Source: a virus | Direction: 5' to 3' (one strand) | Virus record (IMG/VR): IMGVR_UViG_3300025849_000009 | DNA length: 64,000 nt | Shown here: piece after piece, positions 1 to 64,000 of the stretch | How the letters are laid out: each line of letters opens with the position of its first letter | Position numbering within the stretch: the stretch's first letter is position 1 | The notes under the pieces: generated by a model | The model's input: the letters and a program-made list of their open reading frames with translations, nothing else | Told to the model about the DNA's origin: nothing | The model's database searches: none | Program-made: the position numbers and the translations under genes

Positions 1-189
1 AGAAGAAGTACCTGTTTGAACTTTAATAGATTCTAAAGTTTCAGGTATTCCTTTTATTAGCTTAATAAAATCTTTTAGGCTATCTGCAGAGCCTGCCCAA
101 TCAGATTCTATTTTTTTGCCGTTAATAGTAGAATATGAATATTCTATTTTCTCGTTAACGTATTGTTTAAATAACTTTACATGTTTCAT
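1..189 (-). CDS. Partial CDS (runs off window edge), putative head-packaged protein with capsid-targeting-like N-terminus
   Basis: Manual translation from ATG at 189: MKHVKLFKQYVNEKIEYSYSTINGKKIESDWAGSADSLKDFIKLIKGIPETLESIKVQTGTSS, open to position 1; starts 1 nt after the stop of the upstream gene; not in ORF track. Confidence 0.8.
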   Translation of the reverse strand, partial: MKHVKLFKQYVNEKIEYSYSTINGKKIESDWAGSADSLKDFIKLIKGIPETLESIKVQTGTSS

Positions 190-190
190 T

Positions 191-1279
191 TTAGTGATTG
201 TTCATTATATCTATTAAATTATTAGCTGTTCCATTATTAAAAGAATAACTTGAGTTTGTTAATCCAATTGTACTATAATTAGTACCTGATGAATAGTCAA
301 ACATAACACCGCCGTCTGATGAATTATATTCATCTAGTACAAACATTAATTCATAAATTTCTTGAAACATTTTATCTTTAATTTTTGAATCAATTCCACT
401 ACCACATGTGACTGCAATTAAAAACGTTCTTCTACCACCTGGGTTAAAGTTTGATCTGCCTTGAATTTGTCCACCAACAGTAGATCTCATTGTTCCAGAC
501 CATCCGCCTGCTGCAGGGACTGAAGATTCCTCAGTTTCATATTTTTTATATTTCTTAATAACTTTAGAAATAGCTTCTGCTAGTTTTACAGCGTTTCTGC
601 CCTGAAAAATGTCGTAAGAATCTTTTGCAGTATCACCTTGTACCATTAATGGTTCTTTATAACTTGGTAATTTACCTGATTTTAAAGTAGATTCAACAGC
701 GTTTAAAATCCCACTGTATGAATCTCCCCATTTTTCTACTGCTATTTTAGCAAGCCTAAGCTTGTCTTCTAATTTAGCTTTAATTCCTTTTTTACCAAAA
801 GACACTGCCTCGTTTACAAATGCTTCGAATAATTTTACGTGTTTAAGTTTATGCGTATTTTGAATTTTAGATTCATTTATATCCATACCGTCCCAATCCC
901 ATTTGTAATGTTTACCATCAGCAGCAGTACCTAGATAACCATACATTCCTTTTTTAAAGCCATCAAAGAAAATGGCAGCACCATACTCTCCAAGTTCATC
1001 TTGAACATACTCTCTTGCACCGGCTTCATCAAATTCTTCTACAAAAACACCACCTTCTTCAAAGAAGAATAAAATTCCAGATCTTGTGTTAATTGAATCA
1101 CCCTCAAACCATGCGTCATTATCCTCGTCGTATGAATCTCCTTCATCATCTGGATCACCATACATGTCGAAACCCGACCATTGAGATATACCATATGCTA
1201 GTGCTTCTTTTTCTGTCTTAAAGAAATTCATTTGAGCATAATCTCCAGATCTTTCTCTTACGTAAAATATTTTTGCCAT
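191..1279 (-). CDS. Two-module hypothetical protein, putative internal head protein
   Basis: N-terminal domain paralogous to that of 1304..3253; internal DINES..KLKHVKLFEAFVNE motif separates a second domain. Confidence 0.6.
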   Translation of the reverse strand: MAKIFYVRERSGDYAQMNFFKTEKEALAYGISQWSGFDMYGDPDDEGDSYDEDNDAWFEGDSINTRSGILFFFEEGGVFVEEFDEAGAREYVQDELGEYGAAIFFDGFKKGMYGYLGTAADGKHYKWDWDGMDINESKIQNTHKLKHVKLFEAFVNEAVSFGKKGIKAKLEDKLRLAKIAVEKWGDSYSGILNAVESTLKSGKLPSYKEPLMVQGDTAKDSYDIFQGRNAVKLAEAISKVIKKYKKYETEESSVPAAGGWSGTMRSTVGGQIQGRSNFNPGGRRTFLIAVTCGSGIDSKIKDKMFQEIYELMFVLDEYNSSDGGVMFDYSSGTNYSTIGLTNSSYSFNNGTANNLIDIMNNH

Positions 1280-1303
1280 CGTGTTATTATTTTTGTTTGT
1301 TAA

Positions 1304-3253
1304 TTACCACGCGTAATCAAATGTTTTGATTTTATTAATTCTATCCTTGATATTCTTAGCATAGTTTTTAGTTTCTCTTTCGTACCAGCTTTCAGCTGCT
1401 CCATATCTTTCTTTAGATTCTTCGCCCTGTCTAACATAATCACAATATCTAGAATAGTCATCTAATATATTTGACATATGATTAGAAGCATCTCTTAATT
1501 TAACAACAGATCCTCTTTTGTTTGTTCCAATCATGATTTCACCATATTTGGTTTTCTCACCTTTTTTTAATCCATTTTGAATTTGTGCAGTTAATTCATC
1601 AATTGCATCTGAGACCATTTTATCTAGTGGCAATTTAGCCGCGTTGTTAGCTAAAATAGTTTCGTATCTTTTCTTATTTTCAGATTTAAAATCATCATGT
1701 GATTTAAATGCTGTAGCTCCTGATTTTGCTGCTGCTCTATCTGCTCTTTTATTTGCAGTTGAATACTTTTGTTGTAATAAATCAACGTTGATAACAATAG
1801 CTCTATCTGCAACTTCTGCAATTCTCTTTACATTGTAGAGTCCAGTTGCATCCCATCCTTTGTATTTTTTACCAATACCTATAGAATCTGTTGGATTATT
1901 ATCTACTGCTTTAAGGTTTCTATCTTTGTTTTTTCCACGGAATCGACTAGTCGATGACCAAACTTGATCATAGAATTTATTACCACCAGAAGTAACAGCT
2001 AATAAATAACCTCCACCTGGGATAGTTTTATTACTTACATATGCATCATAAGGTGCATGTGGATTTTCTTTTTCATTGTCTGAAATATAAAAAATAATAG
2101 AATTTGATTGTTTTGCTTTATATGCAGTTTGTGGGTCTGTAGTAATAAGATCTTCATCTTGTACTTTGTCTAATGCTACTTTAGTAGAACCATAAAATGC
2201 GCTTGCTAAATGTTTGTCTAATTTACCAGATTTTCCTCTAAATAATTCAGCAAGTCTTTGTGAACCGAATGCTTCATTAACTGTTGATTCGTTTAAAGAG
2301 TTAACAAACTCGCTAAATGATTCGTAAATAAATGTTGTTTTGTTTTTTGGTGTTTCCATTTTTATATTTGATGTATTTTCTTTTACTAATTTTGGATTTT
2401 TATTCAAAAGCTCTTCCATGTCTATTTCAGTTAATGACATAAAACTATTTTCTCCATACTTTTTAGATAATCTATCTGCTTTTTTAATGTCTATTACTTT
2501 AGATAAATCGTCATAATCTAAAGTTGCTACTCCAAATTCTCCAAACATTTCTTCCGCCATTGCGTTTGCAACTTTAAAAGGAGTTGCCTTCTCGTTAAGT
2601 GTAACCGCTGTTGATGGAATGATTGATTTTAATATTCTCATACCTGTTTTAGAAAGAGAGATACCATCTTCACTTACGTTAAAATACGCTGTGTTTCTTC
2701 TTAACCATCTTGTAGAATCAGTTGTCATTTCTTTAACAATACTTTTAAATTCTTCTTGGGAAATTTTACCATCTTTAACAGCTTCTAATACTTTATTTCT
2801 AATTTTAGCAGCTTTACCAACAGATTTTGCTGGATGGTTTTCAGTATACTTTCTTTTAACAATTATATTTCTTTCTTCTATAGATTCATTAACCTCACCA
2901 TCTTCAAATTTCCAGGTGTAACCTTTACCTTCTGCACCCTTTTTACTTAAAATCCCATACATACCTTTTTTAAAACTATCAAAGAAAAGGGCAGAATCAG
3001 CTTCTTTTTTTGTATATTTTCTTGCCTCTTTATCGCTATTATGCCCCTGGATGTATGCTCCGTCTTGCCATGTTAGTAAAATGCCAGTGATAGCGAAATC
3101 TCCTTCCCATCGTATATCTTTAACTCGGGCCCATTCCATTTCAAAGTCTGAAAATTGAGATTTGCCATATTTTAATGCTTCTTCTTTTGTTTTAAAGAAA
3201 TTGAACTGCTCACTATCTTTAGTTTTTTTACTTACGTAGTATATCTTTGCCAT
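1304..3253 (-). CDS. Multi-module hypothetical protein, putative internal head polyprotein
   Basis: 649 aa; segments delimited by EVNESIEE, TLNE, LVKE, and an internal FIYESFSEFVNSLNESTVNE motif. Confidence 0.6.
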   Translation of the reverse strand: MAKIYYVSKKTKDSEQFNFFKTKEEALKYGKSQFSDFEMEWARVKDIRWEGDFAITGILLTWQDGAYIQGHNSDKEARKYTKKEADSALFFDSFKKGMYGILSKKGAEGKGYTWKFEDGEVNESIEERNIIVKRKYTENHPAKSVGKAAKIRNKVLEAVKDGKISQEEFKSIVKEMTTDSTRWLRRNTAYFNVSEDGISLSKTGMRILKSIIPSTAVTLNEKATPFKVANAMAEEMFGEFGVATLDYDDLSKVIDIKKADRLSKKYGENSFMSLTEIDMEELLNKNPKLVKENTSNIKMETPKNKTTFIYESFSEFVNSLNESTVNEAFGSQRLAELFRGKSGKLDKHLASAFYGSTKVALDKVQDEDLITTDPQTAYKAKQSNSIIFYISDNEKENPHAPYDAYVSNKTIPGGGYLLAVTSGGNKFYDQVWSSTSRFRGKNKDRNLKAVDNNPTDSIGIGKKYKGWDATGLYNVKRIAEVADRAIVINVDLLQQKYSTANKRADRAAAKSGATAFKSHDDFKSENKKRYETILANNAAKLPLDKMVSDAIDELTAQIQNGLKKGEKTKYGEIMIGTNKRGSVVKLRDASNHMSNILDDYSRYCDYVRQGEESKERYGAAESWYERETKNYAKNIKDRINKIKTFDYAW

Positions 3254-3278
3254 TGTGTTTTTTATATTTCTTTATATT

Positions 3279-5126
3279 CTATATATTCTTAATAAATTGA
3301 TCGAATGTTAGTGTTGCTATTTCAGTCTCTTCTAAAACTCCCATAGAATCTTCTAATTTAGATTTTAATTCATTATACATATCATGTATCGGTTTTGGTG
3401 TTAGCTTCTTAAATAGCTTCTCATCACCATCTAACATTGCATTTCTTACTTGTGTTGCTGATATATTCTTGCCAGTTCTTGGTATTTCATAAAGTCCAAA
3501 ATCAGTTCTAACTCCAAGATCTTCTCTATATTCTGGTTTATCTACTTGAAATCCATAAGTTTTCATTCTGTCACTTCCGGTTCCCCATAACACTGGTTCG
3601 TATTTTGGCCTCATTGCATTAAACATAGTGTCAATACCGCCCGTTGGAATTACAAAAACTTCTTCAATTGGATATTTAGATTTTAATCTATTAATCATTG
3701 CAACTTGAGTGTCCTCATCATAAGGTCTTTTAAATGCATCTTCTTTTTTCTTTTTCTTAGCCTTTACTAATAAGATTACGACCGGGTGACCATTTTGTTT
3801 ATGAATAGTTTCAACTACTTTAGCATGGCCCAACGTAAAAGGCTGAAATCTACCAACAAACATATTAACTAATTTCTTACCATGTTCTGGGTAATCTACC
3901 TTTAATGCTTCTAAAACAGGAGATTCATTATATTGTAATTTTTGATTTAACAGATATGACTTAAAATTAAGAACATCATTTTCATTTGTTTTTGCCATTA
4001 CTATTGCATCTATACTATCAACTATTTCATTGATCTGCGACATTAAATCTTTATTAATAATATCTGTTTCTTTGTTTCTCTTTTTTCTAAAACTACCCAA
4101 TGCTATTTTATACAATTCTGATAAAATGTCATTCTGTATTAATGATAGTGTTTTTTCATTTGTAATAAAAACTGGATTTAATTTAAAACTTTTGTTTTCT
4201 GAAAAATCCGCAGAATTAAAACTAGCTCCTACATATTTAGAAGCATTCTTTTCAATGTATGCATTAAAGATGTGTGAAATTAATTCAATGTATCGTTCTG
4301 CTGAATCTTCTGATTCTAAAGAAATTTCTTCAAGATTAAACTCTGTAATATACTCTACTAAATCTAATATTGCAATCTGATACATGTCAGATGGCTCTCT
4401 TTTTTTGGCATCCTTCCTGTCAAATCTTTCAAGTTTAAAACTTTTTTGATTTTTACCTTCATAGAAGTTTACTATTAAACCATCTATATCATTATCTAAA
4501 TTAGAATTTAACGTTGGATTATTAAGACCTATGTTAAATATATTAAATATAGCTCTTGTAAAAGATTGATCTTTGAATTTGATTTTAAAATCAGAATCAG
4601 AAAGTTCTAGTAATCTAATTAAGTCATCTTTTTGATTTGATTGTAAAACTCCTTGAAATATAACCGGAGGTTTTTGAACACCTAATAATTCTGACCACTT
4701 ATTTAAGACCTGTGGATCTCTAATAACTTTTTTGATTTGTGTGGGATTTTTAGGATTTAATATTTGTATATGTGTTAGTATTAAGTGATTTTTAGGAAGA
4801 CTTTCATATTCGATATCTACTGTCTTATTGTCAATCATGTAGTCAAATCCGAATTTCCAATCATGTGGCATATCTTCTTTTACATCTTTAGGAATAGCTT
4901 TAAAGTAATTGATACCATTTTCATAGTATCTTACCATAGTTCTATCTACTTTATCCATTTTATGTTTAGAACCACTTTTAAAATATTCATAACCAGTACT
5001 AGTGCTTTTAACATGAAACGAAGATGCTTGTATTTTTTCTGATACAACACATGTTAATTTCAACATTGAATTAAAATCATTAATGTTGGTTGATTGAAAA
5101 TATGTTCTTAAATTTTGTAATGCCAT
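3279..5126 (-). CDS. Degenerate RNA-ligase-fold domain fused to HIGH-superfamily (cytidylyltransferase/NMNAT-like) nucleotidyltransferase
   Basis: C-terminal GRFQPFTLGH, GSDR and ISATQVR motifs; N-terminal EKIQA, LGVQKPPVIFQG, DGLIV and SFKL resemble covalent nucleotidyltransferase motifs I/IV/V. Confidence 0.7.
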   Translation of the reverse strand: MALQNLRTYFQSTNINDFNSMLKLTCVVSEKIQASSFHVKSTSTGYEYFKSGSKHKMDKVDRTMVRYYENGINYFKAIPKDVKEDMPHDWKFGFDYMIDNKTVDIEYESLPKNHLILTHIQILNPKNPTQIKKVIRDPQVLNKWSELLGVQKPPVIFQGVLQSNQKDDLIRLLELSDSDFKIKFKDQSFTRAIFNIFNIGLNNPTLNSNLDNDIDGLIVNFYEGKNQKSFKLERFDRKDAKKREPSDMYQIAILDLVEYITEFNLEEISLESEDSAERYIELISHIFNAYIEKNASKYVGASFNSADFSENKSFKLNPVFITNEKTLSLIQNDILSELYKIALGSFRKKRNKETDIINKDLMSQINEIVDSIDAIVMAKTNENDVLNFKSYLLNQKLQYNESPVLEALKVDYPEHGKKLVNMFVGRFQPFTLGHAKVVETIHKQNGHPVVILLVKAKKKKKEDAFKRPYDEDTQVAMINRLKSKYPIEEVFVIPTGGIDTMFNAMRPKYEPVLWGTGSDRMKTYGFQVDKPEYREDLGVRTDFGLYEIPRTGKNISATQVRNAMLDGDEKLFKKLTPKPIHDMYNELKSKLEDSMGVLEETEIATLTFDQFIKNI

Positions 5127-6409
5127 TATCTTCCGTATTTTATGATACCCATTAATTGATTAATGGCTGCAAACGTACCTGTTAATTTCATTGTTTTTCC
5201 TTTGTACACAAAAACTATTCCTTCAGTTGGTATAATAGATTCTATTCCTCCAATTCTGTCTAACCTAGCAAGTTCAGCTTCAACCTTTGCGATCTGAGCT
5301 GCACCTCCTGTTTTCTTAATACCTTCAGCTTCTGTTCTTATTTGATCGTGCAACCTTTGCATTTCAGCATCTGGGTTTGCTGCAACAAAATTAGAAGCAT
5401 TCTTAAGGATAATAGAACCCAATTCTAAGAATAAATCCTCAAATGGTCTAATGTTTTCCTTGTATTTTTTCTTAACATCTTCTTTATCAAATTTCTTAAT
5501 AAGAGATGCTTTATCTTTACCTAAATCTTTGTCTAATGATCTTAAGTTTAGTGTCTTTTTATCACCATACGCCCATCTTAAAAGAAGTCCTTCTTTATGA
5601 TCTTGTTCTAAATCAGAAAAGTTTGTATCAATAGTTTCTCTCCACCACATTTCGTGATATCTTGAAACTTGATCATCATCTGATAAACCATAACGATCTC
5701 TTAGTGATTCTACTTGTTTGATAAATTTAGCTTTGTTCTTTTCAAAATCTAAATCTTTTCCTATTTTAATAACTTGAGGTGGAATTACTGTAAATGTTTT
5801 GCCAACATTAATTTTAAGATCTTGCATTGCTTTAGCGATTGATCTTGCTGGTTTGTTATCATCTCCAATAGTATTACCTTCACCGTCAGTTTTCTTTATA
5901 CCATGAAATTGAATAACATCACGATCATAATAGATTACATTAGGATTCTTAGAGTAAATTAACTCCATATTCATAAAGTTTTTACCATTATCAAAAACTT
6001 CTAAATCTTTAGGGGATAATTTATTTAACGAGCTTGCTAAATCTTCTGCAGCAAATTGAAAAGTATCTTGTACTAATGGACTAGCATGTCCTTCAAACTT
6101 ATTCTTAAAAGTAGCAAGGTCCATTGGATTTGCTAATTCAGTTTTATTTCTGGCAAATTTTACTTCTCCATCTTGAACTGTTGCAAATACATTTTGACCG
6201 TCAGTTTTTTCAGTTGCTTCTTCTTCGAAGTTTAGTTCACCATATAATCCTGCTTCAATAATTTTCTTAAAATCACTAAATGTTAAATCTTTCTCATCAA
6301 ATGGATGTGACATGTGACCTGCTGCACCACCTTCTAAAATAAGAGATTCTGGTACACTAATATGTAGTCGTTCAGTTATAAATTCATTAAAATTAGTAAA
6401 GATCTTCAT
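5126..6409 (-). CDS. ATP-dependent ligase-fold protein (DUF6267-like), putative head-packaged
   Basis: EGGAAGHMSHPFD, TEKTDGQN (motif I KxDG), EGIVF (motif IV), MKLTG (motif V); N-terminal MKIFTNFNEFITE. Confidence 0.65.
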   Translation of the reverse strand: MKIFTNFNEFITERLHISVPESLILEGGAAGHMSHPFDEKDLTFSDFKKIIEAGLYGELNFEEEATEKTDGQNVFATVQDGEVKFARNKTELANPMDLATFKNKFEGHASPLVQDTFQFAAEDLASSLNKLSPKDLEVFDNGKNFMNMELIYSKNPNVIYYDRDVIQFHGIKKTDGEGNTIGDDNKPARSIAKAMQDLKINVGKTFTVIPPQVIKIGKDLDFEKNKAKFIKQVESLRDRYGLSDDDQVSRYHEMWWRETIDTNFSDLEQDHKEGLLLRWAYGDKKTLNLRSLDKDLGKDKASLIKKFDKEDVKKKYKENIRPFEDLFLELGSIILKNASNFVAANPDAEMQRLHDQIRTEAEGIKKTGGAAQIAKVEAELARLDRIGGIESIIPTEGIVFVYKGKTMKLTGTFAAINQLMGIIKYGR

Positions 6410-6429
6410 AAGGTATTTATCTTGTTTTA

Positions 6430-8538
6430 TTATTGTCCCAATGAGCTAGTTAACATACCAACTGCAGTACCATAATCTCCATCTGCTTTAGATAAAATAC
6501 CGTCTATAACTTTTTTAGCTTTGGTTTTGTCAAAATCCTCTCCAAATGCTTTTTGCAAAACAGTTATCGCATATTCTTCAAATTCTTCATCCGAATTAAC
6601 TTCTGATTCAGTAACTACTGATTCAAAGTAATCTTCATAATCAGAAACTGAATCCGGACCCCATACATCAGCTAAGACCTTTTCAATATCTTTTCTTTTA
6701 CCAGTTAATTTAACTTCAGGGTAACCATGGTCTCCTTCTTCTTTTTCAACTTCCATTTCAACCCTGTTCTTCTTTAAAGATTGAACTAAAGGTTTGAATT
6801 TAGTTGGGTGGATGCCATCGTCGTTTCCAAATTCTATACCTGAAAGAGAGGCTTCAGTAACTACTGATTCATTGTATAAATGAACATAGTTTTTATTTTT
6901 CTCAGAATAAACTGATTTGATTTCAAATTCTTTTTGTCCTTTTGTATAATATGCTTTAAAGAATAAATTTTCATCAAACTCTCCAAAGAAATGATCTGAT
7001 TTACCGATAAAGAATTCAGCGTTTGGATAAATTTCAAGAACCTCTTCTTTTGTAGTTGCCTTTAAAACCGCGTTATCAAAGTCTTTTACGAATTTAGCTT
7101 CTGTGACTGATTCACTTAATGAATTTCTTAGACCACAGTGTGTACATTCTACTGTTCCATCTTTATCAATTTGCTTATATAGGTGTCCTTTTCTATTAGT
7201 ACACTTAGGTTCGTCTGATTCAGTAACTACTGATTCTTCAATAGTAGCCTCATTATAACTTACAATATCAGAATATTCAATTTCATGTTCTTCTCCGTCT
7301 TGGTCCAATGCAAATATTGTTTTATCTCCCCACATGTCATCATTACTATCGTTGCCATTACCATATGCATAAATAACATACTCTTGTCCGTTTCCTAATT
7401 GAATCATACCATCATCAGCTTTCATAGCTTTCATTAAAGACTTTTTATTATATGATTTCTCATTAAGCGCATCTCCTTCGTCATATGCAAATGACTCAAA
7501 CATATTAAATGCATTTAGTAAAGCTTGACCTGATGCTTCTTCTTTAATACTCTCTAAATAAAGAGCAGTACCTTCAACAATCCCAATTCCTGACCAACCA
7601 GCTGCATTTGCAAGATCACTATAGTGTTTGTCTAAAATTCTTTTTGTAGTAGTAGCACCGATTGTTAAAAAGTGATTACCTAAACCTGCTACTTTTAATT
7701 CAAATGAACCTATTCTACCTTTAATGTTCTTAGATATAACTTTTTCTCTATGAAAGTTAGCATCTGTCATTGCTTCTTCGAAAAGATACTTAATACAACC
7801 TAATGTGCCTACTTTATCCATTGCACCAAAATCTGTTAGTTTCTTAGTAAATAAATTTTTATAGACGGTTAAAACTTTTTTTGCATCTCTTTTATATTGA
7901 ACTGAAATAGCTTCATTTACTGAAGTAGTTAAAGATTCAAATGCTGGATAAACATCATCATATCCTTTACCGTAAATATCTGCCATTAACCATTCTTTAT
8001 TAGCTTCATCCCATAAATATACAAATTCGGCACCGCCATCATTTGCAACATCTCTTAAATATTTAGATATATTGGCAACTTTACCTTTAGATGCTGTAAA
8101 GTTTCCATAATAATTCATCCCTGTTGGATCAGCTTCTAAACCTGAATTATCTCCATTTTTAAGAACAATGTTTAGCGGTGAGCCACCCTTTAAATATGTT
8201 TTCTTAATAAGCGGTAACACGTTTTCAGGATATGAATCATAATGCATGTATACAGAAGTGATATTTCCTCTTTTGTCAATTTTACCAATTTGTCCTCTAG
8301 TTCCTTCTTCGATTAAAACAACAGCTTCATTAATCTCAGCTCCTCTTAATTTAGTAAAAAACTCAATTCTTTGCTCTTCGGTTAATTCTTTGATAGAAGT
8401 AACTTTAAATTCACTAAGTAAATTTTTATACGTTTCTGCTTCAGTAGTTCTTTTAGTAGAATTTTCTTCTTCTATTTGCCTAGATCTATTGATTTGCGAT
8501 TCAGTTGAAAACTGATCAAAAGATTTTAATTTATGCAT
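6430..8538 (-). CDS. Modular polyprotein-like internal head protein
   Basis: N-terminal MHKLKSFDQFSTE; repeated ESVVTE/ESVTE/VNE/LNE linkers; contains a GTR...YxHYDSYP phage domain and a C-x5-H...CxxC Zn-ribbon-like module. Confidence 0.6.
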   Translation of the reverse strand: MHKLKSFDQFSTESQINRSRQIEEENSTKRTTEAETYKNLLSEFKVTSIKELTEEQRIEFFTKLRGAEINEAVVLIEEGTRGQIGKIDKRGNITSVYMHYDSYPENVLPLIKKTYLKGGSPLNIVLKNGDNSGLEADPTGMNYYGNFTASKGKVANISKYLRDVANDGGAEFVYLWDEANKEWLMADIYGKGYDDVYPAFESLTTSVNEAISVQYKRDAKKVLTVYKNLFTKKLTDFGAMDKVGTLGCIKYLFEEAMTDANFHREKVISKNIKGRIGSFELKVAGLGNHFLTIGATTTKRILDKHYSDLANAAGWSGIGIVEGTALYLESIKEEASGQALLNAFNMFESFAYDEGDALNEKSYNKKSLMKAMKADDGMIQLGNGQEYVIYAYGNGNDSNDDMWGDKTIFALDQDGEEHEIEYSDIVSYNEATIEESVVTESDEPKCTNRKGHLYKQIDKDGTVECTHCGLRNSLSESVTEAKFVKDFDNAVLKATTKEEVLEIYPNAEFFIGKSDHFFGEFDENLFFKAYYTKGQKEFEIKSVYSEKNKNYVHLYNESVVTEASLSGIEFGNDDGIHPTKFKPLVQSLKKNRVEMEVEKEEGDHGYPEVKLTGKRKDIEKVLADVWGPDSVSDYEDYFESVVTESEVNSDEEFEEYAITVLQKAFGEDFDKTKAKKVIDGILSKADGDYGTAVGMLTSSLGQ
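6607..7236 (-). repeat. Three identical dispersed 18-nt repeats TTCAGTAACTACTGATTC (encode ESVVTE on minus strand)
   Basis: Exact copies at 6607-6624, 6853-6870 and 7219-7236. Confidence 0.9.
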
Positions 8539-8571
8539 AATGATATTATTTTTTTATGTGTTATTATTTTA

Positions 8572-10080
8572 TTATATATCTCCTTCAAAATCTACATTTT
8601 TTACATCATATTTAAATTTCTGTTCCTTGTAGATCCTTTGCCTTTCTTTGGAGTGTCTTATTAGGTAATTATCCCAATCAGGGGAACTTAAATCATCTAC
8701 AAAATCTATAATATTAACCGAGTCTTTAGAGCTATGTTGCCTTAAACCCCTACCAATAGATTGTCTAATAATTACTTCTGATTTAAATGATTCTGTGAAG
8801 AATATGTTGTGAATTTTTTTGATGGATATACCAGTTGAGAATGTACCATATGAAGCGACAATGACGACTTGGTTTCCAGCTTCCATTTTCTTTTTGTGTT
8901 CTTCTCTAATATCTTTATCAATTCCACCATCAACATAATAAACGGATTTATCACTCTCCTGTCTGAGCTTTTCATATATTTTTTTGCCATGTTCAATTCT
9001 ATGAAAAAGAACTAAACTATTACCCTTAACCCTAGATATAATACTTGTTATAAAATTAAGCCTTCCAGGTGAATTGATCACATAGTTTTGCTCAAATTTA
9101 AAAACGTCTTTACTTTCATATCTATTCTGAGACATTTCTCTAAATGCGTCTTTTGTAGATTGAGGTGCATAGTCCATTTTAATTACCTTTACTTTACACC
9201 CTGCGATGTGTCCTTCGTTTTGTAAATAATGTGCACTTATTTCTGTAATTAATGGACCAGTATATGCCATTAACGTTAATCTATCTAACGTGCCTTCTTT
9301 TGGAATAGTTCCAGATAAACCATATTTATAATCTGCATTAATACATTTTTGTAAAATAGTTTTAATAGAGGCTGATTTTGCTTTGTGTGTTTCATCAACA
9401 ATTACTGCATCAAATTCTTCAAAATATGCTTTATCTTTTTTAACAAGTGATTGATATGTCCCAATAATGACATTTCTACCTGCCCTTAATTTTTGACCAC
9501 TATATATTTGTTGTACTTTAATATCTATTGCGTTTCTATAATTATAGTCTAAAAAATCTTCACTAGCCTGTACAACTAATGATACATTAGGTACAATAAA
9601 TAAGATCTTTTTTGCTTTTTGTTGTTCTAGTAAATATGATACTGTTAAGAATGATATTAGTGTTTTACCTGCAGAAGTTGCAAGCTCACTTAAACATCTT
9701 CTAAATTTTAGTATATTAAATGCTGCCTCTATTTGATAATCTCTTGGAGTTATCTCTGACTTTTCGAAAAAGTCTAAAGCCCATTTTGTAAATTTTTCTT
9801 GATTAATATTGGTATCAAACATGTCAGTAATACCATTGAGTTTAAACTCAAATTTATATTCTTTACATATTTGCATGACTTCTCTCCATAATCCTGAAGG
9901 AATCCATTTATCGTCTTTTATATATGAAACATATCCATCCCATAAACCCTTTTTAACCAAAGGATTAAATCGCCATGAATCAATTCTTCTATTTAAAGAA
10001 ATATTGAGTTGTTCCAGTTCTAATTCAGTTGCTTCATCAATACGTAGCAGCTGTTTGTTTTCAGTTAAACTAAGCTCCAC
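8572..10080 (-). CDS. uvsW: UvsW-like SF2 DNA helicase
   Basis: PRDYQ Q-motif, LATSAGKT Walker A, VDETH Walker B, GLSGT, FSTGISIK, QSIGRGLR; GTG start. Confidence 0.92.
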   Translation of the reverse strand: MELSLTENKQLLRIDEATELELEQLNISLNRRIDSWRFNPLVKKGLWDGYVSYIKDDKWIPSGLWREVMQICKEYKFEFKLNGITDMFDTNINQEKFTKWALDFFEKSEITPRDYQIEAAFNILKFRRCLSELATSAGKTLISFLTVSYLLEQQKAKKILFIVPNVSLVVQASEDFLDYNYRNAIDIKVQQIYSGQKLRAGRNVIIGTYQSLVKKDKAYFEEFDAVIVDETHKAKSASIKTILQKCINADYKYGLSGTIPKEGTLDRLTLMAYTGPLITEISAHYLQNEGHIAGCKVKVIKMDYAPQSTKDAFREMSQNRYESKDVFKFEQNYVINSPGRLNFITSIISRVKGNSLVLFHRIEHGKKIYEKLRQESDKSVYYVDGGIDKDIREEHKKKMEAGNQVVIVASYGTFSTGISIKKIHNIFFTESFKSEVIIRQSIGRGLRQHSSKDSVNIIDFVDDLSSPDWDNYLIRHSKERQRIYKEQKFKYDVKNVDFEGDI

Positions 10081-10105
10081 ATTGTTAGAGCATTTTTATT
10101 TTTCG

Positions 10106-10528
10106 TTATAGATCTTTTAATGCTAGTCTATTACGAATGGCAAATCCCATATTATCTAGGGTTTTTACCGAATCTCTAAAAAACTCAACTTGATTTTCTA
10201 GATGCGACAGTATCATATTTTCATCTGCTAAATCTGTCTCTATAAATCTTTCTTTTTGTTTTTCTCCGAGTTTATAATCATATTCATAGTATCTAATATA
10301 AGCTTCTCTATATCTGATGGCTACTTTTGCTTTTTGTTCTTTTACCTTCATATTTAAATATGACATTTGTTCCACTAGAGATTGACGCGAAGATAAAACT
10401 TCAGCAATTGTTTCTTCCATTAAATTTAAGTTTCTCAAACTCTGTGCCAATTTTTTTATATTATTTGTCCACTCAGTTCTTTGTCTGCTTAATTTTCCGT
10501 CTAATGCTAGTATGTTTTCTTTAGTCAT
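10106..10528 (-). CDS. uvsY: UvsY-like recombination mediator
   Basis: 140 aa helical protein ending KTLDNMGFAIRNRL (similar to the UvsY C-terminus), adjacent to uvsW. Confidence 0.7.
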   Translation of the reverse strand: MTKENILALDGKLSRQRTEWTNNIKKLAQSLRNLNLMEETIAEVLSSRQSLVEQMSYLNMKVKEQKAKVAIRYREAYIRYYEYDYKLGEKQKERFIETDLADENMILSHLENQVEFFRDSVKTLDNMGFAIRNRLALKDL

Positions 10529-10529
10529 A

Positions 10530-10751
10530 TTAAAATAATGATTTCTTGTTAGGATTTGGTTTAATAAATTTTGATGTTATTTGCCTCTTCTTAAATTTAG
10601 GTTTTGGCATTTCCATTTCTGGAGAATTGACACTAAGATCTAATGGCTTGAAATCTATCAAAAGTTTCATACCCTTAAATCTATCACTGTCTTTTTGGAA
10701 CTCATCAAAGTTATCCTCAACCATGTCGTTAATCGTTTCTATACATACCAT
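10530..10751 (-). CDS. Small hypothetical protein
   Basis: 73 aa ORF filling the gap between primase and uvsY on the coding strand. Confidence 0.55.
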   Translation of the reverse strand: MVCIETINDMVEDNFDEFQKDSDRFKGMKLLIDFKPLDLSVNSPEMEMPKPKFKKRQITSKFIKPNPNKKSLF

Positions 10752-11818
10752 AAATCTAATTGATTAGAAGTGAAATAATTATCGATCTTTTTATGAGCAT
10801 CGATTTTAAGCTCAAAACACTTCAATATTAAATCATTTAGATCCTTAATATTATATGTATCTAGTTTATTTTCACTAAGAAATTTAGTCCACATGAAAAC
10901 AGGACGTCCTTTTTTTAGCTTTTCTGCCATCTTCTTTTTACCTGTTGCATCATTATCAAACATGTATCTAACAGTTGGTATCTCATCAAAATCATCTGTT
11001 GATCTACCGGCAGTTGCCAAAGCCAATGAGTTATTCATAAATTTAGCATCTAATGGTCCTTCGAACATTGTTATAGGTCTTTGGAAATTTAATTGCATAA
11101 TTCCAAAAAGCGTTGATATCTTTGTAAGAGTGTTTAGTTCCTCGTTACTCATTTCTAATGGCTTACCCATTTCTTCATATAATTTTGGTAAATCATAAGT
11201 TAGATATCTTTGACCATATCCTTTCATTCTACGTGTCTGCGCGCCTATAATTTTACCATCTGTACTATAATTAAGAATCCATAGGCGAAACTCTTTATCT
11301 GAATATAGAAATTCTTCGGATCTATTATGTAATAACCTATCTTTTAATTGAAACCAAATCCAATCACCGGGTTCTATTACTTTAGCTTTAAAATGTTTCT
11401 TGAATTCTTCAACATCAATTGCTAGATTATGTATCTTTTCTAGTGCTTGGTGTTTCAATACAGACTCTGGGTTTACCTGTATTTTGTTTTGTTTGATGTA
11501 ATCGATGACCATAAAAGAGTCATTAGATGTGTCCATCTTAACATCATGATCCTTTAAAAAAGAATATAAATTAGTGTGATAACTGCAATTATAGCAATGG
11601 TATTGTAATGTATCCCAAAATATATTACCTCTCTTCTTGGTATCATCTGAATGAGAATCGCCACAATATGGACATGCACAGGTTATTCGCCCATGCATGT
11701 CCTTTAGTAGCTTCTTATTAGGAGTGGAATGTATTTGAGATACTACTTGTTTAAGTGCATATCTAATTTTATCCTTTAACTCTTCAGTAAGTTCTATGTT
11801 ATTAGATGTCGAGGTCAT
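10739..11818 (-). CDS. gp61: DNA primase (T4 gp61-like)
   Basis: Zn-binding CPYCGDS...KKRG...YHCYNC; TOPRIM motifs FEGPLDA, FDNDATG, KDLND. Confidence 0.9.
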   Translation of the reverse strand: MTSTSNNIELTEELKDKIRYALKQVVSQIHSTPNKKLLKDMHGRITCACPYCGDSHSDDTKKRGNIFWDTLQYHCYNCSYHTNLYSFLKDHDVKMDTSNDSFMVIDYIKQNKIQVNPESVLKHQALEKIHNLAIDVEEFKKHFKAKVIEPGDWIWFQLKDRLLHNRSEEFLYSDKEFRLWILNYSTDGKIIGAQTRRMKGYGQRYLTYDLPKLYEEMGKPLEMSNEELNTLTKISTLFGIMQLNFQRPITMFEGPLDAKFMNNSLALATAGRSTDDFDEIPTVRYMFDNDATGKKKMAEKLKKGRPVFMWTKFLSENKLDTYNIKDLNDLILKCFELKIDAHKKIDNYFTSNQLDLWYV

Positions 11819-12722
11819 TCAAGAAAGAATCTAGATCATCATCTGTTGATACACTTGAAGTTGATTCTGACGTTGATGCCACAGGTGCCGCTGCTGGCTT
11901 TTCTTTTACTGCTGTTGCAGTTTTAGTTGCTGCCTTTGGAGTACTCGATGTCATCGACGCAATAGAATCACCTGGATTAAGATACATTCTTAATACATCA
12001 TTCACAAATGATCTTGTATCTTCGTCCCATGCTTGATAATCATATCCTTTTAATGAAGGAGCCGCTTCTAATTCTTCTTTGATAGTAGTCATAGTTTCTT
12101 TACTACGTTCTGCCGGAGCATCACCCATAATAATAGCTGACTTACTAGAAGAAAATTTAGATGTATCGTAGTTATTATATTCACCTTGTCTAGTGATAAC
12201 TAACTCAAAGTTTTTACCTTCGAACAAATCGAATACTTGTGTTGGTTCACCAAAGTTTGGTTTTAATTCTGCGTCGATCTTTTCTTTAATCTTATATCCA
12301 AATTTAAATACCTTGTAAGTACCTTCTAGTTCTGGATTTTGTGGATCTTTTACGATCTTTACTAAAGAATAGTATTGTTGGCGTCTTTTCAGTTTATCTG
12401 AAGATTTTCTATCTACAGCTGAATCTGATTTACGCAATTTCCAAAATACATCTGCGATAGGGCATTTTTCTCCGATTGTTGCTGGAGAATCAACTAATTT
12501 ACCATCGCCACTAGAGTTTGTTAACCAGTGTACATATTTTTGGATTAGGGAATTACGAGGGTTTTCTGGATTTGGTACAAAACGTATTAATGCTTTGTAA
12601 GTTCCGTCTTTACCGTCGTCTGCGGTTGGTTTGTAGATCTCGTTAGTAGAACTACTTGCTTGTACTTGATGCGTTTCTACGTCTTCCACGCCCAAGTTAA
12701 AAATGTCAAATGAATCACTCAT
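11802..12722 (-). CDS. gp32: Single-stranded DNA-binding protein (T4 gp32-like)
   Basis: ALIRFVP, KCPI, VKDPQNPELEG, FKFGYKI, GKNF, NNYDTSKF; acidic tail DDDLDSFLNDL. Confidence 0.92.
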   Translation of the reverse strand: MSDSFDIFNLGVEDVETHQVQASSSTNEIYKPTADDGKDGTYKALIRFVPNPENPRNSLIQKYVHWLTNSSGDGKLVDSPATIGEKCPIADVFWKLRKSDSAVDRKSSDKLKRRQQYYSLVKIVKDPQNPELEGTYKVFKFGYKIKEKIDAELKPNFGEPTQVFDLFEGKNFELVITRQGEYNNYDTSKFSSSKSAIIMGDAPAERSKETMTTIKEELEAAPSLKGYDYQAWDEDTRSFVNDVLRMYLNPGDSIASMTSSTPKAATKTATAVKEKPAAAPVASTSESTSSVSTDDDLDSFLNDLDI

Positions 12723-12787
12723 ACCTTTAAATTGTTTAGTTTGTTAAAATTGTTTACCTTGAAATTACTTTAATGTTCTTTCGTTTC

Positions 12788-12816
12788 TTTATATTGTATA
12801 ATAATAAATAGTTTCA
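12788..12816 (-). promoter_or_regulatory. Putative early/middle promoter TGAAAC-N17-TATAAA upstream of gp32 operon
   Basis: Same architecture and spacing as the sites at 13012-13040 and 58145-58172. Confidence 0.55.
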
Positions 12817-12984
12817 ATTAATTGATAAGATTCCTCCAGAAGGTTCCTTCCATTTATTCTCCTCTAACTTAATCAGTCCTGATTTGTGAAGTAACTCTGA
12901 CGCTTGCTTTTCAGTAAGCTGGTTCGCTATCACCATTTTTTGTAGGATGTTTAATAAACGAAGGTAATCTGTTGTAACTAACAT
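12814..12984 (-). CDS. Small hypothetical protein (56 aa), missing from ORF track
   Basis: Manual translation MLVTTDYLRLLNILQKMVIANQLTEKQASELLHKSGLIKLEENKWKEPSGGILSIN*; promoter motifs directly upstream. Confidence 0.65.
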   Translation of the reverse strand: MLVTTDYLRLLNILQKMVIANQLTEKQASELLHKSGLIKLEENKWKEPSGGILSIN

Positions 12985-13011
12985 GTAATTTATACTTTTG
13001 TTATTATACTT

Positions 13012-13040
13012 ATTATATATCTAACCTTTAATTTGTTTCA
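13012..13040 (-). promoter_or_regulatory. Composite promoter: TGAAAC-N17-TATAAT with overlapping GATATATA late motif
   Basis: Minus strand reads TGAAACaaattaaaggttaGATATATAAT. Confidence 0.55.
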
Positions 13041-13074
13041 TCTGGGATTAATTTTAATTTTTTTTAAAATAAAA

Positions 13075-13104
13075 TGAAACAGTTTTTCGGTAAGTGCATA
13101 TAAC
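13075..13104 (+). promoter_or_regulatory. Putative plus-strand (antisense) promoter TGAAAC-N18-TATAAC
   Basis: Mirror of the minus-strand motif; points into the 3' end of the RuvC-like gene. Confidence 0.35.
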
Positions 13105-13130
13105 AAATGTTAGTTAAGCCAGAAGTTAGA

Positions 13131-13781
13131 TTAGGCTTGGGGGTTTGAAACGTATGATGCTAGAAAATAAGCGTCCACTAAGTCATCTAATGGCTTCGGG
13201 ATCTTCTTCCCAATTTCTAGGTCTTTGACTATTTTCCACAAAGGGCTTTTAGCCAAGATTTGGTCTTCGTTCACATTTTTCTGGTAAGCTTCAAATAATT
13301 GTAGTTTATTCATGTTACCCTTACCTGCAAACTTCTTAATTGTAGTAGGAGCAACAGTAAGTAAATCTTCTGGATTTAAGGTCTTTAAAAGTTTAAGCTT
13401 TAAGATTGCGGCTCCTGCTGCCATATCAATCATATTGTTAGTTCCCATTTTGGAACCATATGATGTACCTTCGAATGCTATGGTGAAACCATCACCCTCA
13501 AAAGAATTTTGTAATATTAGGTTGATTAAGTCATCAGCCATTTTATCATATCTCTTTACCTTTAAGAGTTCGGCACTTGAGAAAGCTTCATTGTTTGTAA
13601 AATCAGGTTGATTAACTAAAGTGACATCTTCTAATAGAGAAATCTCTTCTTGAAGTCTTTGTTCTGCTTTAGTTCCTGTTTTAGGTTTTATATAACTAAT
13701 AAAATGATAACTCTTTTTTTTATCATTATATATGGCTAAACCTGGAGAATTTAAAGAAAAATCTACTGCTAAATAATTCAT
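13131..13781 (-). CDS. RuvC-like Holliday junction resolvase (RNase H fold)
   Basis: AVDFSLNSPG, AFEGTSYGS, VAPTTIKKFAGKGN, DDLVDAYFL. Confidence 0.85.
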   Translation of the reverse strand: MNYLAVDFSLNSPGLAIYNDKKKSYHFISYIKPKTGTKAEQRLQEEISLLEDVTLVNQPDFTNNEAFSSAELLKVKRYDKMADDLINLILQNSFEGDGFTIAFEGTSYGSKMGTNNMIDMAAGAAILKLKLLKTLNPEDLLTVAPTTIKKFAGKGNMNKLQLFEAYQKNVNEDQILAKSPLWKIVKDLEIGKKIPKPLDDLVDAYFLASYVSNPQA

Positions 13782-14150
13782 TTACAGTTTTTTACCTAGA
13801 GCAGCACCTAATGCGGCGCCTACAAGTCTAGAAGTTAGTAAATCATAAAATACACCTTTTTGGATACCAAGAACTTTTGCTAGCATTTTACCAATAGATT
13901 TCCCTAAAGCAAAACCTGTAAGTCCACCAATAATCGATCCAAAGAAACCTTCATTAGTCATCTCTTCATTAAGTCTCTCAATATCATAAGAACCATCTTC
14001 GTTTTGATATTCTGAGGCAAAAGATTCTAACGCCGCATCTATTTTCTCTTCTAACTCTGGAGTCCAAGTTTCTTGAAGTCCCTCATTAATAAGTTCTAAA
14101 TCCTGTTCGTTAACAGCGTTTTCAATTAAATATGTATTAAATGTTTTCAT
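13782..14150 (-). CDS. Acidic pro-region plus C-terminal glycine-zipper amphipathic peptide; putative head-packaged membrane-active protein
   Basis: MKTFNTYLIE start; VNE/INE/LQE/LNE/TNE sites; last 55 aa GFFGSIIGGLTGFALGKS...VGAALGAALGKKL. Confidence 0.55.
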   Translation of the reverse strand: MKTFNTYLIENAVNEQDLELINEGLQETWTPELEEKIDAALESFASEYQNEDGSYDIERLNEEMTNEGFFGSIIGGLTGFALGKSIGKMLAKVLGIQKGVFYDLLTSRLVGAALGAALGKKL

Positions 14151-14154
14151 GTAT

Positions 14155-14162
14155 TATATATC
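14155..14162 (-). promoter_or_regulatory. Late-promoter motif GATATATA, 4 nt upstream of ATG
   Basis: Minus strand GATATATAATAC-ATG; motif recurs before many structural genes. Confidence 0.7.
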
Positions 14163-14167
14163 TTATT

Positions 14168-14722
14168 TTATTCTAATTCTAATCTAAGGTTTAATCTATT
14201 GTAAAAGAACGTAACTTCAAACGTTTGAAAAGATGCAACGTTTTCTGCAAAATTTAAATTTAATTCATTAATAGAGTTCATGATACAATCTGTAAATTCC
14301 ATGTATGCAACTGATGCCCCTTCCGCATCTAATATTCTTAAAGTTAATGGAGATTCTATATGAGACTGTTTAGTGGATCTAGCATAATACCATAAAAGTG
14401 TATCCATCATGATCCAATAATTAATAAACCCATCTAGTAATTGCATACTAACCGTGAATTCTCTATTAATTGTATTTTGTATAGGTATTGCACCTCTGTG
14501 ATACCTTATAGAGCCATCATTATCTTCTTGTGTTAACGGATTAAAAGAAACACCTGGTATATTAATACCTTGAATGCTATAGTTTATAAAATCCACAGGT
14601 TCAGATAATAAACCACCTGGCACATTGTTAATGTATTTTTTATATTTATCAGCAACTTCTTTAGGTACAAATCCTCTTGGAAATCTAAAGTCGAATGAAT
14701 TATTTCTACTATTTAAGATCAT
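14168..14722 (-). CDS. Putative tail tube/tail completion-fold protein
   Basis: SIQGINIPGVS, FTVSMQLLDG, INELNLNF...FEVTFFY pattern resembles T4 gp19/gp3-type proteins. Confidence 0.5.
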   Translation of the reverse strand: MILNSRNNSFDFRFPRGFVPKEVADKYKKYINNVPGGLLSEPVDFINYSIQGINIPGVSFNPLTQEDNDGSIRYHRGAIPIQNTINREFTVSMQLLDGFINYWIMMDTLLWYYARSTKQSHIESPLTLRILDAEGASVAYMEFTDCIMNSINELNLNFAENVASFQTFEVTFFYNRLNLRLELE

Positions 14723-14731
14723 CGTTTTTTA

Positions 14732-16795
14732 TTATTTCTTAAATTTACCAGACATGATCATATTCTCATCAATGCCATTATTAACACTAATATAAAACTT
14801 ATTGTTTTTCATACCTCTAATAGTATTAGCATTAGCTTCGCTTATTTTAAACAAAACTTCACCTTCACCCATATCAATATCCTTGTTTGATATATGATTA
14901 AATTTTAATTTTTGTTTTCCATCGCCAAATGTTAATATTACATTTTCAGCATTTGTAAAAGAAATAAATTCAACATCATCACCCTTTCTTTTAGCAATCA
15001 CAAATTTGTAATATGAAGTAAATGGTGGTATGTCAATATTTAGTTTTGTTTCATTTACAAATTCAGAAGTATCTACCTCGGTAATACTCTGTGTCATTAT
15101 ATTTTCATTAGAAGAATCAAACACTATTTTTGATTTTGATGCAATAACGTTATGCCTCTCTATAAACGTAGGAACATACTTTATACTTTTAGGTAAGTTG
15201 TCTGTAAATATTCCTTCTATAATTTTATTGGAAGATAATTCAGGCAAAACATTATAAACTTCAGTCAACTGATTTGGGGAATTAATTTTTAATTTATTTA
15301 ATCTTTTACCATATTTTGCAGCTTGTGTTAAAGTTAAACTAGCTCTTTTTACTATTTGTGTATTATCAGTTTGATTCCAAATTCTCATAGTTACATCTAC
15401 TGAAAAACTAGAAGCAGTATTACTATTGATAATTACTGGCCTAAAAACAATAGGTGTATTGAAATCTTCATATTGTGTATATGATGTTTGGAATGTTTTA
15501 ACATCAACGCCCCCTATAGTTTCGAAAATATCAACATCAAACATTACAACTATATCATCTGAAGTTTTAGTTATTTGATTTAGTATGTATGCTTCAAATG
15601 CACCTATAGAATTATCTTTTTCTCCATATATTTTAAAGTAATCGCCATCAGTAGCATCTTCTACTACCACGGTAAAATCTTGAAATTCATCTTCTCTAGA
15701 AATAGTAAAACTATTCTCTTCACCCGTAAGGAAATAATCAAATCCATTAATAGTTTGTAGCGTATCTATTAACTTAAATGTCATTTCATAATTAGAAGTT
15801 GGATCTAAATCACTAGAGCCTGCGCTTCCATCTCCATAAAATAAATCATTAAATTCTTCATTCTGTTCCACAAGAGTAGGAACTTTAATATCAATAAATT
15901 TACTATATAATGTCTCACCTAAAATAAAAGGCTTGGGATTAGCATATTCGTAGTTACTGGTATTTAAGTATACTAACTGTGTTAAATTGTTTCTAACACC
16001 TGAATTTCTTTTAGTTGCTATTTCAAATAAAAACCCTTCATATCCCCTAGCAGCAAAACTATACCCACTTCTAAGGTGTAATCTAATACTATCATATTTG
16101 ATATAATTAATATTTGCAGTTGCATTGGTTTGGCTATTTAAAAGATCGGTTTCATTTCCACCTGACCAATCAACATTATTATTAACGTAATTAAACATTT
16201 CATAATCTCCCGTTGAATCATAACCCAATAGAGCATATTTAGTACCAGTAGTACCAGACTTTACAGCATGATATCTTCCAATAGTTTGATTAATATCATT
16301 ACCAGTATTTTCATCTGGATTTGCAAATAATGGATTTGCTCTTGTGTCTACTATTATTTTACCTCCAATTAAACCTTCATAAGAATATTCTATTATTCCA
16401 TTTTGATTAGGTGTAAATTGTGCAATCTTAGTTACATCAGAATAAGAGTATATTCCTAAAGCTCCGCTGATTTCAAACAAACTAGGATCTGTTAATAAAC
16501 TTAAATTAAATTTATAAGTTTTTCCGTTTTGTAAAAGTAAAGTTCTTGATGCAAAGTTTTCAACCGATAAATATCCTGAAGTTTCTGTTATATCAAAGTT
16601 TACAACAGCACTACCCAACTCATTGATCAAGTGCCTTTTTTCTGAAGTAACTCCTTTTACAGTATCTAGGAATTTTACCTCACTGCCATTATCGTCCACC
16701 TCTATTTGATACTTAGAAGGATTTCCTTGATCATGATAAATGAATTCTAATAAAATATCAGAATCTAAATAAAAATATCTTGATGATTGTGCCAT
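14732..16795 (-). CDS. Hypothetical virion structural protein
   Basis: 687 aa beta-rich ORF in the tail block. Confidence 0.45.
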   Translation of the reverse strand: MAQSSRYFYLDSDILLEFIYHDQGNPSKYQIEVDDNGSEVKFLDTVKGVTSEKRHLINELGSAVVNFDITETSGYLSVENFASRTLLLQNGKTYKFNLSLLTDPSLFEISGALGIYSYSDVTKIAQFTPNQNGIIEYSYEGLIGGKIIVDTRANPLFANPDENTGNDINQTIGRYHAVKSGTTGTKYALLGYDSTGDYEMFNYVNNNVDWSGGNETDLLNSQTNATANINYIKYDSIRLHLRSGYSFAARGYEGFLFEIATKRNSGVRNNLTQLVYLNTSNYEYANPKPFILGETLYSKFIDIKVPTLVEQNEEFNDLFYGDGSAGSSDLDPTSNYEMTFKLIDTLQTINGFDYFLTGEENSFTISREDEFQDFTVVVEDATDGDYFKIYGEKDNSIGAFEAYILNQITKTSDDIVVMFDVDIFETIGGVDVKTFQTSYTQYEDFNTPIVFRPVIINSNTASSFSVDVTMRIWNQTDNTQIVKRASLTLTQAAKYGKRLNKLKINSPNQLTEVYNVLPELSSNKIIEGIFTDNLPKSIKYVPTFIERHNVIASKSKIVFDSSNENIMTQSITEVDTSEFVNETKLNIDIPPFTSYYKFVIAKRKGDDVEFISFTNAENVILTFGDGKQKLKFNHISNKDIDMGEGEVLFKISEANANTIRGMKNNKFYISVNNGIDENMIMSGKFKK

Positions 16796-16809
16796 TTAAT
16801 TATTTTATT

Positions 16810-17613
16810 TTAAAACCTTAAAAATTTAGGTGAGTAATATAATCCTATCCCAATAGAGGGTCCAGTACTAATCACTTGATTATTATTTAAATTAATTCCA
16901 TACCCAACGCCAAATCCAATGGCCCATCCACCTTTCTTTTGACTTTTCCTGTTTAATCTCGTGTTAATTAAGTTAATATTTTCTATATCTTTAATTTCTA
17001 GACCCGGATACGTAGTACTTAATTTAAGCCTATCTGCACCGTCAACATTTTCTATTGCTGCCATTAAACTTAGTGTTTGTGTTAATTCAAATTTACTATC
17101 TAAAACCTTGAACTGACCAAAATCATATTTTAAAGTTGATTTTCCAAATAAACTCCTGCTGTTACCATTACCATAATCCTTAAATGATTCGTATTTAACT
17201 TCAGCAGTTGTAGAATCTATTTGAGTTACACTTGCATTTGCTAATAAGCTATCTTTAATTTCTAACTCAGCAGAAATTAAAGAGTTTACATCACTTAAAT
17301 CTTCATTTAAATCTAAAGCATTTTTATACTTTTTTGTCATTTTAATAAGATTATTGTCTTTAATAGATAAATCTACTTTAAATGACCTGATCTGTGCTAA
17401 TTGATCTCCGTTGTCATTTCTTAAAATAGAAATAGAATCTTGAGATGCCTTTAAATTATTTAAAGATATGTTAGCGTCTTCCCTTGCATATTTAACATCT
17501 TGTTTTAAAGAAGATATACTATCACATTGTTTTAAAAACATTAAAACGAAAAGAGCACCCAACACAAAAGTGAGGGTGTTCTTATTACTTATTACTTTAT
17601 TTAAAAAACTCAT
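16810..17613 (-). CDS. Membrane-anchored coiled-coil protein with C-terminal Gly/aromatic beta-hairpin (spanin-like candidate)
   Basis: N-terminal hydrophobic helix ending FLKQC, coiled coil, C-terminal GWAIGFGVGYG...GPSIGIGLYY...LRF. Confidence 0.45.
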   Translation of the reverse strand: MSFLNKVISNKNTLTFVLGALFVLMFLKQCDSISSLKQDVKYAREDANISLNNLKASQDSISILRNDNGDQLAQIRSFKVDLSIKDNNLIKMTKKYKNALDLNEDLSDVNSLISAELEIKDSLLANASVTQIDSTTAEVKYESFKDYGNGNSRSLFGKSTLKYDFGQFKVLDSKFELTQTLSLMAAIENVDGADRLKLSTTYPGLEIKDIENINLINTRLNRKSQKKGGWAIGFGVGYGINLNNNQVISTGPSIGIGLYYSPKFLRF

Positions 17614-17624
17614 ATTTAACTTTA

Positions 17625-19184
17625 TTAGTATATGCCTTCGTCTCCAAATTCGTCGTCGCCGGTCCCTTCAGAATCTTTTTCAAGATCTTCAACATTGTGT
17701 ACAACTATACCATTTGCAAAGTATAAATCACATTCTTCAACATTGAACGAATAGGTTGTAAATCTTTCAGGAACTGTTACCAGTTCTATAGATGTAATAT
17801 CTACCCATATATTGTCTTCGTTTAACAGCCAATCTGAATTAACAATATCTCTCACTTGTTTAAAGTAAATATCGCCTACCATGTCTTTTACTAGAACTGG
17901 ATGCTCTTCTGTTATTTTTAATAATCCATTATTAAAGTTGTAATATTTATCAAAATCCAAGACATTGATGCCTGTAACGACAGTGCTTGTATATTCAGGT
18001 TCTAGAGTTTCTTCTCTTCTTTTCCATTCTTGCCATTCTCCGTCCAAACTAAATCCATCGAAGTTAATAGATAATAGGTCATCCCCTATAACTATATTCT
18101 CTACCGCTTTAGTTTCTCCATTGGCTAATGTAAGTAATTCTCCAGCTACGTGACATCCGCCACCGCCACCGCCACCAAAGCCGCCGCCACATAATGCAGG
18201 GCTATCGTATGTACAGTCAAATGGTGTTTGTGAATCACCTATATACTGAGTACCAGTAAATTCGTAAATTGTTCCGGATTGGTTAGGGCAATTAGTAGTT
18301 CCAGCAATCTTGTTTGATAGAATATTAACACTTCTTAAAATTTTAGCTGTACCTCCATCACATGGCGTAGCTGATCTAAAATAAAAAGTTTGTGATGTTG
18401 CAGATGGAACTGGTGTCGGCATCGCAGTTGGAGCTGGCCCTGAGCCACTTCCACTTCCACTAGTTGGAGATGGAGCCGGAGTTGGGGTTCTATTGCTTCC
18501 CGAATTAGCTTCGAGTACACAGTACCATGTGTCGGATGTGCCATAAGGTGCATTTACAGTACAGTCAACATTCATATTACTTACAGGTGAAAAAGTTTTA
18601 GTAAACCTATACGTTCCACTAAATACATTAGAGTCTTGTGTTACAGTTGGACCAGATAAGTTTGTTCCACTAACACCCGTAGTACTAAAATTACTAGGTG
18701 CCGCTGGACTAGTCTGACCATCAGCTACAATTGTATATGCTACATCAGCACCAAGTGACTGAGGTGTAAATACAAATCTATTACCAGATGTTGTATTAGT
18801 TGCGAACGTGAACGCTGGGGTTGGACCTAACGTTGGTTGTGCTGTTGGAACTGGGGTTGGTTGTGCTGTTGGAACTGGGGTTGGTTGTGCTGTTGGAACT
18901 GGCGTTGCAGTCGGAACCGAAGTTGGGACTGGCGTTGCAGTCGGATCAGGTACACCCGCACCTTCAGCTTGATTTACAGTAATAGTGTCAACCGTTGTTG
19001 AATTAGCATGTCTAACAGTGAGTGTTGCGCTTCGCGCAGCACCGTTGTTTTGTTCTAGTGTAATTGTCCAGTCGTCAGAGTTAACAGAAACTCTTGTTAT
19101 AGTAATCCAATTAGGAGTAGCATCCCATGAATAGGATGTACTTACTGGTGTAATTGAGACAGTTCTTGTATAATCGTAGCTCAT
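17625..19184 (-). CDS. Putative fibre/adhesin: BACON-like domain, PT repeats, C-terminal Hint (intein-like) domain
   Basis: PNWITI...QNNGAARSATLTV...ITVNQ (BACON-like); (PTAQPTPV)n; poly-Gly then CHVAGELLTLANG...YFANGIVVHN. Confidence 0.75.
   Translation of the reverse strand: MSYDYTRTVSITPVSTSYSWDATPNWITITRVSVNSDDWTITLEQNNGAARSATLTVRHANSTTVDTITVNQAEGAGVPDPTATPVPTSVPTATPVPTAQPTPVPTAQPTPVPTAQPTLGPTPAFTFATNTTSGNRFVFTPQSLGADVAYTIVADGQTSPAAPSNFSTTGVSGTNLSGPTVTQDSNVFSGTYRFTKTFSPVSNMNVDCTVNAPYGTSDTWYCVLEANSGSNRTPTPAPSPTSGSGSGSGPAPTAMPTPVPSATSQTFYFRSATPCDGGTAKILRSVNILSNKIAGTTNCPNQSGTIYEFTGTQYIGDSQTPFDCTYDSPALCGGGFGGGGGGGCHVAGELLTLANGETKAVENIVIGDDLLSINFDGFSLDGEWQEWKRREETLEPEYTSTVVTGINVLDFDKYYNFNNGLLKITEEHPVLVKDMVGDIYFKQVRDIVNSDWLLNEDNIWVDITSIELVTVPERFTTYSFNVEECDLYFANGIVVHNVEDLEKDSEGTGDDEFGDEGIY
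17694..18155 (-). other. Hint/BIL autoprocessing domain (154 aa, no homing endonuclease)
   Basis: Block A Cys1 (CHVAG), block B ITEEHPV, block F YSFNVE, block G VVHN. Confidence 0.85.
18832..18953 (-). repeat. 24-nt tandem repeats encoding PTAQPTPV/PTATPV
   Basis: gttggttgtgctgttggaactggg repeated. Confidence 0.9.
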
Positions 19185-19202
19185 TGTTTTGTTTATTTTT
19201 TA

Positions 19203-19210
19203 TATATATC
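19203..19210 (-). promoter_or_regulatory. Late-promoter motif GATATATA
   Basis: Intergenic, 18 nt upstream of the ATG at 19184. Confidence 0.65.
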
Positions 19211-19231
19211 TTACTTATCGTGTTTGTACTT

Positions 19232-20623
19232 TTAATAGTTTAAAAATCCTGTTCCAGTTCCTGAACTAGTTCCTCCACTTCCACCTGATTGAGATGGTGT
19301 TGGTTGTGCTGTTGGAATTGGACCATCACCTGTTCCTGAACCTGTTCCCGAACCTGTTCCGCTAGTCGGGACAGGTGTTGGTTGTGCTGTTGGAATTGGA
19401 CCATCACCTGTTCCTGAACCTGTTCCCGAACCTGTTCCGCTAGTCGGGACAGGTGTTGGTTGTGCTGTTGGAATTGGACCTGAACCACTTCCACTTCCAC
19501 TAGTTGGAACTGGTGTTGGCTGTGCCGTTGGAACTGGCGTTGGTTGTGCTGTTGGACTTGGACCTGAACCACTTCCACTTCCACTAGTTGGAACTGGGGT
19601 TGGTTGTGCTGTTGGAACTGGGGTTGCAGTCGGATCAGGTACATTTGAATTTGGTGACCCGTCACTGTTTGCATCAATGTCTCCACCTCCAATAGAAATG
19701 GTGTCAGTTATTACTGGACTTCCATCAGCATATGCATTAATGTCTCCGCCTATAATTCCAATACTATCTGCTACTCCGCTACCACAATCTGTACATAATT
19801 CTCTCCATTCCGGTGAACCACCATTATAATAATAAGCTTCAGCAATATCTAAATCACTATTAAATCTTATCATACCTACTTGTGGATTTACTGGTCTTTG
19901 TCCAGTTCCACCATAAGGCAATCTTACATAACCTTTAAATTCGGCATTTATATCTACATCTAATATACCACTACCTGAAGCTTCTAAACTAAGGTTGTTT
20001 GATCCAGTCGTTTTAATTGCTACACCTTCACCTTGAAAATATGCATTAGAACTAGTAGCAACCAAAGATATTTTATTGGTAGTTGCACCAAACTCTATAT
20101 TATTACTACCAAAATTATTTTTAAAAGCAAATCTTTTATAAGCTCCGCTTTCTTCACTAGTTAATACTAAACCATGAATTGAGTCATGAAACAATTTTAG
20201 ATAATTTGCAAAAACACTATCAGTTGCTATTGTCAATCTTGCATTTGATGAAACATCGCCGTCATTAGAATCTTCTTCAAATGTAGAATCTCCTAGCCAA
20301 ATTATAGGAAGTTGTAAATCAGTTCCTCTTTTAGGTTTTAGAATAGTAACCTCATTTTGTCCATCTGAATTAGCATCTAATTCAACTTTGTACCATGGAC
20401 TATCAGTTGCTCCTGAATCTCCTTTTAGACCAGTATTACCAATCTCACCTTTTTCACCTTTTTGTCCTGTAGAACCAACTTGACCTTGATCTCCTTTTTG
20501 CCCTTTAGGACCAACAGGTCCACCTCCGTTTGCCAATATCTGGTCAAAGTTATAGTTGATTTTTTCAAACTTAATAGAGTCTGAATCACTCGGGTGTAGT
20601 ATCTCTTGAATGTTAATTGCCAT
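19232..20623 (-). CDS. Collagen-like tail fibre protein with PT/GS low-complexity tail
   Basis: N-terminal KINYNF motif, 13 G-X-Y triplets, RLPYGGTGQRP...GMIRFNSD fibre motif, C-terminal PTAQPTPV/GTGS repeats. Confidence 0.75.
   Translation of the reverse strand: MAINIQEILHPSDSDSIKFEKINYNFDQILANGGGPVGPKGQKGDQGQVGSTGQKGEKGEIGNTGLKGDSGATDSPWYKVELDANSDGQNEVTILKPKRGTDLQLPIIWLGDSTFEEDSNDGDVSSNARLTIATDSVFANYLKLFHDSIHGLVLTSEESGAYKRFAFKNNFGSNNIEFGATTNKISLVATSSNAYFQGEGVAIKTTGSNNLSLEASGSGILDVDINAEFKGYVRLPYGGTGQRPVNPQVGMIRFNSDLDIAEAYYYNGGSPEWRELCTDCGSGVADSIGIIGGDINAYADGSPVITDTISIGGGDIDANSDGSPNSNVPDPTATPVPTAQPTPVPTSGSGSGSGPSPTAQPTPVPTAQPTPVPTSGSGSGSGPIPTAQPTPVPTSGTGSGTGSGTGDGPIPTAQPTPVPTSGTGSGTGSGTGDGPIPTAQPTPSQSGGSGGTSSGTGTGFLNY
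19250..19642 (-). repeat. Nested tandem repeats (PTAQPTPVPT / SGTGSGTGSGTGDG / SGSGSGSG)
   Basis: Includes an exact duplication with 78-nt period near 19295-19480. Confidence 0.9.
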
Positions 20624-20624
20624 T

Positions 20625-23600
20625 TTATGACTTTATTTTTATCATAGGTTTAATGTCGTAAGAATATCCTAATCTTTTATTATATATCAATCTAAAATTC
20701 ATAGGCTTTTGTTTATGAGATTTAAATCTAAAATTATTATCCGGTGTAAATCCACCAGCACGAATATCTTCATATATGTTTATTATCGATGAAGGTCTTC
20801 CTTTAAAATCCCTGGTATACAGCGATATAGAATCTACCACAAATTTTTCAATAATATTATTATTAATATAGAAGTTTGCATCATCAACTAACGTTGTTTT
20901 ATCTCCAGCTGAATCTTCAACATTCACATATTTATTTATTACATCAAACACTCCGTCATTTCTTAGCAACCTAGTGGCAGCATCAGTAATATAAAAATCT
21001 GCAACTATTTGTTTTTCATCCTCAAACATAGTTACTTCAGTTTTATTTATACCATTCTTTAAAATAAAATCTAAGTCTTCTTGGCTGTCTACACTCTGAT
21101 ATGTAAAAGAAGTAATGTCATACTCATTTTTAATTTTCATCGCGGTAGATCCAAGATAAGATTTTTCTTCAGTGTTATCTAGCGTTCCCGGTATATCCTC
21201 TGATTTACCACCAGATAGTGCCCTAGTGTAATAATTTGCATCCCACGAAGATCTAAATACATTCACATCTTTTTTAGAAATAGCAATTTCATTAATAAGT
21301 GGATATAATGGTAATTTATCGGAAGACTCTGATAGTTTAGTGATACCGTTTGGATTTATTTCATTTACCTTGTGATAAAAATGATTTTTTATAATACCCC
21401 AACTAGAATCATGGATGTTGTTGTCTATGATAAGTCCCACATTAAATGTAGTACCACATCTATTATATCTGTTATAATATGATTTAGCAGTTTTTAATTC
21501 ATATGAATCATTCATAGCATGCCTGTATAAAAATGACTCAAATTGAGCTTCTCTATTGTCTACTGTAGCCTGTACTCTATTAGATTTAAAATGAGTATAC
21601 ATATCAGTAAATGTAACAACAGGTTTAAATCCTACGGTATATGATCCACTGTGTCTTATTAAGAATGGATAATATTCTGCATCATTTGATTTAATCAAAT
21701 TATAACCAATAATACCTTTAAATAATTTAAAACTCTTTGGTTTATCATTATCTTCTTCTACAGAAAGGGTCGCATATTTTATAATTTCATTTCCATCTTC
21801 AAAATTAATAGTAAACCTATTTGTGTTTATTTCTCCATCTTCCTCTATTGTAGTATATTTAACACTATCATCATTTAAGTTTATCATTTCTGCAACACTA
21901 TTAATAGATAGTTTTTCTAAAAGAACTTTGTGTATATTTGTTCCACCATCTTTATAGTAATATTTTATTTTACTTTGTAAATAGTTGGGTAAAAACTCTA
22001 CATCTAGAATATCAGATGGATCATTCACATTTACAGGTTTCCCTTGTACTTTAATAATATTATCACCTTCTACAGTGTAAATTGAAAACTTATAAATTGT
22101 ATTTCCAGGAGTTTCAGGATATAAGTCCATTAAAACATCACCATATAATCCATTTTCTCCTAATAAAATTTGATCATCGAAATTAGGCATACTTCCGTCA
22201 ATATGAGGAATACCTTCTATTGTAAATGGTAATTCCCCTGAAAAATCAGCTTGGTTCCAATTTAGCGCACCATCAAACGAAGTGTTGGCATAAATATAAT
22301 CTTCACCCGCATGATCATATACGATTTTGTGATTTAATTCATATAATAGTTTTCTATTCATGTTTCCTTTCACCCAATAATCGCTAAGATTCATTGTAAT
22401 AAAAAAGATTACATACTTAAACTTCTTGTTTTGAATAACTTCAAATTCTATATCATTTGTTTCAGTGTCAGTATTTGTTTTTAATAAAATACTAAATTTA
22501 TAACCATTAAATTCACTACTTTTAACAAAATCAAGTGCAGTTTTATTTGCAAATTCTTTTCTATTTTTTAATACAACTTTTAAACCTTTGAATATAGTGT
22601 TAGCAAAAGCATTTGTATCACCGCCATCTATCAATGTATATTTTTTCTTTAATTCTGTTTTAAAGAACGTATTATTAATATCATCAGGGTTTAAATAACC
22701 CTCTGTGTATTCTCCGAATTTTTGAAATATAGATTCTAAATCTTCCTGATTTAGATTTTTTTCAAATCCTTCAGAAATCATAAATTTATCAAAATAATTA
22801 TTTTTAGTACTTTTGAATAAATCAGATGTTAATTCAAAATCTTCAATAAAGTTTACATATGAAAAACCTTGGTTTAATTCGTCGTATCTTAAATACTTTG
22901 GATTTTTATCCATGTAAAACCATTCATGTGTCATGTCATTTTTATTACGACCAATTGCACTTAAATCAGGGGAGAAATTAGTTCTACCAAACGCTTCGTT
23001 AGTATTTAAGTAGTATGGTTGTTCTTTAACATTTAATGAATCTTTTAGAACCCACTTGTTAATATTAGGAACAACTCTAGATTTAGTAGCAAATTCTTTT
23101 AATTCGTTTTCTTTTAATCTATCAAATTCACTTGTAATATTTTCAGATAATTCTTCGTCGATAGTTTCTTCAGATAATATTCCGGATAAATTAGAAAAAT
23201 AATCAACAGGTTCTAGTGCATAATTATCATCAAATATGTCACTGGCAGCTAATATTGAATTAAATTCAGATGTGATTGGATCTATATTTAATATAGCGCT
23301 TTCATATGGTTCGTAATTTATATTGCTTCTTGTTTCTAAAGAAAGTTCCTTTAAATTAGAATTTGAAGTGTCATAAAAATCAAAGTCCATGTCATATAGA
23401 TCATACACCGAGAACAAACCAACATGTACTATATTGTTATTAAAGACCCTTGCTTCTCCGTCATTAATATCTGAATCTAAAGACAATATTATTTTAGATC
23501 TAGTAGAGTTAACAGAATCAATATCTTCGACAATATCTAAAACTTTGTTGTAAATACCTTTATAATTAGTTTCTAAATAATCACCAACTGATATTTCACT

Positions 23601-26600
23601 TAAAGTTGTATTATCAACAAACACTGATCTGTTACGAGTGTTACCTCCATTTAAATAATGAGCTCTCCAATTTTCTTTTATAGAATTGGCACCTTTTTTG
23701 AGGTTTAATATATTATTTAAATCTTCATTTTCTACTTTAATAAAATCAGTAACATTCTCTTTGTTTACCAATACAACATGTTGTTTTAGTCTATATCCAG
23801 GTACATTTGTTTTTACAAAAACATCTGACCCTACATTATATGACTCTAATTCACCTTCATCGTTTTGTATCGCAGACGCCAACGCGGATGCTATATCTCC
23901 AGTAGTTCCTTGATTAGAAAATTGTTGTCCTTTATAAGTTCCTTTTGGTAGTGTATAATTAGAAACATATGTTCTATCTTGTAAATTAACATTAGATTGG
24001 AGTTGATCAACTCTAACAATAGAACTGATTGCACCTACAACTCTCATATTAAGATTGCCTAGATTTGTTTTAATTTCAGTTATATTTACAGACTTAGTAT
24101 TATAATCAAAAGTAATGTTTAAGTTTGCATCTTTTGGTGCAGCTATAATGTTAGCTACGGTAGTTTCAAAATCAACACCTAATTCTATATCATTATCGAA
24201 CAAATCAGATTCGATACCATCTTCTTCTATTTTAATATTAATTAATTCTCCAGGTGCGTGTTTAATAAACGTAAACTTATATGATTCTTCTCTTGATTCT
24301 AATACAGCTATTTTATCAGCACTATCAGGTGCACCTGTTATTGTCATTTTAACAAAATCAAAACCTTGATCTTCATTTCTAGTTAAATTAACAGATCTAC
24401 CAACATGAGAAATACCTATGGTTTTTGATATAACTTCATTGTTGCCGTCTACTTTAACTTCTAATTTTGAAGGATTGTAAAAACCAGAGTTTGATATCTT
24501 ATAAAAAATATCATTTATCTTTACATAACCTAAAGTCGGTGATGTAGACATTTGTTTATAACTAGGAATTGCCGTAATTGAATTTGTACTATCAATTAAT
24601 GAATCAATTTTACCAAAAGTAATTACATTGTTACTAACAGAATTAATTTCACCTACACCAGAATCCACAGTATCAACATATAATCCAAAATATCTACTAA
24701 CACTATAATCAGACCCTTCGTTATCGTCAAATAAGAATTCCAAATTCAATATATTAGCACATAACATGTCATTTCTTTTAAAACCATCGGTTATAAAATC
24801 ATTGGCCTCAATAAGGGGTTTGTCAGTTTCTACAAAATCTTTGTAAATGTATTCACCCTTGCTAGTTAATTCACCTGATTTTAAATCTATACCATTATAA
24901 TTAGTATTTTCATTTTTGTTAAACGAAACAGTTAACGGTGCTTTAGGGAAAGTTTCTTGTTGAACATGAGATCTAATATATTTTCCTAAATCTGAATCTT
25001 TTGATAAATCAAATGATTTAATTATCTCAGCATTTTTTAACATGCTGGAAATTCTATCAGCGTTGCTACTATTCGTATGAGTAGAATCCAATAAACTAGG
25101 ATCTTTTACTTTAAATATTACAAAATTATTTGGCATATTATTATCTGCCCATATAGGTGCAAACATTTTATAACTCTCATCATAATTTTTAGAATAATTA
25201 TAAGTAGTTCCATATTGATATTCCTCTTCTACTTGTTTATTATAAGAATCATGTACCGTTAAATCAGAATTAACTCTTTTTGTTAAGTATATTAAATCAG
25301 ATGGAGTTCCAGTAGCTCTAAAAAAAGAAGATACGTCTTTGGCATAATTTCCATTTGGATTAATAGGATTTTTTTTATATTTTATTCCCGCTAATTTTTC
25401 ACTGGCGCTTATACTCTCCAAATATACCGTACCACTAGAATCTGTAACTATTTTTATATTTCCAGATAATTTAGGATTAGTTCTTAATAAAGGCTTGGCG
25501 ACATTATCTAGTTTATAATTAGTTTCCGTGTTAAAATTTGGACCAGCTTTAACAGAATCATAACCACTAACGAATGGAAACGTATATGTTTTATTAATTT
25601 CAATTTCACTACCAAGAACGCATGGTGCACCATTATTTTCATAAATGTTAATAGTCTCTTCGCTACTAAAACCTAGTTCAATTCCACTAGAAACAACGGG
25701 CCTTATTTTAGAATCATTAAAATTATTTTTTAGTAATAACACGGCATCATCTATGTCTTCTGCAATAATTCTAGAAACATATGATAAACATTCTCCAGTG
25801 TTGTTAGACACAACTACATTTCCTATCGTTAAATCATCTATAAAATCTTTTATGTGACTGCCCGTGTCTCCTGATGTATTTGTATGTAGACCATCTATTA
25901 CATAGACTGGCCAAAATATATCTTCAGTTGTATAACCACCATCTGGCCCTTCGGGTCCTTCGATTTCAGGAGTATAAGAATAGAATGCATAAAAGTTATT
26001 ATTAGCAGAGTCACCTTCAATAAGATCTGAAATATTAATGTCAGGCCTATTATTATATGTTGAACAAGAACCCAGTTCAAAAATATTATTTCCAACCGCT
26101 AACTTATTATTGACATCATAACCATACCAATTTAAATTTTTACCATCACCTAAATTATCCCATGCTAAATATTCATCGCTGTTTCCTACTGCGAATATAT
26201 TTGATTCAAATAAATCCAATGGATCCTGTCCTTGTGCACCTAAACTAGATTTGTATATTGCAATATTTGATTTTCCTAATTCTAACAAGGTAGTAATAGC
26301 AGGCGCACCCACATCTCTACTAAACCATAAAACAACGTCTTCGAGTTCACCAGAATATTGTCCTGTACAAAATTCATTTAAATTTGGATCATCAAAGTTT
26401 GGTAAATATTGAACAATAATTTGTTTTATTTCTTGTGCAACTTCTTTTTCACACTCAAACTCAAATCCAGCTGGTTCATTGTTGTTTTCTCCCCATGTGT
26501 TATTAGATGATCTTTTATAAAATACATCTAAAGCAATATCGGTATCTCCATAAACTCCGCTTTCTATTGAGCTCTGTACTACATTAGTGATAGTGAATAA

Positions 26601-28664
26601 ATCTGAGTCATACTCGTTAGAGAATATTTGTATAGAACCATTTACCAATTCAAGTAAAGTTTTTGGACCATTATCACCGTTATACCAAAGATCTGTAATC
26701 TGTATATCATCGTCACAATATGCATTTTCACTACTTGCATACCTAACGGCCGTGGATATAGAACTAGCATTACTTTCACAATCTTTAATACTAGTGATCA
26801 CTCCGTTAGCATTGATACCTAATACTCTAGTTTTACTAGAATCAGAAACCTTTATGTATATTGCAGTATTACTTGGCCTTGTAACCTTATTATTTAAATC
26901 TTGATCATAATAAACTGTGTCACCTATTGATAATTCACTAGTATTGTTTGCATATGTTGTTCCACCATAAACATTTGTAGTTGCAGGTGCGATACACATA
27001 GCATCTGGATCACTACCAAACGATGATGCATCCATTTCGAAATACGGAACAGCCTCAATGGCAAAGTTAATAGTTAGTGGAGCTGATTGTTCTTCTTTAC
27101 TATCCCGGCCTATGATGACCCATGTATCTCCACCAAAATGGCCAAGATTAGGCGTATATGTTACCTCTAGATTATTAGATGTTTGTATTAATTGAATTGT
27201 ACCATTTGAAACAACAGTATCTTCAATAATTGTTATAGCGTCGTTATCAGCGTCCTGTATACCAATGTTAAATACAACGCTTGAGTTTTGTTGTAGTTGT
27301 ATTAATCCAGGATCTGTTAAAACAGGCGCAAAGTTTATTGGGTTTATTGTTATTGTACCAGGAAGAGAAACGTTCCCTTCTGAATCGGTCGCTGTAAAAG
27401 TAAAAGAATCTTGTCCGTATACTGCTGCAGTGTGAGTATAAGTAAAGAGATCACCGCCATCTGCGGCTAATGTTCCTTTAGTTGGCTGATCTACTATAGT
27501 ATATGTTAAACCACCAGAAGAGTCCACGTTATCAGAAGCTTCTAATATAATAGAGAGCGATCCGTTCCAACTTATATCATATGCCTCGTTTTCTGGAACT
27601 GGAGCCGAAGTATCATTTACGTTAACAACACGAGTTACTTCTACTGCGTCATTATTATTTGAATCAGTTACGTTATATGTTATATTATATTGACCAACCG
27701 TTGTGTTGTCAACTGTATCACCACCTACAACTACAAGACCAGTAAGAGTTGCATTGTTGTCATAATTATCGGTTGCCGCGAAACCAGGATCGCTATATGG
27801 ATCACCAATATTGATATTTAGTGGATTATCTCCTTGAAGTACAATTTCAGGTATTGTAGTATCTACGACACGAACTTCTCTAGTAACTTCAACTGCATTG
27901 TTTCCTGAGGCGTCACTAACATTATATGTAATTGTATAAACACCAACAGTGGTTGGATCTACATCATTGAAAACAACAATGTTACCAGAAATGTCACCAT
28001 CTACATCATCTGACGCAGTAGCACCTTGATCGATGTAGGGACCTGCAAAAAATGGATCTACCTCGATAGTTACTATAGCATTACCAGTGAGTGATATTAC
28101 GGGAGCAACCGTATCTGGAACTGGTGTTGGTTGTACAGTTGGAGCTGGTGTTGGAGTCGGAACTACATTTACAGTTCTAATTACCGTAGCTGCGTTAGGA
28201 TATGTATATGTTACTGTATAACTACCAGGAGTGGTGTCATCTACTTGATTGTCTATGACTATAGTTCCACCAGTACTATACTCCTCTTCTAAAGTAGCAC
28301 CCTGATCAGTATATGTGGTGCCTGCTTCGTGATCATCAATAAGATTATTACCATTTAACGTAATTACAGGAGTACAAAACGGTGCGCCACCACTTGTATC
28401 ATTTGAGAATAACTCTTTAACTTCACCATTTGAGTCTATTCTTAATACATATAAACCTAGTTCTGAAATATACCATTTATCTTGTCCGTCCCATGTAAGA
28501 GTTTGAGCGATATCTGAATATAAGAATGTTCCCGAATTTGTACCATCGTTTGCAGTTAATGTTCCAGTGTAATTTAAAGTTACTATTCCATCAACACCAC
28601 TAAAACACAGATCAGCTGCTTGATCCGCACCATTATTAGAATTTCTTAATACAATATTTGCCAT
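20625..28664 (-). CDS. Giant (2679 aa) virion protein: N-terminal Ig-like adhesin repeats fused to a putative baseplate body
   Basis: Three DUF5011/HYR-like repeats (PVITLNG, PVISLTG, PEIVLQG...YTITYNVSD...VTRxV), two cadherin/Big-like repeats (YTHT...GQDSFTF), then a long C-terminal region. Confidence 0.6.
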   Translation of the reverse strand: MANIVLRNSNNGADQAADLCFSGVDGIVTLNYTGTLTANDGTNSGTFLYSDIAQTLTWDGQDKWYISELGLYVLRIDSNGEVKELFSNDTSGGAPFCTPVITLNGNNLIDDHEAGTTYTDQGATLEEEYSTGGTIVIDNQVDDTTPGSYTVTYTYPNAATVIRTVNVVPTPTPAPTVQPTPVPDTVAPVISLTGNAIVTIEVDPFFAGPYIDQGATASDDVDGDISGNIVVFNDVDPTTVGVYTITYNVSDASGNNAVEVTREVRVVDTTIPEIVLQGDNPLNINIGDPYSDPGFAATDNYDNNATLTGLVVVGGDTVDNTTVGQYNITYNVTDSNNNDAVEVTRVVNVNDTSAPVPENEAYDISWNGSLSIILEASDNVDSSGGLTYTIVDQPTKGTLAADGGDLFTYTHTAAVYGQDSFTFTATDSEGNVSLPGTITINPINFAPVLTDPGLIQLQQNSSVVFNIGIQDADNDAITIIEDTVVSNGTIQLIQTSNNLEVTYTPNLGHFGGDTWVIIGRDSKEEQSAPLTINFAIEAVPYFEMDASSFGSDPDAMCIAPATTNVYGGTTYANNTSELSIGDTVYYDQDLNNKVTRPSNTAIYIKVSDSSKTRVLGINANGVITSIKDCESNASSISTAVRYASSENAYCDDDIQITDLWYNGDNGPKTLLELVNGSIQIFSNEYDSDLFTITNVVQSSIESGVYGDTDIALDVFYKRSSNNTWGENNNEPAGFEFECEKEVAQEIKQIIVQYLPNFDDPNLNEFCTGQYSGELEDVVLWFSRDVGAPAITTLLELGKSNIAIYKSSLGAQGQDPLDLFESNIFAVGNSDEYLAWDNLGDGKNLNWYGYDVNNKLAVGNNIFELGSCSTYNNRPDINISDLIEGDSANNNFYAFYSYTPEIEGPEGPDGGYTTEDIFWPVYVIDGLHTNTSGDTGSHIKDFIDDLTIGNVVVSNNTGECLSYVSRIIAEDIDDAVLLLKNNFNDSKIRPVVSSGIELGFSSEETINIYENNGAPCVLGSEIEINKTYTFPFVSGYDSVKAGPNFNTETNYKLDNVAKPLLRTNPKLSGNIKIVTDSSGTVYLESISASEKLAGIKYKKNPINPNGNYAKDVSSFFRATGTPSDLIYLTKRVNSDLTVHDSYNKQVEEEYQYGTTYNYSKNYDESYKMFAPIWADNNMPNNFVIFKVKDPSLLDSTHTNSSNADRISSMLKNAEIIKSFDLSKDSDLGKYIRSHVQQETFPKAPLTVSFNKNENTNYNGIDLKSGELTSKGEYIYKDFVETDKPLIEANDFITDGFKRNDMLCANILNLEFLFDDNEGSDYSVSRYFGLYVDTVDSGVGEINSVSNNVITFGKIDSLIDSTNSITAIPSYKQMSTSPTLGYVKINDIFYKISNSGFYNPSKLEVKVDGNNEVISKTIGISHVGRSVNLTRNEDQGFDFVKMTITGAPDSADKIAVLESREESYKFTFIKHAPGELINIKIEEDGIESDLFDNDIELGVDFETTVANIIAAPKDANLNITFDYNTKSVNITEIKTNLGNLNMRVVGAISSIVRVDQLQSNVNLQDRTYVSNYTLPKGTYKGQQFSNQGTTGDIASALASAIQNDEGELESYNVGSDVFVKTNVPGYRLKQHVVLVNKENVTDFIKVENEDLNNILNLKKGANSIKENWRAHYLNGGNTRNRSVFVDNTTLSEISVGDYLETNYKGIYNKVLDIVEDIDSVNSTRSKIILSLDSDINDGEARVFNNNIVHVGLFSVYDLYDMDFDFYDTSNSNLKELSLETRSNINYEPYESAILNIDPITSEFNSILAASDIFDDNYALEPVDYFSNLSGILSEETIDEELSENITSEFDRLKENELKEFATKSRVVPNINKWVLKDSLNVKEQPYYLNTNEAFGRTNFSPDLSAIGRNKNDMTHEWFYMDKNPKYLRYDELNQGFSYVNFIEDFELTSDLFKSTKNNYFDKFMISEGFEKNLNQEDLESIFQKFGEYTEGYLNPDDINNTFFKTELKKKYTLIDGGDTNAFANTIFKGLKVVLKNRKEFANKTALDFVKSSEFNGYKFSILLKTNTDTETNDIEFEVIQNKKFKYVIFFITMNLSDYWVKGNMNRKLLYELNHKIVYDHAGEDYIYANTSFDGALNWNQADFSGELPFTIEGIPHIDGSMPNFDDQILLGENGLYGDVLMDLYPETPGNTIYKFSIYTVEGDNIIKVQGKPVNVNDPSDILDVEFLPNYLQSKIKYYYKDGGTNIHKVLLEKLSINSVAEMINLNDDSVKYTTIEEDGEINTNRFTINFEDGNEIIKYATLSVEEDNDKPKSFKLFKGIIGYNLIKSNDAEYYPFLIRHSGSYTVGFKPVVTFTDMYTHFKSNRVQATVDNREAQFESFLYRHAMNDSYELKTAKSYYNRYNRCGTTFNVGLIIDNNIHDSSWGIIKNHFYHKVNEINPNGITKLSESSDKLPLYPLINEIAISKKDVNVFRSSWDANYYTRALSGGKSEDIPGTLDNTEEKSYLGSTAMKIKNEYDITSFTYQSVDSQEDLDFILKNGINKTEVTMFEDEKQIVADFYITDAATRLLRNDGVFDVINKYVNVEDSAGDKTTLVDDANFYINNNIIEKFVVDSISLYTRDFKGRPSSIINIYEDIRAGGFTPDNNFRFKSHKQKPMNFRLIYNKRLGYSYDIKPMIKIKS

Positions 28665-28704
28665 CTATTAAAATCTTTTTTGCATACAATACTTTTGTCT
28701 GTAT

Positions 28705-28712
28705 TATATATC
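28705..28712 (-). promoter_or_regulatory. Late-promoter motif GATATATA
   Basis: Intergenic, upstream of the 2679-aa gene. Confidence 0.65.
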
Positions 28713-28744
28713 CAGATTTATTATAGACTATCGTATGTCGTGGT

Positions 28745-31700
28745 TTATCTGGCGAATCTAGTTAGCTTCGCGGCTCTAATAGAATTTAAGTTTTTACCTT
28801 TAGCTCTATATTTGGCAAACACTTCTAGATCAAATGAGAATTGTTGATCATATTTGTCAAAAATATCTAATCCTATTTTCTTAGTGTATGTAAGATTTGG
28901 GAATCTTAACTTAGCTTGACCACCTACTCTACCAATATCAGAATCAGGATCATTACCAAAATAATCTGTCATTCTATACTGAAATATAATATCAACTGAA
29001 AGAGCATTAGAACTATCTAAAGTACCAACCTTCTTTTTAATACTTTTTCTGCTTTGTTTAGCATCACCTTCAACTTTTAAAGTATCTAAATTAATAGGTG
29101 ACAAAAATAAGAATGCTCCACATGAACGTCCACCTAAAAGAAATTGATCATTTGCATCAAATGACATTTTAAATGTTCTATCTCCAGATTTAATAAAATC
29201 GTCTGTGGTTTTTTGAAATGCTAATTGTTTTGTAGCTTTAACTGCATCCACCAGTGGCGATGAAAAACTTGAGCCTATCAGTGGATTATTATAAACAAAT
29301 GTTGTTCCAGTTGCATATGTAGAAGTAATTGGCATTGTATAAAGCGCATTATCTACAACATCTTGTAAATTAGCTTTCTGATCTGCCAAAGAAACACTAC
29401 CTGAATTAGGTGCAGTTTCAGAAACATGTGAATATATGTTCTCTAAATCTGGATGGTCCTTGTGAAGATATAAGCCATTGTTATAATTTGCAGCACCTAT
29501 AGTTCCAATACTACATACATCTATTTTATCAGGTTGAAAACCTTCGCTTAAGTCTGCATTTGTAGAATTATTATGTGTGCCAAACGTTCCGGTCCAGATA
29601 AAATCTACTGAATTACCATTACCAGTTGGTTGGTTAATACTGATTGCATTTGAATCACCCTCAAATATAGCATATCCTAAACCATATTCATAACTATTAA
29701 AATTTGCCTGTCCACTGCCAAGTAATGATTCAGTAACATATAGCGGATTTTGATTTGAAACATCCATGAATCTAGAATAAACAAATTGACCACGTCTTTG
29801 AGCCGATTGATATGGTGCTTCAGCTAATAAATCATAAGAATTAATAGAAGATGTGTTTATGTTTTGAAACTGAATAGGAACTAAATCATATTTACCTTCA
29901 GATGTATAATAATTATCTGACGAAATTTTGTTATCTGTATCAGCAACTCCTAAATCATTTAATTTTACACCAAATCCATTATCAGCAATGCTAGTACCAG
30001 ATGCACTAGATCTATATGCTGGCAAGTTTCTATCTCCAACTAATCTTGAAACTAATTCAAGTTTAGTAGCTTTTGTGTTTTCTAATAGAAGTTTAAATGT
30101 CTTTGTAACAATGTGTCCTTTTTTAACAGTAAGACTCGCAACCTCGTCAGTATAATAACCAGCGAATATTTGGTTTTTGGTGTTATTATTAATAACGGTA
30201 ACTGTACCGTCTTCATCCATTATTTTAACAACTAATTCACCTATTTCAACTTCTACAGTACCCTTAAGTTCTGAAATTTGTAATTCTAACTCAGCAATTT
30301 TATCATATACTGAGATGGGTTTTTGTTCAGCTGATAAGAATCCCGATGCAATTGATGTTGCGTTATGTGCATAGTATTTTTCATTAGCACTAAATGAATC
30401 ATCAATATGTGTAAATACACCCTTAGAAGTAAGTTCTTGAGATATTTTAACAGACGCTGTTTCGGCCGCGTTTGACATTAACAATGCATCAACGTTAGTA
30501 GTGTCAATTTCTGTAATAGGAAAATCAATTGTAATTGATTCTGACCAATCAGAATATATTGGGTTTGCAGGATATCCAGCTTCAGATACTGATTTAACTC
30601 TAATTTCAACTAATTCACCTTCGTTAATTGCAAGATCTAATTGATTAAAGTTTACCTCTTGTGCATCTTCTACTAAACTATCTTTCCACTCAAATTTTCT
30701 AGTGATAGAATTTCTGTATCTAGATCTAACTTTAGTTTCCATTTCATTCCAGTTAGAAAAGACTGCTGTTTTTTCTCTTGTTCCATCAGTAAATGGTAGT
30801 TGAGTAACTTCACTTGCTTTTCCGCTAGTTGACAAATATCTATATTGTACAACAAATCTCACAATGTTTTGATCCAATGTATCAGCAACTTTCTTTGCCA
30901 CTGGAATTTCCCAGAAACCTCTAACTCTATATTTAGGGGCAATTTTTGGAGCATTACTTCCAGATGCTAATGACTGAATTTGATTTACGATACTATTGTA
31001 TAAACTAGTTTCACTAGTTCTCTCTGTAATAAGTGAGTTCAATTCGTTTCTATCTTTATCCTGCTGTATCGAAGATTCATATTTTTTAGTAGAAATTTCA
31101 GAACGTTTCTTAACAATAGTTTCATCTAATTTCTTAATCTTTTCTTCTACATTAATTTTATCAGCAGATAGCTTTTTGATTTTATCAGCAGTATCATTAG
31201 CTGTCAAGTGAGAGTTAATTTGAACTACTTTAAAGTTATTATTATTTAAAGAAGGTGCATCAGGTGTAATACCCTGTGCAGCTGGAGGAATAGCATCTTC
31301 CTTAAGCGCAGTAATATATTTACCAAAATCAGCAACTTCCGCTTTGTAATAATCATCTAATCTAATTGATGATCCATCGGCTTGAATTAATGTTAATTCA
31401 TTTGAATAAAATCCAATACCTGGTGACCAGTTTTCAGCCAATATTTTAGAATCTGAATCTATGGCTTTAACAAAAACCAATGTTCTTTCATTAAATCCTA
31501 CATTAATGTCTATGCTTAAGTTAGCCTCATTGTTTTTATATATGCCCAGCTGATTAGCACCAATCTTAATAGATTCATATCCTTCTACTATTAATAGTTC
31601 AACCTGATTAGTCGAACCATCGATTCTAGTTATTTTATACCTGGTATTTCTAGCACCGCTTTGAACCATAAGTTCATCTCCAACTTTAAGTGCTTCAGTA

Positions 31701-32461
31701 TCTTTTAGATCCTTGTTAGAATCAGAGTACGTTAAAGAATCTATCGTATATAATTTTATAGCTTTCTTTTTAGTAACACCATCAACTAAAACTTCTCTTT
31801 TAGAATTACTAATTTTTAACACATCGAATTTACCAGTAAATTGTGCTGTTCTATATGGAAGATCACGAGTATCTTCATCTAATATATATGTTAGGCTATT
31901 ATTTGCAATATCTCTAATTACAGTGTTATAGTCTAGGTTTTCTTTGTTTTTAAAATTAGTATTAAAATATTCAACAGTGACTGCGTTTGTAGAATCAAAT
32001 AAAATTCGTTTTACTAAAACTCTTTCAGTTTCATTTGGAATTTGCCCACTAACATTAATACTAGTTGTAAGTAAAGGATTTAAAAAGTCTTCAAAGAAAT
32101 AATTAGGTTTTGTACCAAAATTAACTGGTCTAACAAAACTAGTTATGTCATTTGCAGGAGTTTTTAATCGTGTTGTAATAATACTTTGATATGTGCCATC
32201 TGGTAATTTAATCCTAGTATTTCCCTTTCCTAAACCAGCTAAAGATTTTAAATTAACATCTAATCTTTCTAATTCTCTTTTCATGTAACCAAATGAAGGC
32301 ACATAAACCGTTTTGGTTCCATCTTCAGTTAGTAATTCAAGAGGTACGTCTTTTTGATCTGTAGTTATCGCCTCATTAATTCTTTCAAATGTCTTTAAAG
32401 AATTTGAATTAATTTCAAGTAGTTTCTTGAGCGAATTAGAAATAGAGTTATTAGTATTCAT
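28745..32461 (-). CDS. Large hypothetical structural protein with central coiled coil and FN3-like segment
   Basis: Heptad region KIKKLSADKINVEEKIKKL...; VEIRVKSVSEAG...SDWSE FN3-like motif. Confidence 0.5.
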   Translation of the reverse strand: MNTNNSISNSLKKLLEINSNSLKTFERINEAITTDQKDVPLELLTEDGTKTVYVPSFGYMKRELERLDVNLKSLAGLGKGNTRIKLPDGTYQSIITTRLKTPANDITSFVRPVNFGTKPNYFFEDFLNPLLTTSINVSGQIPNETERVLVKRILFDSTNAVTVEYFNTNFKNKENLDYNTVIRDIANNSLTYILDEDTRDLPYRTAQFTGKFDVLKISNSKREVLVDGVTKKKAIKLYTIDSLTYSDSNKDLKDTEALKVGDELMVQSGARNTRYKITRIDGSTNQVELLIVEGYESIKIGANQLGIYKNNEANLSIDINVGFNERTLVFVKAIDSDSKILAENWSPGIGFYSNELTLIQADGSSIRLDDYYKAEVADFGKYITALKEDAIPPAAQGITPDAPSLNNNNFKVVQINSHLTANDTADKIKKLSADKINVEEKIKKLDETIVKKRSEISTKKYESSIQQDKDRNELNSLITERTSETSLYNSIVNQIQSLASGSNAPKIAPKYRVRGFWEIPVAKKVADTLDQNIVRFVVQYRYLSTSGKASEVTQLPFTDGTREKTAVFSNWNEMETKVRSRYRNSITRKFEWKDSLVEDAQEVNFNQLDLAINEGELVEIRVKSVSEAGYPANPIYSDWSESITIDFPITEIDTTNVDALLMSNAAETASVKISQELTSKGVFTHIDDSFSANEKYYAHNATSIASGFLSAEQKPISVYDKIAELELQISELKGTVEVEIGELVVKIMDEDGTVTVINNNTKNQIFAGYYTDEVASLTVKKGHIVTKTFKLLLENTKATKLELVSRLVGDRNLPAYRSSASGTSIADNGFGVKLNDLGVADTDNKISSDNYYTSEGKYDLVPIQFQNINTSSINSYDLLAEAPYQSAQRRGQFVYSRFMDVSNQNPLYVTESLLGSGQANFNSYEYGLGYAIFEGDSNAISINQPTGNGNSVDFIWTGTFGTHNNSTNADLSEGFQPDKIDVCSIGTIGAANYNNGLYLHKDHPDLENIYSHVSETAPNSGSVSLADQKANLQDVVDNALYTMPITSTYATGTTFVYNNPLIGSSFSSPLVDAVKATKQLAFQKTTDDFIKSGDRTFKMSFDANDQFLLGGRSCGAFLFLSPINLDTLKVEGDAKQSRKSIKKKVGTLDSSNALSVDIIFQYRMTDYFGNDPDSDIGRVGGQAKLRFPNLTYTKKIGLDIFDKYDQQFSFDLEVFAKYRAKGKNLNSIRAAKLTRFAR

Positions 32462-32462
32462 A

Positions 32463-34400
32463 TTATCTTAAAATATCGGCTTCAAATTGATAGTTAGCGT
32501 AATCAATACACACTAATTCAATATATGGTTTATTTGTTATTAATTGAGTTGAGTCAACATTAAATATTAATTGATCAAAACCTCCAACTGAGTTTGTCCA
32601 AAATTTAATATTATTTCCTGACATATTTATTTCATCAAATGTAATTTTGAAAGTTTGTCCGTTTTTCCACGAAACTAAACTATCGTCAATGTATATATTA
32701 AGGTCACTTTCAGGCTCAGATGAGAATAATCCTTTTAAACTTAATCTGTTTGAAAACTCTTCAAGTCTAGACCAAATTGCAAATTTAGAAGATCCGTTCC
32801 CCGCTACTCCTGCATCAAATTGAGTTACTGTAGATAATTTAGTAGCGATTGTTCTTGCTGCTATATTCCACAGGTATGGGCTATTTAGTGTATAACCATC
32901 AACTGTGCTGTCAATTTTAATTTTATTAGGAATAGTTTTATCAACTTCTGTACCTTTTCCGGCAAATATAATATCTGTATTGTATTGTAATTCTACTGGA
33001 ATAGTCCCATCAATTAAAGAATTAATTTTAGTATGTGCTTTAGTTATTAATTCTAAAAGAGAATTTGAGTCCGCTAATTGAAGAGAACTACTTTGAAAAT
33101 CATCTTCTAATACTTTAACCTTTTTTGATAAAGCAGTTGTGTCTTCAGTAGAAGAAACAATATTTTCTATAGAATTTAATCTTTCTACAATAGCAGCATA
33201 TCTATTATTAGCTTGTATTAATAATTCGGTTGCATTTTCAAGGGCAGTTGTTGTGTCCATGAATAAATCCATAGAGAATGTTGTAAAATCATTTACACTT
33301 GTTTCTACACCAACATTATCTAATGAAGAATTAAATTTAAGATTTAATTTTAAAGAAAATGCATTACCATTTAAACCTGTAACTTCGTTTGGTTTAAATT
33401 TAATTTGTTCGTTAATTTTAGAACCAGGCCCATAAGCATCCTGTATATCATCCAAAATTAATATTCCATATAAGTTAGTCGCTCTATTCGCAGAAATAGA
33501 TTCGCTATAAATATCATAGTATACAAGGATAGCATTAAACGTAAACCTTTGTCCTTTTTTAGCAAAATCTAACAATGATTCTACTTCAACGTCATTGTTA
33601 ATTTCTTCATATGCAGTTGCATCGAAATTAATTCCAACACTATTAGTAGCATTAGTTTGAATATTATAATAAGCTCCACTACTTAACGTATATTCATCAA
33701 CAACAGCATTCATGTTTATGTTTGGATCAGGGTGTGTTTGTCCCTCTCTGCCCTCTACATAATCACTTGCGTATAATTTTGTTGCAGTTGTGTTATAATT
33801 TGTTGGTTTAAATAAAACAGTTGGAGTGTAACCCACTGAAGTAGGTACATTAATATAGACTTCATGATATGTGTTACCTTGATATGCAACATCATTTTCA
33901 GCATCTATTGTTCCTAAATATTTAACAACTCTATCATAGTTATCACTAGCAAATGTACCATTAACTTTTTCGGTATAATTACCAACAAGTGTTTGGTTAG
34001 AATCAGCTGCAATAAAATCTACTGCACCTAAAGAACTTAACCACTTAAAAAATATCTTTTCAGAATCTGATTGCAATATTATTGGATCATAATCATCGTC
34101 TTTTAACAACAGCTCTTCTAAGTTAAGTGCATAATTTTGGAATGTTTGTGCAAAATCCACATTGGGCATTCCAGCAATATATTCATCACCTGAAGGTTGT
34201 TTAAGATTTAATTCAAAATCTATCGTGTTAGAGCCATTAACAGAATCAGTAAAATCTGGAAGATCTAATAAAGCGTATTTACTAAACTCAAAATTTAAAT
34301 CTGAACTATTAAAAGCCCTAGTCATGTCTCTCGCAGAAGATGCGAAAGCATACATTGTGCCGCCCATGGGCTGCGGTATTCTAACTAGAGGAGTTGCCAT
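32463..34400 (-). CDS. Hypothetical structural protein
   Basis: 645 aa with a coiled-coil segment; tightly packed in the tail operon. Confidence 0.45.
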   Translation of the reverse strand: MATPLVRIPQPMGGTMYAFASSARDMTRAFNSSDLNFEFSKYALLDLPDFTDSVNGSNTIDFELNLKQPSGDEYIAGMPNVDFAQTFQNYALNLEELLLKDDDYDPIILQSDSEKIFFKWLSSLGAVDFIAADSNQTLVGNYTEKVNGTFASDNYDRVVKYLGTIDAENDVAYQGNTYHEVYINVPTSVGYTPTVLFKPTNYNTTATKLYASDYVEGREGQTHPDPNINMNAVVDEYTLSSGAYYNIQTNATNSVGINFDATAYEEINNDVEVESLLDFAKKGQRFTFNAILVYYDIYSESISANRATNLYGILILDDIQDAYGPGSKINEQIKFKPNEVTGLNGNAFSLKLNLKFNSSLDNVGVETSVNDFTTFSMDLFMDTTTALENATELLIQANNRYAAIVERLNSIENIVSSTEDTTALSKKVKVLEDDFQSSSLQLADSNSLLELITKAHTKINSLIDGTIPVELQYNTDIIFAGKGTEVDKTIPNKIKIDSTVDGYTLNSPYLWNIAARTIATKLSTVTQFDAGVAGNGSSKFAIWSRLEEFSNRLSLKGLFSSEPESDLNIYIDDSLVSWKNGQTFKITFDEINMSGNNIKFWTNSVGGFDQLIFNVDSTQLITNKPYIELVCIDYANYQFEADILR

Positions 34401-34418
34401 CTATTCTTTAAGTTTTGT

Positions 34419-34985
34419 TTATACTATTGTTGTGTTGTGTGATGAGATGATATACCATTTATTATCAAAACATCTTAATGTAACTGTTGAGTTTAATCCT
34501 TCGAGTGTAATTGATGTAGCACCTAAAGTAGCTCCTGTACCAGATAACACTGATTTAGAACTACCGTCAACATTAACAATTGTTGCCTCTTGTCCATCTA
34601 CCGCTTCCGGTAATGTAAAGTGACTATCAATAAAGTAAGTAACCGCAGTTATTGAAACTGGTGTAACTTGTGTTGTTGGTGTAGCAGCAGTTCCTAAAAC
34701 TCCGCTTTTTACTAAATCTCCATCTACTTTTACGGATGAATTAAAAATTGCAGCATTGCTAAACGCGGCACCTAAATTATTTACCACCAATAAGTTAGCA
34801 CCGTTTTGTGTAACAGTTAATGATGAAGTAGATACGCTAGCGATTCCACTTAAAGTTAAGGTAGTTGGGTTTAACAAGGCCGTAACAGATGCTAACTCAT
34901 CATTTAACAACTCAAAGTTGCTATTGATGATCGGTCTCGATGAAGAAACTGAATCAGTTCCTAAAATTTCAGTAATGTTTGCCAT
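34419..34985 (-). CDS. Short fibre/baseplate-associated protein
   Basis: N-terminal DSVSSSRPIINSNF motif; C-terminal TLP...DGQ...TLRCFDNKWYII fibre-like domain. Confidence 0.55.
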   Translation of the reverse strand: MANITEILGTDSVSSSRPIINSNFELLNDELASVTALLNPTTLTLSGIASVSTSSLTVTQNGANLLVVNNLGAAFSNAAIFNSSVKVDGDLVKSGVLGTAATPTTQVTPVSITAVTYFIDSHFTLPEAVDGQEATIVNVDGSSKSVLSGTGATLGATSITLEGLNSTVTLRCFDNKWYIISSHNTTIV

Positions 34986-34999
34986 TTTTATTGTTTTTA

Positions 35000-37744
35000 T
35001 TATTTTACTTTTAACATGTTCCTATTTACAAGGTTTTTATTTCCATTTGTATCTTCAGTTTCTAGCTGAATATTGTAGTACCCAGGTTCTTTAAAGATAT
35101 ATGTAAGCCACATATTATTATAGTATATATCAGTGATTTTTGGGTTAGTTATATTTGTGATAGTCCATTTAGCATTTTTACTTCCAGGAAATCTAGAAAT
35201 ATCTGTTGAAAACGTAACATGTGTAGACCTTTCAACCTCTGCATAATCATTAAATACTCTGGTGTCGTCCCATGTTGGATTATAATGTTGTACGTGAATT
35301 TCACCACTAATATTAGCGTTTGATGAATTATTAATTTTTATTATTGAAGCATCTTCAAAATCATAAGTTTTTGAGTATTCTTTTCCTACAACTAATATAA
35401 ATTTAAAAACATCGCTTACATCATTATCGTCAGAATCTTCAAATATTGCATTATAATTAAATTTACTAATAACATAGTCCTCACTTTGTTGTAATTCATT
35501 CATTATTTGAGTCCAACCGTTTACATCATTAAATGTAGTTGGCGTAGCATTAACTATTTGATGAGATCCTGTGCTTATTTCTCCAGTTTTTGGATCTTTG
35601 TGTGTTATTACTAAGGTGTCACCTTGTTGTATATCGTTTATTTTAAAACTAGAAGTTAAATCAGGTCCAACTCTCATGAAATGCCACGCTAAATGTTCAG
35701 TGTCTTTCCAATCAAAAGTTGATTCGTCCCATGTATATGGTCCAGTAGTTTCACTATATGCAGTTTCAGAATAAATATCTAAATATCTACTAACAGTTGA
35801 AAATCTAACACCTTGATCCTCTTCAAAATGAATGTAATTAGCTCTGTCTAATGTTAAATAAAGAGTAGCAATATCATCATCGATAGTTGTTACATTATCT
35901 TGAGGTTGATTCCAATAACCACCTGATTTTTGCCATGTCAAATCTTTATTATCCCATGAATCATCTTCTAGCCACTTATATATGCCATATAATTCTAGAT
36001 TTTTAAGTTTTACATCTATTAGATCTTTCATTCTATAATGAGATCTGTGTCCAAAGAGATCATATGTTCTCATCTCGACAGTATATATGTCATTATGTGG
36101 TAATATCAACGGAAGGATCAAATAATCATCTATCGCACCTCTATAAGTCTGGTTATACCCTTTATTTTTACTTGTAACAATCCATTCTATTTCATAAACC
36201 CATGCTTTCCACCAATCATTCCATGTAACTAACAGTGTATCATTTGGATTATGAGCATCTTCCCATGTAAATTTAGCCTCGTCCCAAATATCATCAAACG
36301 ATTCTGTACCGTCTAATAACACAGGACATCCAATTGGAATATTAGGATTATAAGAATATAATTCTTGATTATGATATGTTTCATAAAACTCTCTAAATAT
36401 ACTCTTTAATTCTGTTCTATTATTTGGGGTTAACGTATGCTCTTGTCCACTTTTAGTATTTAAAAATAAATTATAATTACTGGAATCATTATTTTGATCA
36501 AGCGATGGTTTTAAGACCATTGACATGTCTTCTATAAATAACTGTCTATCGTTAGGAAATACATTAAACTTAATATTATGCCCTTCACTAAAGAAATCAA
36601 TACCGTTTTGAATATTCCATACGTTTATATTTCTTTGAGCGAAATAATCTCCTTCAGCAGTAATATCTATAATTTTTGCTTGAAGCGGTAAATAATCTTT
36701 TTGTAACTTTGCCTTTAAACCATATAGTTTAATAAGTACTTCTTCTGGTGTATAATCAAAAACCTCATCAACATTAGGAATATCCCAATGATCAAACGTT
36801 CCATTAGGCTCGTTTAACCTGTATACAAGACTAAACTTGCTAGTTTTTTTCATTGTACTAGAAGGAAGCTTAAACGCTAATTTCTTTCTAGTGTTTTCAC
36901 CCCTAACAGACGAGTTAGGAACTGGAACTGCAAATAATTTACCAAAGTTCTTAACAGAATTATTAACATTTAGCCAGTATTCCTTCAACGTTATTTTATC
37001 ATAACCAAAGAAATCTATTGCATTTAATATTGCTTTATATGTACCAACAAATGGTTTTATATTGTGTAATTCTAAAAGCAATTCCTTTCTTTTCTTATTC
37101 AGTAATTTATAATCAGGTGACATTTCACTAATGTCATGATCTTTGAATAACATAAAATCAGATTCGTCCAACGTAGCTCCAAAATTTTGAAGAAGAATTT
37201 TAGTTCTTTCATCTTCAGCAACTACTTCACCATAAACTTCAATATCCGCTATAAGTGTTTTTACACCCGCCGCACTATGATAAACGTGTAAGTTTCTAAC
37301 ATGTGGCCCAGCTTTTAATGAATTTAATGCTATATTAATTTGAATAGCTGTACTATCTTGTTCCCACAGCGCTTTAGTACCGTCATTGAATACCGCAACT
37401 TTACTAAAATCTATTAGATCAATAGTTTGAGATTTTAACTCTTTAATTACTGGAAGATTTCCAGAATGATCTACATTATATAGTGTAATATCTTTACTAC
37501 CAAATCTAGTATCTTCACTCCATTCAAATATAAATTTATCGTTGTCTGGTGTTTCAGATACTGGGAAATTTATAATAGGGTCTCCGAATAATTCACACTC
37601 TTCTAATATAAATAAATTAATAGTTTCGTATAAACCAGCAGAAACCTCAGATAAATGTACGGTTCCTTGATAAACATCAGAGTTATCCTTTACGAAGTTT
37701 AAATCATATTCTAATCCTTTAAAAAATCTTAAATTATCGTACAT
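35000..37744 (-). CDS. Putative baseplate wedge subunit with C-terminal PKD-like domain
   Basis: KPFVGTYKAILNAIDFFGY (gp7/tail-I-like KGT..AI motif); YIFKEPGYYNIQL PKD-like; next to gp6. Confidence 0.55.
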   Translation of the reverse strand: MYDNLRFFKGLEYDLNFVKDNSDVYQGTVHLSEVSAGLYETINLFILEECELFGDPIINFPVSETPDNDKFIFEWSEDTRFGSKDITLYNVDHSGNLPVIKELKSQTIDLIDFSKVAVFNDGTKALWEQDSTAIQINIALNSLKAGPHVRNLHVYHSAAGVKTLIADIEVYGEVVAEDERTKILLQNFGATLDESDFMLFKDHDISEMSPDYKLLNKKRKELLLELHNIKPFVGTYKAILNAIDFFGYDKITLKEYWLNVNNSVKNFGKLFAVPVPNSSVRGENTRKKLAFKLPSSTMKKTSKFSLVYRLNEPNGTFDHWDIPNVDEVFDYTPEEVLIKLYGLKAKLQKDYLPLQAKIIDITAEGDYFAQRNINVWNIQNGIDFFSEGHNIKFNVFPNDRQLFIEDMSMVLKPSLDQNNDSSNYNLFLNTKSGQEHTLTPNNRTELKSIFREFYETYHNQELYSYNPNIPIGCPVLLDGTESFDDIWDEAKFTWEDAHNPNDTLLVTWNDWWKAWVYEIEWIVTSKNKGYNQTYRGAIDDYLILPLILPHNDIYTVEMRTYDLFGHRSHYRMKDLIDVKLKNLELYGIYKWLEDDSWDNKDLTWQKSGGYWNQPQDNVTTIDDDIATLYLTLDRANYIHFEEDQGVRFSTVSRYLDIYSETAYSETTGPYTWDESTFDWKDTEHLAWHFMRVGPDLTSSFKINDIQQGDTLVITHKDPKTGEISTGSHQIVNATPTTFNDVNGWTQIMNELQQSEDYVISKFNYNAIFEDSDDNDVSDVFKFILVVGKEYSKTYDFEDASIIKINNSSNANISGEIHVQHYNPTWDDTRVFNDYAEVERSTHVTFSTDISRFPGSKNAKWTITNITNPKITDIYYNNMWLTYIFKEPGYYNIQLETEDTNGNKNLVNRNMLKVK

Positions 37745-38028
37745 TATTTGGTTTTCTTTGTGTTTTCGTCAACGGTATAATTTTTAAAATTATTTAAATA
37801 TCTTGCGCCTTTTAATAAATTCTTTAATGCGTCATCTAAGAATATTAAAAAATGTTGCATGGTTTGATTTCTTTGAATGTGACCAGACAAAGATCTGCTA
37901 ATAAATTCCCCTGGAGCTAACTCATCATTGTAGTTAAATCCCGTATGTAATCTATCATCCTTTCTAGATTTAACAGAATCGTATCTTCTACGTTGTCTAT
38001 AGTTAAATAAATTTGTAAATAAACCCAT
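37744..38028 (-). CDS. Small hypothetical protein in baseplate operon
   Basis: 94 aa; TAATG-coupled to both neighbours. Confidence 0.65.
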   Translation of the reverse strand: MGLFTNLFNYRQRRRYDSVKSRKDDRLHTGFNYNDELAPGEFISRSLSGHIQRNQTMQHFLIFLDDALKNLLKGARYLNNFKNYTVDENTKKTK

Positions 38029-39857
38029 TATTTAAGTGCCTTTCTATTTCCAGCTTGTACTCTAGTGTATATTGTTCTAGGTACAGGATCTGCTTCAAAG
38101 TTTATACTTACCGCAGCTTCAGCGTTAATTAATACATCGTCTTCCATGACGTCACCGTCTCTATCTAACCATCCGCCTCTAAAAACAGCAACTTCTTCTT
38201 TTTCCATTATAATATCACCCCATTGATCTAATCCTTTTACCTTAGGAGGAATAATAGTATTTTCATCAACTGGAACCACTTTTACATCCTCTATTTTCTT
38301 AAAGAAAACATGTTTTTGTTTTCCATTTCCTACAGTTTCCAATGTTACTGGTTCTTGTGGAACTACTGTAGTAGTAATTGATTCATAATAACCAAGTCTT
38401 CTTGCAGTCTCTTCCGTCTCTGAAATAAATCTAACATTCACAGCGTCAATACCTGCAACCTCTTCTAAGATATAAATAATATCAGACTTAGGCAGTTTAT
38501 CTCTTCTCGTTATATTTAGTAAGTATGTAGACATTCTCTCTCTTACCGCTGTGTAAATCTCATCCTTAGTATAGCCTTCAAAGAATCTAATATTAATATC
38601 AATACTATATTTTCTTATTTGCGGCCTAACAAAAACAACTTCAGTTGTTACCATTTGTTGACCACTATCTTCTAAAACCTTATGCATTGCATCATACTCA
38701 CCTTGATCAAAGAACATTTCTTCTTGTGGTACAGTAAAGTAATCTTGATTTTTAGCTAACTTCTTATTAACATCTGGCACTGCAAATATATAAATAACAT
38801 TATCGTCATCTAAATATTGATCGTCAGTTGTGTTATATGCATCTATATAAGAGAACATATTGTATCTTGACAGAAAGTATTCATAGTTATCGGGTGTAGC
38901 TAATACAAATGATTTACTTGCAAGCGGTGTCATTATTTTTGTAAATTGAGTATTCTCTCTATCGCTACCCATTTTTGGAGATGATGTAACAGTTACATCT
39001 AAAAATTCATTTAAATCATGTTCTGTTCCATTAGAATCATAACCAGTTGCATCCCACTTAATAGTTAAATCAGGTGAATCATCTAAATTACCAGCAATTC
39101 CAGAATGTTTTACATATTCTACTTTAATACTAGCACCATTAGGTGGCACCATTCCAAAACTTCCATTTCCAAAATAAAGATCCAAACCTCCACTAATACC
39201 TGTTTTAATTAAATACGCCTTCTCATCAGATAACAGATCATAAAGTGATTCATGTTTTGTCCACTGTTCACCATTAACACTTACGGTAACTTTACTGTGA
39301 TCAGTGATTCCACCAGTATTAATGTTAAATGATTGTAATTTTTCACCGTTAGAAGTCACGGTTTGTGATTCAAATTTACCTTGAATTATTGCACTTTTAA
39401 ATGCGTTATAATTTGTTTTTTCTAATTTAAATAATTCAACAGAATTTAATAAAGTATATGTCATTCCGTTAGCATCAAATTTAATTTCTGATCTACCATT
39501 AATATTTAATAAACTTCCTGCTATTTTTGCCATATCAGCACCGGGCTTCCATCTAAATATAATTTCACCAGTAGAAGCAAACCCTCTTGTCGCATCATGG
39601 CCTGTCAATCGTGACATACCATATATTGATTCCGGTTGTTGTGCAGTATATATGTTTTGCTCTACTACAGAATCTTCAATATAATACATAATAAGATCCA
39701 TCATTTCTGATAGTACACTTATTATCTGTGCAAACGGTGAAGCTAAAGTAAACAAAGTGTTAGCCCTATTGTATACCCTAGAAATATAAGTTCTAGCATC
39801 AGCCTTAATAGACTCTGCTCCCGTTCTAATTGTACTTAAAAATTTTAATTCTGCCAT
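38028..39857 (-). CDS. gp6: Baseplate wedge protein (T4 gp6/baseplate J-like)
   Basis: NIYTAQQPESIYGMSRLTG, LYFGNGSFGMVPPNG, GSDRE, LATPDNYE. Confidence 0.82.
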   Translation of the reverse strand: MAELKFLSTIRTGAESIKADARTYISRVYNRANTLFTLASPFAQIISVLSEMMDLIMYYIEDSVVEQNIYTAQQPESIYGMSRLTGHDATRGFASTGEIIFRWKPGADMAKIAGSLLNINGRSEIKFDANGMTYTLLNSVELFKLEKTNYNAFKSAIIQGKFESQTVTSNGEKLQSFNINTGGITDHSKVTVSVNGEQWTKHESLYDLLSDEKAYLIKTGISGGLDLYFGNGSFGMVPPNGASIKVEYVKHSGIAGNLDDSPDLTIKWDATGYDSNGTEHDLNEFLDVTVTSSPKMGSDRENTQFTKIMTPLASKSFVLATPDNYEYFLSRYNMFSYIDAYNTTDDQYLDDDNVIYIFAVPDVNKKLAKNQDYFTVPQEEMFFDQGEYDAMHKVLEDSGQQMVTTEVVFVRPQIRKYSIDINIRFFEGYTKDEIYTAVRERMSTYLLNITRRDKLPKSDIIYILEEVAGIDAVNVRFISETEETARRLGYYESITTTVVPQEPVTLETVGNGKQKHVFFKKIEDVKVVPVDENTIIPPKVKGLDQWGDIIMEKEEVAVFRGGWLDRDGDVMEDDVLINAEAAVSINFEADPVPRTIYTRVQAGNRKALK

Positions 39858-39874
39858 TATTTATGTATACTTTT

Positions 39875-40231
39875 TTATAGCATGCTTATTTTTATAGCAT
39901 ATCTACTATCTATCGTAATATCTATGAACGCAATATCTCTAACCTCGCCTTGAACAAAGTCAATGTTTACTTGAACATTGTATTTTGATGCTAATGGGCA
40001 ATATGCATTAATCTGATCTACTATCACCGATTTGATATTATGTTCACTAGAATTGAAATCATATATAAGTGTTTCTAAATCACATCCAAACTTATGATCC
40101 CCCATAACTTCACCGCTATTAGTAAATAAAATTGTTTGAATCTGTGTGATCAACATTTCTATTTCACCATTAGTCTGAACTTGATCTTCGTCGTAATTAG
40201 GATCGCTAGGATATTTTATATATAATTCCAT
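39875..40231 (-). CDS. gp25: Baseplate wedge/sheath initiator (T4 gp25-like)
   Basis: ILFTNSGEVMGDHKFGCDLETLIYD. Confidence 0.85.
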   Translation of the reverse strand: MELYIKYPSDPNYDEDQVQTNGEIEMLITQIQTILFTNSGEVMGDHKFGCDLETLIYDFNSSEHNIKSVIVDQINAYCPLASKYNVQVNIDFVQGEVRDIAFIDITIDSRYAIKISML

Positions 40232-40253
40232 TTATTTATTTATCTTCTTTTAT

Positions 40254-41096
40254 TTATGAATGCATCATCCAATCAACACCTTCGTCTCCTTGAATCTCTT
40301 CGTTAATCTCCGATAACTCATCATCGCCCATACTTTTAATAGCATCATAATCAAAATCAACATTACCAGGAAGGGCAAATTTAAAAATTGCTAATTTAGA
40401 ACCAATAGATTGTTTTATTTTTGCACTCACATATCTAAAGAATATTTCATCTGAATATAGTGCACAATCAGGGATAGTTTCATATATTTCTAAAATAACA
40501 TCGCCCTTTGGTGTATCACCCATAAATTTTAATTCTCCAGTTAAACTAGAATAATGAAATGAAATAGGGTTTTCAAGTATTTGTCTAGATAAATCTGCCA
40601 TAGAAGCGTTCAATACGTAATATTGTAGCTCTTCTGCGGCTTCAGCCATACCTGAACCTTCATACATTCCTCTAAATAGCATTCGCTCCATTGAAAAGTC
40701 AGAGCCTCCTTGGAATCTCACATCCATTCCGCCTCCGCCTCCATTCCAACCCGAAGCTAAGTCATATAAACCATATACTGAATATACACCTCCACCTCCA
40801 TCTGCACTTGGCCCAGGCAATGTAAGTGCTCTGTGACTTTTAAAGTGTGATGTACTAAATACACTATTAGGGATGTGGTATAAATTTTCTTTTACAGAAT
40901 ATTCATATTTTTTATAAAACCATTTTTTAGCTCTTTTGATTATATTAATAATCTCTTTTTGTGGCAAATTAATAGGTACCATACATGCTCCAGTAATATC
41001 ATCTCCTATTTCTTCTAAAAATGTATTTAGACAATTTGGATCGAAATTTCTACCAGAGGTTAAATCTTGGTTTGAACCGCTTCTAATTTCACTCAT
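40254..41096 (-). CDS. gp13: Neck protein (T4 gp13-like head-tail adaptor)
   Basis: FFRYVSAKIKQSIGSKLAIFKFALPGNVDFDYDAI..G..EL resembles the gp13 C-terminus. Confidence 0.7.
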   Translation of the reverse strand: MSEIRSGSNQDLTSGRNFDPNCLNTFLEEIGDDITGACMVPINLPQKEIINIIKRAKKWFYKKYEYSVKENLYHIPNSVFSTSHFKSHRALTLPGPSADGGGGVYSVYGLYDLASGWNGGGGGMDVRFQGGSDFSMERMLFRGMYEGSGMAEAAEELQYYVLNASMADLSRQILENPISFHYSSLTGELKFMGDTPKGDVILEIYETIPDCALYSDEIFFRYVSAKIKQSIGSKLAIFKFALPGNVDFDYDAIKSMGDDELSEINEEIQGDEGVDWMMHS

Positions 41097-41097
41097 T

Positions 41098-42408
41098 TTA
41101 TTCTCTTATTTTTTTACTTACAACAATCTCAGTATCTTCAAATCTAGCATCTTTTGTTTTGAAACCCTCTCTGAATATACCTCCAACCATTTTACCTTTA
41201 AACATAGTATCTCTACCTGCAACATAACAGTTTATTAATTCACAACTACCATGTGTGTAGCTAGATTCTACCTTTGATTCTTTTACTTTAGTGCCTTTAT
41301 ATAAACTACCATACATGATAGCAGATCCAGTTATTTCACACCCATAAAAACTAGAATTAGTTACATTTCCAGCTATTTCACAATCTATAAATTCAAAATC
41401 TTCTAGTTGATAAACAGTTGGAAACTTTCCATCTTTTATTTGTGTGGCCCCATAATTAGAATCATAATTAATTAAGCCGGCAGTCATAGATCCATTTACT
41501 ATAAGATCTACTACTCTATTCTTAAACCTCTCCCATTGCAATTTAATAATAACTGGGTTATCCACTAGATCCACCAATATAGTTATGTCGGGATAATATT
41601 CAGATACCTTAGAGTAATCCTTTAGTATATCTGAGATAGGTTTATTTTTATTTAAAATTCTCTGTAATTCTATTTTATTCTCATCATTAAATCTAGAGTC
41701 ATTACATGAATTCCACATTTGCATTAAAAATCTTTCAGTTAGATAAAGAATATCATCTGACTTTTTCTCATAGTCAGTTCCACCAATATATCTAAATTCT
41801 AAGTAATTCTTTTCTTTTTTGGAAAAATTAATTCCGTAATATTTTGTATCAGCAAATTTAAAATTGTTTGATGCTATATGATTACCATCAAAATGAAATG
41901 CTTCAATTTTCGGCATTACCCATTTTACGCTCTTTGCATATGTAGAATTTTCACGTTCAGGGAAAAACTTATAGATTTGTTTCTCATCAAATTCTAAAAT
42001 AAACTTAAGAACATTCATTTTAGAAATAAGATCTTTGTCTTCGAGATACTTTTTATCGAAAGACAAATTTATATGAATTGATGCTCTATCATTAGTATAT
42101 CCATTTTCAGATATCCATTTTAACATCTTAATAACCACTAATCTGGCATTTCTATATGGGATAGGTCCCGTAACCAACTCTGCCAATCCTTTACCACCAG
42201 ACATGTCAGGTTCAATTTTAAATTCTTCAGCAGATGGTTGAAAATCAGAATGTGCTTTATCTTCTAATCTAATCTTTCGATCTAGAAGTTTTTCCAGAGA
42301 CTTTCTGGTTACTTCTAGATCGAGGTTAGAATAGAACTCAAACTCAACACCCATGAGTGCTGAGTTTAGGATTGATTCTCTCGGAGAATCTATAGTTAAT
42401 TTTTGCAT
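41098..42408 (-). CDS. Putative amidoligase (COOH-NH2 ligase, Amidoligase_2-like) with C-terminal beta-helix-like repeats
   Basis: GVEFEF, EPDMS, ELVTGP, SIHINLS, KYYGIN, YLEFR. Confidence 0.75.
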   Translation of the reverse strand: MQKLTIDSPRESILNSALMGVEFEFYSNLDLEVTRKSLEKLLDRKIRLEDKAHSDFQPSAEEFKIEPDMSGGKGLAELVTGPIPYRNARLVVIKMLKWISENGYTNDRASIHINLSFDKKYLEDKDLISKMNVLKFILEFDEKQIYKFFPERENSTYAKSVKWVMPKIEAFHFDGNHIASNNFKFADTKYYGINFSKKEKNYLEFRYIGGTDYEKKSDDILYLTERFLMQMWNSCNDSRFNDENKIELQRILNKNKPISDILKDYSKVSEYYPDITILVDLVDNPVIIKLQWERFKNRVVDLIVNGSMTAGLINYDSNYGATQIKDGKFPTVYQLEDFEFIDCEIAGNVTNSSFYGCEITGSAIMYGSLYKGTKVKESKVESSYTHGSCELINCYVAGRDTMFKGKMVGGIFREGFKTKDARFEDTEIVVSKKIRE

Positions 42409-42435
42409 ACTAAGATTATGATATTACCGTTTGAT

Positions 42436-42443
42436 TATATATC
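42436..42443 (-). promoter_or_regulatory. Late-promoter motif GATATATA
   Basis: Intergenic, upstream of the amidoligase. Confidence 0.65.
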
Positions 42444-42461
42444 ACACTCTCGTTGCAATAG

Positions 42462-43748
42462 TTATTGTGGCATCTTTAAAAAGACTTTCATCGAATCAAC
42501 ATCAATTCTTGTAATCTGTACCGTAATAGGGTCGCCAGATTTAAAAACACTCATTACTTCTTCACTTAATTCACTAACATGTAGTAAACCAGTCACACCC
42601 TCTTCTATTGTGATAAATAATCCGTAATCCTTTTTAGTTTTAACGGTAGCTTCTATCACAGAAGGAATGTTATATCTAGAAGTAATATCTACCCATGGAT
42701 TAACAACTATATTTGCTTTTTGAGTTAATGTTATTTTAGTATTACTTATAATGTCTTTGACCATAAATGAAATTTCATCACCTGGCTTAATTTCTCTGGC
42801 CCTAAACTTAGTTAACGTGTCTTCGTCCAAATCATTATTATGAATCATACCAGTCAAACATTTATTAAATTCTACGAATACTCCATATTTTGCAGTACCT
42901 GTGACATTTCCAGTCACTGTTTCACCTTGTGTTTGTTTTAATTTTTCAATTTCTCCAGGTATTAAAGCTTGTAAATATTTTCTATGAGAAACTACTAACG
43001 TGCCTCTATCTGGTGAGAAACTAACAGGAACTACATACATTTCAGTTCCAATAATAGAACCAAAGTCATGTAGTTTATTAATTCCAGCTAAAGATCCTGG
43101 CATAAAACATTCTATACCTTGGACCATTACCATATAACCTCCATTTTCAATCATATTTGTAACTGTACCAACCCAAGCTGTGTTTCCTTCTTCAACTGCA
43201 GCTCTAAGATCCATAAACACTTTGTGTTTAACACCACCATTGATACTACCAACAACATGTGAGTTTTTACCCAACTGTGTAATTAGCACAGCTGTTTCAT
43301 CACCTGGTTTTAGCGATTGAATTTCGGCAGGTTCTTTATCATACTTAACGTAGATCAATTCTCTATAACCAATATCAATACTAATAAACTCAGAATTAAT
43401 GGCATAAATTTTACCTTCATGAATTTCTCCAGGATTAATTACAGTTAGTAATTGTCCTATGCTATTGTCATGTGCAGTAAGCATGTCATACATTTCTTGT
43501 GCATAAGTTTCTCTAGAGAATACTTTGTCACCGTTCTGTGTTTTGATATGTGGATTTGGTTTTCTTGTTCTTGACGGGCAAGTAGATTCATATGCATCCC
43601 ACATGAATTCCCCGTTCTCATCATAAAATGCTTGATTAGCATCTTCTTCTACTTCTTTGTTTTCGATTTTTACATCTAGTTCTTCAACTACGGTCTCTTT
43701 TGGTGTCTTTTCCCCAATTCTGATCCTTTTGTTTTTTTCGTTGTTCAT
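42462..43748 (-). CDS. rpsA: Phage-encoded ribosomal protein S1 (bS1) homologue, four S1 domains
   Basis: GEIHEGKI..IDIG; GGYMVMVQGIECFMPGS..LVVSHR; GETVTGNV..YGVFVEF..GMIH; YGLFITIEEGVTGLLHVSEL..FKSGD. Confidence 0.85.
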   Translation of the reverse strand: MNNEKNKRIRIGEKTPKETVVEELDVKIENKEVEEDANQAFYDENGEFMWDAYESTCPSRTRKPNPHIKTQNGDKVFSRETYAQEMYDMLTAHDNSIGQLLTVINPGEIHEGKIYAINSEFISIDIGYRELIYVKYDKEPAEIQSLKPGDETAVLITQLGKNSHVVGSINGGVKHKVFMDLRAAVEEGNTAWVGTVTNMIENGGYMVMVQGIECFMPGSLAGINKLHDFGSIIGTEMYVVPVSFSPDRGTLVVSHRKYLQALIPGEIEKLKQTQGETVTGNVTGTAKYGVFVEFNKCLTGMIHNNDLDEDTLTKFRAREIKPGDEISFMVKDIISNTKITLTQKANIVVNPWVDITSRYNIPSVIEATVKTKKDYGLFITIEEGVTGLLHVSELSEEVMSVFKSGDPITVQITRIDVDSMKVFLKMPQ

Positions 43749-43776
43749 TTATTTTTATATTAAAGGTGTAACATAA

Positions 43777-43784
43777 TATATATC
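43777..43784 (-). promoter_or_regulatory. Late-promoter motif GATATATA
   Basis: Intergenic, upstream of the S1 gene. Confidence 0.65.
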
Positions 43785-43794
43785 CTATTATTTT

Positions 43795-45594
43795 TTAGAA
43801 TACTACCGGTACAATTCCAACCATAGGCACGGGTCCAACAGGTGTGGGAATTCCACCAAGATATAATAATTTAAATTCTAATAAGTGTAACATATAGGCT
43901 GCAGCAACAGCAGTTGAAACTGCTAGTGCAGGTGGCATTGGAGCGGGAAGAATTGAAAACGTTTTTCCAGTGTTCCATGCCCTTCTTAAATTTTTAGCCA
44001 ATCTTTTTTTACCACCATAATAAATTGGAATATAGATCCCAGTGAGTGGTGGGGGAATCAACGCCGGTAAAGCTGATGGAGATGGTGTAAATGGTTTTAC
44101 TAAACACGCATACCAATATGCGATAGTTATTTCTGCCATTTCTTCATATGGATCACCACCTGGCCAAGTATAGTCTATATTACTATCTTCTTCTGCAGCA
44201 TCACATTCTTCTGCAGCAGTCTTAGCTTCTACCACTTGATGTCTTTGAAATTTAAATATAGTTCCACCTGTAGTTGGGTTTATGTCGATAACATCTTCAG
44301 GTGTTCTAGCACTACTCATTGCATTCGGAATTTTGCGCCAACCATTTTTTAATTCTTGTTCACCATATTTTGATTTAACCCAATTATTATTTTTAGTAAA
44401 TTTAGGAGCATTAATAACAACACCTTCTGCATTTGCACTAAATGATCCACTTCTTACCCCGGGATACCAGCTAAATGTTGCGATAACATGTGACGTTAAA
44501 ATTTTAGGTCTTTTACTATCAGTTTCATAATCATAAGCCACTTGAATTTTATATTCATTCAATGGACAATCTAATTCATATGGTAAAGTAATTGGTCCAG
44601 TTGGATCTTTTTTAATTCTCGTTCTTAATAATGTAGTATTAAAGAATGACCATGTATTTTCCTCTTCTGTTGGATGTACTTCATGGATAGCTTCAATACA
44701 AAGAGCACTAACATTGTCTACTAGTTGTTTCCAATCATAACCAGCATCTTCAATATCATTTCTAGCGTTAGTATTAACATTAGGATATGGCATACCTGAC
44801 CACCCTCCACCAAATCCACTTGAATTATTATAATTTTCTGAACCAAGACATGCTAACCAAATATAGAATTCCCATTTAGTATTCTTATTTGAAAGCCTTT
44901 CAAATTGTTGTAATAACCTAGACGCAAATATCTTTTCTATGTCATCTTGTGTTTCATTTCCAGTTAGGCATGGAAATTCAAAAAATCTAAACTTTTTTAA
45001 ATCCATAGTAGAATCATTCTTATATTCTTCTATAAATTTACTAAATTTTTTATCAAGTTTCTTTTGTTCCTCAACTGGATCTGGCTGTTCAACGGGATCT
45101 GGACAAAAATCAGCATAATCTGGATGTGACTCTTTGCCCATTTCGGTTAAATTACCATCATCGTCATATTGATCTTGCAATGGAATATCGCCTTCTTTTA
45201 ATAATCTTTCAAATACTAAACCGTATCCTTGTTTTAGTAAAAACTCAGCGGCTGGATTATTAGTATGTGTTGCACCGAAAGGTGTCATTGCTAAACCCTT
45301 TACGGCTTCTAAATATCTTTCAGCAACTCTTACGCCAAAATCATATCTCCCACTTAAAGGTGCCAGATTAATAGCGTTTACCATTGCAGTGGGATCTGTT
45401 GTTAATGACACGTTTAGTGGATTTCCAGGCTTAATAGATTTAACTAAATCTTGGGAAGGAGGGAAAATAGGAACTTGATTAACACCAACTTTTGGGAGAG
45501 CATATGAAACTATAGCACCACCTGGTTTTGTAAATTCTCGTCCAGCTATATCGCTTGCTAAGTTTGGTATAAATGTTGGCCAAAGTGCAGGCAT
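43795..45594 (-). CDS. Hypothetical protein downstream of the gp5-like spike gene
   Basis: 599 aa with Pro-rich hydrophobic termini; position suggests spike/baseplate association. Confidence 0.45.
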   Translation of the reverse strand: MPALWPTFIPNLASDIAGREFTKPGGAIVSYALPKVGVNQVPIFPPSQDLVKSIKPGNPLNVSLTTDPTAMVNAINLAPLSGRYDFGVRVAERYLEAVKGLAMTPFGATHTNNPAAEFLLKQGYGLVFERLLKEGDIPLQDQYDDDGNLTEMGKESHPDYADFCPDPVEQPDPVEEQKKLDKKFSKFIEEYKNDSTMDLKKFRFFEFPCLTGNETQDDIEKIFASRLLQQFERLSNKNTKWEFYIWLACLGSENYNNSSGFGGGWSGMPYPNVNTNARNDIEDAGYDWKQLVDNVSALCIEAIHEVHPTEEENTWSFFNTTLLRTRIKKDPTGPITLPYELDCPLNEYKIQVAYDYETDSKRPKILTSHVIATFSWYPGVRSGSFSANAEGVVINAPKFTKNNNWVKSKYGEQELKNGWRKIPNAMSSARTPEDVIDINPTTGGTIFKFQRHQVVEAKTAAEECDAAEEDSNIDYTWPGGDPYEEMAEITIAYWYACLVKPFTPSPSALPALIPPPLTGIYIPIYYGGKKRLAKNLRRAWNTGKTFSILPAPMPPALAVSTAVAAAYMLHLLEFKLLYLGGIPTPVGPVPMVGIVPVVF

Positions 45595-45596
45595 AA

Positions 45597-46313
45597 TTAT
45601 TTATTCTTTTGTTGATACTTAATATGTGAACTTGATAATTTACCAACCGTAGCTGGTGTCGGTGGCATTGGAGGTCCAGTAGGTCCAACTCCGGTTGGGT
45701 GTATATGTGCATTATAGTCATCTAACCATGTTTGTAACCAATCTTGTAAAGATTGACCCCTTACTGCTGGTTCTGTCTCATCTGCACCAGGTTCACCTTC
45801 ATTTGAAACAAATATATCACCACAATCTAAAAACATTTTTGCGTCTGTACTTATCTTAATAAAACCTTCCTCGTCGATTTGTATCATAGGTCTTTCTTTA
45901 GCGCCACTTCCTCGAGTAATAACTAAACCATCTTCGGGTGAATGATATATTCTAACATTTCTTTCCGCGTCATACACTAAACTAATTACATCGTGTGGTG
46001 CATCAGAAGCTTCTAAAACATCTGTCTTTAAATCAGTGTTTTGATCTATTTGAAACCAATACTCTGGATGATATATGTTACCATTATCAAATCTAACTGC
46101 AACAATATCTCCAACTCTCGGAACAGCATGTGCCCCAACCTGATCTCTATTCATAGGAGTTGCCCATGGAATAGCGTCATCCGTTAGTTTATCAAATTTA
46201 CCATAAACTTTTACACGACACCTACCATTAAGTAAAGGATCTTCGTTTACTACAACTTCTCCTAACCAATGAGTTTCTCTTAGATTATCTTCAACTAATT
46301 CTTTATTATTCAT
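45597..46313 (-). CDS. gp5: Baseplate central spike (gp5/gpV N-terminal OB fold)
   Basis: GEVVVNEDPLLNGRCRVKVYG, IPWATP, VPRVGDIVAVRF; C-terminal HIHPTGVGPTGPP metal-binding apex. Confidence 0.85.
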   Translation of the reverse strand: MNNKELVEDNLRETHWLGEVVVNEDPLLNGRCRVKVYGKFDKLTDDAIPWATPMNRDQVGAHAVPRVGDIVAVRFDNGNIYHPEYWFQIDQNTDLKTDVLEASDAPHDVISLVYDAERNVRIYHSPEDGLVITRGSGAKERPMIQIDEEGFIKISTDAKMFLDCGDIFVSNEGEPGADETEPAVRGQSLQDWLQTWLDDYNAHIHPTGVGPTGPPMPPTPATVGKLSSSHIKYQQKNK

Positions 46314-46315
46314 AC

Positions 46316-47743
46316 TTATGAATGTACGTTCTCGTTAATGTTATCATCTGGGCTACTATCAACACCTGGTTCATGAATTCTTCCAGGTGTAATGTTTTGA
46401 CTTTCTGGTTCTTGTGCAATAGGATCATACACCTTTTGATTAATTGGCAAATCAGGAGAACTATCAATTCCTGGATCGTATACACCGACAGGTGTAATAT
46501 TTCCATTATCTGGAATGTTAGTATTATTTTGATTTAATTGTCCAGCTAAATTTAAAATAGCGTTTACACTTCCAGCTTCTAGTGCACTATTAATATCACT
46601 TAAACTTCCTAAGAAGCCTGTACTCCCATGCACATTATCCAATAATAATCCCTTTACAGCATCCATACCTCTATTTGCTAAAGTAGCCGCGGCTCCCGTT
46701 AAACCCTCTGGATAAACTCTACCTAAAGGATTATTACCAAATCCTGGTAAACTATTTTTTAAATTATTAAATCTATTCACTAAACCACTTGCAAGTCCAT
46801 TAACTTTATCACTTATTGCATTTTGTGCAATTGCTAGCGGATTGAATGGTTGATTAGGATATAATCCATCATCTGGCTTTCCAGCTGGAAATAATGGACT
46901 TTGTTCCTCAGTAACTATATTTTCACCAAACTTAGAACCAGATATAAAACCAGTTTGCCATATAAAAGATACTTTTGGTTTTTTACGTTCTGGATTTTTA
47001 GATTGATCCGCAAACACCCCAGCAATTGTGTCTATTTCCCATTCACAGAAACCCAACTCAAACATAACATGTGGTTTTGCATCAGCGGTATATTGTTTAA
47101 CTAGTGGTGTGTCAAATGTGCCAGCATTTCTTCCGGCGGCTGTTTCATATCCTTTTGCTTTAGGTATAAGATTGACGGAAGAGCCTGATTCGTTTCCAGG
47201 CATTTCAGCACCATATAAATTTAAATCTCTCGCAACAGTATTTTGTTGAAATGTTCTAACTTCTGAAAGTACAGTCCAAACTCTGAAGTGTCTTAAGTTT
47301 TTTGGTAATATTTCTACATATCTTCTAAAATCATAACATGCGTTCTTATATAAAGTCATCAATGCGACTGCAGTTAACTCTACGTTTTCTTCTAGACATT
47401 CTATCTCTATCTTTGGTCGTTCTTGTCCTCTGTATGGCTCGTCCATTTTACCGTAAGTTTCTACTAACTCCAAGCCCGTAACACTTTGCCAAAACCATGG
47501 CATTTCTTTATTGATTTTAAAAAGCACCTTTCTAAAATTAGCTAATTTTTTGGCATACGTTGTACCCATATTAGCATCTACCATTTTTTCTAGATACTCT
47601 TCCGCTGGACCTGCTAACAAAGGAGAATGCTCTCTATCTACACCGTCAAACATGAAGAAAAAACTAAGATAAGTTGGATCTTCACTGATCTTACTTAAAA
47701 TAGAACCTTTTCTAAACTCGTTAATATGTTTAAAGTCTGACAT
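46316..47743 (-). CDS. Putative baseplate/tail tube-related protein
   Basis: PWFWQSVTGLE, IEIECLE motifs; lies between hub and spike genes. Confidence 0.45.
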   Translation of the reverse strand: MSDFKHINEFRKGSILSKISEDPTYLSFFFMFDGVDREHSPLLAGPAEEYLEKMVDANMGTTYAKKLANFRKVLFKINKEMPWFWQSVTGLELVETYGKMDEPYRGQERPKIEIECLEENVELTAVALMTLYKNACYDFRRYVEILPKNLRHFRVWTVLSEVRTFQQNTVARDLNLYGAEMPGNESGSSVNLIPKAKGYETAAGRNAGTFDTPLVKQYTADAKPHVMFELGFCEWEIDTIAGVFADQSKNPERKKPKVSFIWQTGFISGSKFGENIVTEEQSPLFPAGKPDDGLYPNQPFNPLAIAQNAISDKVNGLASGLVNRFNNLKNSLPGFGNNPLGRVYPEGLTGAAATLANRGMDAVKGLLLDNVHGSTGFLGSLSDINSALEAGSVNAILNLAGQLNQNNTNIPDNGNITPVGVYDPGIDSSPDLPINQKVYDPIAQEPESQNITPGRIHEPGVDSSPDDNINENVHS

Positions 47744-47747
47744 ATAT

Positions 47748-47755
47748 TATTTATC
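47748..47755 (-). promoter_or_regulatory. Late-promoter motif GATAAATA, 4 nt upstream of ATG
   Basis: One mismatch from the T4 late promoter TATAAATA. Confidence 0.6.
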
Positions 47756-47756
47756 T

Positions 47757-49649
47757 TTATTTTTTTTGCATATTTTGGACGCTAGGGTCTTGTCCCGATG
47801 GGTCTAAAAATGATTTAGCTTCATTTACAACTCCGCCTTCATCTAATATTGTACCTGTTCTAATTCTAGGATCACCACTGTATACTTCAGCTCCACTTGC
47901 ATCAAATACAACTATTCTTAAGAAATTACCTGTTATTAATATTTCATATTCTAATTCAACATCTGGAGTTGGTTCTGGAGTTGGTTCTGGAGTTGGTTCT
48001 GGAGTTGGTTCTGGAGTTGGTTCTGGAGTTGGTTCTGGAGTTGGTTCTGGTTCTGGTTCAGGACTATTTTCAGCCACATTATCTGCTTTTTCCTCGTCTG
48101 TTGCATCTTCAAGTCCAGGTGGATTAATTAGATTTTCTGTTCTTGTTGGCCACTCTCTTCTAAGAAGTGTCATTGTTTGTTTTGTGACATCTCCTTCTAC
48201 TTCATATATAATACTTTCAATTATATAATAACCTGATAAAAATGAATCTAAAGCTTGACTTGGGCTATTTTTACCAGCATCTGCTAAATCTTCGCTAGCC
48301 TCTTCTAATCCAAAAGGCTCATCTTTATCCATACCTAATTCTTTTTTATCACCTTTAATTCTTTCGTTTTGTTGAATAGCTTTAGGGTTAGTAATATACA
48401 TTAAAACAGGAATCTTTTGATACTTATATAAAGATGGATTAAATGAATTTAAAGTAACTTCTAATTTCATTTTTTGTGTTTCAGCCTCATTTTGTGCATT
48501 GTGCAGTTGTGAAAATGCAGCATTAGGATGTACGTTACCTAATCCATCATCACCAGCTTCTTGTCTTCCAATATATTTGTACTTAATTTGATCAACATGT
48601 CTTGTATCGTTTCTATTGCCCTTTAATGGCTCTTCTAATTCTTTTAAATCATTTCCACCTAAAGGCTCTATTCTAAATTCTTGTTTTTTCTCACCATCAT
48701 CACCGTTGTTATTATAAATAGTTACCTCTCTAGCGTATCCGTTTTTTGCACTAATATTTGCAGAACTATTTAATATGTTAGATTTTTCTATAAACGAACT
48801 ATTTCCCATAAACGCAATATGGTTTGTCAATAATAACGGCACTTCAATGTCGTTTCCTGTTTTGGCATTTTTTTCAGACTCAGTTGTAGATACCATTGAT
48901 TCGGCAGCTGAAGCCAATGATTCAGCAAATTCTTCTATTGGTGGATTAGGTGAATTAAATAATGCATTTACATCTACATAATTCATATAATAATATGGAT
49001 CTATCCAAAACTTTTGAAAAGATTCTTCACCCACATAACTTTCTTTAATTATCTTTTTTATAAAACTAAGGTATGGCTCAAATGCCATAATCCTAGATTG
49101 AACATCATCTGCTGCATCAATATTAGTTGCTAAACCTAATTCTAAGTCTCTAGCTACTTCTTCCAAATGAGTTAAAGAATCTGCACTTTCAAAATTTCTG
49201 CAATCTTCAGATTTTATTCTAGGAATTTTACAAACTCCAAACATTTCAAATGTAGCAGTTCCAACATTTCCATCTTTTGGAGATTCACAGGATACGATAT
49301 CGAAATCCATATGGATGGATTTAAATGTTTCTTGATTTTTAGAATTTATAAGTATTGTAAAGAAATCACCATCTCTTGGATAACTACCAACTGCAAACTT
49401 TCCAGCTTCGTCGCTTAATTCAATTTCACATTCTGGTAAATCACCTGATAAATTTAATTCAAAGCGCACAACATCGGTTGGCGCAAATTGATAACCATTA
49501 ATAAGTATAAACGGCTTAAGAGTTGCAACCATAGTAGATTGTTTGTACTCTGCTTCATCTTTTTTTTCTTCAGCAAGTGCATCCATCTTAATCTCAGTTG
49601 GCCTAATTGCTGGCTCTACAACCGCTAATATATTGTTAGATAATTCCAT
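47757..49649 (-). CDS. Putative baseplate hub protein (gp27-like) with PEPT-linked C-terminal appendage
   Basis: FWIDPYYYMNYVDV, FLSGYYIIESIIY, MTLLRREW; gene order gp48-gp53-hub-gp5. Confidence 0.6.
   Translation of the reverse strand: MELSNNILAVVEPAIRPTEIKMDALAEEKKDEAEYKQSTMVATLKPFILINGYQFAPTDVVRFELNLSGDLPECEIELSDEAGKFAVGSYPRDGDFFTILINSKNQETFKSIHMDFDIVSCESPKDGNVGTATFEMFGVCKIPRIKSEDCRNFESADSLTHLEEVARDLELGLATNIDAADDVQSRIMAFEPYLSFIKKIIKESYVGEESFQKFWIDPYYYMNYVDVNALFNSPNPPIEEFAESLASAAESMVSTTESEKNAKTGNDIEVPLLLTNHIAFMGNSSFIEKSNILNSSANISAKNGYAREVTIYNNNGDDGEKKQEFRIEPLGGNDLKELEEPLKGNRNDTRHVDQIKYKYIGRQEAGDDGLGNVHPNAAFSQLHNAQNEAETQKMKLEVTLNSFNPSLYKYQKIPVLMYITNPKAIQQNERIKGDKKELGMDKDEPFGLEEASEDLADAGKNSPSQALDSFLSGYYIIESIIYEVEGDVTKQTMTLLRREWPTRTENLINPPGLEDATDEEKADNVAENSPEPEPEPTPEPTPEPTPEPTPEPTPEPTPEPTPDVELEYEILITGNFLRIVVFDASGAEVYSGDPRIRTGTILDEGGVVNEAKSFLDPSGQDPSVQNMQKK
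47962..48060 (-). repeat. Seven perfect 12-nt tandem repeats (TCTGGAGTTGGT; PEPT)
   Basis: Directly visible, followed by short PE repeats. Confidence 0.95.
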
Positions 49650-49657
49650 ATTGTATG

Positions 49658-50542
49658 TTATTTAGAGCAAGGTGCGTCTGGGTTATTTGTTGGATTATTG
49701 TCAGCATTTCCAGGTGCAGTTCCGTCTGGTTCATTTCCTCCTAAGTTATCAGCCGTATCTGTTTTACCACCATTTTCTCCACTTCCAGTTCCACTTCCAG
49801 TTCCACTTCCATTCCCTGCTCCACTTCCAGTTTGAACAACTCCACTATTACTTGATAAAAGATCTTCATATAAGCTTCCTGCTCCACCATTAAAACCTAC
49901 TCCTGCTCCTGATCCACTTCCACCTGTTAACTGTGAATTATCATTTCTATCTATTATAAGCTCAGCTACATTTGATTCTTCGTCTGAAGAATTATCAAAC
50001 TTATCCTGATTTCTAATATCAGATAATATAGAATCAACCACATCATCGGTTTGTGGTCCCATACCGAATCTAATATTAGAACCGTCGAACTCGTAATTTT
50101 TTCGACCAACTGGAATAACATTAGGTGGCAATAAGTTTTCTTTATTATATTTCTTTTTAAGTGCCTTTAATCTTCTTTGATCAGTTTTACTTAATCTCTT
50201 AGTTTTTATAAATTGATTTTTAATAGGATTGTCCTCGTACATTTGTGGTGATTCTAATCTAAAATAAGGAATAGTGTCCATAGGAATCCAAAGTTCTTCG
50301 CCTACATTAATAGAAAAAGGATCAGAGACTCCATTGAATTTTAATATAATGTCTAATCCCGAAGTGGTACCATAATGCTCGGTAGCAATTCTATCAGGTC
50401 TTACTAAATCATCATCCTTAACAATGTGTTTAGCAACCATTACATAATCTTCGGGATTTAAACTTCCGAACAACATAGTAGGTTGAGCTAAAAATAATTT
50501 ACCGTCTCCTACTTTTTTATTTACAAATATTTTAAACTCCAT
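49658..50542 (-). CDS. gp53: Baseplate wedge LysM-like protein (gp53-like) with Gly/Ser/Asn-rich tail
   Basis: HIV...RPDRIATEHYG...ILKFNGVSDPFSINVGEELWIP. Confidence 0.75.
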   Translation of the reverse strand: MEFKIFVNKKVGDGKLFLAQPTMLFGSLNPEDYVMVAKHIVKDDDLVRPDRIATEHYGTTSGLDIILKFNGVSDPFSINVGEELWIPMDTIPYFRLESPQMYEDNPIKNQFIKTKRLSKTDQRRLKALKKKYNKENLLPPNVIPVGRKNYEFDGSNIRFGMGPQTDDVVDSILSDIRNQDKFDNSSDEESNVAELIIDRNDNSQLTGGSGSGAGVGFNGGAGSLYEDLLSSNSGVVQTGSGAGNGSGTGSGTGSGENGGKTDTADNLGGNEPDGTAPGNADNNPTNNPDAPCSK

Positions 50543-50556
50543 TTTAATAGTTTATT

Positions 50557-52401
50557 TTAACCAGCAGCCATATCAGATATTCTACTCATATATGGTTTAT
50601 TAGCAAGATTTCCTTTACCAGATTTATCTCCATATGCATCTACATTTAACATAGCGTTTATGTCTATTCCTTCGCCTTCACCCCATTCTGGTTGTAAATA
50701 CATTCTACCTCGACCAGCATTAAACATAGATTCAATATCTGTTTTATCTCTTGGTCTTCCAGGTTTTAGACTAACTTCAACTTTCATTTTAGTAGGAAAT
50801 CCCTCAAAACCAAGTGGTCCTTCAAATGAAAAATTAGTATCTTCTAAACATAAGTTTCCACATACCATTATAGGATTCATTGGATTACCTATAGTCACGT
50901 GCCAGTTCCCAGTTGGATCACCCGTTAAGAATGCTTTAATTACATCACCACCACTAGGTCCTCCCATCAATTTCATTAAACCTCCACCTACAATATTTTC
51001 AAGAATAGAAGAATCACCTAGGATTTTATTAATACCCTCTCCATTAGCAACGTTAGATGCTGTTTTCTTTAATTGATCCATGAAGTTTCCACCCATACCT
51101 GCAAGCGTGTCAGCAATAGAGCCTAAATAACCTGCATAATCACCTTTCTCTAATAAAGCTGTATTACCGAATGGCTTACCAGTATTTCCGGTTCCTGAGA
51201 ATCTAGTAGCTCCTCCCCAAAAGGGTGCGTTACTATATGTAAGTGCCAATACATTGGCTAATGTATCCATAAACGCTACTTTTGGACTAGTACCTGGATA
51301 TGCCTTTAAGTCATAATGAAAAGATAATTTAAATTCTTGTTCAAATTTAAGCCCCTTTTCTCTAGCTAAAACTTTATCTATAATATTAAGAGGTCCAAAC
51401 ACTTTGTTTGGATATGTTTCTTTAGTATGATCTACGTTACCTGCGTTTCTAAGTTTTTTGGCTTGAACCGATGTAAAACCATTTAAACCAGATTCAATTG
51501 CTGCACCATATTTACTATTATCAATCATACTTCCAGCCGCACCTCTATCAGCTTGTCTTGATTGTGCATCTTGTATTTCTGATTTAGCTTCTTTCCATTG
51601 ATATCCAGTTGTAAATTTTAATATTTCTTTTAAATCATTACCTAAACCTGGAGATAACCACGTTACAGCTCTTGCCAAATCAGGTGCAGAAGAATCTACC
51701 TTTTTAGCTTTAGTTCCTGCAGTTTTAGGACTTAATAAGTCATCACCCACAGGATATGCAAATCTCCTAAGTGTAACCAAATAATCATTAGATATTTGGC
51801 CGTAATGCTCCATTTGAATAAAATCACTATAACTGTAAGAGAAGCATGCACCACCAACAGATTGCGAGTACTCTACTATATTTCGTGCCGTTGGATTTTT
51901 TTGTAAGTTTTCGGCTAATGCCGCAGTTACTGGTTTATTATATGTTTTTCCATTATATTCTGTACCGGAATCTTCTGAAACTGTACCAGCCCTGTTTTGA
52001 TATCTATGTAATGTCCAATTATTAAATAAACTTCGAGGTGCTTTTCCAAAAGTAACGGTTTCACCTTTGTCTTCATATGTGTCTCCTTTTTCACCGCTCA
52101 CTACGGATTTTATAGGATACGCTCTAGAATCTACGCCCTTTTCAGGATACATTGAACTTGTACCCTGTGCTTCACCGAAAACACTTTCTTGATTTAATGT
52201 TGTTTTACCTGTTCCCTTCTGATCTGCCGCTGATGGTTTAGGAGAATCAAGAGCACCAGATTTTGGTGTTCTAGTTACAACTTCTCTTCCATTTACAGTG
52301 TCATCATAAAAATATTCAGTTACTTCTAAACCTGTAGTTTTATCAACAACATTTAAAACCTTCTTAAAAATAAAATTTGCATCGTTACCAATTCCAGACA
52401 T
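50557..52401 (-). CDS. Putative baseplate tail-tube cap/initiator (gp48/gp54-like)
   Basis: FKLSFHYDL, WHVTIGNPMNPI, GFEGFPTKMKVEVSLKPGRPRD. Confidence 0.5.
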   Translation of the reverse strand: MSGIGNDANFIFKKVLNVVDKTTGLEVTEYFYDDTVNGREVVTRTPKSGALDSPKPSAADQKGTGKTTLNQESVFGEAQGTSSMYPEKGVDSRAYPIKSVVSGEKGDTYEDKGETVTFGKAPRSLFNNWTLHRYQNRAGTVSEDSGTEYNGKTYNKPVTAALAENLQKNPTARNIVEYSQSVGGACFSYSYSDFIQMEHYGQISNDYLVTLRRFAYPVGDDLLSPKTAGTKAKKVDSSAPDLARAVTWLSPGLGNDLKEILKFTTGYQWKEAKSEIQDAQSRQADRGAAGSMIDNSKYGAAIESGLNGFTSVQAKKLRNAGNVDHTKETYPNKVFGPLNIIDKVLAREKGLKFEQEFKLSFHYDLKAYPGTSPKVAFMDTLANVLALTYSNAPFWGGATRFSGTGNTGKPFGNTALLEKGDYAGYLGSIADTLAGMGGNFMDQLKKTASNVANGEGINKILGDSSILENIVGGGLMKLMGGPSGGDVIKAFLTGDPTGNWHVTIGNPMNPIMVCGNLCLEDTNFSFEGPLGFEGFPTKMKVEVSLKPGRPRDKTDIESMFNAGRGRMYLQPEWGEGEGIDINAMLNVDAYGDKSGKGNLANKPYMSRISDMAAG

Positions 52402-52422
52402 AAATATGAATTTCTTTTTTTA

Positions 52423-52430
52423 TATATATC
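52423..52430 (-). promoter_or_regulatory. Late-promoter motif GATATATA at the head of the baseplate operon
   Basis: Intergenic, upstream of 52401. Confidence 0.7.
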
Positions 52431-52455
52431 TACTTATTGTAGTAGGATAATATAT

Positions 52456-53055
52456 TTATACCCATTCAACGTTGTCCATCTCATCGGTATCAGGTCTATA
52501 TAGTAGATTATCAGACCATTTGTCATCTTTAGGATATTTATCTCCTAGAAATTTTTGTAAAGATTTTACGTATTCACCCTTTGTGTGCCAGTAAAATTCA
52601 CCATTTCTATATGAAGATCTATTTACTAGCTCATACAACTCTTTCAGTTTCATCTCAACATGGAAGGTTTGTATTCTATTAAAAAGATTTTCTTGTTCAA
52701 CCCGAGTTCTCGTACAGAATACAGAGTCAACCACAATCATATATTGTTTCCATTTAGCACCATTGAATATGTTATTCTCAATATCTGCAACTGTAGAATA
52801 TAATCCTCTTTTTAAATTTATTTTAGTGTCCTTTCCCTCAAAGTTTTTAATAAATCGCCCACCAAAAAGATTCTTTTTTAAGAAATATACTGGATCATAG
52901 AACTTTTTAATTCTAAGTTGATATTGAGGGTTTACGTCATCAAACTTTACATCATAAATTGTAGCCCTAACAGGAATTAATAAGTTAGGTTGTTGTGTAG
53001 TAGAAATAAGGGCATGAATTTGATCACCCTTAGAAAAAAGTTTGTGTTTAATCAT
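52456..53055 (-). CDS. Hypothetical protein
   Basis: 199 aa, overlapping-operon arrangement. Confidence 0.6.
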   Translation of the reverse strand: MIKHKLFSKGDQIHALISTTQQPNLLIPVRATIYDVKFDDVNPQYQLRIKKFYDPVYFLKKNLFGGRFIKNFEGKDTKINLKRGLYSTVADIENNIFNGAKWKQYMIVVDSVFCTRTRVEQENLFNRIQTFHVEMKLKELYELVNRSSYRNGEFYWHTKGEYVKSLQKFLGDKYPKDDKWSDNLLYRPDTDEMDNVEWV

Positions 53056-53461
53056 TGTTATCTATGAATCGAACATTGTCAAATTTACTTAAGACGCCTG
53101 TTTTTGGAAAGTCGCATCTATTAACCACAAGTAAATCTAATTCACAATCTTCTTCAACCATAGAGTTAATAAAGTCTCTGAAACCATTAACGGTATCTGC
53201 ACTTAAGGATTTAAACATATAAAGAATTTTAACATCATCGCGTTCATCTTTTGCATCTAAATCCCATAAAACCTTTTGAATACTTTTTCTAATGTATATA
53301 GAAATAATAACATTAGAAGGTTCGGCGTTATTAGGATCACTTTTAATCAAACGATTAAATATATCATAATAAGATACAGACAAATCATAGTCACCTTTTT
53401 TAGACAACTTATCAAACTCTGTCCTTGTTTTACACCAAACTCCTTCTATTTTTACATTCAT
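53048..53461 (-). CDS. Hypothetical protein
   Basis: 137 aa, TAATG coupling. Confidence 0.6.
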   Translation of the reverse strand: MNVKIEGVWCKTRTEFDKLSKKGDYDLSVSYYDIFNRLIKSDPNNAEPSNVIISIYIRKSIQKVLWDLDAKDERDDVKILYMFKSLSADTVNGFRDFINSMVEEDCELDLLVVNRCDFPKTGVLSKFDNVRFIDNND

Positions 53462-53784
53462 TATTTTAACATGGATCCAAGCCTTTTGATTTCTTTCTCT
53501 AAGATTTGGATTTTATTTTTAATTTCGCTGTCAGATGTACTTATGTGTTGTGCACCCCATCCAACATATATCTGAAGAAGATCATTATCTAATTCAGTTC
53601 CTACGTCCATTCCTAAATCAAATATCAAGTCTTTTATAAACTTAACTTGATTTGATCTTTTCATTGGCCCTTCAAATTCATAAACTTGACGAGCCTCAAA
53701 GTCTTCTCCACCCCCATTGATGTTATCATCAACTAGAGTTTTTATTACACCATTATCTGCGGGCTCAATACCAATACTTAACAT
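53461..53784 (-). CDS. Hypothetical protein
   Basis: 107 aa with C-terminal coiled coil. Confidence 0.6.
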   Translation of the reverse strand: MLSIGIEPADNGVIKTLVDDNINGGGEDFEARQVYEFEGPMKRSNQVKFIKDLIFDLGMDVGTELDNDLLQIYVGWGAQHISTSDSEIKNKIQILEKEIKRLGSMLK

Positions 53785-53787
53785 ATA

Positions 53788-54201
53788 TTATTGTTTTCTA
53801 GATGCTAAAGAATCTTTAGCTTTTTTTCTTAGTTCTTTTGCTTCTTTTTTATCATCCTTCCAAGTAGATTTATCTTTTGCAAAGTGAATAGCTGCAGCCT
53901 CTTCTAATAATTCAATTTCTTTAGAATTATATCCAATCTCATACCAAGTTTCTTTCATGCTTTCTAATTTAACCATGAAGTCAGCTTCTAATTGTTTATC
54001 TATAGCTTCTTTTCTTATAGATTGAATATTAATACCGTTTTTCATATTTTCAGCTCTAAAGTTTGCACGAATAGGATCTAAGAAATTCTTTTTACTAAGA
54101 TACTTTAATACACCCTGTTGTTTTAATCTGTATCTACGTTCTCTGCGATTAGGAATCGCTTGAGTCTCTGTCTTTTGTGCTTGTGTTGTTTGTTCTTCCA
54201 T
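53788..54201 (-). CDS. Hypothetical basic protein
   Basis: 137 aa, PNRRERR motif. Confidence 0.6.
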   Translation of the reverse strand: MEEQTTQAQKTETQAIPNRRERRYRLKQQGVLKYLSKKNFLDPIRANFRAENMKNGINIQSIRKEAIDKQLEADFMVKLESMKETWYEIGYNSKEIELLEEAAAIHFAKDKSTWKDDKKEAKELRKKAKDSLASRKQ

Positions 54202-54748
54202 TATAATAATTATTAATAAATGATTCGATTTGTTCTTTTAATTGCTCTCTTAGGTTATCTATCTGATCTTCTACGAGCGCTTCAATTTGGCTGTTTAAGT
54301 CCTTTTTAGTAATGTCCATTTGATCTTTAAGCAATGCATATATTTCTTTAGAAGGAATATTTATTTTAACAGGCATGGATGCCGTATTTTTTGCACTCAT
54401 TTTTTTGAGCATCTCTTGCATCACATTAATCTCAGCTATTGGTTCAGCATCTCTTCTTGGTCTTACTGGCCTTGCAGCTTCAGGTTCAGCATCTCTTCTT
54501 GGCCTTACTGGTCTTGCAGATTCTGTGTTTTCAGATACAATTCCACCAAAATCTTTTGCTATTTGATGTGCTTGATCTATATCAGCGGCTGGAAGTAAAA
54601 ATTCTGCAACAACATTCTTGTTACACCTAGTACCATCCGTAAATTCTAACCACTCTTTATCTGTTTGAATTTCAGATATTTCTACAACTTCACCCGATCT
54701 TTCTGATTTAACCCAAACATAAAATTGATTCGTTTCTTTTTTGCTCAT
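54149..54748 (-). CDS. Hypothetical protein with internal duplication
   Basis: Likely start MSKKETN at 54748, which avoids overlap with the upstream gene (ORF track starts at 54781). Confidence 0.6.
   Translation of the reverse strand: MSKKETNQFYVWVKSERSGEVVEISEIQTDKEWLEFTDGTRCNKNVVAEFLLPAADIDQAHQIAKDFGGIVSENTESARPVRPRRDAEPEAARPVRPRRDAEPIAEINVMQEMLKKMSAKNTASMPVKINIPSKEIYALLKDQMDITKKDLNSQIEALVEDQIDNLREQLKEQIESFINNYYNGRTNNTSTKDRDSSDS
54441..54519 (-). repeat. Two copies of a 37-nt unit at 42-nt period (ARPVRPRRDAEP)
   Basis: Copies at 54441-54477 and 54483-54519 with synonymous differences. Confidence 0.9.
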
Positions 54749-54752
54749 GATT

Positions 54753-54983
54753 TTATTTATTAATATCTGTATCCATTTCATTTTTTACAAATATTTGTTT
54801 GTATTCATTATATGCGAAATCTGTAAAAGGTTTAATAAACGCATGTGATTCATTTGATCCAATAGTGGCGTCAGACTTTTGAAATCGTCTTAGCCAATGT
54901 TTACCAAATTCTATTTCACCTAAATTTTCTAATTGTTCTTTGAGTCTATCTACCTCTGGTAAGTTTAGTTTATTAAATCCCAT
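54753..54983 (-). CDS. Small hypothetical protein
   Basis: 76 aa. Confidence 0.6.
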   Translation of the reverse strand: MGFNKLNLPEVDRLKEQLENLGEIEFGKHWLRRFQKSDATIGSNESHAFIKPFTDFAYNEYKQIFVKNEMDTDINK

Positions 54984-54994
54984 GTTATTTTATT

Positions 54995-55885
54995 TTAGTT
55001 ACCTCTTCTGTTGTTAGACCCGCTGCTTCTAGTTGTTGATCTAGAATTATTTGTAGGTCGTGTACTGTTGTTATATACAGGCCTTGTGTTATTGTTTCTA
55101 ATTACAGGCCTTGTATTATTGTTTCTAATAACTGGCACTCTCGGCTTCTCTCTAATAACTGGCACTCTCGGTTTCTCTCTAATAACTCTAGGCTTAGTAT
55201 TATTAACCGGGGTATTTTGATTCAGATACACTCTAGGTTTTGTATTAGTTCTAGTGTTATTAGTATTGGTTCTAGTTGTTCTAACTCTTCTATTACTAAC
55301 TACTTCATTACTAATTGAACCTCTTCTACCATTAACATTTACAGTATTTGATCTATATCTGTTTTGCCATGCATAGTTATTCATTTGGTTTCTCCAACCC
55401 CAGTTATTGTAATATCCATTCCAACCGTAATAGTTATTCCATCCATAACCATATCCATAACCCCAGTACACATTGCCCATCCAGTTATTATATCCCCATC
55501 TATCATATCCAAATGGTGACCATCTATGTGGTGTGAAACCCCATGCCCAGTCATTCCACATTCGATCTCTATCCCAGTAATTGTAATAGCTATAACCCCA
55601 GTTATTTCTATTCCAGTTATATCTAGTACCTAATAGACGATTGTTCCAATCAAATGATCTAGGTTGGCTTAATGCGTATCGAGCAAAATCCAATCTAAAA
55701 TTAAAATCTGTTCTTAATCTATTTCTAAATTGAAATTCACTTAAAGTATCAATCTTCACATCGTCTGCTACCACTATATAATTTTCATCATCATATATTG
55801 GATCGTGATTAAGCGTAGATAATTGCCAACTAGCTCCACAAGATGATAACATAATTAACGAGATAATTGCAAATAGTTTTTTCAT
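54995..55885 (-). CDS. Lipoprotein with W/G/Y/N-rich and R/N/T-rich low-complexity regions
   Basis: Signal peptide MKKLFAIISLIMLSS-C lipobox; DPIY motif; repeats PRVPVIREK and PVIRNNNTR. Confidence 0.75.
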   Translation of the reverse strand: MKKLFAIISLIMLSSCGASWQLSTLNHDPIYDDENYIVVADDVKIDTLSEFQFRNRLRTDFNFRLDFARYALSQPRSFDWNNRLLGTRYNWNRNNWGYSYYNYWDRDRMWNDWAWGFTPHRWSPFGYDRWGYNNWMGNVYWGYGYGYGWNNYYGWNGYYNNWGWRNQMNNYAWQNRYRSNTVNVNGRRGSISNEVVSNRRVRTTRTNTNNTRTNTKPRVYLNQNTPVNNTKPRVIREKPRVPVIREKPRVPVIRNNNTRPVIRNNNTRPVYNNSTRPTNNSRSTTRSSGSNNRRGN

Positions 55886-55896
55886 AATAATAGATT

Positions 55897-57627
55897 TTAT
55901 TTTATAGTCTTAACCCTCTCTGTGAAACTTGGAGGAAAGAACCCTGGTTTATATATCAAACTCCTGAAGCACGCATCCAAAACATATGTCACTGCCCAGT
56001 CATTCTCATTTCTTACAGACCTTCCAACACCTTGCATAATACTGATTCCAGTTTTCCAATCATACCACTCATTTGACGTTTGCATTTTAGCTTTAATTAA
56101 AGGATCACCTAATGATGGGTATGGAACTTTAAAGAATATTTGAAATCTACTAATATCATCTTTTAAATCTAAACCTTCTAATAAAGACGGTCCCATTAAT
56201 ACGGCACCCTCTTTCTTTTTAAATAAATCTAACATTACCGATTTCTCTTTGGAGTTTTCATAATCCATGAGTCTAAATGTATGTTTAGAATTTTGTTTTA
56301 TAAAATTAGTAAATGCATAAGATCCAGTGTGTATAACGCCACGCTGACCTTTATGTTTAGATATAATCTGATCTAAGATTTCTACAACTTTAGGTAAACT
56401 TTTTTCTCTTTCTCTAAAAGAAAGTTTATGTCTATTAACAAATACAATAGGAGATTTATCATAATTAAACACATTGTCCATTCTGATAAACTTAGCATTC
56501 TTAATTCCCATTATTTTAATAAATGCTTTAGGATCTCCAATAGTTGCACTCATAAAAACTTTAAAGTCAGCCTTCTCGTGCAAATATTTGTTAATCATTA
56601 AACTTTCTTCTACACACATGAATTTTGCTTCATGTTCATTTTGATCTAAAACCATTTTATCGATTCCAACTTCTTTGATTAAACTCAAATAATCTTCAAC
56701 TTTACAATGAACGTCCTTAAGTCTATCAAAATGTCCAAATGAAGTTTGCCAATCTTTTGGTACTCCAGTATTTCCATATCTTCTCTTAGCTAATTTATTA
56801 GCAACCTTTCTAACTTTACCAAAACCATGCAATATTCTTTCAAATTCACTCATGGCCGAAAACACGTCATGTTTATCTCCAGACATCATTTCATTTACGA
56901 GATGTTGTATTTTATTTTTTGTGTATGTGGCTTCTTGAAATCCTTGTCTACTTGCAAATCTATTTAAAGTTACCATTTTATCTACAATAGTCTGATCTAT
57001 TCTAGGACTAAAATGACTTTGAACTATATCATCAACTCTATGTGCTTCGTCAAAGAAAACAAAATCACGTTGTTCAAATGGGATTGTTCTTTCTTCTTGT
57101 TCCATTTTGGCTTCAACATAATTTCTTTGAATTAACCAAAAAGAATAATTTAATAATGAGACTGGTTGATCTATTGCTCGCCGCCTATTCTGAAGGTATT
57201 CACATGATCCATAACATGACAAAGATTCTGCTTGTTCATATCCCATTCCTTTTAGTTTGCAATCTCCGAGTGAAAATGGCAAACCATTAACGGAGCATTC
57301 ATAATTATCAACACCCTTAATTGATGGCCATCGTAATCCATATTTATAAAAGTCAGACTCATACTGATCTTGGAGACTCAGGTCGCTAGTAACCATATAA
57401 CCTCTATTACCAAGTTCTTTTAATACATGTGCTGACCACATCGCTATAAGTGATTTACCAGCACCAGTGGGTGCGTCAATAACTAATGTTGATTTTGGAT
57501 CTTCTAAATATGTTTCACATATCTTAGTAACAATTTCTCTTTGTCCTTTTCTAAATGTAAAGGATTTTCCAAATACATTTTCGTCTAATGTTTTTTGAAT
57601 AATTTGATCTATAGATCGTTCCAACAT
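55897..57627 (-). CDS. dinG: DinG/XPD-family helicase
   Basis: FRKGQ, DAPTGAGKS, four-Cys cluster, FFDEAH, MSATI, EGLD, KVPYPSL, QGVGRSVR, LDACF. Confidence 0.9.
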   Translation of the reverse strand: MLERSIDQIIQKTLDENVFGKSFTFRKGQREIVTKICETYLEDPKSTLVIDAPTGAGKSLIAMWSAHVLKELGNRGYMVTSDLSLQDQYESDFYKYGLRWPSIKGVDNYECSVNGLPFSLGDCKLKGMGYEQAESLSCYGSCEYLQNRRRAIDQPVSLLNYSFWLIQRNYVEAKMEQEERTIPFEQRDFVFFDEAHRVDDIVQSHFSPRIDQTIVDKMVTLNRFASRQGFQEATYTKNKIQHLVNEMMSGDKHDVFSAMSEFERILHGFGKVRKVANKLAKRRYGNTGVPKDWQTSFGHFDRLKDVHCKVEDYLSLIKEVGIDKMVLDQNEHEAKFMCVEESLMINKYLHEKADFKVFMSATIGDPKAFIKIMGIKNAKFIRMDNVFNYDKSPIVFVNRHKLSFREREKSLPKVVEILDQIISKHKGQRGVIHTGSYAFTNFIKQNSKHTFRLMDYENSKEKSVMLDLFKKKEGAVLMGPSLLEGLDLKDDISRFQIFFKVPYPSLGDPLIKAKMQTSNEWYDWKTGISIMQGVGRSVRNENDWAVTYVLDACFRSLIYKPGFFPPSFTERVKTIK

Positions 57628-58115
57628 ATAACTTCATTTACTTCGATACCAGCTTTCCTTAATAATTCTACTCCACCCATATCTCTATAGTCTTCTGAAT
57701 AAAATACTCGCTTAATACCTGATTGAATAATTAATTTTGCACAGTCAAAACATGGACATGTAGTCACGTACATGTCTGCTCCTTCAGAAGAAAGAGTAGA
57801 TTTACTGATTTTTGCCAAAGCATTTGATTCTGCATGTAATACTTCTCGTTTAGTTACCTCTTTGGAACAACACACACCTTCGCATTCATATCCTTTTTCA
57901 ATTAGTATCTGCATGTGGTCAGGATTATCTACATACCTGATTTGTTCCTCTTCACAATCATTATCAAAGTCATATGGCGTACCGTTATAACCTGTTGATA
58001 TAATCTGAGTATCTTTTACAATAATACATCCAACGCGCCTACGTTTAGCGTAAGATAATTTGGCTATTTGATAAGCCATTTGCATGTATATTAATTCTAC
58101 TGGAATTCTAGGCAT
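57609..58115 (-). CDS. cd: dCMP deaminase
   Basis: VGCIIV, STGYNGTP, HAESNA, PCFDC; likely start MPRIP at 58115 because ATG 58142 lies inside a promoter/terminator hairpin. Confidence 0.93.
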   Translation of the reverse strand: MPRIPVELIYMQMAYQIAKLSYAKRRRVGCIIVKDTQIISTGYNGTPYDFDNDCEEEQIRYVDNPDHMQILIEKGYECEGVCCSKEVTKREVLHAESNALAKISKSTLSSEGADMYVTTCPCFDCAKLIIQSGIKRVFYSEDYRDMGGVELLRKAGIEVNEVICWNDL

Positions 58116-58127
58116 ATTGTCTCTTAA

Positions 58128-58162
58128 ATAAAAAGGGTCCATGTATTATACATGAACCCTTT
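58128..58162 (-). terminator. Intrinsic terminator overlapping a promoter -10
   Basis: Minus strand AAAGGGTTCATGTA-TAA-TACATGGACCCTTTTT; 14-bp stem with one G.U, then U tract. Confidence 0.75.
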
Positions 58163-58172
58163 AAAAAGTTTA
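58145..58172 (-). promoter_or_regulatory. Putative early/middle promoter TAAAC-N17-TATAAT for the cd-dinG operon
   Basis: Same spacing as the sites near 12.8 and 13.0 kb. Confidence 0.55.
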
Positions 58173-58189
58173 ATCCGATGATACTTGGA

Positions 58190-58696
58190 TTATTTTGCTT
58201 CGTACATTTCTTTAAGCTCATCAATCTTTTTATTGTAAGCTTCTTTGATACCGTTTAGACATGCTTCGTACATTTCTTTAGTAAGTCCTTCTCCATGTAT
58301 CTCAGCGTTCGCATCTTCTGCTGACTGAGCAACTAATGTTGCAGCTAATGCTGCGTTTTCTTTAAGGTAAGACTCAACTGTGTGGTCAGGATAGTCATCT
58401 CCTTCATAGTCACATGCTTCTTTGACAGCACACTCATATGCTTCTGTCATCATTTCTGAAACTGCCTTTACAACCTCTTCCTCTTTTTCAACTTCTTCAG
58501 CCTCTTCAACGTCTTCAGTTTCTTCTTCAGTTTCAGTTTCTTCTTCAGTTTCTTTTTCGTCTTCGCCCTCTTTTTCTACTTCGATTTCATAATCTCCGTC
58601 TACTTTAATTTCGATTTCGTCTTCAGCTAACTTATCTGTATCCGCTAGATTTTTATTAGCAGCATACTCTTCGAATGATAATATTTTTTTGTCCAT
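58190..58696 (-). CDS. Highly acidic protein, putative prohead core/internal protein
   Basis: MDKKILSFEEY start; Glu-rich ETEEETETEEETE; late motif at 58716-58723. Confidence 0.6.
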   Translation of the reverse strand: MDKKILSFEEYAANKNLADTDKLAEDEIEIKVDGDYEIEVEKEGEDEKETEEETETEEETEDVEEAEEVEKEEEVVKAVSEMMTEAYECAVKEACDYEGDDYPDHTVESYLKENAALAATLVAQSAEDANAEIHGEGLTKEMYEACLNGIKEAYNKKIDELKEMYEAK

Positions 58697-58731
58697 GTTA
58701 TGTTGTTATTTTTATTATATATCTTAGTATA

Positions 58732-59214
58732 TTATAGTGTTTCTATTTTATTGTTTTTCATCCAAGTTGATAATTCACTTTCTGCTCTATCAAAAAGTCT
58801 ATTTCTGTTAATACTTAATCCAAAATTATTAAAGTATTCTTTCATTAAATAGTATGCAGGTTCTACTGATTCTCCATTAGCAACCATATCACTCACATGT
58901 TTTGAAACTTCATATGCATAATACGCGGCTTTTTCTGCCATAGGGTTTGTCATTGCATTATAAAAATCTCCACCGTAAAATTTACCTACAGTTTCTCCAA
59001 ACTTTTGTTTCATTTCTATCCATGAAATCCCTTCTAATCCAATCCATAATTTAGCTTGGACCGCCTTAGTGTCTTTTCTAATAAAACCTTCTTTTGCCAT
59101 ACCCTTAGTTATCTCTAGGATTTTCTTAGGAATTGGTAATTTGCCATTATCTTTTTCCCATGCTTTGATTTCTTTATCATTTACAAATGATTCAAATAAT
59201 TTTATGTATTTCAT
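58732..59214 (-). CDS. Hypothetical protein with capsid-targeting-like N-terminus
   Basis: MKYIKLFESFVND. Confidence 0.65.
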   Translation of the reverse strand: MKYIKLFESFVNDKEIKAWEKDNGKLPIPKKILEITKGMAKEGFIRKDTKAVQAKLWIGLEGISWIEMKQKFGETVGKFYGGDFYNAMTNPMAEKAAYYAYEVSKHVSDMVANGESVEPAYYLMKEYFNNFGLSINRNRLFDRAESELSTWMKNNKIETL

Positions 59215-59220
59215 ATCGAT

Positions 59221-59907
59221 TTATGCCTTAGACCTTTTTTTTACTGTTTTGAGTTTCGCCTTTAGGGCTAATTGGTTTTTTTGAACAGCTATTTTCATGC
59301 CATCAACAGAAGTTTGTTGCATTTTTGATTTTAATAATGCAGTTTCTATTTTATCAGCAGGTTCTTTTGATTTATCTTTAGATTTTTTATTTATCAGTTC
59401 AACAAAATCTTTGTTCTTCTTAGATAAACCTTTTTGTTTTTTAGTAAGATCTTTTATTTTTTGTTTATCGCTTTTTGGTTTACTCTTCTTTTTCTCTAGA
59501 ATAAATTTATCTAAAGATAAAACGTTAACCATTTCTTCAACTTTACCCATCTTTTTTGATAGTTCCATTGCCCAATCAACTCCTTCGTCTCCGCCCCATA
59601 TTAACCAAGAAACATAACCTTTATCTTTCCATGGAGTTTCTTTTAATTCGGGCTTAATAGATGAATTTTTTCTATGTCTATTAAATGAAGCCATACGCTT
59701 TACTGTATCACCAGATATGTTTTCACCTTTAGCTAATTGATGTGCTCTTGCCCAACCAACTGCAGTTCCAGCATCCACTTCTTCACGACCATGTTTTTCT
59801 TTCCAATCGATAGCCATTTGAGCATTTTTCTTTGCTGCTTCTGGATAATCGTTGTAAGTATCATCATCTCTGACTTCAGATTCTAAAAACAATTTAATAT
59901 ACTTCAT
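59221..59907 (-). CDS. Conserved-looking phage protein with capsid-targeting-like N-terminus and Lys-rich tail
   Basis: MKYIKLFLESE; YNDYP...GTAVGWARAHQLA...TVKRMASF..RH...GYVSWLIWGG; second motif VLSLDKFILE before the basic tail. Confidence 0.65.
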   Translation of the reverse strand: MKYIKLFLESEVRDDDTYNDYPEAAKKNAQMAIDWKEKHGREEVDAGTAVGWARAHQLAKGENISGDTVKRMASFNRHRKNSSIKPELKETPWKDKGYVSWLIWGGDEGVDWAMELSKKMGKVEEMVNVLSLDKFILEKKKSKPKSDKQKIKDLTKKQKGLSKKNKDFVELINKKSKDKSKEPADKIETALLKSKMQQTSVDGMKIAVQKNQLALKAKLKTVKKRSKA

Positions 59908-59910
59908 GTA

Positions 59911-62439
59911 TTATATATTGTTATTTCTATGTGATTGATCAAAGTGATTCTGTTCCTTTAGCTCTTTATCATGTCCTTCGTCTCTAACTTCTTTAGCAAC
60001 ATCTTTGTCAGCATCTCCCCAAGTTCCTTTACCTTTTGTTAAAAATGCATTTACTCGAGCGTATCCCCATTGTTGTTCAGTTGCACCCGGCCTATGACCA
60101 GTTTTCCATGCCGCCATTCCTCTTCTCATAATAATTCTAATAATTCCAATTGGTACACCGGTTTCTTCTGATTTTGTCTTAAGTGCTTTTTCAATTTTAG
60201 GATCACTGATTGGACCTCTATCACCTTCAACCTTTTCTAAAATATCACATTCTGCTAATTCTTCTTGAGCAAACTCATTATATTCTTTAGCCCACGCTTT
60301 CCATTTAGATGGTCTAGCATAATCAGATAAAATCATATCGATAGCATCTGGTTGAGAAATCTGAGAATTAATATCATTCCATACTTTATCTGCTAACCAT
60401 CTACCAGCTTTTGCGTTTAAATAAGATAGGGCTCCAGCGTCTGAGAATTTCCAACTCTTAGTTAGTATTCCCCACACATCGTTCCATATTTCTTCAATCT
60501 CATAAGAGTCCATATGAACATCTAAAGTTCCCCAAAATCCATACATTTGATTGATGTCATCTGTATTATATTGTAACTTTTTGCCGAATTTAAAATTAGG
60601 CACTCTACTTTCTGTAATTAAATCTTCATTTAATGTTTTTAATAAAGAATTAAAAAATCTAGGTGATAAAGACTCTACGAATCCTCTTTCTTCAGCATCG
60701 TTCTGTATCCACTCTTTGTCTTTAGAAGAAAGCTTTTCATAATCTTTATTAAATCTATGATGCGATATTAAATCATAGATATCTTCTAAATTATAATTAC
60801 CTTCATTGGCCTTTCTCATGTCGATCCAAACTCTAATAATATCTGCATAATCTTTGGCAGTTAATTTAGTTTTATTTCCATGAGTTGTTCTATCATTAAG
60901 ATCGAACATCTGCTTAGCAAACTTATCGATATTACCTGATTTAAAATATAACGTAGCTCTTTGTCTTCCATTATCTAATAATTCAAAAGTTTCTTCTTTT
61001 TCATCATGTGGATCTAATCTCCAACCAGCTGAATGATTAACTCTAATATCTAAACCACTAGAATTACTATCAACAACTACAGTCCAATGACCAGAAGACT
61101 GATATGTTTTTCCTTTAGCATACTTGATTTTCTCTTCGTTAACTAATGATTCATATACTAAATATCCATTAGATCTAGCAAAAACATTAGACTCATCGTT
61201 CCACTGTTCTTTAGTACTACTTATTGAAATTTGTATATAATTCTTTGCACCTAAATCTGGCTGTATAAGAAAAACTAAATCATCACTACCAACATAAAGA
61301 TCCCAATTTCTACCTGATTTTTGAGTTAGTAATAATTGAAAATTAGAATCTAATTCCTTTTTAAGTTCTCTTGTATTTGGAAAGCTTCCACGACCCGTAG
61401 AAAAACCATCTCTGTATTCTAGTTCATCTCCAAAAGAAAGTTGATCTACGAATTTTTGTAATCTTTCTTCTTCATCATTCTCAAAATAAAACTCATTAAC
61501 TACTGATTCAACACTAGTTGCTTCATTGGCAGATTCTAAAATAATAGAATTTAGTCTTACTTCTTTTTGAAATCTACCACTACGTACATCGTCAGTTACT
61601 TCTAACTTAACACCATACATTGCTGTTAATTTTACTTTTACTTTTTTACCATTATGTTCCGCTTCAAATTCTTTAAATGCATTTGCTTGTCGACCATAAT
61701 CTGTAATTTCATATTCTCCATCTTCTGTATCAAATATAGTACCTATGCTAAGTTTCCTAAGAATCTTTGCACCCATCATTGATATTTTAGAAGAAGATAT
61801 GGTTTTTCTTTCAGTAACTAATGATTCTAATATCTTTGAATTTTTATCTATTGAAAAAATAGTTTCTTTTTTTCTTATAATAGAAATTCCCTTGAATGTC
61901 GATTTGTTAAAATATTTGTTACTTCTGTTCTCATATCTTTTTAATGAAGAGTGATCTGCAAACACACCGCCTGGAATGTTGTATATGATAGTTCCCTTTG
62001 GTAACACTATATTTGTATAATTGCCAATTTGAACACCTTCAACATCTTTTTTTAATTCATATTTTCTATTATCTAAATTATATGTACCTCCACTCATAGT
62101 GCCTGAGTTTGGTCTAAATGTTGCTTCATCTAGCGACTCGTCTTTTTTATCACCATATAATTCATGATATTTCTTTACATGTTTAGATGTTTTAACTTCA
62201 CCCTTTTCTCTAGCTTCCTTATCACCTGGCATTTCTTTATATGCGCTGGAATCATCGTCAGCCATGTCTGATTGTTTTTTTATCTGATCTTTTTTATCTT
62301 CAATCTCATTATCGTCTAACCCTCTATGATATGGTTTTGGACCTGGTTTTGCTTCTGACAAATAATATGCGGTATACTCTTCTCTTGTCATGTTTAGTTT
62401 TGCAGCTTGCACTCCTAGGAAATCGTTAAAATTGCTCAT
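59911..62439 (-). CDS. Modular polyprotein-like internal head protein with DUF5824-like terminal domains
   Basis: Likely start MSNFNDFL at 62439; linkers ESLDE, ESLVTE, ESVVNE, ESLVNE, LNEDLITE; C-terminal RRGMAAWKTGHRPGATEQQWGYARVNAF. Confidence 0.65.
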   Translation of the reverse strand: MSNFNDFLGVQAAKLNMTREEYTAYYLSEAKPGPKPYHRGLDDNEIEDKKDQIKKQSDMADDDSSAYKEMPGDKEAREKGEVKTSKHVKKYHELYGDKKDESLDEATFRPNSGTMSGGTYNLDNRKYELKKDVEGVQIGNYTNIVLPKGTIIYNIPGGVFADHSSLKRYENRSNKYFNKSTFKGISIIRKKETIFSIDKNSKILESLVTERKTISSSKISMMGAKILRKLSIGTIFDTEDGEYEITDYGRQANAFKEFEAEHNGKKVKVKLTAMYGVKLEVTDDVRSGRFQKEVRLNSIILESANEATSVESVVNEFYFENDEEERLQKFVDQLSFGDELEYRDGFSTGRGSFPNTRELKKELDSNFQLLLTQKSGRNWDLYVGSDDLVFLIQPDLGAKNYIQISISSTKEQWNDESNVFARSNGYLVYESLVNEEKIKYAKGKTYQSSGHWTVVVDSNSSGLDIRVNHSAGWRLDPHDEKEETFELLDNGRQRATLYFKSGNIDKFAKQMFDLNDRTTHGNKTKLTAKDYADIIRVWIDMRKANEGNYNLEDIYDLISHHRFNKDYEKLSSKDKEWIQNDAEERGFVESLSPRFFNSLLKTLNEDLITESRVPNFKFGKKLQYNTDDINQMYGFWGTLDVHMDSYEIEEIWNDVWGILTKSWKFSDAGALSYLNAKAGRWLADKVWNDINSQISQPDAIDMILSDYARPSKWKAWAKEYNEFAQEELAECDILEKVEGDRGPISDPKIEKALKTKSEETGVPIGIIRIIMRRGMAAWKTGHRPGATEQQWGYARVNAFLTKGKGTWGDADKDVAKEVRDEGHDKELKEQNHFDQSHRNNNI

Positions 62440-62449
62440 GTTGTTTTTA

Positions 62450-62905
62450 TTATTTTGGTAATCTAACCATAGTATCTTTAGTTTGGCTCTTATCCGTATT
62501 CTTGACAAAATCAAAGTTTTTATAAAACTTATTTAATCTAGAAATAGAAGTTGCTCCAAAATCTTTAGAAGGTGTTAGATATATTTTTAAATTTTGTGTG
62601 TCAGCATAGTCAGTAATTCTTGACATAACCTTAGAACCGATCCCTTTATCACGATCCTCTTTTTTTACTTTTATTTTACTAAGTTGTAGGTACTTACCAT
62701 TATCATATAAATCTAATTCTATATTGAATTGATCTTCTAATTCTTGTAAGATGAATTGTTCTCCTAAAATAGGTGTATTATCATGATTACATTTATGACA
62801 AATAAACACATCGTGTCCACCCTCTTCTATTTCCCAAGACCAACCACAGTTATCACAAGATACTTTGTTTGCCGTAAACTCCTCGAATAGTTTTATATAT
62901 TTCAT
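62450..62905 (-). CDS. Zn-ribbon plus GNAT acetyltransferase, capsid-targeting-like N-terminus
   Basis: MKYIKLFEEF; CDNC...CHKC; acetyl-CoA motif RDKGIGS; FYKNFDF. Confidence 0.8.
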   Translation of the reverse strand: MKYIKLFEEFTANKVSCDNCGWSWEIEEGGHDVFICHKCNHDNTPILGEQFILQELEDQFNIELDLYDNGKYLQLSKIKVKKEDRDKGIGSKVMSRITDYADTQNLKIYLTPSKDFGATSISRLNKFYKNFDFVKNTDKSQTKDTMVRLPK

Positions 62906-62906
62906 A

Positions 62907-63605
62907 TTAAAATTTCGGTATACCTCCTATTTTTGCTGCTCTTCGTCTCCAGAGATCTAATACTTGTTCTCTTTCTTCGTCATTAATAACACCTTGTTCC
63001 TGTTGTGTATCTAAATATCTACCAACAGTATCGCTCATGTTTTCCTTTCTCTTCTTAGCTTCATATCTTAATCCTTGTAAATTAGCATCCACTTCTTTAG
63101 GTAGCATTAGATACTGAGATTTTGGTAAAAGTCCCATTTTTATATAGGCTCTTAGTTCACTATCATCTTCATTAGGTTTACCTTTTCTATAATTTCCGGT
63201 GTCAATTCCGTCTTGTGTAATATGTTCCATTTCATGACGAACTACATCTGCTAAATGAAAATATACCATTGACCATTCTCCTGGAATCCACTCAGGATTT
63301 AAAGCAAAGTCTATAATAATATAAGGTGTTTGAAAGTCACCGTGATCATCATCGTCTCTACCATCTGCACCTGTTGAATCTAATACTTGAAATCCTTCAT
63401 ATTTTTTATCAATATGAATAGTAGCCTCAATATCAAATTCTAAACCTCTCTCTTCAATTTGGTCTCCATAATTTATAGTAGCGTTCCCGCCTTTATATGA
63501 TTTAACCCATTTATTGAATATAGCTTTAGTTAATTTGGAAGCTAATCCATCATATGCAGATCTTCCTTCACCAATAAAACTTTCATATGTTCTAATATGT
63601 TTCAT
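62907..63605 (-). CDS. Putative zincin metallopeptidase, capsid-targeting-like N-terminus
   Basis: MKHIRTYESFIGE; HEMEH plus downstream EVDA third-ligand motif. Confidence 0.7.
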   Translation of the reverse strand: MKHIRTYESFIGEGRSAYDGLASKLTKAIFNKWVKSYKGGNATINYGDQIEERGLEFDIEATIHIDKKYEGFQVLDSTGADGRDDDDHGDFQTPYIIIDFALNPEWIPGEWSMVYFHLADVVRHEMEHITQDGIDTGNYRKGKPNEDDSELRAYIKMGLLPKSQYLMLPKEVDANLQGLRYEAKKRKENMSDTVGRYLDTQQEQGVINDEEREQVLDLWRRRAAKIGGIPKF

Positions 63606-63609
63606 GTAT

Positions 63610-63617
63610 TATATATC
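63610..63617 (-). promoter_or_regulatory. Late-promoter motif GATATATA, 4 nt upstream of ATG
   Basis: GATATATAATAC-ATG, identical to the 14150 site. Confidence 0.7.
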
Positions 63618-63643
63618 ATTTAAATTTAACCGTACTTTAAAGC

Positions 63644-63675
63644 AAAAAAAATGAGGTTCGTTAGAACCTCATTTT
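63644..63675 (-). terminator. Intrinsic terminator
   Basis: AAAATGAGGTTC-GTTA-GAACCTCATTTT perfect 12-bp stem; U tract on the minus strand. Confidence 0.85.
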
Positions 63676-63695
63676 CATGGTTAGTTGAGACTTTA

Positions 63696-63941
63696 TTAAC
63701 CGTTTACTTGACCGGTTTTGCCTACTTGTGTGCCTTCGTCACTATCAACGAAAATTTGATCTAGAACTTCTAAATACCCATTTGCATCGGTTATTGTTCT
63801 TACCAATTTATCCATTTCTTCAATGACTTGTGGGTGTTCACCAATTCCCACTGCATTTTTAGAATACACTTCTAATGTTGCAATTGCCTCTAATCTCATA
63901 GCGACATACTTAGCTCTAAGAGCGTCTACTTTTAAACTCAT
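63696..63941 (-). CDS. Small helical hypothetical protein
   Basis: 81 aa, VGIGEHP motif seen in T4-like phage proteins. Confidence 0.7.
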   Translation of the reverse strand: MSLKVDALRAKYVAMRLEAIATLEVYSKNAVGIGEHPQVIEEMDKLVRTITDANGYLEVLDQIFVDSDEGTQVGKTGQVNG

Positions 63942-64000
63942 AATTTGTTGTTATTTAATTCTTTTAATTGATCAATGATTGTCTGTAATGCGCTAAATAC
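63938..64000 (-). CDS. 3' end of an upstream CDS (partial)
   Basis: Open frame ...VFSALQTIIDQLKELNNNKL* whose TGA overlaps the next ATG (ATGA). Confidence 0.45.
   Translation of the reverse strand, partial: VFSALQTIIDQLKELNNNKL

Follow-up and report, generated by a model that had tools for sequence, protein, structure and literature searches.

To judge from its sequence, an uncultured marine giant phage of the T4 type probably takes along with its DNA a large payload of interchangeable proteins. In the 64-kb stretch of the genome that we analysed (the window, 64,000 nucleotides) a set of otherwise unrelated proteins bears the same short peptide tag, best read as the mark of an enlarged form of T4's system for capsid targeting and processing; we judge this reading fairly likely. 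The phage belongs to a lineage that is kin of PAU, PTm1 and LR756500.

A short tag on unrelated proteins

The ten N-termini singled out in an earlier, sequence-only reading of this DNA are genuine starts of minus-strand open reading frames (ORFs), with correct coordinates. Six of them (ORF starts 189, 6409, 8538, 59214, 62905 and 63605) clearly carry a 13-residue tag with the consensus M-[KH]-x-[IVL]-x-x-[FY]-x-x-[FY]-[IVL]-x-[ED], and a seventh in this register (59907, MKYIKLFLESE) has the tag's first half only. The start at 14150, MKTFNTYLIE, is in the 10-residue register of T4 (MKTYQEFIAE), and two are weak, 58696 (MDKKILSFEEY, its register off by one and without Glu) and 62439 (MSNFNDFL). 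Internal copies are present, as had been reported, in 191-1279, 1304-3253 and 3279-5126. The proposed total of about 13 tagged proteins is reached if the weak and internal cases are included, but the firm count is eight N-terminal and three internal. Within the window, tags lacking Glu at the final position are those of 58732-59214 (Asp), 62450-62905 (Asn) and 58190-58696 (none). The tagged and cargo genes are listed here, with bit scores from a matrix trained on the tags of LR756500.

1..189, minus strand: 3'-truncated ORF, 63 residues seen, start MKHVKLFKQYVNE, tag 151-189, 7.4 bits
191..1279, minus strand: 362-residue protein with an N-terminal domain of ~140 residues, internal tag LKHVKLFEAFVNE (residues 146-158, nt 806-844) and a C-terminal part
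1304..3253, minus strand: 649-residue protein, internal tag/linker FIYESFSEFVNSLNESTVNE (residues 308-327, nt 2273-2332)
3279..5126, minus strand: 615-residue two-part protein, a degenerate ligase-like half and a HIGH-type nucleotidyltransferase half, with internal tag and linker FKSYLLN ... ESPVLE (residues 388-406, nt 3909-3965) and a C-terminal tag-like TFDQFIKNI; motif kept in the orthologues of the related contigs G005 and G003
5126..6409, minus strand: 427-residue RNA-ligase-like protein, tag MKIFTNFNEFITE (nt 6371-6409)
6430..8538, minus strand: 702-residue cargo polyprotein, tag MHKLKSFDQFSTE, then ~7 modules
13782..14150, minus strand: 122-residue protein, T4-length tag MKTFNTYLIE (nt 14121-14150), acidic middle, C-terminal glycine zipper
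58190..58696, minus strand: 168-residue, very acidic protein, weak shifted tag MDKKILSFEEY
58732..59214, minus strand: 160-residue protein, tag MKYIKLFESFVND with Asp replacing Glu, 22.8 bits
59221..59907, minus strand: 228-residue protein, start MKYIKLFLESE, phrog_2859 domain
59911..62439, minus strand: 842-residue cargo polyprotein, weak start MSNFNDFL, C-terminal DUF5824
62450..62905, minus strand: 151-residue zinc-ribbon and GNAT-like protein, tag MKYIKLFEEFTAN without Glu, 13.5 bits
62907..63605, minus strand: 232-residue HExxH protein, tag MKHIRTYESFIGE (nt 63567-63605), 16.3 bits

Across the window's proteome the tag is strongly in excess at N-termini. The strict pattern [FYW]xx[FYW][IVLMST]x[END], sought within the first 10 start positions, occurs in 7 of 52 ORFs where its internal frequency predicts 0.6 (binomial P 2e-6), one of the seven, 43795-45594, being a chance match; strict N-terminal matches were found in 1 of 32 structural or replication proteins versus 7 of 20 other proteins (Fisher P 0.0035). 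As a control, the tag pattern recovered T4 ipII and ipIII. The scoring matrix, trained on LR756500 tags alone and then applied to the window, gave the seven 13-register tags 22.8, 16.3, 13.5, 7.4, 2.5, 1.5 and -4.3 bits and all remaining N-termini -13 bits or less, with LKHVKLFEAFVNE in 191-1279 the sole strong internal site in the window (17.3 bits). That the tagged proteins are mutually unrelated, as first proposed, is borne out by BLASTP, which found no similarity after tag removal except for an N-terminal domain common to 191-1279 and 1304-3253 (E 8e-22), and most tagged proteins are without Pfam or PHROG matches. Paralogy of the tagged proteins is ruled out by this lack of similarity outside the tag. 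The frequency of MK- starts in AT-rich genomes and the weakness of two quoted tags would favour such explanations as chance, but the binomial excess and the bimodal scores from an independently trained matrix argue against chance, while the lack of similarity past the tag and the clearly distinct motif sets argue against one diverged paralogous family, leaving either explanation exceedingly improbable.

The functions proposed for the cargo are supported in part. A putative ligase fold in 5126-6409 is suggested by an invariant ligase Motif I, KxDG (K68, D70 and G71 in 29 of 29 family sequences), and by ligases as the top structural matches to residues 69-212, namely 5cot (Z 6.1), 6imk (5.8), 6rce (5.7) and 9r3w (5.6), but these matches are weak (Z 5-6, range 5.0-6.1, from a model with pLDDT of only 66), and the protein has no Pfam match and no PDB match by sequence search. 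The same protein has a second conserved site, ESLILE/GG, at residues 21-28. PHROG cytidyltransferase matches partly support the HIGH-type nucleotidyltransferase in 3279-5126. The 'metallopeptidase' 62907-63605 has an invariant HExxH (H124, E125, H128) as its sole basis and is without a clear fold match: Foldseek gives nothing at E <= 0.001, and full-length VIA-align matches (M1 aminopeptidases, an HExxH domain) reach Z of only 4.2-4.7. Two further assignments fared similarly, as GNAT families match 62450-62905 only below Pfam cut-offs, and the suggested membrane peptide 13782-14150 has a glycine zipper, again below cut-off. Orthologues in LR756500 were found for two tagged genes only; the tag of 5126-6409 is present in its G005 and LR756500 orthologues, and 13782-14150 has orthologues in the same two. 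The G003 copy of 58190-58696 contains a 62-residue insertion.

Module chains joined by a repeated linker

Beyond what had been noticed before, linkers of the form ES-x-V-[TN]-E string unrelated modules together into a chain in each of 6430-8538 and 59911-62439. In 6430-8538 linkers of the ESVVTE type occur at residues 435, 557 and 639, with variants at 200-210 and 474-481, and in 59911-62439 they read ESLVTE (205), ESVVNE (311) and ESLVNE (430). The pattern ESx[VIL]xE was observed 14 times compared with 1.4 in shuffles. Comparison with contigs ~91% identical reveals module gain, loss or swap at the linkers: modules of 6430-8538 are inserted, deleted or replaced precisely there in G003 and G004, and those of 59911-62439 are replaced or inserted, with the same precision, in G002, G003 and G004. 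The three ESVVTE linkers of 6430-8538 are identical 18-mers in DNA, and their conservation could therefore stem from recent recombination rather than from selection on a protease site.

On the capsid-targeting reading, a single tag could load several proteins, which the protease would separate, and the near-identical linker DNA serves in addition as the junction for module swapping among related phages. We suggest, more tentatively, that the head-protease site might act as a standard connector, by which small proteins flanked by ES-x-V-[TN]-E are recombined into a chain behind one tag, packaged on that single address and freed by the protease, the population as a whole holding a library of injected proteins.

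Head genes of relatives, and selection on the tag peptide

The tag is conserved position by position. In the family of the HExxH protein it is kept in 115 of 120 homologues, and across these 115 homologues (57-98% identical) position 7 is [YF] in 114, position 10 is F in 113, position 11 is [ILV] in 113 and position 13 is E in all 115, the positions between varying freely; information content falls to background immediately past position 13. Residues 1-14 of the AlphaFold model of 62907-63605 have pLDDT <50 versus a mean of 88, placing the tag outside the confident fold. Among the homologues listed for the RNA-ligase-like protein 5126-6409 the tag is kept, at anything from 12 to 14 residues long, and the aromatic pair and processing residues are retained across these lengths. 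In 49 tags picked regardless of the processing positions, [LIV] is present in 34 and E in 30. Variable positions thus change in two families while [FY], [FY], [ILV] and E stay fixed despite the change in length, and codons at conserved residues of the LR756500 tags vary synonymously, both of which indicate that selection acts on the peptide.

These observations bear on an explanation in which gene starts and linkers are conserved mainly as DNA, as translation-start contexts and cassette-exchange junctions, and the peptide is functionless. AT-rich codons following ATG are indeed frequent in AT-rich genomes, and module exchange in 6430-8538 takes place precisely at the identical ESVVTE 18-mers, but the free synonymous variation in LR756500 and the fixed residues of the two families amid varying positions and length make it improbable. 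A DNA-level motif as sole cause of the tag is ruled out by the synonymous variation. For the linkers, a DNA-level reading can hold alongside capsid targeting.

The resemblance of the tag to the T4 capsid-targeting sequence, claimed from the start, is upheld: MKTYQEFIAE is confirmed in print and the conserved positions match the T4 targeting and processing residues. Mutagenesis in T4 assigned targeting to the aromatic residues 4 and 7 and gp21 processing to residues 8 and 10 (I/L and Glu), and Asp at the cut-site Glu position stopped cutting with targeting unaffected (PMC9026906). Conserved positions 7 and 10 of the HExxH family correspond to T4 residues 4 and 7, and positions 11 and 13 to 8 and 10. 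This position-by-position fit argues against the tag being a leader for a dedicated modifying enzyme such as a radical-SAM maturase. LR756500 does have five radical-SAM matches, but these genes (at 50, 386, 410-413 and 447 kb) do not adjoin its tag arrays (11-16, 197-201, 264-269 and 313-332 kb), and neither G003 nor G004 (88-kb and 65-kb contigs with tagged genes) has a radical-SAM gene; we regard a leader of this kind as very unlikely.

A gp21-like protease, expected elsewhere in the genome, is encoded in five long relative contigs, PTm1, PAU and LR756500, but in neither the window nor G001-G004, and the closest long relative with the protease has ~72% DNA identity. It is of the gp21 type (Peptidase_S77), with the catalytic His85 and Ser140 invariant in the four aligned, and in G005 (147160-149622, the protease domain being the first ~190 residues) and LR756500 it bears a coiled-coil tail. 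The protease domain ends in RVNE/S or RVNE/A where T4 has EITE/S, and VNE is the most frequent ending of tags and linkers. PTm1, PAU and LR756500 also encode a gp23-type capsid protein, and in an alignment to T4 gp23 no Glu of the relatives aligned to the T4 maturation site LTE/A. Head genes are absent from the window and from the 88-kb near-relative, G003, including its additional 25 kb past window position 64000. G003 and G004 each end near window position 1296. The tag is absent from PTm1, PAU, MaF61, MA9V-1 and Lak-B1; as PTm1 and PAU have the protease without the tag, the tag is not general to the clade and is not checkable in a cultured phage.

Between the portal and protease genes of G005, the place of core proteins in T4, lies a small ORF with the tag-like start MKVIKTIEAFAKE, and the ORF following the capsid gene starts MMKLNKRIKLYEEF. 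Both would suit tagged proteins that are prohead-processed components of assembly (core or scaffold accessories, internal head proteins), degraded or retained and not injected, as would the extreme acidity of 58190-58696, which resembles that of scaffold-derived peptides, and the T4 precedent, in which gp21 cuts most core proteins and these are expelled. Against such a role, the cargo is largely enzyme-like (KxDG ligase-like, HIGH nucleotidyltransferase, HExxH, GNAT-like) and most cargo genes vary among relatives, as would not be expected of assembly parts; we consider it unlikely.

Tagged and structural genes also have an upstream motif in common. The window has 10 GATATATAWWA sites versus 1.1 expected, every one of them on the coding strand; the sites lie before tagged and structural genes and none before replication genes.

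8570..8580, minus strand: promoter-like motif GATATATAATA, preceding the cargo block at 6430-8538
14152-14162 (gene 13782-14150), 58713-58723 (58190-58696) and 63607-63617 (62907-63605), minus strand: promoter-like motifs by tagged genes
19200-19210, 20678-20688, 28702-28712, 43774-43784 and 52420-52430, minus strand: promoter-like motifs before tail-fibre or baseplate-block genes
13011-13021, minus strand: further promoter-like site
59909-59917: near-motif TATATAATA, next to the 59221-59907 start

GATATATAWWA is likewise found in G005 upstream of the portal, protease, capsid and tagged genes, and its core ATATATAA lies upstream of the same gene classes in LR756500. By association only, the motif is a putative late promoter.

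A candidate injected payload

From the tag and its T4 counterpart we infer that tagged proteins would dock, be cut, be retained in the virion and be injected; an effector role, and in particular the anti-defence role and the action ahead of phage gene expression put forward in the earlier reading, is conjecture. The aromatic pair [FY]-x-x-[FY] would dock the late-made protein on the scaffolding core of the assembling prohead, and [IVL]-x-Glu would be cut by the gp21-type prohead protease, which would free the mature protein within the capsid. With Asp or Asn as its last residue (58732-59214 and 62450-62905), a tag may allow loading without cutting. The cargo, comprising RNA-ligase-like, nucleotidyltransferase fusion, HExxH, GNAT-like and glycine-zipper proteins, would then exit the head with the DNA.

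That unrelated proteins may have only a capsid-targeting sequence in common is an idea already stated for the T-even phages. Like the T4 sequence, an N-terminal propeptide of 10-19 residues, the present tag has aromatics three apart followed by I/L-x-Glu and is borne by otherwise unrelated, fast-changing proteins, in a lineage whose relatives share T4's order of head genes and encode both a protease of the gp21 type and a capsid protein of the gp23 type. It differs in that the usual tag is three residues longer, that T4 has 3-4 tagged genes compared with ~10 in the 64-kb window and 26 in LR756500, while G005 gives 12 matches to the strict pattern, and that the cargo is enzyme-like where T4's is small and basic. 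Copies here are also internal and C-terminal, with the processing half reused as a polyprotein linker, and unlike its T4 counterpart the system is known from sequence alone. The giant phages phiKZ, 201phi2-1 and SPN3US (gp175 and gp245 proteases) process propeptides of head and ejection proteins (PMC10052503, PMC5694885). There too a gp21-related protease cuts after Glu in many head proteins, the DNA is accompanied in the head by a large protein payload and a propeptide may hold several sites, but these phages are of another clade, and their propeptides are long and dissimilar, with an [S/A/G]-x-E site and no common short address tag. The polyvalent proteins of phages and conjugative elements (Iyer et al. 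2017, PMC5512222) are similarly long multi-module chains in which effector-type domains are shuffled, and are believed to travel inside the capsid and be delivered with the DNA, but their defining features are particular domains and peptidase domains of their own, whereas the chains described here have a standard six-residue linker, matching the expected head-protease site, behind a T4-type tag. No paper reporting such large tag sets, whether in uncultured or in giant phages, came up in full-text literature searches.

The T4 tag is already in use for loading foreign proteins into capsids, and a second, diverged tag with a natural multi-cargo linker format is therefore of practical interest to laboratory work on phages. 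For a single cargo family, public data contain 1829 homologues, many of them sampled by Tara Oceans, and one cluster member sits on a 173-kb contig. Provided that it behaves like its T4 counterpart, the tag would by itself mark which proteins are packaged, and probably injected, in an uncultured marine lineage of great abundance, allowing candidate first-strike proteins, enzymes among them, to be listed from sequence in unculturable genomes, and the linker-joined chains would show the natural shuffling of payloads. Should the linker indeed be a connector, this abundant marine lineage would maintain a plug-and-play library, with an RNA-repair-type enzyme set as part of it, whose content changes from one genome to the next at ~91% identity.

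The N-terminal tag and its genomic setting

The sequence-only reading proposed a tag resembling the T4 capsid-targeting sequence on unrelated proteins of the window; all the ORF starts it quoted are real. A 13-residue pattern, M-[KH]-x-[IVL]-x-x-[FY]-x-x-[FY]-[IVL]-x-[ED], is common to seven window N-termini, counting that at 59907, which carries its first half only. At 14150 the tag takes a 10-residue form, and weak versions of it stand at 58696 and 62439. Of the 52 N-termini, 7 contain the strict core where 0.6 would be expected (P = 2e-6), one of these matches being due to chance. With a scoring matrix derived solely from the tags of LR756500, a related uncultured phage genome, window N-termini fall into two groups with no intermediate scores, and the sole strong internal site is residues 146-158 of 191-1279. 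As claimed, the tagged proteins are mutually unrelated (BLASTP after tag removal), and no baseplate or replication protein of the window bears a true tag.

Baseplate and replication genes of the window, by PHROG match
38028-39857, minus strand, gp6-like, baseplate block
39875-40231, minus strand, gp25-like, baseplate block
45597-46313, minus strand, gp5-hub-like, baseplate block
8572-10080, minus strand, helicase, replication
55897-57627, minus strand, helicase, replication
10739-11818, minus strand, primase, replication
11802-12722, minus strand, SSB, replication
13131-13781, minus strand, RuvC-like, replication
57609-58142, minus strand, dCMP deaminase, replication

The window, with ~31% GC, has 52 credible genes, every one of them encoded by the minus strand. 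A 1238-aa structural protein places the phage among the giant Bacteroidota phages, its top match being LR756500 (462 kb, 37% identity), followed by Tenacibaculum phages PTm1, PTm5 and pT24, PAU, Chryseobacterium and Flavobacterium phages and Lak phages. LR756500 is syntenic with the window at 265-337 kb, the IMG/VR contigs G002-G004 are ~91% identical to the window in DNA and the 212-kb contig G005 ~72%, and CheckV estimates imply a genome of ~275 kb. The independent contigs G003 and G004 both end at window ~1296, within the first cargo island, a coincidence suggesting that the region is hypervariable and defeats assembly. The 296-aa protein at 54995-55885 begins MKKLFAIISLIMLSSCGA, resembling a lipoprotein signal peptide.

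A probable T4-type peptide signal and its putative cargo

In the T4 sequence MKTYQEFIAE, mutagenesis (reviewed) assigns targeting to residues 4 and 7 and processing to residues 8 and 10, Asp at position 10 preserving loading while blocking cutting. Among 115 homologues of the HExxH protein (62907-63605) the equivalent positions 7, 10, 11 and 13 are nearly invariant and the residues between them highly variable; conservation of the tag ends at position 13, with Gly/Ser at 14, and in the AlphaFold model disorder is limited to exactly residues 1-14, the remaining fold being confident. The RNA-ligase-like family (5126-6409; 1829 homologues) keeps the same block in tags of 12-14 residues and has an extra conserved site, LILE/GG, ~13 residues past it. 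Codons at conserved tag residues vary synonymously, so a purely DNA-level cause of the tag fails, though one may contribute at the linkers described below. Reading the tag as a radical-SAM leader is not supported, as no radical-SAM enzyme lies near the tagged genes.

LR756500 has 26 tagged ORFs, 22 of which match a strict DNA-level pattern (none in the reversed control), LR756502 has six, and G005 gives 12 strict matches against 2.9 expected; used on T4 as a positive control, the same pattern recovers ipII and ipIII. The tag was found in none of PTm1, PAU, MaF61, MA9V-1 and Lak-B1. In T4 itself (NC_000866, 18966-19130) the hypothetical 54-aa gp61.1, adjoining the primase gene, has a capsid-targeting-like start, MKTFKEFIKE. 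Upstream DNA of the LR756500 tagged-gene arrays (11.7-15.9 kb, 197.8-199.5 kb and ~323 kb) shows that the preceding ORFs share the C-terminal peptide ADDFGF[FL]DN; array proteins thus have a conserved C-terminal tail as well as the N-terminal tag.

The identities proposed for the cargo, i.e. the tagged proteins, find only partial support. 3279-5126 carries a HIGH-type nucleotidyltransferase. In 5126-6409 KxDG is invariant and the top structural matches are ligase nucleotidyltransferase domains, but these are weak and the model mediocre; HExxH is invariant in the putative metallopeptidase 62907-63605, for which no clear fold match was found. GNAT-like matches of 62450-62905 all fall below Pfam cut-offs, as does the glycine-zipper match of the putative membrane peptide 13782-14150. 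Tagged orthologues occur in LR756500 for just two cargo genes, 5126-6409 and 13782-14150; by this comparison the others are lineage-specific.

Two further features accompany these proteins. 191-1279 and 1304-3253 have a common N-terminal domain (first ~130 residues, MAKI[FY]YV...FNFFKT.EEAL.YG) upstream of an internal tag; the domain has no family match. 3279-5126 carries an aromatic-pair motif, TFDQFIKNI (3282-3311; TFEQFVKKD in G005), which, at the extreme C-terminus, cannot be a removable leader and may be an uncleaved docking motif.

Linker-joined polyproteins

The follow-up analysis added a class of proteins that had gone unnoticed: in both 6430-8538 and 59911-62439 a chain of modules is held together by ESVVTE, ESLVTE, ESVVNE or ESLVNE. 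There are 14 copies of the ES-x-[VIL]-x-E linker where shuffles give 1.4, and 10 of the 14 lie within tagged or island proteins. The linker is similar to the second half of the tag (cf. YESFIGE, FESFVND). It is enriched in G005; no enrichment was found in LR756500. In alignments with G002-G004 entire modules are gained, missing or exchanged for unrelated ones, with breakpoints precisely at linkers; as three copies are identical 18-mers, linkers may double as recombination junctions. A phrog_2859 domain in 59221-59907 and DUF5824 at the C-terminus of 59911-62439 (Pfam E 3.5e-15) are among the cargo modules.

Protease, expression and interpretation

Peptidase_S77, the family of the T4 prohead protease gp21, is found in PTm1, PAU and LR756500, as is a gp23-type capsid protein, and in all five long contigs bearing a homologue of the tagged HExxH protein. 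T4 His85 and Ser140 are invariant across the four proteases aligned. The protease gene of G005 and LR756500 lies between portal and capsid genes, as in T4, and its product carries a long fused coiled-coil or acidic tail. The protease domain ends RVNE/S or RVNE/A (EITE/S in T4), V-N-E being also the most frequent ending of tags and linkers. Two G005 ORFs have tag-like starts and are likely head-core proteins, one small and in the portal-protease interval (146729-147097, MKVIKTIEAFAKE), the other past the capsid gene (151308-152288, MMKLNKRIKLYEEF).

GATATATAWWA, by association a putative late promoter, has 10 copies in the window against 1.1 expected, every one on the coding strand and upstream of a gene: four stand before tagged genes or blocks, five before structural genes and none before replication genes. 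In G005 it precedes portal, protease, capsid, tail and tagged cargo genes, and in LR756500 its core, ATATATAA, precedes those same classes.

The tag itself is confirmed, and indirect evidence gives good support to its reading as part of a T4-type system for capsid targeting and processing, in which packaging, cutting and injection are inferred. A live alternative has some of the tagged proteins acting in head assembly and not as injected effectors. For T-even phages the principle of unrelated proteins sharing a capsid-targeting sequence is already in print. The T4-type system proposed here would differ from theirs in scale, in its apparently enzymatic cargo, in the additional internal and C-terminal copies of the tag, and in its shuffled, linker-joined polyproteins.

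Follow-up and report, generated by a model that had tools for sequence, protein, structure and literature searches.

Results

A minus-strand gene encodes an eight-module protein

The window, by which we mean the whole 64-kb stretch of DNA analysed here, carries a minus-strand gene for a 702-aa protein that falls into eight segments of 40-151 aa. The segments are bordered by three copies of ESVVTE, one shorter ESVTE (aa 476-480) and three [ILV]NE junctions (aa 69-71, 207-209 and 358-360), and the genomic neighbours of the gene are replication genes (primase, UvsW and a ligase-like gene). The features are as follows, with a slash marking the junction to the next residue.

6430..8538, minus strand: cassette polyprotein gene, whole; ORF of 702 aa, 79 kDa, pI 4.9
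8500..8538, minus strand: N-terminal 13 residues (MHKLKSFDQFSTE), resembling in pattern the T4 capsid-targeting sequence (CTS)
8326..8538, minus strand: module M1, aa 1-71, helical, ends INE/A (AlphaFold2 and homologue comparison)
7912..8325, minus strand: module M2, aa 72-209, alpha/beta domain, phrog_1987, ends VNE/A
7459..7911, minus strand: module M3, aa 210-360, helical domain, ends LNE/K
7219..7458, minus strand: module M4, aa 361-440, including linker copy 1
7219..7236, minus strand: linker 18-mer copy 1, ESVVTE, aa 435-440
7099..7218, minus strand: module M5, aa 441-480, zinc-ribbon-like (C..H..CxxC), ends ESVTE (7099-7113)
6853..7098, minus strand: module M6, aa 481-562, including linker copy 2
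6853..6870, minus strand: linker 18-mer copy 2, ESVVTE, aa 557-562
6607..6852, minus strand: module M7, aa 563-644, including linker copy 3
6607..6624, minus strand: linker 18-mer copy 3, ESVVTE, aa 639-644
6433..6606, minus strand: module M8, aa 645-702, three-helix unit

In the AlphaFold2 model of the whole protein (pTM 0.32), the low-pLDDT stretches (aa 71-78, 202-209, 350-365, 426-453, 469-487 and 531-577) are the linkers. Since, moreover, these segments recur in homologues but are arranged differently there, we regard the segments as separate units. The model portrays the protein as beads on a string, with eight mutually unrelated modules predicted to fold independently, and this bears out a preceding sequence-only reading that had split the protein into about eight unrelated modules at INE, VNE, LNE and VTE sites. 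M1 is the first module in all homologues carrying it, and M8, which is preceded by 43 different module families, is the terminal module in 146 of the 160 homologues that have it.

The same reading had called the modules effectors, a claim that found no support, as no module showed a recognisable function in Pfam, PHROGs, PDB, Foldseek, BFVD or ESM Atlas searches. The 702-aa protein matched no Pfam family (best match E 0.3), only families of unknown function in PHROGs, and no sequence in the PDB. Foldseek searches against the PDB with the full model and with an M2+M3 model returned nothing at E <= 0.001, and the best Z of 4.7 from VIA-align against 48,161 chains was background. BFVD yielded only uncharacterised small phage proteins matching one module, and in ESM Atlas M2 led only to unnamed viral clusters and M3 to nothing. 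Neither the T4 late-promoter word, which was not enriched (10 vs 16 expected), nor a sigma-70 promoter scan, which stayed at background level, was informative on timing.

A tblastn search of 50,697 phage records with the complete protein and with its C-terminal half matched nothing and thus gave no cultured phage with an array homologue; a megablast of 24 kb gave no match either. The nearest record was LR756500.1, from a 462-kb uncultured phage in which the syntenic position is taken by separate CTS-tagged genes and not by an array. We found no paper in the literature describing such an array.

The linkers share an 18-nt word and its codons

Exactly three copies of the word GAATCAGTAGTTACTGAA are present in the 64-kb window (6607, 6853 and 7219), each within the array gene and in frame as ESVVTE, and the identity of two of the copies runs on to 23 nt. 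In shuffled sequences a degenerate linker pattern occurred 0.01 times on average and reached three copies in 0/100 shuffles, so the earlier statement that three linkers are encoded by the same 18 nt holds well beyond chance. Codon statistics were then drawn from 35 linkers in 21 non-redundant homologous genes. The linker Ser codon was TCA in 32/35 cases (background 37%, p 3e-11), the first Val codon GTA in 28/31 (background 36%, p 4e-10), the second Val codon GTT in 25/27 (background 59%), and the Thr codon was ACT in all 21 (background 55%). Linker codon identity is above the level expected from codon usage, and linkers differed by 1.68 nt within genes compared with 2.11 nt between genes (p 0.007). 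Conserved residues in M8 likewise retain their codons among orthologues, indicating that part of the linker DNA conservation is ordinary shared descent. The sameness of the linker DNA may be kept because it serves recombination, or it may be a mere outcome of recombination and common descent.

The 18-mer also contains the inverted repeat TCAGTA-GT-TACTGA, and the favoured codons are exactly those that form this palindrome, as would fit a word kept for a nucleic-acid role (DNA binding by a dimeric recombinase or nuclease, or folding into an RNA hairpin) with the peptide being secondary. However, selection for the palindrome is unsupported, because Asn variants of the linker disrupt it and still retain TCA-GTA-GTT, and the Asn codon AAT is not favoured over AAC (9/14 vs 62% background). 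The weaker junctions INE/A, VNE/A and LCE/A keep the peptide rule but not the 18-nt DNA word, and no recombinase is associated with the locus. A nucleic-acid role as the primary one is therefore very improbable.

Cassettes are exchanged at the linker DNA

More than 1100 metagenomic homologues were found, with their modules arranged in at least 62 orders. The 121 complete homologues comprised 62 architectures, with 50 module families of at least three members, and a single reading frame carries one putative tag and then up to ten candidate cargos. The sequence-only reading had proposed that the linker is a microhomology for gain, loss or swap of modules, and orthologues were aligned for breakpoints on the 18-mer. 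A first test over all HSPs placed 34-41% of breakpoints near linkers, compared with 16% for random positions. In a second test, limited to abrupt, high-identity homology breaks, 62-69% of the breaks lay no more than 10 aa from a linker, compared with about 20% for random positions.

Individual genomes show the same at base resolution. Compared with the query, contig L004 has an unrelated module in place of M7 exactly between two 18-mers, its homology stopping at the final base of linker copy 2 and restarting at the first base of copy 3; the breakpoint of an insertion in L004 also lies at linker copy 1 (7219..7236). M7 is deleted in L001, with a single linker at its place, and is present as a tandem duplicate in L010. 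The DNA identity to L010 reaches 95.4% in M5 and 93% in M7 but only 79-81% in the backbone, and the 95%-identical cassette begins at linker copy 1, showing that single cassettes were recently transferred between diverged phages. L001-L008 differ in their module sets although the proteins of the flanking genes are 99% identical. The array locus is hypervariable, the backbone around it being otherwise 99% identical. Natural populations show replacement, deletion, duplication and reordering of modules, with the breakpoints on the DNA of the linkers. As replacement, deletion and duplication all start and end on the 18-mer, the microhomology proposal is supported, and the exchange of cassettes at this in-frame word of 18 nt gives direct evidence that protein domains are shuffled by a recombination mechanism.

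Given that every homologue is a metagenomic contig, the shuffling could in principle be chimeric assembly over a short repeat. We consider such an artefact hardly credible: a repeat of 18-23 nt is shorter than the k-mers that decide the final contigs, the exact 702-aa protein is present on eight contigs from different samples, the members of a 765-aa allele cluster lie on up to 41 contigs, and architectures recur across the JGI, ENA, Logan and Tara sources.

The junctions resemble prohead-protease sites

All seven query junctions and about 530 homologue junctions fit a hydrophobic-x-Glu cut-site form. The consensus is [VIL]-x-E/[AS], mostly within E-S-V-V-T/N-E, with the end of M3 in the query listed as LNE/K. 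Glu stands at P1 in 159/160, 45/45, 34/34, 48/48 and 104/105 junctions, with Asp in only two of the roughly 530, and the homologue junctions have A or S at P1' and V, I or L at P3. The motif has a density of 8.5 per 1000 aa in the array and of about 0.2 per 1000 in those proteins of the window that lie outside the island. The T4 protease gp21 cleaves after L/I-X-E, Asp at the T4 CTS cut site stops processing (PMC9026906), and the cut sites of T4 Alt are ITE and LTE (PMC5694885). The array junctions match both the gp21 rule and the Alt sites, which is consistent with their being candidate prohead-protease sites.

The array probably belongs with a T4-type head module

The N-terminus of the query resembles the T4 capsid-targeting sequence, from which we infer a putative targeting role. 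A CTS-like pattern opens seven other minus-strand ORFs of the window compared with 0/61 plus-strand ORFs, and it also opens a 112-aa prohead-core-like protein and a 596-aa protein in the head module of the same phage. In the query the tag closes with S-T-E, which puts a non-hydrophobic residue at P3, and some homologues have no Glu there; the first cut may instead fall at residue 71.

Array modules also occur alone behind a tag. In the single-cargo genes P0152, P0177 and P0228 they directly follow a minimal CTS and LNE/A or LTE/A, with P0177 representing CTS plus M3, and P0230 is a single-cargo protein of CTS plus M2. M2 is moreover a stand-alone protein in the cyanophages P-HM1 and S-SCSM2R, where the Met aligns 7 residues past the junction. 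These cyanophage relatives are untagged, indicating that the module is not head cargo in itself.

A contig walk led from the array to head genes. Contig L145 overlaps the P0001-bearing contig with 99.98% identity over 10,584 nt, and carries Portal_T4, the 112-aa CTS protein, a 699-aa Peptidase_S77-scaffold at positions 13151-15250 of L145, and Gp23; on the strength of this overlap, portal, S77 protease-scaffold and Gp23 appear to belong to the same phage as the array. The relatives G003 and G007-G011 likewise have a T4-type head module with Peptidase_S77 together with polyprotein homologues. The junction motif recurs among these head proteins, as VTE/A close to the C-terminus of the L145 protease-scaffold and as LNE/A and INE/S within the first 26 residues of its capsid protein (Gp23). 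Moreover, the arrays have one cassette of about 50 aa in common with a head-module protein and with the relatives' protease-scaffold, with 77-97% identity.

These observations bear on two other accounts of the gene. The protein might remain uncleaved and act in the infected cell as one working piece, for example a scaffold of small binding domains with the linkers as spacers; its replication-gene neighbourhood would suit this, and polyvalent proteins can be delivered unprocessed (PMC5512222). A spacer, however, needs no invariant Glu, no A or S after it and no V, I or L at P3, and should accept Asp, and the linker has no Gly, Pro or Ser-rich flexible stretch. CTS-like tags on neighbouring and head-module proteins also end in the tripeptide of the linkers, and the same modules are found as single-cargo CTS proteins, so we consider an uncleaved protein unlikely. 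Alternatively, a protease other than that of the prohead could cut the chain in the cytoplasm and release equimolar small proteins that are not packaged. Such cutting would account for the conserved P3-P1-P1' positions and for a gene placed among replication genes, but the gene has no evident neighbour that encodes another protease with such a specificity, the phage carries the same motif at sites on its capsid protein and protease-scaffold, and both the N-terminal tag and the cassette common to prohead-core proteins point to the head. Cytoplasmic cutting is thus quite improbable.

Discussion

A proposed capsid-targeted cargo polyprotein

We propose that the product of the gene is probably a cargo polyprotein that a T4-like marine myovirus targets to its capsid and that a protease cuts into pieces. 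This reading, of which we are fairly but not fully confident, draws on the CTS-like N-terminus, the junctions following the gp21 rule, the head genes of the same phage and the prohead-core cassette, together with the architecture and exchange described above. The CTS-like N-terminal peptide, with the helical M1, would bring the entire chain into the assembling prohead core, where the phage's S77 (gp21-type) protease would cleave after every linker Glu, as it would on the capsid protein and scaffold. The resulting pieces of 4.5-17 kDa would remain in the head and enter the host with the DNA, in the manner of T4 internal proteins. Because an identical 18-nt word stands in frame at each cassette border, homologous recombination between linkers could gain, lose or swap cassettes, within one genome or between co-infecting phages, and would leave the reading frame and the cleavage sites intact.

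A more far-reaching possibility, which we offer tentatively and judge somewhat doubtful as a whole, is that the linker is a dual-code element and the in-frame array a 'protein integron'. One stretch of 18 nt would then serve both as protease cut and as homology patch, cassettes would pass among co-infecting phages, arrays, single-cargo CTS genes and prohead-core proteins, possibly as excised circles, and abundant marine giant T4-like phages would hold a rapidly reconfigurable injected first-strike set for anti-defence or takeover.

Proteins that enter the cell with phage DNA to overcome host defences have their textbook example in the T4 internal proteins, whose genes each encode one tag and one cargo. 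From this tag-cargo scheme, an uncultured T4-like lineage that is widespread in the sea seems to have made a combinatorial system, in which one address label would serve many cargos and a standard connector would be cut site and recombination joint at once. Contigs of this lineage occur in many ocean samples, and its genomes measure about 300 kb as inferred from the CheckV completeness of the relatives' contigs. If true, this combinatorial scheme would explain strain-level variation of the injected payload in such phages. Dozens of small proteins that fold on their own and have boundaries set by nature would become available as candidates for anti-defence or takeover roles, and the packing of more than one protein into a T4-type capsid could follow a design rule taken from nature.

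Comparison with known systems

Like T4 IPI, IPII, IPIII and Alt, the array protein has a short putative N-terminal tag with spaced aromatics, a candidate hydrophobic-x-Glu cut site and unrelated cargo, and its phage has a T4-type head module. Across T4-related phages the cargo set is highly variable and only the tag is conserved (PMC3012670, PMC9026906). In contrast to T4, where each tag serves a single cargo, one tag here precedes up to ten, the cut-site motif doubles as the linker between cargos, packaging is deduced from motifs, and the array protein has no sequence homology to the internal proteins.

PeSL cassettes and elements of the IP locus in T4-type phages have short conserved flanks that act as homology patches for insertion, deletion and replacement of ORFans in hyperplastic regions (Arbiol et al. 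2010, PMC2839356; Comeau et al. 2014, PMC4122927). The outcome is the same, namely precise gain and loss of cassettes between near-identical genomes. However, PeSLs are intergenic, about 100 bp long and consist of a promoter and a stem-loop, whereas the array repeat is 18 nt and lies within the ORF, encoding a peptide with a likely function of its own, so that exchange must stay in frame. With all repeats inside one ORF, no stops or starts between modules and a promoter scan at background, the array is an analogue of PeSLs only.

Polyvalent proteins also join many unrelated domains in one chain, as the AlphaFold2 model does for the array; DNA co-delivery and proteolytic release were proposed for them, with an analogy to RNA-virus polyproteins (Iyer et al. 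2017, PMC5512222). No MPTase/zincin peptidase, ArdC, MuF, ART, ParB-like or other signature domain was found in the array by the Pfam search, which sets it outside that class, and its modules are much smaller, at 40-150 aa. As the array has no embedded peptidase, release would be via the prohead protease at the standard linker.

Finally, T4 gp22, gp67 and gp68 and head proteins of phiKZ, 201phi2-1 and SPN3US receive several cuts after Glu per chain from a gp21-type protease (PMC9026906, PMC5694885). The arrays even have one cassette in common with the relatives' protease-scaffold. In those proteins the cuts remove or fragment propeptides and scaffold, whereas the array pieces are predicted to be folded domains that occur independently and shuffle.

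Modular organization of the polyprotein

We found the array gene on the strand that carries the genes throughout the window:

6430-8538, minus strand: array ORF, a 702-aa polyprotein (modules M1 to M8)

Three copies of the linker word GAATCAGTAGTTACTGAA lie in the window (6607, 6853 and 7219), all of them inside the array gene and translated in frame as ESVVTE, while the chance expectation for its degenerate back-translation pattern in the window is 0.01. Identity stretches to 23 nt in two of the copies, and the remaining junctions comprise one shorter ESVTE and three [ILV]NE, dividing the chain into eight mostly acidic pieces of 40-151 aa (4.5-16.6 kDa). An AlphaFold2 model was built from an alignment of 68 homologues. 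Domain confidence was near 90 for M2, M3 and M8 and near 80 for M7, with a pTM of only 0.32 for the whole chain, and the low-confidence stretches (residues 71-78, 202-209, 350-365, 426-453, 469-487 and 531-577) were the linkers. The sequence-only reading had described three identical in-frame linker words within a modular chain, and the sequence and the model bore this out. No recognisable function or fold relative was found for any module in Pfam, PHROGs, PDB, Foldseek, BFVD and ESM Atlas searches.

Module orders and cassette exchange at the linker

A word-index search yielded 1163 relatives of the array protein among 8000 candidates scored, and an exhaustive search gave 735 representative clusters (456 at E <= 1e-10), many of which match it in several separate stretches. 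All are unnamed metagenomic proteins, mainly marine and between 118 and over 1000 aa long; shared modules recur in them in differing orders and combinations. When homologues with a CTS-like start (CTS, the T4-type capsid-targeting sequence) and with M8 last were counted as complete, 62 architectures were obtained among 121 of them. There were 50 module families with at least three members; M8 was preceded by 43 different families, and M7 had 16 neighbour families upstream and 18 downstream. M1 was invariably first and M8 nearly always last, as expected if exchange is limited to pieces with linkers on both sides. Relatives also have a second array: in G008 (L135 10535-13753) it is 1072 aa long, lies about 4.4 kb downstream of the first, begins with a separate CTS-like peptide and contains ES..[TN]E linkers; single-cargo CTS genes come after it.

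It had also been proposed that recombination occurs at the linker, and this was tested on the module breakpoints of homologues. Counting as abrupt breaks those HSPs of at least 75% identity with flanks below 20%, we found that 69% of starts and 62% of ends had a [VILA][TN]E site no more than 10 residues away, compared with about 20% of random positions; the other breaks mostly fell at variant linkers outside the search pattern, such as ESLIAE and ESIVIE. At the DNA level, homology to one related locus (L004) extends to the final base of the 6853-6870 18-mer and restarts at the first base of the 6607-6624 copy, with an unrelated module in M7's place between the two. A second locus (L001) has one linker only at this place, and a third (L010) carries M7 in two tandem copies and M5 at another position. 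Identity to L010 was 95.4% for M5 and 92.6% for M7 and 79-81% for the rest of the locus, which shows that single cassettes were recently transferred between diverged phages. Cassettes are thus exchanged at the linker, with DNA breaks falling on the 18-mer itself.

Every locus keeps the order primase, 140-aa gene, UvsW, array, ligase-like gene, nucleotidyltransferase. In loci L001-L008 the flanking proteins are 97-99.7% identical, yet the module set differs, which makes the array a hypervariable site within an otherwise stable backbone. In a 462-kb uncultured phage (LR756500.1 266500-273500), the syntenic interval from UvsW to the ligase-like gene is occupied by individual small genes starting with CTS-like peptides rather than by a single array.

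Head genes of the phage

The window belongs to a T4-like myovirus and encodes gp32, primase, UvsW, a Dda-like helicase, dCMP deaminase and gp6-like and gp5-like baseplate proteins. No head genes lie within its 64 kb, and these were reached by walking public contigs encoding exactly the window's proteins. The contig with the identical 702-aa protein overlaps the head-module contig L145 over 10,584 nt at 99.98% identity. Past the overlap, L145 carries, in this order, gp2, Portal_T4, a 112-aa acidic protein, a 699-aa Peptidase_S77 protease, Gp23 capsid protein and a 596-aa protein; therefore, the window's phage has a T4-type head maturation machinery.

L145 13151-15250 and L108 (a further locus) 10050-12110: prohead protease-scaffold, Peptidase_S77 fused to a scaffold-like region
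L145 16880-18670: 596-aa CTS-tagged protein beside the capsid gene

The protease continues into a long scaffold-like region that is acidic and rich in repeats (686-699 aa in total); T4 encodes its protease (gp21) and its scaffold (gp22) separately. The 596-aa protein contains a long repeat of the dipeptide Thr-Glu. One cassette of roughly 50 aa, present in 24-39 array-family members, is common to the array family, the 596-aa protein and the scaffold part of relatives' proteases (77-97% identity). CheckV completeness of 52-59% for relatives' contigs of 161-179 kb carrying a homologous array suggests genomes near 300 kb. On another contig (L141 13188-19454), two ORFs of 467 and 402 aa apparently make up a split family-B DNA polymerase, with the genes for both ribonucleotide reductase subunits and an ORF of 247 aa lying between them.

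Predicted protease sites

Junction residues were read upstream of nine module families, anchored on internal motifs. P1 was Glu in 159/160, 45/45, 34/34, 48/48 and 104/105 junctions, with Asp twice in about 530; P3 was V, I or L, the residue just before the module was A or S, and the E-S farther upstream was less constant than P3-P1'. T4 gp21 cuts after L/I-X-E, originally observed as a Glu-Ala bond, and Asp at the cut position blocks processing (PMC9026906); in T4 Alt the cut sites are ITE and LTE (PMC5694885). The junction rule of the array, with Glu at P1 and Asp nearly absent, is that of gp21. The pattern [VIL][TN]E[AS] occurs six times in the 702-aa protein and five times in the two neighbouring island proteins, with four more matches across the remaining 18,800 window residues. 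In the same phage, LNE / A and INE / S both lie inside the first 26 residues of the capsid protein, and a VTE / A site stands about 26 residues before the C-terminus of the protease-scaffold, which also contains VNE / S and others. At least one such site lies near the N-terminus in 42/42 capsid-protein variants of relatives, which also keep the C-terminal site of the protease. The earlier suggestion that the linker serves as a prohead-protease site behind one delivering tag is consistent with this motif comparison, and on balance it seems likely that the chain would be cut by the protease and delivered into the capsid.

Two paralogous proteins of 362 and 649 aa (191-3253, minus strand) carry [VI]NE[AS] at about 5 per 1000 aa, a roughly 20-fold excess over window proteins outside the island, and are probably further cleavable cargo chains. 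A 1238-aa virion-region protein of unknown function (28745-32461, minus strand; phrog_29329) has ..KTFERINE / A at residues 24-31, which looks like a tag with a cut site.

Tags and single-cargo forms

The T4 CTS is MKTYQEFIAE. The array N-terminus, MHKLKSFDQFSTE, resembles it and also the start of the 112-aa prohead-core-like protein. CTS-like starts were found in 8 minus-strand ORFs of the window versus 0/61 plus-strand ORFs, and relatives' island genes likewise begin with such peptides. Positions 4 and 7 of the T4 CTS matter for targeting, and 8 and 10 for processing (PMC9026906). The 112-aa and 596-aa head-module proteins also begin with CTS-like tags, which end in ISE / D and VNE / S. Short homologues carry a single module directly after a minimal tag ending LNE / A or LTE / A (M7 in P0152 and P0228, M3 in P0177), and in P0230 M2 stands behind a tag; therefore, the linker is positionally equivalent to the CTS cut site. 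Untagged stand-alone M2 relatives in cyanophages P-HM1 and S-SCSM2R start 7 residues past the predicted cut, and thus the array junction coincides with a natural protein N-terminus. Because Ser occupies P3 in the query tag, the chain may be cut first at residue 71 instead of at the tag end.

Adjoining the array, a 427-aa ligase-like nucleotidyltransferase (5126-6409, minus strand) has the CTS-like start MKIFTNFNEFITE and is possibly packaged. Its identity is just 77% in strains that keep the other flanking proteins at 97-99.7%, which makes it a second hypervariable gene. Five small ORFs of 151-232 aa (58190-63605, minus strand) beside dCMP deaminase all have CTS-like starts of the MK.IK.[FY]E.F type and may form a second internal-protein island.

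Conservation of the linker DNA

Codons were counted in 35 strict linkers from 21 non-redundant genes. Ser was TCA in 32/35 (background 37%), the first Val GTA in 28/31 (36%), the second Val GTT in 25/27 (59%) and Thr ACT in 21/21 (55%), and the same word is present in relatives just 32-54% identical to the query. Conserved residues inside M8 likewise retain their codons among orthologues; therefore, the telling point is that one word is common to linkers before unrelated modules. Linkers differed by 1.68 nt within a gene versus 2.11 nt between genes (permutation p 0.007), a weak sign of concerted evolution.

The word (6607-6624, 6853-6870 and 7219-7236) also holds a 6+6 inverted repeat, TCAGTA-GT-TACTGA. 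We saw no evidence of selection on a linker hairpin, because Asn variants in relatives lose the repeat yet keep the other codons.

Comparison with known systems

Arrays of this kind were not described in the literature searched. PeSL cassettes (PMC2839356) evolve similarly, but the repeat of the array is 18 nt long and coding. Polyvalent proteins (PMC5512222) are alike in concept, whereas the array has neither their domains nor an embedded peptidase. In the T4 internal proteins the tag is conserved and the cargo behind it is diverse (PMC3012670); the array is likened to them in its working and, as judged from sequence, would place many cargos behind one tag. The array would then represent cargo like the T4 internal proteins, new in putting many cargos behind one tag.

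Follow-up and report, generated by a model that had tools for sequence, protein, structure and literature searches.

A four-domain homologue of ribosomal protein bS1 encoded in the virion gene block of a marine phage lineage

The window, a 64,000-nucleotide stretch of viral DNA (IMG/VR record IMGVR_UViG_3300025849_000009), carries a gene on its minus strand whose product, judged from its sequence and predicted fold, is a true homologue of bacterial ribosomal protein bS1 reduced to domains 1 to 4, and not a generic S1-domain protein. According to the tree described below, it is a member of an old, phage-only lineage of four-domain S1 proteins of large myoviruses of Bacteroidota. We suggest, with a probability of roughly 55%, that the phage S1 binds at the uS2 site of host 30S subunits and aids initiation on the A-rich phage leaders lacking a Shine-Dalgarno (SD) sequence. 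Ribosome binding and its timing are inferred, as is a possible preference for phage mRNAs over those of the host.

Domain composition and N-terminal region

The open reading frame begins with an ATG, ends with the stop codon at 42462-42464, and encodes 428 amino acids. The gene and its parts are given below, with the evidence for each in parentheses.

42462..43748, minus strand: coding sequence of the phage bS1 homologue (profiles, structure search, AlphaFold2 model)
43614..43748, minus strand: charged disordered extension, residues 1-45 (AlphaFold2 pLDDT, composition)
43584..43613, minus strand: GEFMWDAYES, residues 46-55, with a predicted short helix at 50-56 (genome motif scan, AlphaFold2)
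43458..43526, minus strand: helix preceding domain 1, residues 75-97, KVFSRETYAQEMYDML (AlphaFold2 helix 83-97, family alignment)
43188..43439, minus strand: domain 1, degenerate OB fold, residues 104-187 (alignment to E. coli S1)
42939..43181, minus strand: domain 2, residues 190-270, the best-conserved region of the family, with FMPGSLAGINK and VVSHRKYL (alignment, family conservation)
42714..42929, minus strand: domain 3, canonical RNA-binding S1 domain, residues 274-345, YGVFVEF...GMIH (Pfam, alignment)
42465..42671, minus strand: domain 4, canonical RNA-binding S1 domain, residues 360-428, DYGLFITIEEGVTGLLHVSEL (Pfam, alignment)

The search of solved structures aligns residues 104-425 collinearly with residues 18-345 of E. 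coli S1, corresponding to domains 1 to 4 (E-value 1e-39), with the E. coli S1 chains 6bu8_Z and 6h4n_y being the top matches by sequence (about 1e-39). All best NCBIfam matches are models of 30S ribosomal protein S1, including NF004952 (6e-49), which covers residues 75-427 with profile positions 22-374 of 580. The curated equivalog cut-offs are missed (166.8 versus 524 bits for NF004952 and 147 versus 577 bits for TIGR00717), partly because domains 5 and 6 are absent. The Pfam S1 family (1.5e-22) recognizes two stretches, which are the last two domains only, with the best match at residues 363-424, since domains 1 and 2 are degenerate in bS1. No family for the protein was found in PHROGs. The core of domain 4 is close to its E. 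coli S1 counterpart; the protein stops after this domain, and the next open reading frame downstream carries no S1 domain.

The AlphaFold2 model, built from an alignment of 103 family sequences, shows four beta-barrels with a mean pLDDT of 79.9, preceded by a region predicted to be disordered (residues 1-36, pLDDT below 50) and by short helices at residues 50-56 and 83-97. The four S1 repeats described in the first-pass annotation of this DNA are therefore recovered as domains 1 to 4 by the E. coli alignment, by NF004952, and as barrels in the model, and the LVVSHR segment pointed out there is present at residues 251-256. In a Foldseek search against the PDB, ribosome-bound bS1 comes first (PDB ID 9gut_B, 1.6e-27), followed by 9guv, 9gux, and 6h4n, and domains 1 and 2 of 9guq_B match with a TM-score of 0.70. 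The S1-domain proteins RNase R, PNPase, and NusA follow only at E-values near 1e-5, so that the closer similarity to nonribosomal S1 proteins, which the same annotation had named as speaking against its interpretation, is not what we find; bS1 is far ahead of all three.

The region in front of domain 1 is charged, as had been described from the sequence, with 8 K/R and 13 D/E among residues 1-45. Its basic start, NEKNKRIRIG (KNKRxRI), is kept in the marine family and missing from bacterial bS1, while the rest of the extension is variable. Directly behind it, at residues 47-54, lies the EFMWDAYE segment, for which a resemblance to Bacteroidota bS1 had been suggested. We scanned the DNA of one genome per species from 185,579 prokaryotic species for the pattern [DE]F[DN]W[DE]A[FY]E, which occurs at at least 120 loci. 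Among the 120 loci listed, 115 belong to Bacteroidota (Bacteroidia 94, Flavobacteriia 12, Cytophagia 6, and 3 unclassified), and nearly all of these matches are located near the start of S1 open reading frames of 590-770 aa, supporting the proposed likeness. The remaining 5 of the 120 lie outside the phylum, deep within unrelated open reading frames. This distribution indicates that the FxWxxYE-type segment is a phylum signature of Bacteroidota bS1, and the phage segment fits it save for a Met at the position where the scanned pattern has D/N.

The helix preceding domain 1 is conserved throughout the phage family with the consensus KVYSxExYAQELYD, in which Tyr82 and Tyr87 are kept. In a MAFFT alignment it sits where E. 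coli has SFAQLFEESL and Bacteroidota have ELxKTYDESL, with an uncertain residue register. In E. coli S1, Phe5 and Phe9 of this region stack on Phe32 of uS2 and are essential for ribosome binding, and Asp39 and Lys43 of domain 1 add salt bridges to uS2 (PMC4288201). The two tyrosines are spaced i/i+5 versus i/i+4 for Phe5 and Phe9, in a part of the alignment that is unreliable; a residue-level mapping of Phe5 and Phe9 on the phage helix was dropped, as the MAFFT register there is untrustworthy. Within domain 1, Asp125 and Arg129 of the phage protein align with Asp39 and Lys43 in the E. coli alignment, and the sequence DIGYRE is conserved in the marine family. In one Bacteroidia ribosome structure, neither bS1 nor uS2 is resolved (PMC7797042).

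Domains 3 and 4, being canonical RNA-binding S1 domains, would also suit a protein acting away from the ribosome, either as a chaperone guarding late transcripts from host RNases or by assisting a phage RNA enzyme as its cofactor, in the way that host S1 works with T4 RegB and with the Q-beta replicase. For phage rpS1, Al-Shayeb et al. kept open a role "on or off the ribosome" (PMC7162821), phages are known to use S1 extraribosomally (PMC13157829), and the same residues of domains 1 and 2 also dock S1 on the Q-beta replicase (PMC4288201). We regard such a function as possible but rather doubtful, because the retention of the Bacteroidota N-terminal motif, the helix before domain 1, and the degenerate domains 1 and 2 is hard to explain without a ribosome partner, and because neither a RegB-like nor a replicase gene is adjacent to the S1 gene.

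Relatives, phylogeny, and constraint

A word-indexed search yielded 1,782 relatives of the S1 protein from marine metagenomes (Tara, JGI, ENA). The best 120 of these are 366-447 aa long (nearly all 424-439 aa), 63-100% identical, and located on contigs of up to 256 kb, and the gene order around S1 is identical in the marine relatives. When 1.84 billion representatives were searched exhaustively without a profile, 6,776 matches emerged, in which the marine family is followed by about 60 short proteins (340-460 aa) at 33-46% identity, and long bacterial S1 proteins appear only at 25-31%. Among GenBank phages, tblastn matches the huge phages LR756500-504 and LR745206 at 32-40% identity and the Prevotella Lak phages at 30%, the S1 of Lak-C1 having 369 aa and containing FNWTPYE and KVFSHESYAQELYD. 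None of the cultured phages matches the region at the DNA level. The phage in the window falls into a marine lineage with a size of about 250 kb, the longest contigs having 248-256 kb, and its baseplate wedge protein is nearest to those of huge phages and Lak phages (Prevotella), then to that of the Tenacibaculum phage pT24. It is a large, uncultured marine phage, and its hosts are probably Bacteroidota.

For the phylogeny, only the columns of domains 1 to 4 were used (103 rows, 336 columns; IQ-TREE quick search, LG+C20), and the tree is unrooted. One branch of length about 1.75 with 100% SH-aLRT support has 53 short S1 proteins on one side, including the window protein, the marine family, Lak-C1, LR756500, and LR745206. 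The other side holds all long bacterial S1 proteins, among them 16 Bacteroidota sequences, E. coli, and single sequences from Alphaproteobacteria, Bacillota, and Chloroflexota; one 389-aa protein, P0241, is placed there as well. The phage-only clade spans the marine phages of about 250 kb, the Lak phages, and huge phages of 460-735 kb.

The 16 Bacteroidota bS1 proteins form their own clade with 100% support. Without a constraint, the quick search puts the phage clade at the base of all bacterial S1 proteins; a tree constrained to unite phage and Bacteroidota bS1 is 53 lnL units better (p-AU 0.97), from columns that exclude the N-terminal motif. This difference shows the free quick search to be suboptimal, so that the branching among the bacterial phyla should not be read closely. 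In the comparison with bacterial rpsA, which had been proposed as a check, a separate phage clade is found at 100% support, and a position as sister to Bacteroidota bS1 is compatible with the alignment and mildly favoured by it. With a long phage branch in an unrooted tree, an origin of the phage S1 within Bacteroidota bS1 is likely but unproven.

The OB domains are under purifying selection, with dN/dS values against three orthologues of 0.06, 0.16, and 0.16 for the whole protein and of 0.04-0.20 within the OB domains; the N-terminal extension reaches up to 0.9 in one pair. Over the whole short family, conservation is highest in domains 2 and 3.

Gene order, promoter-like motif, and leaders

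The window has a G+C content of about 32%, and its 46 main genes are all encoded by the minus strand. The features surrounding the S1 gene are as follows.

45597..46313, minus strand: baseplate hub, Phage_base_V/gp5-like, upstream anchor of the conserved gene order (domain match, relatives)
43777..43784, minus strand: promoter-like motif GATATATA, located 36 nt ahead of the S1 start codon (motif count, relatives)
43749..43776, minus strand: A-rich leader without Shine-Dalgarno sequence, with conserved CACCTTTAA at 43760-43768 (relatives)
41098..42408, minus strand: p436, a 436-aa protein directly downstream of S1 (gene order in relatives)
40254..41096, minus strand: T4 gp13-like neck protein, downstream anchor of the conserved gene order (domain match, relatives)
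39875-40231: gp25-like protein
38028-39857: Baseplate_J/gp6-like wedge

The order of neighbours is hub, a 599-aa protein, S1, p436, gp13-like protein, gp25-like protein, and gp6/Baseplate_J-like wedge, which agrees with the baseplate and neck setting that had been assigned to the gene: the Phage_base_V hub lies on one side and the T4 gp13-like, gp25-like, and gp6-like proteins on the other. The order hub-S1-p436-gp13 persists down to 36% S1 identity. The 462-kb phage LR756500, whose S1 is 36% identical, keeps p630, p475, hub, S1, p436, and the gp13-like protein, and the distant short S1 protein P0144 has the same arrangement (hub-S1-433aa-gp13). Two further distant short members likewise have phage-like surroundings, P0143 adjoining Amidase_2 and P0209 adjoining a PIF1 helicase and DHFR. 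In the Lak-like clade, the S1 gene is found among replication genes. Translation factors are not usually encoded within a block of virion genes, which in itself counts against a ribosome-docking role.

The protein p436 always follows directly after S1, as seen in the window, in the relatives L002-L007 and L141, and in LR756500, and its gene has its own GATATATA at 42436-42443. No Pfam match was found for p436; a language-model lead indicates that it is possibly an amidoligase (Amidoligase_2).

The motif GATATATA occurs 13 times in the window, invariably on the coding strand, and 9 of the copies precede a gene start by no more than 50 nt. One of these copies belongs to the S1 gene itself, as had been stated before, and it is also present upstream of S1 in the relatives L001-L007, L141, and L143, being retained at S1 identities of 96%, 80%, 66%, and 38%. 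Judging by the genes that it precedes, GATATATA would be a late promoter. Scans for terminators and sigma-70 promoters around the S1 gene yielded no relevant signal beyond chance level.

Between this motif and the ATG, the sequence ACC(Y)TTTAA and an A-rich stretch behind it are retained in lineages with S1 proteins only 38-66% identical. The description of the phage leaders as A-rich and SD-less holds throughout the window, where a weak SD-like 4-mer at positions -15 to -5 is found in just 2 of the 46 genes and A makes up 55% of the final 20 leader nucleotides versus 38% of the strand overall. Such leaders fit a Bacteroidota host. Several late genes have TATAATAC immediately before the ATG, suggesting leaderless mRNAs. 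In E. coli, leaderless mRNAs are not known to need S1.

The fixed gene position brings up a further reading, in which S1 would be packaged near the baseplate or neck, delivered with the DNA, and ready to capture host 30S subunits at once. The position between hub and neck genes predates the split of the marine phages of about 250 kb and the 462-kb huge phage, the promoter motif of the structural module precedes S1, and the conserved basic KNKRIRIG N-terminus is absent from bacterial bS1, all of which would suit a virion protein. However, the N-terminus has no resemblance to the MKxIxxFEE-type leaders of the neighbouring candidate cargo proteins in the window, and such a leader on the phage S1 was dropped as a candidate. 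The sequence ETVVEE, which we considered as a prohead-protease site by comparison with the linker motifs ESVVTE and ESLVTE in two large proteins of the window, was likewise dropped, as it is conserved in just 4 of 89 distinct family N-termini. Together with the placement among replication genes in the Lak-like clade, these observations make delivery with the virion very unlikely in our view. We judge as highly improbable, too, a more specific version, where S1 and the amidoligase-like gene form a two-gene virion unit and the S1 protein, delivered with the virion or modified by the amidoligase, seizes the Bacteroidota 30S subunit at infection. If true, the phage would be injecting a ribosomal protein and not just expressing a spare part late.

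Proposed role and relation to known systems

The reading that we prefer, docking on the host ribosome, can be laid out as follows. The phage S1 would be made alongside the structural genes and would dock at the uS2 site of the 30S subunit of the host, using the Bacteroidota-type N-terminal segment (FMWDAYE and the YAQEMYDML helix) together with domains 1 and 2. Domains 3 and 4 would then capture and unfold the A-rich, SD-less phage mRNA leaders, and initiation may thereby be sustained or raised at the time of peak demand for virion proteins. In E. coli S1, domains 1 and 2 are required for 30S binding, domains 1 to 3 are the minimal unit for docking and mRNA unfolding, and a strain whose S1 lacks domains 5 and 6 is viable (PMC3858243). 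By analogy with these requirements, a natural protein of domains 1 to 4 with a host-type N-terminus should be a working S1. Initiation in Bacteroidota takes place without SD pairing (PMC7797042) and is considered to depend on contacts of bS1 with the leaders (PMC3155529, PMC7797042). The sequence does not distinguish a factor biasing initiation from a simple extra supply of S1, and it holds no predictor of selectivity for phage leaders or of the replacement of host S1, both of which the first-pass annotation had proposed.

The first-pass annotation had also raised the shut-off of host translation. A dominant-negative protein of this kind would occupy the uS2 site, displace host bS1, and lower host translation, while the phage leaders still initiate. 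The absence of domains 5 and 6 would be in line with such a blocker, as would the TATAATAC-ATG starts with their suggestion of leaderless late mRNAs. However, truncation alone makes no blocker, since E. coli S1 supports growth without domains 5 and 6 (PMC3858243), expression with the late structural genes would come late for a shut-off, and the RNA-binding residues of domains 3 and 4 are under strong purifying selection. We therefore hold a blocking function to be unlikely.

Among the known systems, the bacterial bS1/RpsA proteins, especially those of Bacteroidia and other Bacteroidota (about 590-650 aa; for example, PDB ID 9zcd_A with 591 aa), are collinear with the phage protein in domains 1 to 4. 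Bacteroidota bS1 and phage S1 share the degenerate domains 1 and 2, the canonical domains 3 and 4, the FxWxxYE signature, and the helix before domain 1, and at the domain 1 positions that touch uS2 in E. coli, bacterial bS1 and phage S1 alike have Asp together with a basic residue. The phage protein scores 105-140 bits against the 16 Bacteroidota references of the tree. Bacteroidota bS1 has six domains, whereas the phage S1 has four, a longer linker between the signature and domain 1, and the extra basic N-terminal motif; unlike bacterial bS1, it is encoded in a virion gene block and falls into a separate, long-branched phage clade.

A laboratory counterpart in domain composition is E. coli rpsA delta-56 (Duval et al. 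2013, PMC3858243), which has the same domains 1 to 4, binds the 30S subunit, melts structured mRNAs, and supports growth. It is a gammaproteobacterial truncation made in the laboratory, whereas the phage S1 is natural and long diverged. The putative rpS1 proteins of huge phages (LR756500-LR756504, LR745206; PMC7162821) and of Lak phages (MK2500xx) belong to the same four-domain phage-only clade and have the same helix, KVFSxExYAQELYD, at 30-36% identity to the window S1, although the huge phages measure 460-735 kb and the marine lineage of the window phage only about 250 kb. A bS1 is also encoded by the cultured jumbo cyanophage PhiMa05 (PMC13157829), where its gene is accompanied by those of five further ribosomal proteins and the protein clusters with Vampirovibrio proteins; origin and host phylum differ from those of the window S1. 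This bS1 was not among the tblastn matches to the window S1 in GenBank phages.

Phage-encoded S1 has been known since 2013-2020, and the window gene is a well-supported further case. In 2013, S1 and S21 genes were found in uncontaminated viromes, with a call for genomic context (PMC3877843), and Mizuno et al. (2019) set S1 aside as an ambiguous domain (PMC6375957). Al-Shayeb et al. (2020) described a possible rpS1 in huge phages, linked it to SD-poor genomes, and proposed a substitution for host proteins, while noting that true rpS1 is hard to confirm (PMC7162821). Our analysis goes beyond the 2020 report, in which true rpS1 could not be told apart from generic S1-domain proteins. Judged by the alignments and models, the phage proteins are true homologues of domains 1 to 4 with the N-terminal signature of the host phylum; they make up a single, old clade restricted to phages, and their gene has kept its position among the virion genes down to 36% identity.

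Because Bacteroidota ribosomes ignore the SD sequence and are thought to depend on bS1 in the selection of start sites, a phage bS1 would be the most direct handle on host initiation. The marine family is abundant and well sampled, and would, with Flavobacteriia hosts, be a good case for studying phage ribosomal proteins on ribosomes.

The leader and downstream neighbor of the phage S1 gene

The gene for the phage four-domain bS1 homologue (S1) carries a short element in its leader, lying 14-21 nt 5' of the ATG:

43760-43768, minus strand: ACC(Y)TTTAA element

The element is kept across lineages in which the identity of the S1 protein is only 38-66%, with copies in the related loci L002 (about 9975-9985) and, 5' of S1, L005 and L141, and none were seen upstream of other window genes. 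It matches, in the same sense, part of the 16S rRNA 3' tail, CACCUCCUUU. The element could be an autoregulatory site.

The gene following S1 encodes a 436-residue protein (p436; 41098-42408, minus strand), which is always next after S1 in the window, in L002-L007 and L141, and in the huge phage LR756500. The p436 protein had no match in Pfam or PHROG. The ESM Atlas clusters closest to it are viral, and 17-29% of their members carry Amidoligase_2. S1 and this putative amidoligase gene sit as a pair within the virion module.

Promoter-like motifs abutting start codons

The promoter-like sequence TATAATAC is found immediately 5' of the ATG in four window genes, two of which have the full GATATATAATAC:

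14151-14162, minus strand: TATAATAC abutting ATG
58143-58153, minus strand: TATAATAC abutting ATG
59908-59918, minus strand: TATAATAC abutting ATG
63606-63617, minus strand: TATAATAC abutting ATG

If the motif is a -10-type promoter, the late mRNAs of these genes would be leaderless or nearly so.

Repeated motifs, shared leaders, and base composition

An ES[LV]V[TN]E motif occurs three times in each of two large proteins, as ESVVTE every time in one and as ESLVTE, ESVVNE, and ESLVNE in the other:

6430-8538, minus strand: large protein with ES[LV]V[TN]E
59911-62514, minus strand: large protein with ES[LV]V[TN]E

The motif is absent from the remaining window proteins, save for one unconserved ETVVEE in S1, and its copies resemble a recurring linker or processing site.

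Several small proteins encoded at 58190-63605 (minus strand) have near-identical N-terminal leaders (MKYIKLFE three times, MDKKILSFEEY, and MKHIRTYESF), which resemble a common targeting sequence; no such leader is present in S1.

The region 18001-20000 is an island of 43% G+C, the rest of the window having 28-35%, and overlaps the 3' part of the open reading frame (ORF) 17625-19184 as well as ORF 19232-20623.

A solved Bacteroidia-type bS1

PDB ID 9zcd_A, reached via locus L014:2076-3869:-, is a solved structure of a 591-residue Bacteroidia-type bS1, scoring 825 bits to the Bacteroides intestinalis S1 and having the N-terminus ANFNWHNFQEG. This structure may reveal the contacts of the FxW motif, the N-terminal signature of Bacteroidota bS1.

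Follow-up and report, generated by a model that had tools for sequence, protein, structure and literature searches.

The window, a 64,000-nucleotide stretch of DNA from an uncultured marine T4-like phage (IMG/VR record IMGVR_UViG_3300025849_000009), carried on its minus strand an open reading frame of 842 aa plus stop (P0001; positions 59911–62439), annotated here as a modular polyprotein. The frame starts with an ATG at 62439 and ends with a stop codon at 59911–59913. A longer version from a TTG at 62514 was rejected because it would run into the upstream gene and because MSNFND is also where the orthologues start; plus-strand ORFs beneath the gene (63–69 aa, low complexity) were unsupported. 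The orthologues L001, L002 and L003 were 91% identical to it. The 97 kDa single-chain product consisted, in this order, of a leader, an N-part, modules A, B, C, D, D2 and E, and a DUF5824 core, the modules measuring 8–15 kDa each.

The gene belonged to a minus-strand unit of six tagged genes (58190–63605) bracketed by terminator-like hairpins (63676–63647 and 58162–58132). The other members were 62907–63605 (HExxH), 62450–62905 (zinc ribbon and GNAT), 59221–59907, 58732–59214 and 58190–58696. Promoter-like matches around the gene were at chance level (33 vs 31.6). In L018 and L004, the corresponding polyprotein incorporated homologues of the 62450, 59221 and 58732 genes; from one phage to another, the array and the tagged genes next to it are joined or separated. 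The polyprotein gene adjoined a helicase gene, and head genes were absent both beside it and within the 64-kb window. A neighbouring ORF resembled dCMP deaminase by eye.

All parts described below are encoded on the minus strand. The leader (aa 1–29, MSNFNDFLG to YYLSE; 62353–62439) was a weak variant of MK.IKLFE.F..E with L-S-E at its end, and was modelled with helices at residues 2–14 and 19–27. In the short homologues P0006, P0008 and P0009, M(I)SNF(D/N)DFLNE stood immediately ahead of the core. The charged N-part (aa 30–100, KPGP through DDD..AYKEMPGD to KTSKHVKKYHELYG; 62140–62352) was present in 61 proteins, almost always straight after a tag or an x-E. Its pLDDT was 39–76, and it is probably disordered, as judged from the models. 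A degenerate linker 0 (aa 101–106, ESLDEA; 62122–62139) led directly into module A; the same position held ESVVTE in L018 and ESVDEA in orthologues, and module A started right behind it in 83 homologues.

Module A (aa 107–204; 61828–62121) was modelled as a beta-rich domain (pLDDT 78–96) and occurred in 86 proteins of 90–1531 aa, including the tagged stand-alone forms P0223, P0270, P0271 and P0260. Linker 1 (ESLVTE, GAATCATTAGTTACTGAA; 61810–61827), with pLDDT <50 at residues 206–208, separated it from the likewise beta-rich module B (aa 211–310; 61510–61809; pLDDT 92–98), found in 25 proteins (e.g. P0180 and P0207, also L018, L019 and L020). Linker 2 (ESVVNE; 61492–61509), next to which the module C match of L002 began at 61510, was followed by the rare module C (aa 317–429; 61153–61491). 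This module had a pLDDT of 26–55 with a thin alignment and was found in just five proteins, every time within arrays. Behind linker 3 (ESLVNE; 61135–61152), where homology to L001 and L002 resumed at 61152, lay module D (aa 436–546; 60802–61134; pLDDT 93–97). It ended in RKANE and was present in 40 proteins, with P0202, P0249 and P0263 as stand-alone forms. Module D2 (aa 547–604; 60628–60801), a short helical piece present in 10 proteins, usually sat just upstream of an N-part. Linker 4 (EDLITE, with LNE ahead of it; 60610–60627) preceded module E here and in L001, L002, L005 and P0126. Module E (aa 611–735; 60235–60609) was helical, ended in DILE, matched phrog_8020 at aa 630–692 and occurred in 26 proteins, mostly immediately upstream of the core; the low confidence at residues 600–740 of the 842-aa model was uninformative on its fold since module E was mostly missing from the alignment. 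The DUF5824 core (aa 736–842; 59914–60234), a basic four-helix unit in the model of the short homologue P0003 (pLDDT 80–93), had 1077 short homologues.

In the AlphaFold2 model of the whole protein (pTM 0.39), modules A, B, D and the core were confident and the connectors had pLDDT <50, so that these four are predicted, with confidence in the models, to be separately folded domains. Among approximately 270 metagenomic proteins, modules A, B, D, E and the core recurred alone or in other arrays, and representative homologues of 86–1531 aa held single modules at varying positions. When the inter-linker segments were searched singly, as the initial annotation had proposed, they were found alone behind an N-terminal tag and within many other arrays. 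The modules are independent units, mobile between phages.

The connectors followed the form E-S-(V/L)-V-(T/N)-E. The reference 18-mer GAATCAGTAGTTACTGAA, encoding ESVVTE, had exact copies at 6607, 6853 and 7219, all in the 6430–8538 gene. Relative to it, the copies in the 842-aa gene carried one (61810–61827, ESLVTE), two (61492–61509, ESVVNE) and three mismatches (61135–61152, ESLVNE), which confirmed what had been noticed by eye. With the 61810 copy as the query and up to three mismatches allowed, the window contained seven sites vs 0.17 expected, a number reached in none of 100 shuffles. Every site was in the coding frame, and the segments between linkers were 98, 100 and 113 aa long. At the protein level, [LIV][NT]E occurred five times in the 842-aa protein, at junctions only (shuffle mean 1.49, P = 0.0115). 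Several junctions were degenerate (ESLDEA, RKANE and DILE).

The connector proved to be the same motif as the end of the N-terminal tag, MK.IKLFE.F(V/I).E, of stand-alone versions. The motif is spaced like the capsid-targeting sequence of T4 (aromatic, x, x, aromatic, hydrophobic, x, Glu). Across the ~270 homologues, the stretch ahead of modules N, A, B, C, D, E and core was either the end of a tag, F(V/I)(N/T)E, or an internal copy of ES(V)V(N/T)E, and a hydrophobic-x-Glu preceded nearly every module start. The connector is conserved at the codon level: TCA was used in 20 of 23 cases (background 0.30), GTA in 17 of 17 (0.41), GTT in 23 of 23 (0.47) and ACT in 12 of 13 (0.48). The identical 18-mer was present in phages whose baseplate wedge proteins were only 33–54% identical. 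ESVNE was encoded by lineage-specific 15-mers, and the codons of N-terminal tags showed no conservation. A protease site alone is insufficient to account for conservation at the codon level.

Relatives gain, lose and replace modules exactly at the connector. In the species-level relatives G002 and G003, the helicase and baseplate wedge protein were 99% identical and the middle modules differed. Homology to L001 ended at 61810 and resumed at 61152, the edges of 18-mers, and in L002 the 18-mer of 61135–61152 was present twice, once on either side of an additional module. Module D shared 92% DNA identity with L004 over 61154–60802, as compared with 73–81% in the flanks of L004. The initial annotation had gone further and suggested that modules could be exchanged between the two loci of the window. 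In favour of this, the arrays of P0129 and P0248 placed modules A and/or D beside a module of the 6430–8538 gene; direct sharing within the window was rejected, as blastp between the two loci gave nothing below E = 1 and they had no module in common.

Because the window held no head gene, the protease rule was taken from relatives rather than from this phage itself. The 24-kb fragment G001 had neither an S77 gene nor a match to the 842-aa gene. The relative G005 contained S77 and Gp23 genes, and G006, with a baseplate wedge protein 54% identical, encoded an S77 protease fused to the scaffold together with a Gp23 capsid protein. In the G006 clade, the protease domain ended in RVNE in all 41 sequences, a hydrophobic-x-E lay 25–28 aa before the scaffold C-terminus in 45 of 45 (ESVNE in G006), and KLYE stood ahead of the mature part of the capsid protein in 50 of 50. 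The putative capsid site, L-Y-E, fits the general hydrophobic-x-Glu rule and not the specific V-(N/T)-E. On the 176-kb contig of G006, the connector motif occurred in just eight ORFs, namely seven tagged or cargo-like genes and the protease–scaffold fusion. Arrays with modules A and B flanked the protease in G005, within the head gene cluster. Leaders of L006-type arrays resembled the N-arm of the capsid protein (14 of 21 residues), and cultured viruses had the domain of the 59221 gene, fused to arrays in L018 and L004, in genes annotated as prohead protease, portal or capsid.

In T4, IPII and IPIII start with MKTYQEFIAE, and residues 4 and 7 of the tag are needed for targeting and residues 8 and 10 for processing (PMC9026906); known sites in Alt are ITE-6 and LTE-619 (PMC5694885). 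The N-terminus of the polyprotein, MSNFNDFLGVQ, has F4, F7 and L8 and no Glu at position 10, making it a weak tag, and the next hydrophobic-x-E is LSE at residues 27–29. The full tag motif was carried by the neighbouring genes and by stand-alone module homologues.

The conserved sites in the protease–scaffold fusions and capsid proteins of relatives, together with modules fused to head genes, led us to propose that the gene probably encodes a modular head-cargo polyprotein, which would be loaded into the capsid, where the prohead protease would cut it at the connectors, and then be delivered along with the DNA. About eight small proteins (N-part, A, B, C, D, D2, E and core) would be made as one chain, which the leader or the connector motifs would bring into the prohead core. 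A T4-type (S77) prohead protease would then cleave behind the last Glu of every connector, and the released modules would remain with the DNA and enter the host at infection, like T4 IPI–III and Alt. The 18-nt connector may at the same time offer the recombination machinery of the phage a short stretch of in-frame homology for exchanging modules. That the connector is such a dual-purpose joint, both head-protease site and recombination patch, and that these phages draw on a common library of small injected proteins and combine them into arrays, is a more tentative proposal, to which we give slightly less than an even chance. Several points speak against the head-cargo reading: the weak tag of the gene itself, its place beside a helicase gene and not beside head genes, the looser fit of the L-Y-E site, the degenerate junctions, the conservation of codons and the weak match of DUF5824 to prohead-protease fusions.

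The strongest competing explanation, which we consider unlikely, is a multidomain protein of the polyvalent type that stays uncut and acts whole in the capsid or the cell, with the connector as a spacer and recombination joint. Codon conservation and base-exact breakpoints require only a role of the DNA; polyvalent proteins of 2–15 domains are known, and the N4 virion RNA polymerase is packaged unprocessed (PMC5512222). However, nothing in a spacer calls for an invariant Glu and, two residues ahead of it, a hydrophobic one, nor need it match the motif that ends the removable N-terminal tags of stand-alone forms. The presence of the connector motif at the expected processing points of protease–scaffold fusions likewise speaks against this reading, and no Pfam polyvalent-protein domain was detected in the gene.

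If the chain is cut, another protease could do so in the cytoplasm or after injection, such as the tagged HExxH protein (62907–63605), a phage ClpP or a host enzyme. The HExxH protein carries the same tag within the six-gene unit, two genes upstream; its Atlas leads, to LPD23 and SprT-like zincins (0.86), were weak, and among the processing domains predicted in polyvalent proteins zincin peptidases are the most frequent (PMC5512222). Yet it had no Pfam match at E = 0.01, and its Atlas scores were under the reliable level. T4-type head proteases, in contrast, are documented to cut after Glu at hydrophobic-x-E, and in relatives the motif is conserved within the S77 protease's own polypeptide. 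We regard cleavage by a different enzyme as improbable.

A function of the 18-mer mainly in RNA or translation, as a pause site, nuclease site or trap of off-frame stops, would agree with the fixed synonymous codons and with the off-frame stops, which by hand count were kept in 22 of 23 copies per frame (TAG in frame +1, TAA or TGA in frame +2). It is nevertheless very improbable: the copies are non-independent, the stops may ride on homogenised DNA, and the lineage-specific versions resemble concerted evolution. No Rfam family matched the region, and a hairpin role was rejected on inspection, since the inverted repeat of the ESVVTE form is gone in the ESVVNE form.

Least credible, and already contradicted, is a single DUF5824 domain that was split by the array and whose halves refold around the inserts, since the Pfam profile matches the core alone, a connector (ESFVNE, ESVDEA) lies between N-part and core even in 180-aa forms, the order is reversed (core, then N-part) in 5 of 26 homologues, many homologues have a tag and the core only, and in the P0003 model the core is a complete, confident four-helix unit by itself with a low-confidence N-part. 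Co-occurrence of the two parts speaks in its favour: among 148 proteins picked solely by insert modules, 15 had the N-part, 17 the core and 12 both, and the two were found together in gp130 of the cultured pelagiphage HTVC008M. P0125 retained the N end and had a different module at the C end. N-part and core are distinct modules, frequently found in the same protein, in an order that is sometimes reversed. The initial annotation had likened both end segments (KTSKHVKKY...; RRGMAAW..GHRPGA..) to DUF5824-like proteins, and indeed both were present in the 180-aa proteins P0003, P0011 and P0089. Its description of a scaffold gene with an insert array stood insofar as the order of N-part, inserts and E-core recurs across phages; the ends are not halves of one domain.

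DUF5824 (PF19141), a family of no known function, was the only Pfam family found in the gene and covers just one bead of the chain (residues 754–813, profile positions 61–125, 56.7 bits, E = 3.5e-15; cut-off 25 bits), and the N segment (aa 1–106) had no Pfam match even at E = 1. Searched by tblastn with the whole protein, HTVC008M, Melnitz phages and C48C1 matched only in the core or the E-plus-core region. Module A had no match in cultured phages, and megablast of 20 kb of the window against them gave one 156-bp match. Foldseek of the 842-aa model against the PDB returned nothing at E ≤ 0.001, a sequence profile search of the PDB nothing below E = 0.2, and the Atlas search DUF5824 clusters only; DUF5824 showed a weak Foldseek match to prohead-protease fusions (E = 0.3). 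The best VIA-align Z score of the P0003 model was 5.9. Several chains of sigma region 2 scored Z 4–5, under the level that the tool takes as meaningful for helical bundles, so that no fold or function was assigned to the core.

If the proposed processing is correct, it would explain how large marine phages load and rapidly renew their injected proteins. A single address tag would take the entire chain into the capsid, one protease rule would free the pieces, and one short DNA joint would move them between phages with the reading frame intact. Modules A, B, D and E, the core (>1000 homologues) and the 59221 domain would then be candidate proteins for host takeover or anti-defence in the first minute of infection by abundant ocean phages, and connector plus tag make a simple sequence rule to find such cargo in metagenomes. 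With a dual-purpose joint, these phages would further have an equivalent, within a coding frame, of integron cassettes or exon shuffling, and the neighbouring stand-alone tagged genes would be beads before fusion or after fission.

The literature search found no paper mentioning DUF5824 and no published description of such a system; for capsid-targeted polyproteins of marine T4-like phages it returned T4 and giant-phage work only. The closest parallel is formed by T4 IPI, IPII, IPIII and Alt, which share the tag spacing (Y4, F7, I8 and E10 in T4; F, x, x, F, V/I, x, E here). In both systems the tag is carried by small proteins that have nothing else in common, and its end, hydrophobic-x-Glu, obeys the gp21 rule. 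The cargo is varied and turns over quickly in both, and the phage described here is itself T4-type and has relatives with an S77 protease. Unlike in T4, a single frame encodes many cargo units, the site recurs from one unit to the next, its internal copies show conservation in DNA, the tag has an extra MK.IKL, and the system is known from sequence alone. The inner-body or ejection proteins of phiKZ, 201phi2-1 and SPN3US, processed by gp175/gp245-type proteases, are similarly cleaved behind the Glu of a three-residue motif, in some chains at more than one site. Their motifs, however, are S/A/G-x-E or A-x-E and serve mostly in propeptide removal; those proteins are without uniform connectors between swappable modules, and conservation at the DNA level is not described for them.

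Polyvalent proteins (Iyer et al. 2017, PMC5512222) also combine unrelated domains in one polypeptide, with predicted DNA co-travel and proteolytic release. They differ in that peptidases of zincin or assemblin-like type are built into them and that their domains come from a defined repertoire (LPD families, zincin MPTase, ART, ArdC and others). Neither feature appeared in the Pfam scan of the 842-aa gene, whose units are joined by one standard connector. Finally, the exchange of modules resembles PeSL shuffling in T4-type genomes (Arbiol et al. 2010, PMC2839356; Comeau et al. 2014, PMC4122927), in which short conserved flanks of cassettes provide homology for insertion, deletion and replacement among closely related phages. 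PeSLs are intergenic elements of ~100 bp, with a sigma-70-like promoter and a stem-loop, that move whole genes, whereas the joints described here lie inside an ORF, are 18 nt long, coding and frame-keeping, and shuffle protein modules within one gene.

The polyprotein was encoded by a single open reading frame on the minus strand, running from an ATG at 62439 to a stop codon at 59911–59913 (842 aa). A longer version with a TTG start at 62514 was rejected, since it would run into the upstream gene, and MSNFND is also where the orthologues begin. The reference 18-mer GAATCAGTAGTTACTGAA (ESVVTE) had three exact copies in the 6430–8538 gene. Its near-copies in the polyprotein gene lay on the minus strand at 61810 (ESLVTE, 1 mismatch), 61492 (ESVVNE, 2 mismatches) and 61135 (ESLVNE, 3 mismatches), and the initial annotation had their coordinates, mismatch counts and peptides right. 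A search allowing up to three mismatches found seven 18-mer sites (0.17 expected; reached in 0 shuffles), all of which kept the coding frame. The tripeptide [LIV][NT]E occurred five times in the 842-aa protein, always at junctions and never inside folded modules, compared with a mean of 1.49 after shuffling (P 0.0115). A 649-aa ORF at 1304–3253 (minus strand) carried ESTVNE at 2273–2290 and is probably a third array in the window, because it shares modules with the arrays P0203, P0229 and P0127.

Connectors and homology boundaries divided the polyprotein into a leader (aa 1–29), an N-part (aa 30–100), modules A (aa 107–204), B (aa 211–310), C (aa 317–429), D (aa 436–546), D2 (aa 547–604) and E (aa 611–735), and a DUF5824 core (aa 736–842). 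Modules A, B, C and D2 were followed by the connectors ESLVTE, ESVVNE, ESLVNE and EDLITE, respectively, while D ended in RKANE and E in DILE. Between the N-part and module A lay a decayed connector, ESLDEA, in the place of which the related array L018 has ESVVTE. AlphaFold2, with an input alignment of 64 sequences, gave a pLDDT of >90 for modules A, B and D and 86–92 for the core, values <50 at residues 206–208, 305–331, 393–435, 603–649 and 731–742, and a pTM of 0.39 for the whole polyprotein. Instead of one integrated domain spanning the linkers, the model describes separate domains whose mutual arrangement is not fixed. The low pLDDT of modules E and C is uninformative, because the alignment of E was poor and homologues of C are few.

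In an exhaustive HMMER search, 233 representative proteins matched residues 105–745, and for 195 the E-value was 1e-10 or lower. The inter-linker segments were found in other arrays as well as stand-alone: single modules matched at widely varying positions within proteins of 56–1531 aa, and stand-alone forms consisted of a short N-terminal tag and then module A (P0223, P0270, P0271, P0260), B (P0180, P0207) or D (P0202, P0249, P0263). Module starts were projected onto approximately 270 homologues, and the 14 residues upstream ended almost always in hydrophobic-x-(N/T/D)-E. Modules in first position were preceded by the tag MKH.KLFE.F(V/I)NE and internal modules by ES(V)V(N/T)E. Since tag end and connector share the hydrophobic-x-(N/T/D)-E ending, both contexts would release an identical mature N-terminus; this speaks for cleavage rather than for a simple spacer. 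As to the proposal that modules could be exchanged between the polyprotein gene and the 6430–8538 gene, the two had no module in common within the window, but modules of both adjoin in homologous proteins. P0129 carries A, then the module at residues 357–438 of the 6430–8538 gene product (73% identical), then D, and P0248 pairs A with that same module.

The connectors were also conserved as DNA. Among 23 connectors of six residues, collected from nine loci and the window and not independent of one another, Ser was encoded by TCA in 20/23 (background 0.30) and never by AGY, the first Val by GTA in 17/17 (background 0.41), the second Val by GTT in 23/23 (background 0.47) and Thr by ACT in 12/13 (background 0.48). 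The identical 18-mer was also present in loci L017 and L020, whose baseplate wedge proteins are 54% and 33% identical to that of the window. Five-residue ESVNE connectors were encoded uniformly per lineage, as GAATCAGTAAACGAA in the G005 group and as GAATCAGTTAATGAA, twice, in L004, the pattern expected if recombination homogenises them. Unlike connectors, N-terminal tags varied freely in their codons; the tag of gene 58732–59214 aligned to connectors 1 and 3 at 74–76% over 34 nt. By hand count, both other frames held a stop codon in 22/23 connectors, which is not separable from general DNA identity.

Comparison with close relatives showed modular shuffling of the polyprotein bounded by connectors. 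Contigs G002 and G003 were 99% identical to the window in helicase and baseplate wedge protein. Their polyproteins, of 940 and 986 aa, kept the ends (residues 1–213 and 430–842) at 91% identity and differed in the middle. DNA homology with locus L001 ran from 64000 to 61810 (final base of connector 1) and resumed at 61152 (first base of connector 3). Locus L002 retained module C (61510–61135) and had an extra 95-aa module with the 18-mer at both flanks. Over 61154–60802, the DNA of module D matched L004 at 92% identity, stopping at the last base of RKANE. This suggests a recent transfer of module D alone between lineages, because the remainder of L004 was only 73–81% identical to the window.

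We consider it rather probable that the polyprotein would be loaded into the capsid and its modules released by the head protease, the mechanism best supported by these sequences. An uncut protein of the polyvalent type, which we regard as unlikely, would account for the DNA conservation of the connector but leaves unexplained why its Glu is invariant and why tag end and connector are equivalent. The tag of the stand-alone forms has the same spacing as the T4 capsid-targeting sequence (MKTYQEFIAE in the sequence records of IPII and IPIII), in which targeting needs residues 4 and 7 and processing residues 8 and 10 (PMC9026906); T4 gp21 cuts Alt at ITE and LTE (PMC5694885). The window's closest match to this sequence, MKIFTNFNEFITE, begins a 427-aa ORF at 5126–6409 (minus strand) without Pfam or PHROG match.

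The 64-kb window carried, from a large myovirus, baseplate and replication genes (helicases, primase, SSB) and no head genes. Contig G006 (baseplate wedge protein 54% identical) encoded an S77 protease fused to an acidic scaffold, followed by the Gp23 capsid gene. Throughout its clade (L037–L116), the ORF preceding the capsid gene encoded protease and scaffold as one protein of 590–830 aa. Its protease domain ended in RVNE in 41/41 distinct sequences, and a conserved hydrophobic-x-E site (ESVNE in G006) lay 25–28 residues before the scaffold C-terminus in 45/45, followed by a basic peptide ending in K(R/K)F(K/N)K; KLYE stood ahead of the mature capsid protein in 50/50. The connector motif occurred in eight ORFs of the 176-kb G006 contig, seven tagged or cargo-like ones and the protease-scaffold, and in G005 (complete, 276 kb) the protease had, within the head cluster, arrays carrying modules A and B on either side. 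The first 45 residues of L005 and L006, a leader also found in P0151, P0193, P0197 and P0198, copied the N-arm of the clade's major capsid protein (GMG.VSLPS ... GSGD, 14/21 residues identical, E 1.7e-6); next came a stretch rich in lysine, and an internal tag. The core domain of the 59221–59907 product (aa 9–125, YPEAAKKNA ... VKRMASF) matched 69 records, among them proteins of haloarchaeal tailed viruses and Roseobacter phages that are annotated as prohead protease, portal/head morphogenesis and major capsid protein. Foldseek returned DUF5824-like matches, weak ones, within proteins called prohead protease and XkdF. Circumstantially, these links would fit connector cleavage by the head protease.

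It is possible but improbable that the cut is instead made by a tagged neighbour. The polyprotein belongs to a series of six tagged genes from 63605 down to 58190, comprising an HExxH protein (62907–63605, minus strand, 232 aa, motif HEMEH), then a zinc-ribbon and GNAT protein (weak Pfam matches), the polyprotein, and 59221–59907, 58732–59214 and 58190–58696 (minus strand). The HEMEH protein may be a zincin peptidase among the cargo genes, but it had no Pfam match and only weak Atlas leads to LPD23 and SprT-like zincins, at only 0.86. Two terminator-like hairpins with T-runs (63676–63647 and 58162–58132, minus strand; 13 and 14 pairs) flank the run, the second containing the ATG of the next gene. 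The polyprotein, 59221–59907 and 58732–59214 share one reading frame, with gaps of a stop plus one codon (59908–59913) and a stop plus two codons (59215–59223). Gene boundaries in the cluster are fluid, because L018 (1240 aa) and L004 (1016 aa) fuse homologues of the zinc-ribbon, 59221 and 58732 proteins with N-part, core, B or D, and their joints carry internal (M/L)KYIK.LNE tags. Three tagged genes had exact ATATATAATAC-ATG as their start context (14148–14161, 59905–59918 and 63603–63616, minus strand), with 12 matches at up to two mismatches against 3.1 expected; possibly it is an element they share, either late-promoter-like or for translation start. GC content was 0.43 at 18001–20000 and about 0.31 elsewhere in the window, a rise covering ORFs 17625–19184 and 19232–20623, both with long alternative-frame ORFs.

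An action of the 18-mer at the RNA level found no support and is very improbable. The least likely reading, that the two ends of the polyprotein are halves of one split DUF5824 domain, is contradicted by the Pfam match, confined to residues 754–813 (profile positions 61–125), by core-only forms, by reversed order and by the model of P0003. The first 106 residues had no Pfam match even at E 1. Many of the best 120 short homologues were tag plus core only (P0006, P0014, P0021, P0114). The N-part was additionally present in 26, ahead of the core in 21 and behind it in 5, and all 21 N-then-core forms had a connector-like piece in between (ESFVNE, ESVDEA, ESIDEA). In the 182-aa P0003, a confident four-helix core was predicted at 90–180 and the N-part with low confidence. 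The idea of a scaffold with inserts nonetheless had some foundation: among 148 proteins selected solely by insert modules, the N-part occurred in 15, the core in 17 and both in 12, with N-part, inserts, E and core as the recurring order. In the cultured pelagiphage HTVC008M, the "cytidyltransferase" gp130 ends with N-part and core. In the simplest history, a short ancestor already had a connector between N-part and core, and modules were inserted there. Overall, the observation in the initial annotation was confirmed and its interpretation, a conserved scaffold with an insert array and possible inter-locus exchange, partly supported.

Our literature search found no paper describing standard-connector arrays of swappable in-frame cargo. 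The closest known system is that of the T4 internal proteins and their capsid-targeting sequence; functional analogues are giant-phage ejection proteins, with multi-site processing, and the polyvalent proteins of Iyer et al. At the DNA level, the nearest analogue is PeSL-mediated shuffling in T4-type genomes. All of these are without one DNA-conserved standard connector joining swappable cargo in frame. What the locus contributes is an N-part ... E-core frame that recurs, its inserts placed at a connector already present; breakpoints exact to the base between relatives at species level, together with evidence of a recent single-module transfer; fusion and fission with tagged neighbours; and conserved candidate sites in the clade's protease-scaffold fusions, as well as leaders copying the capsid N-arm.
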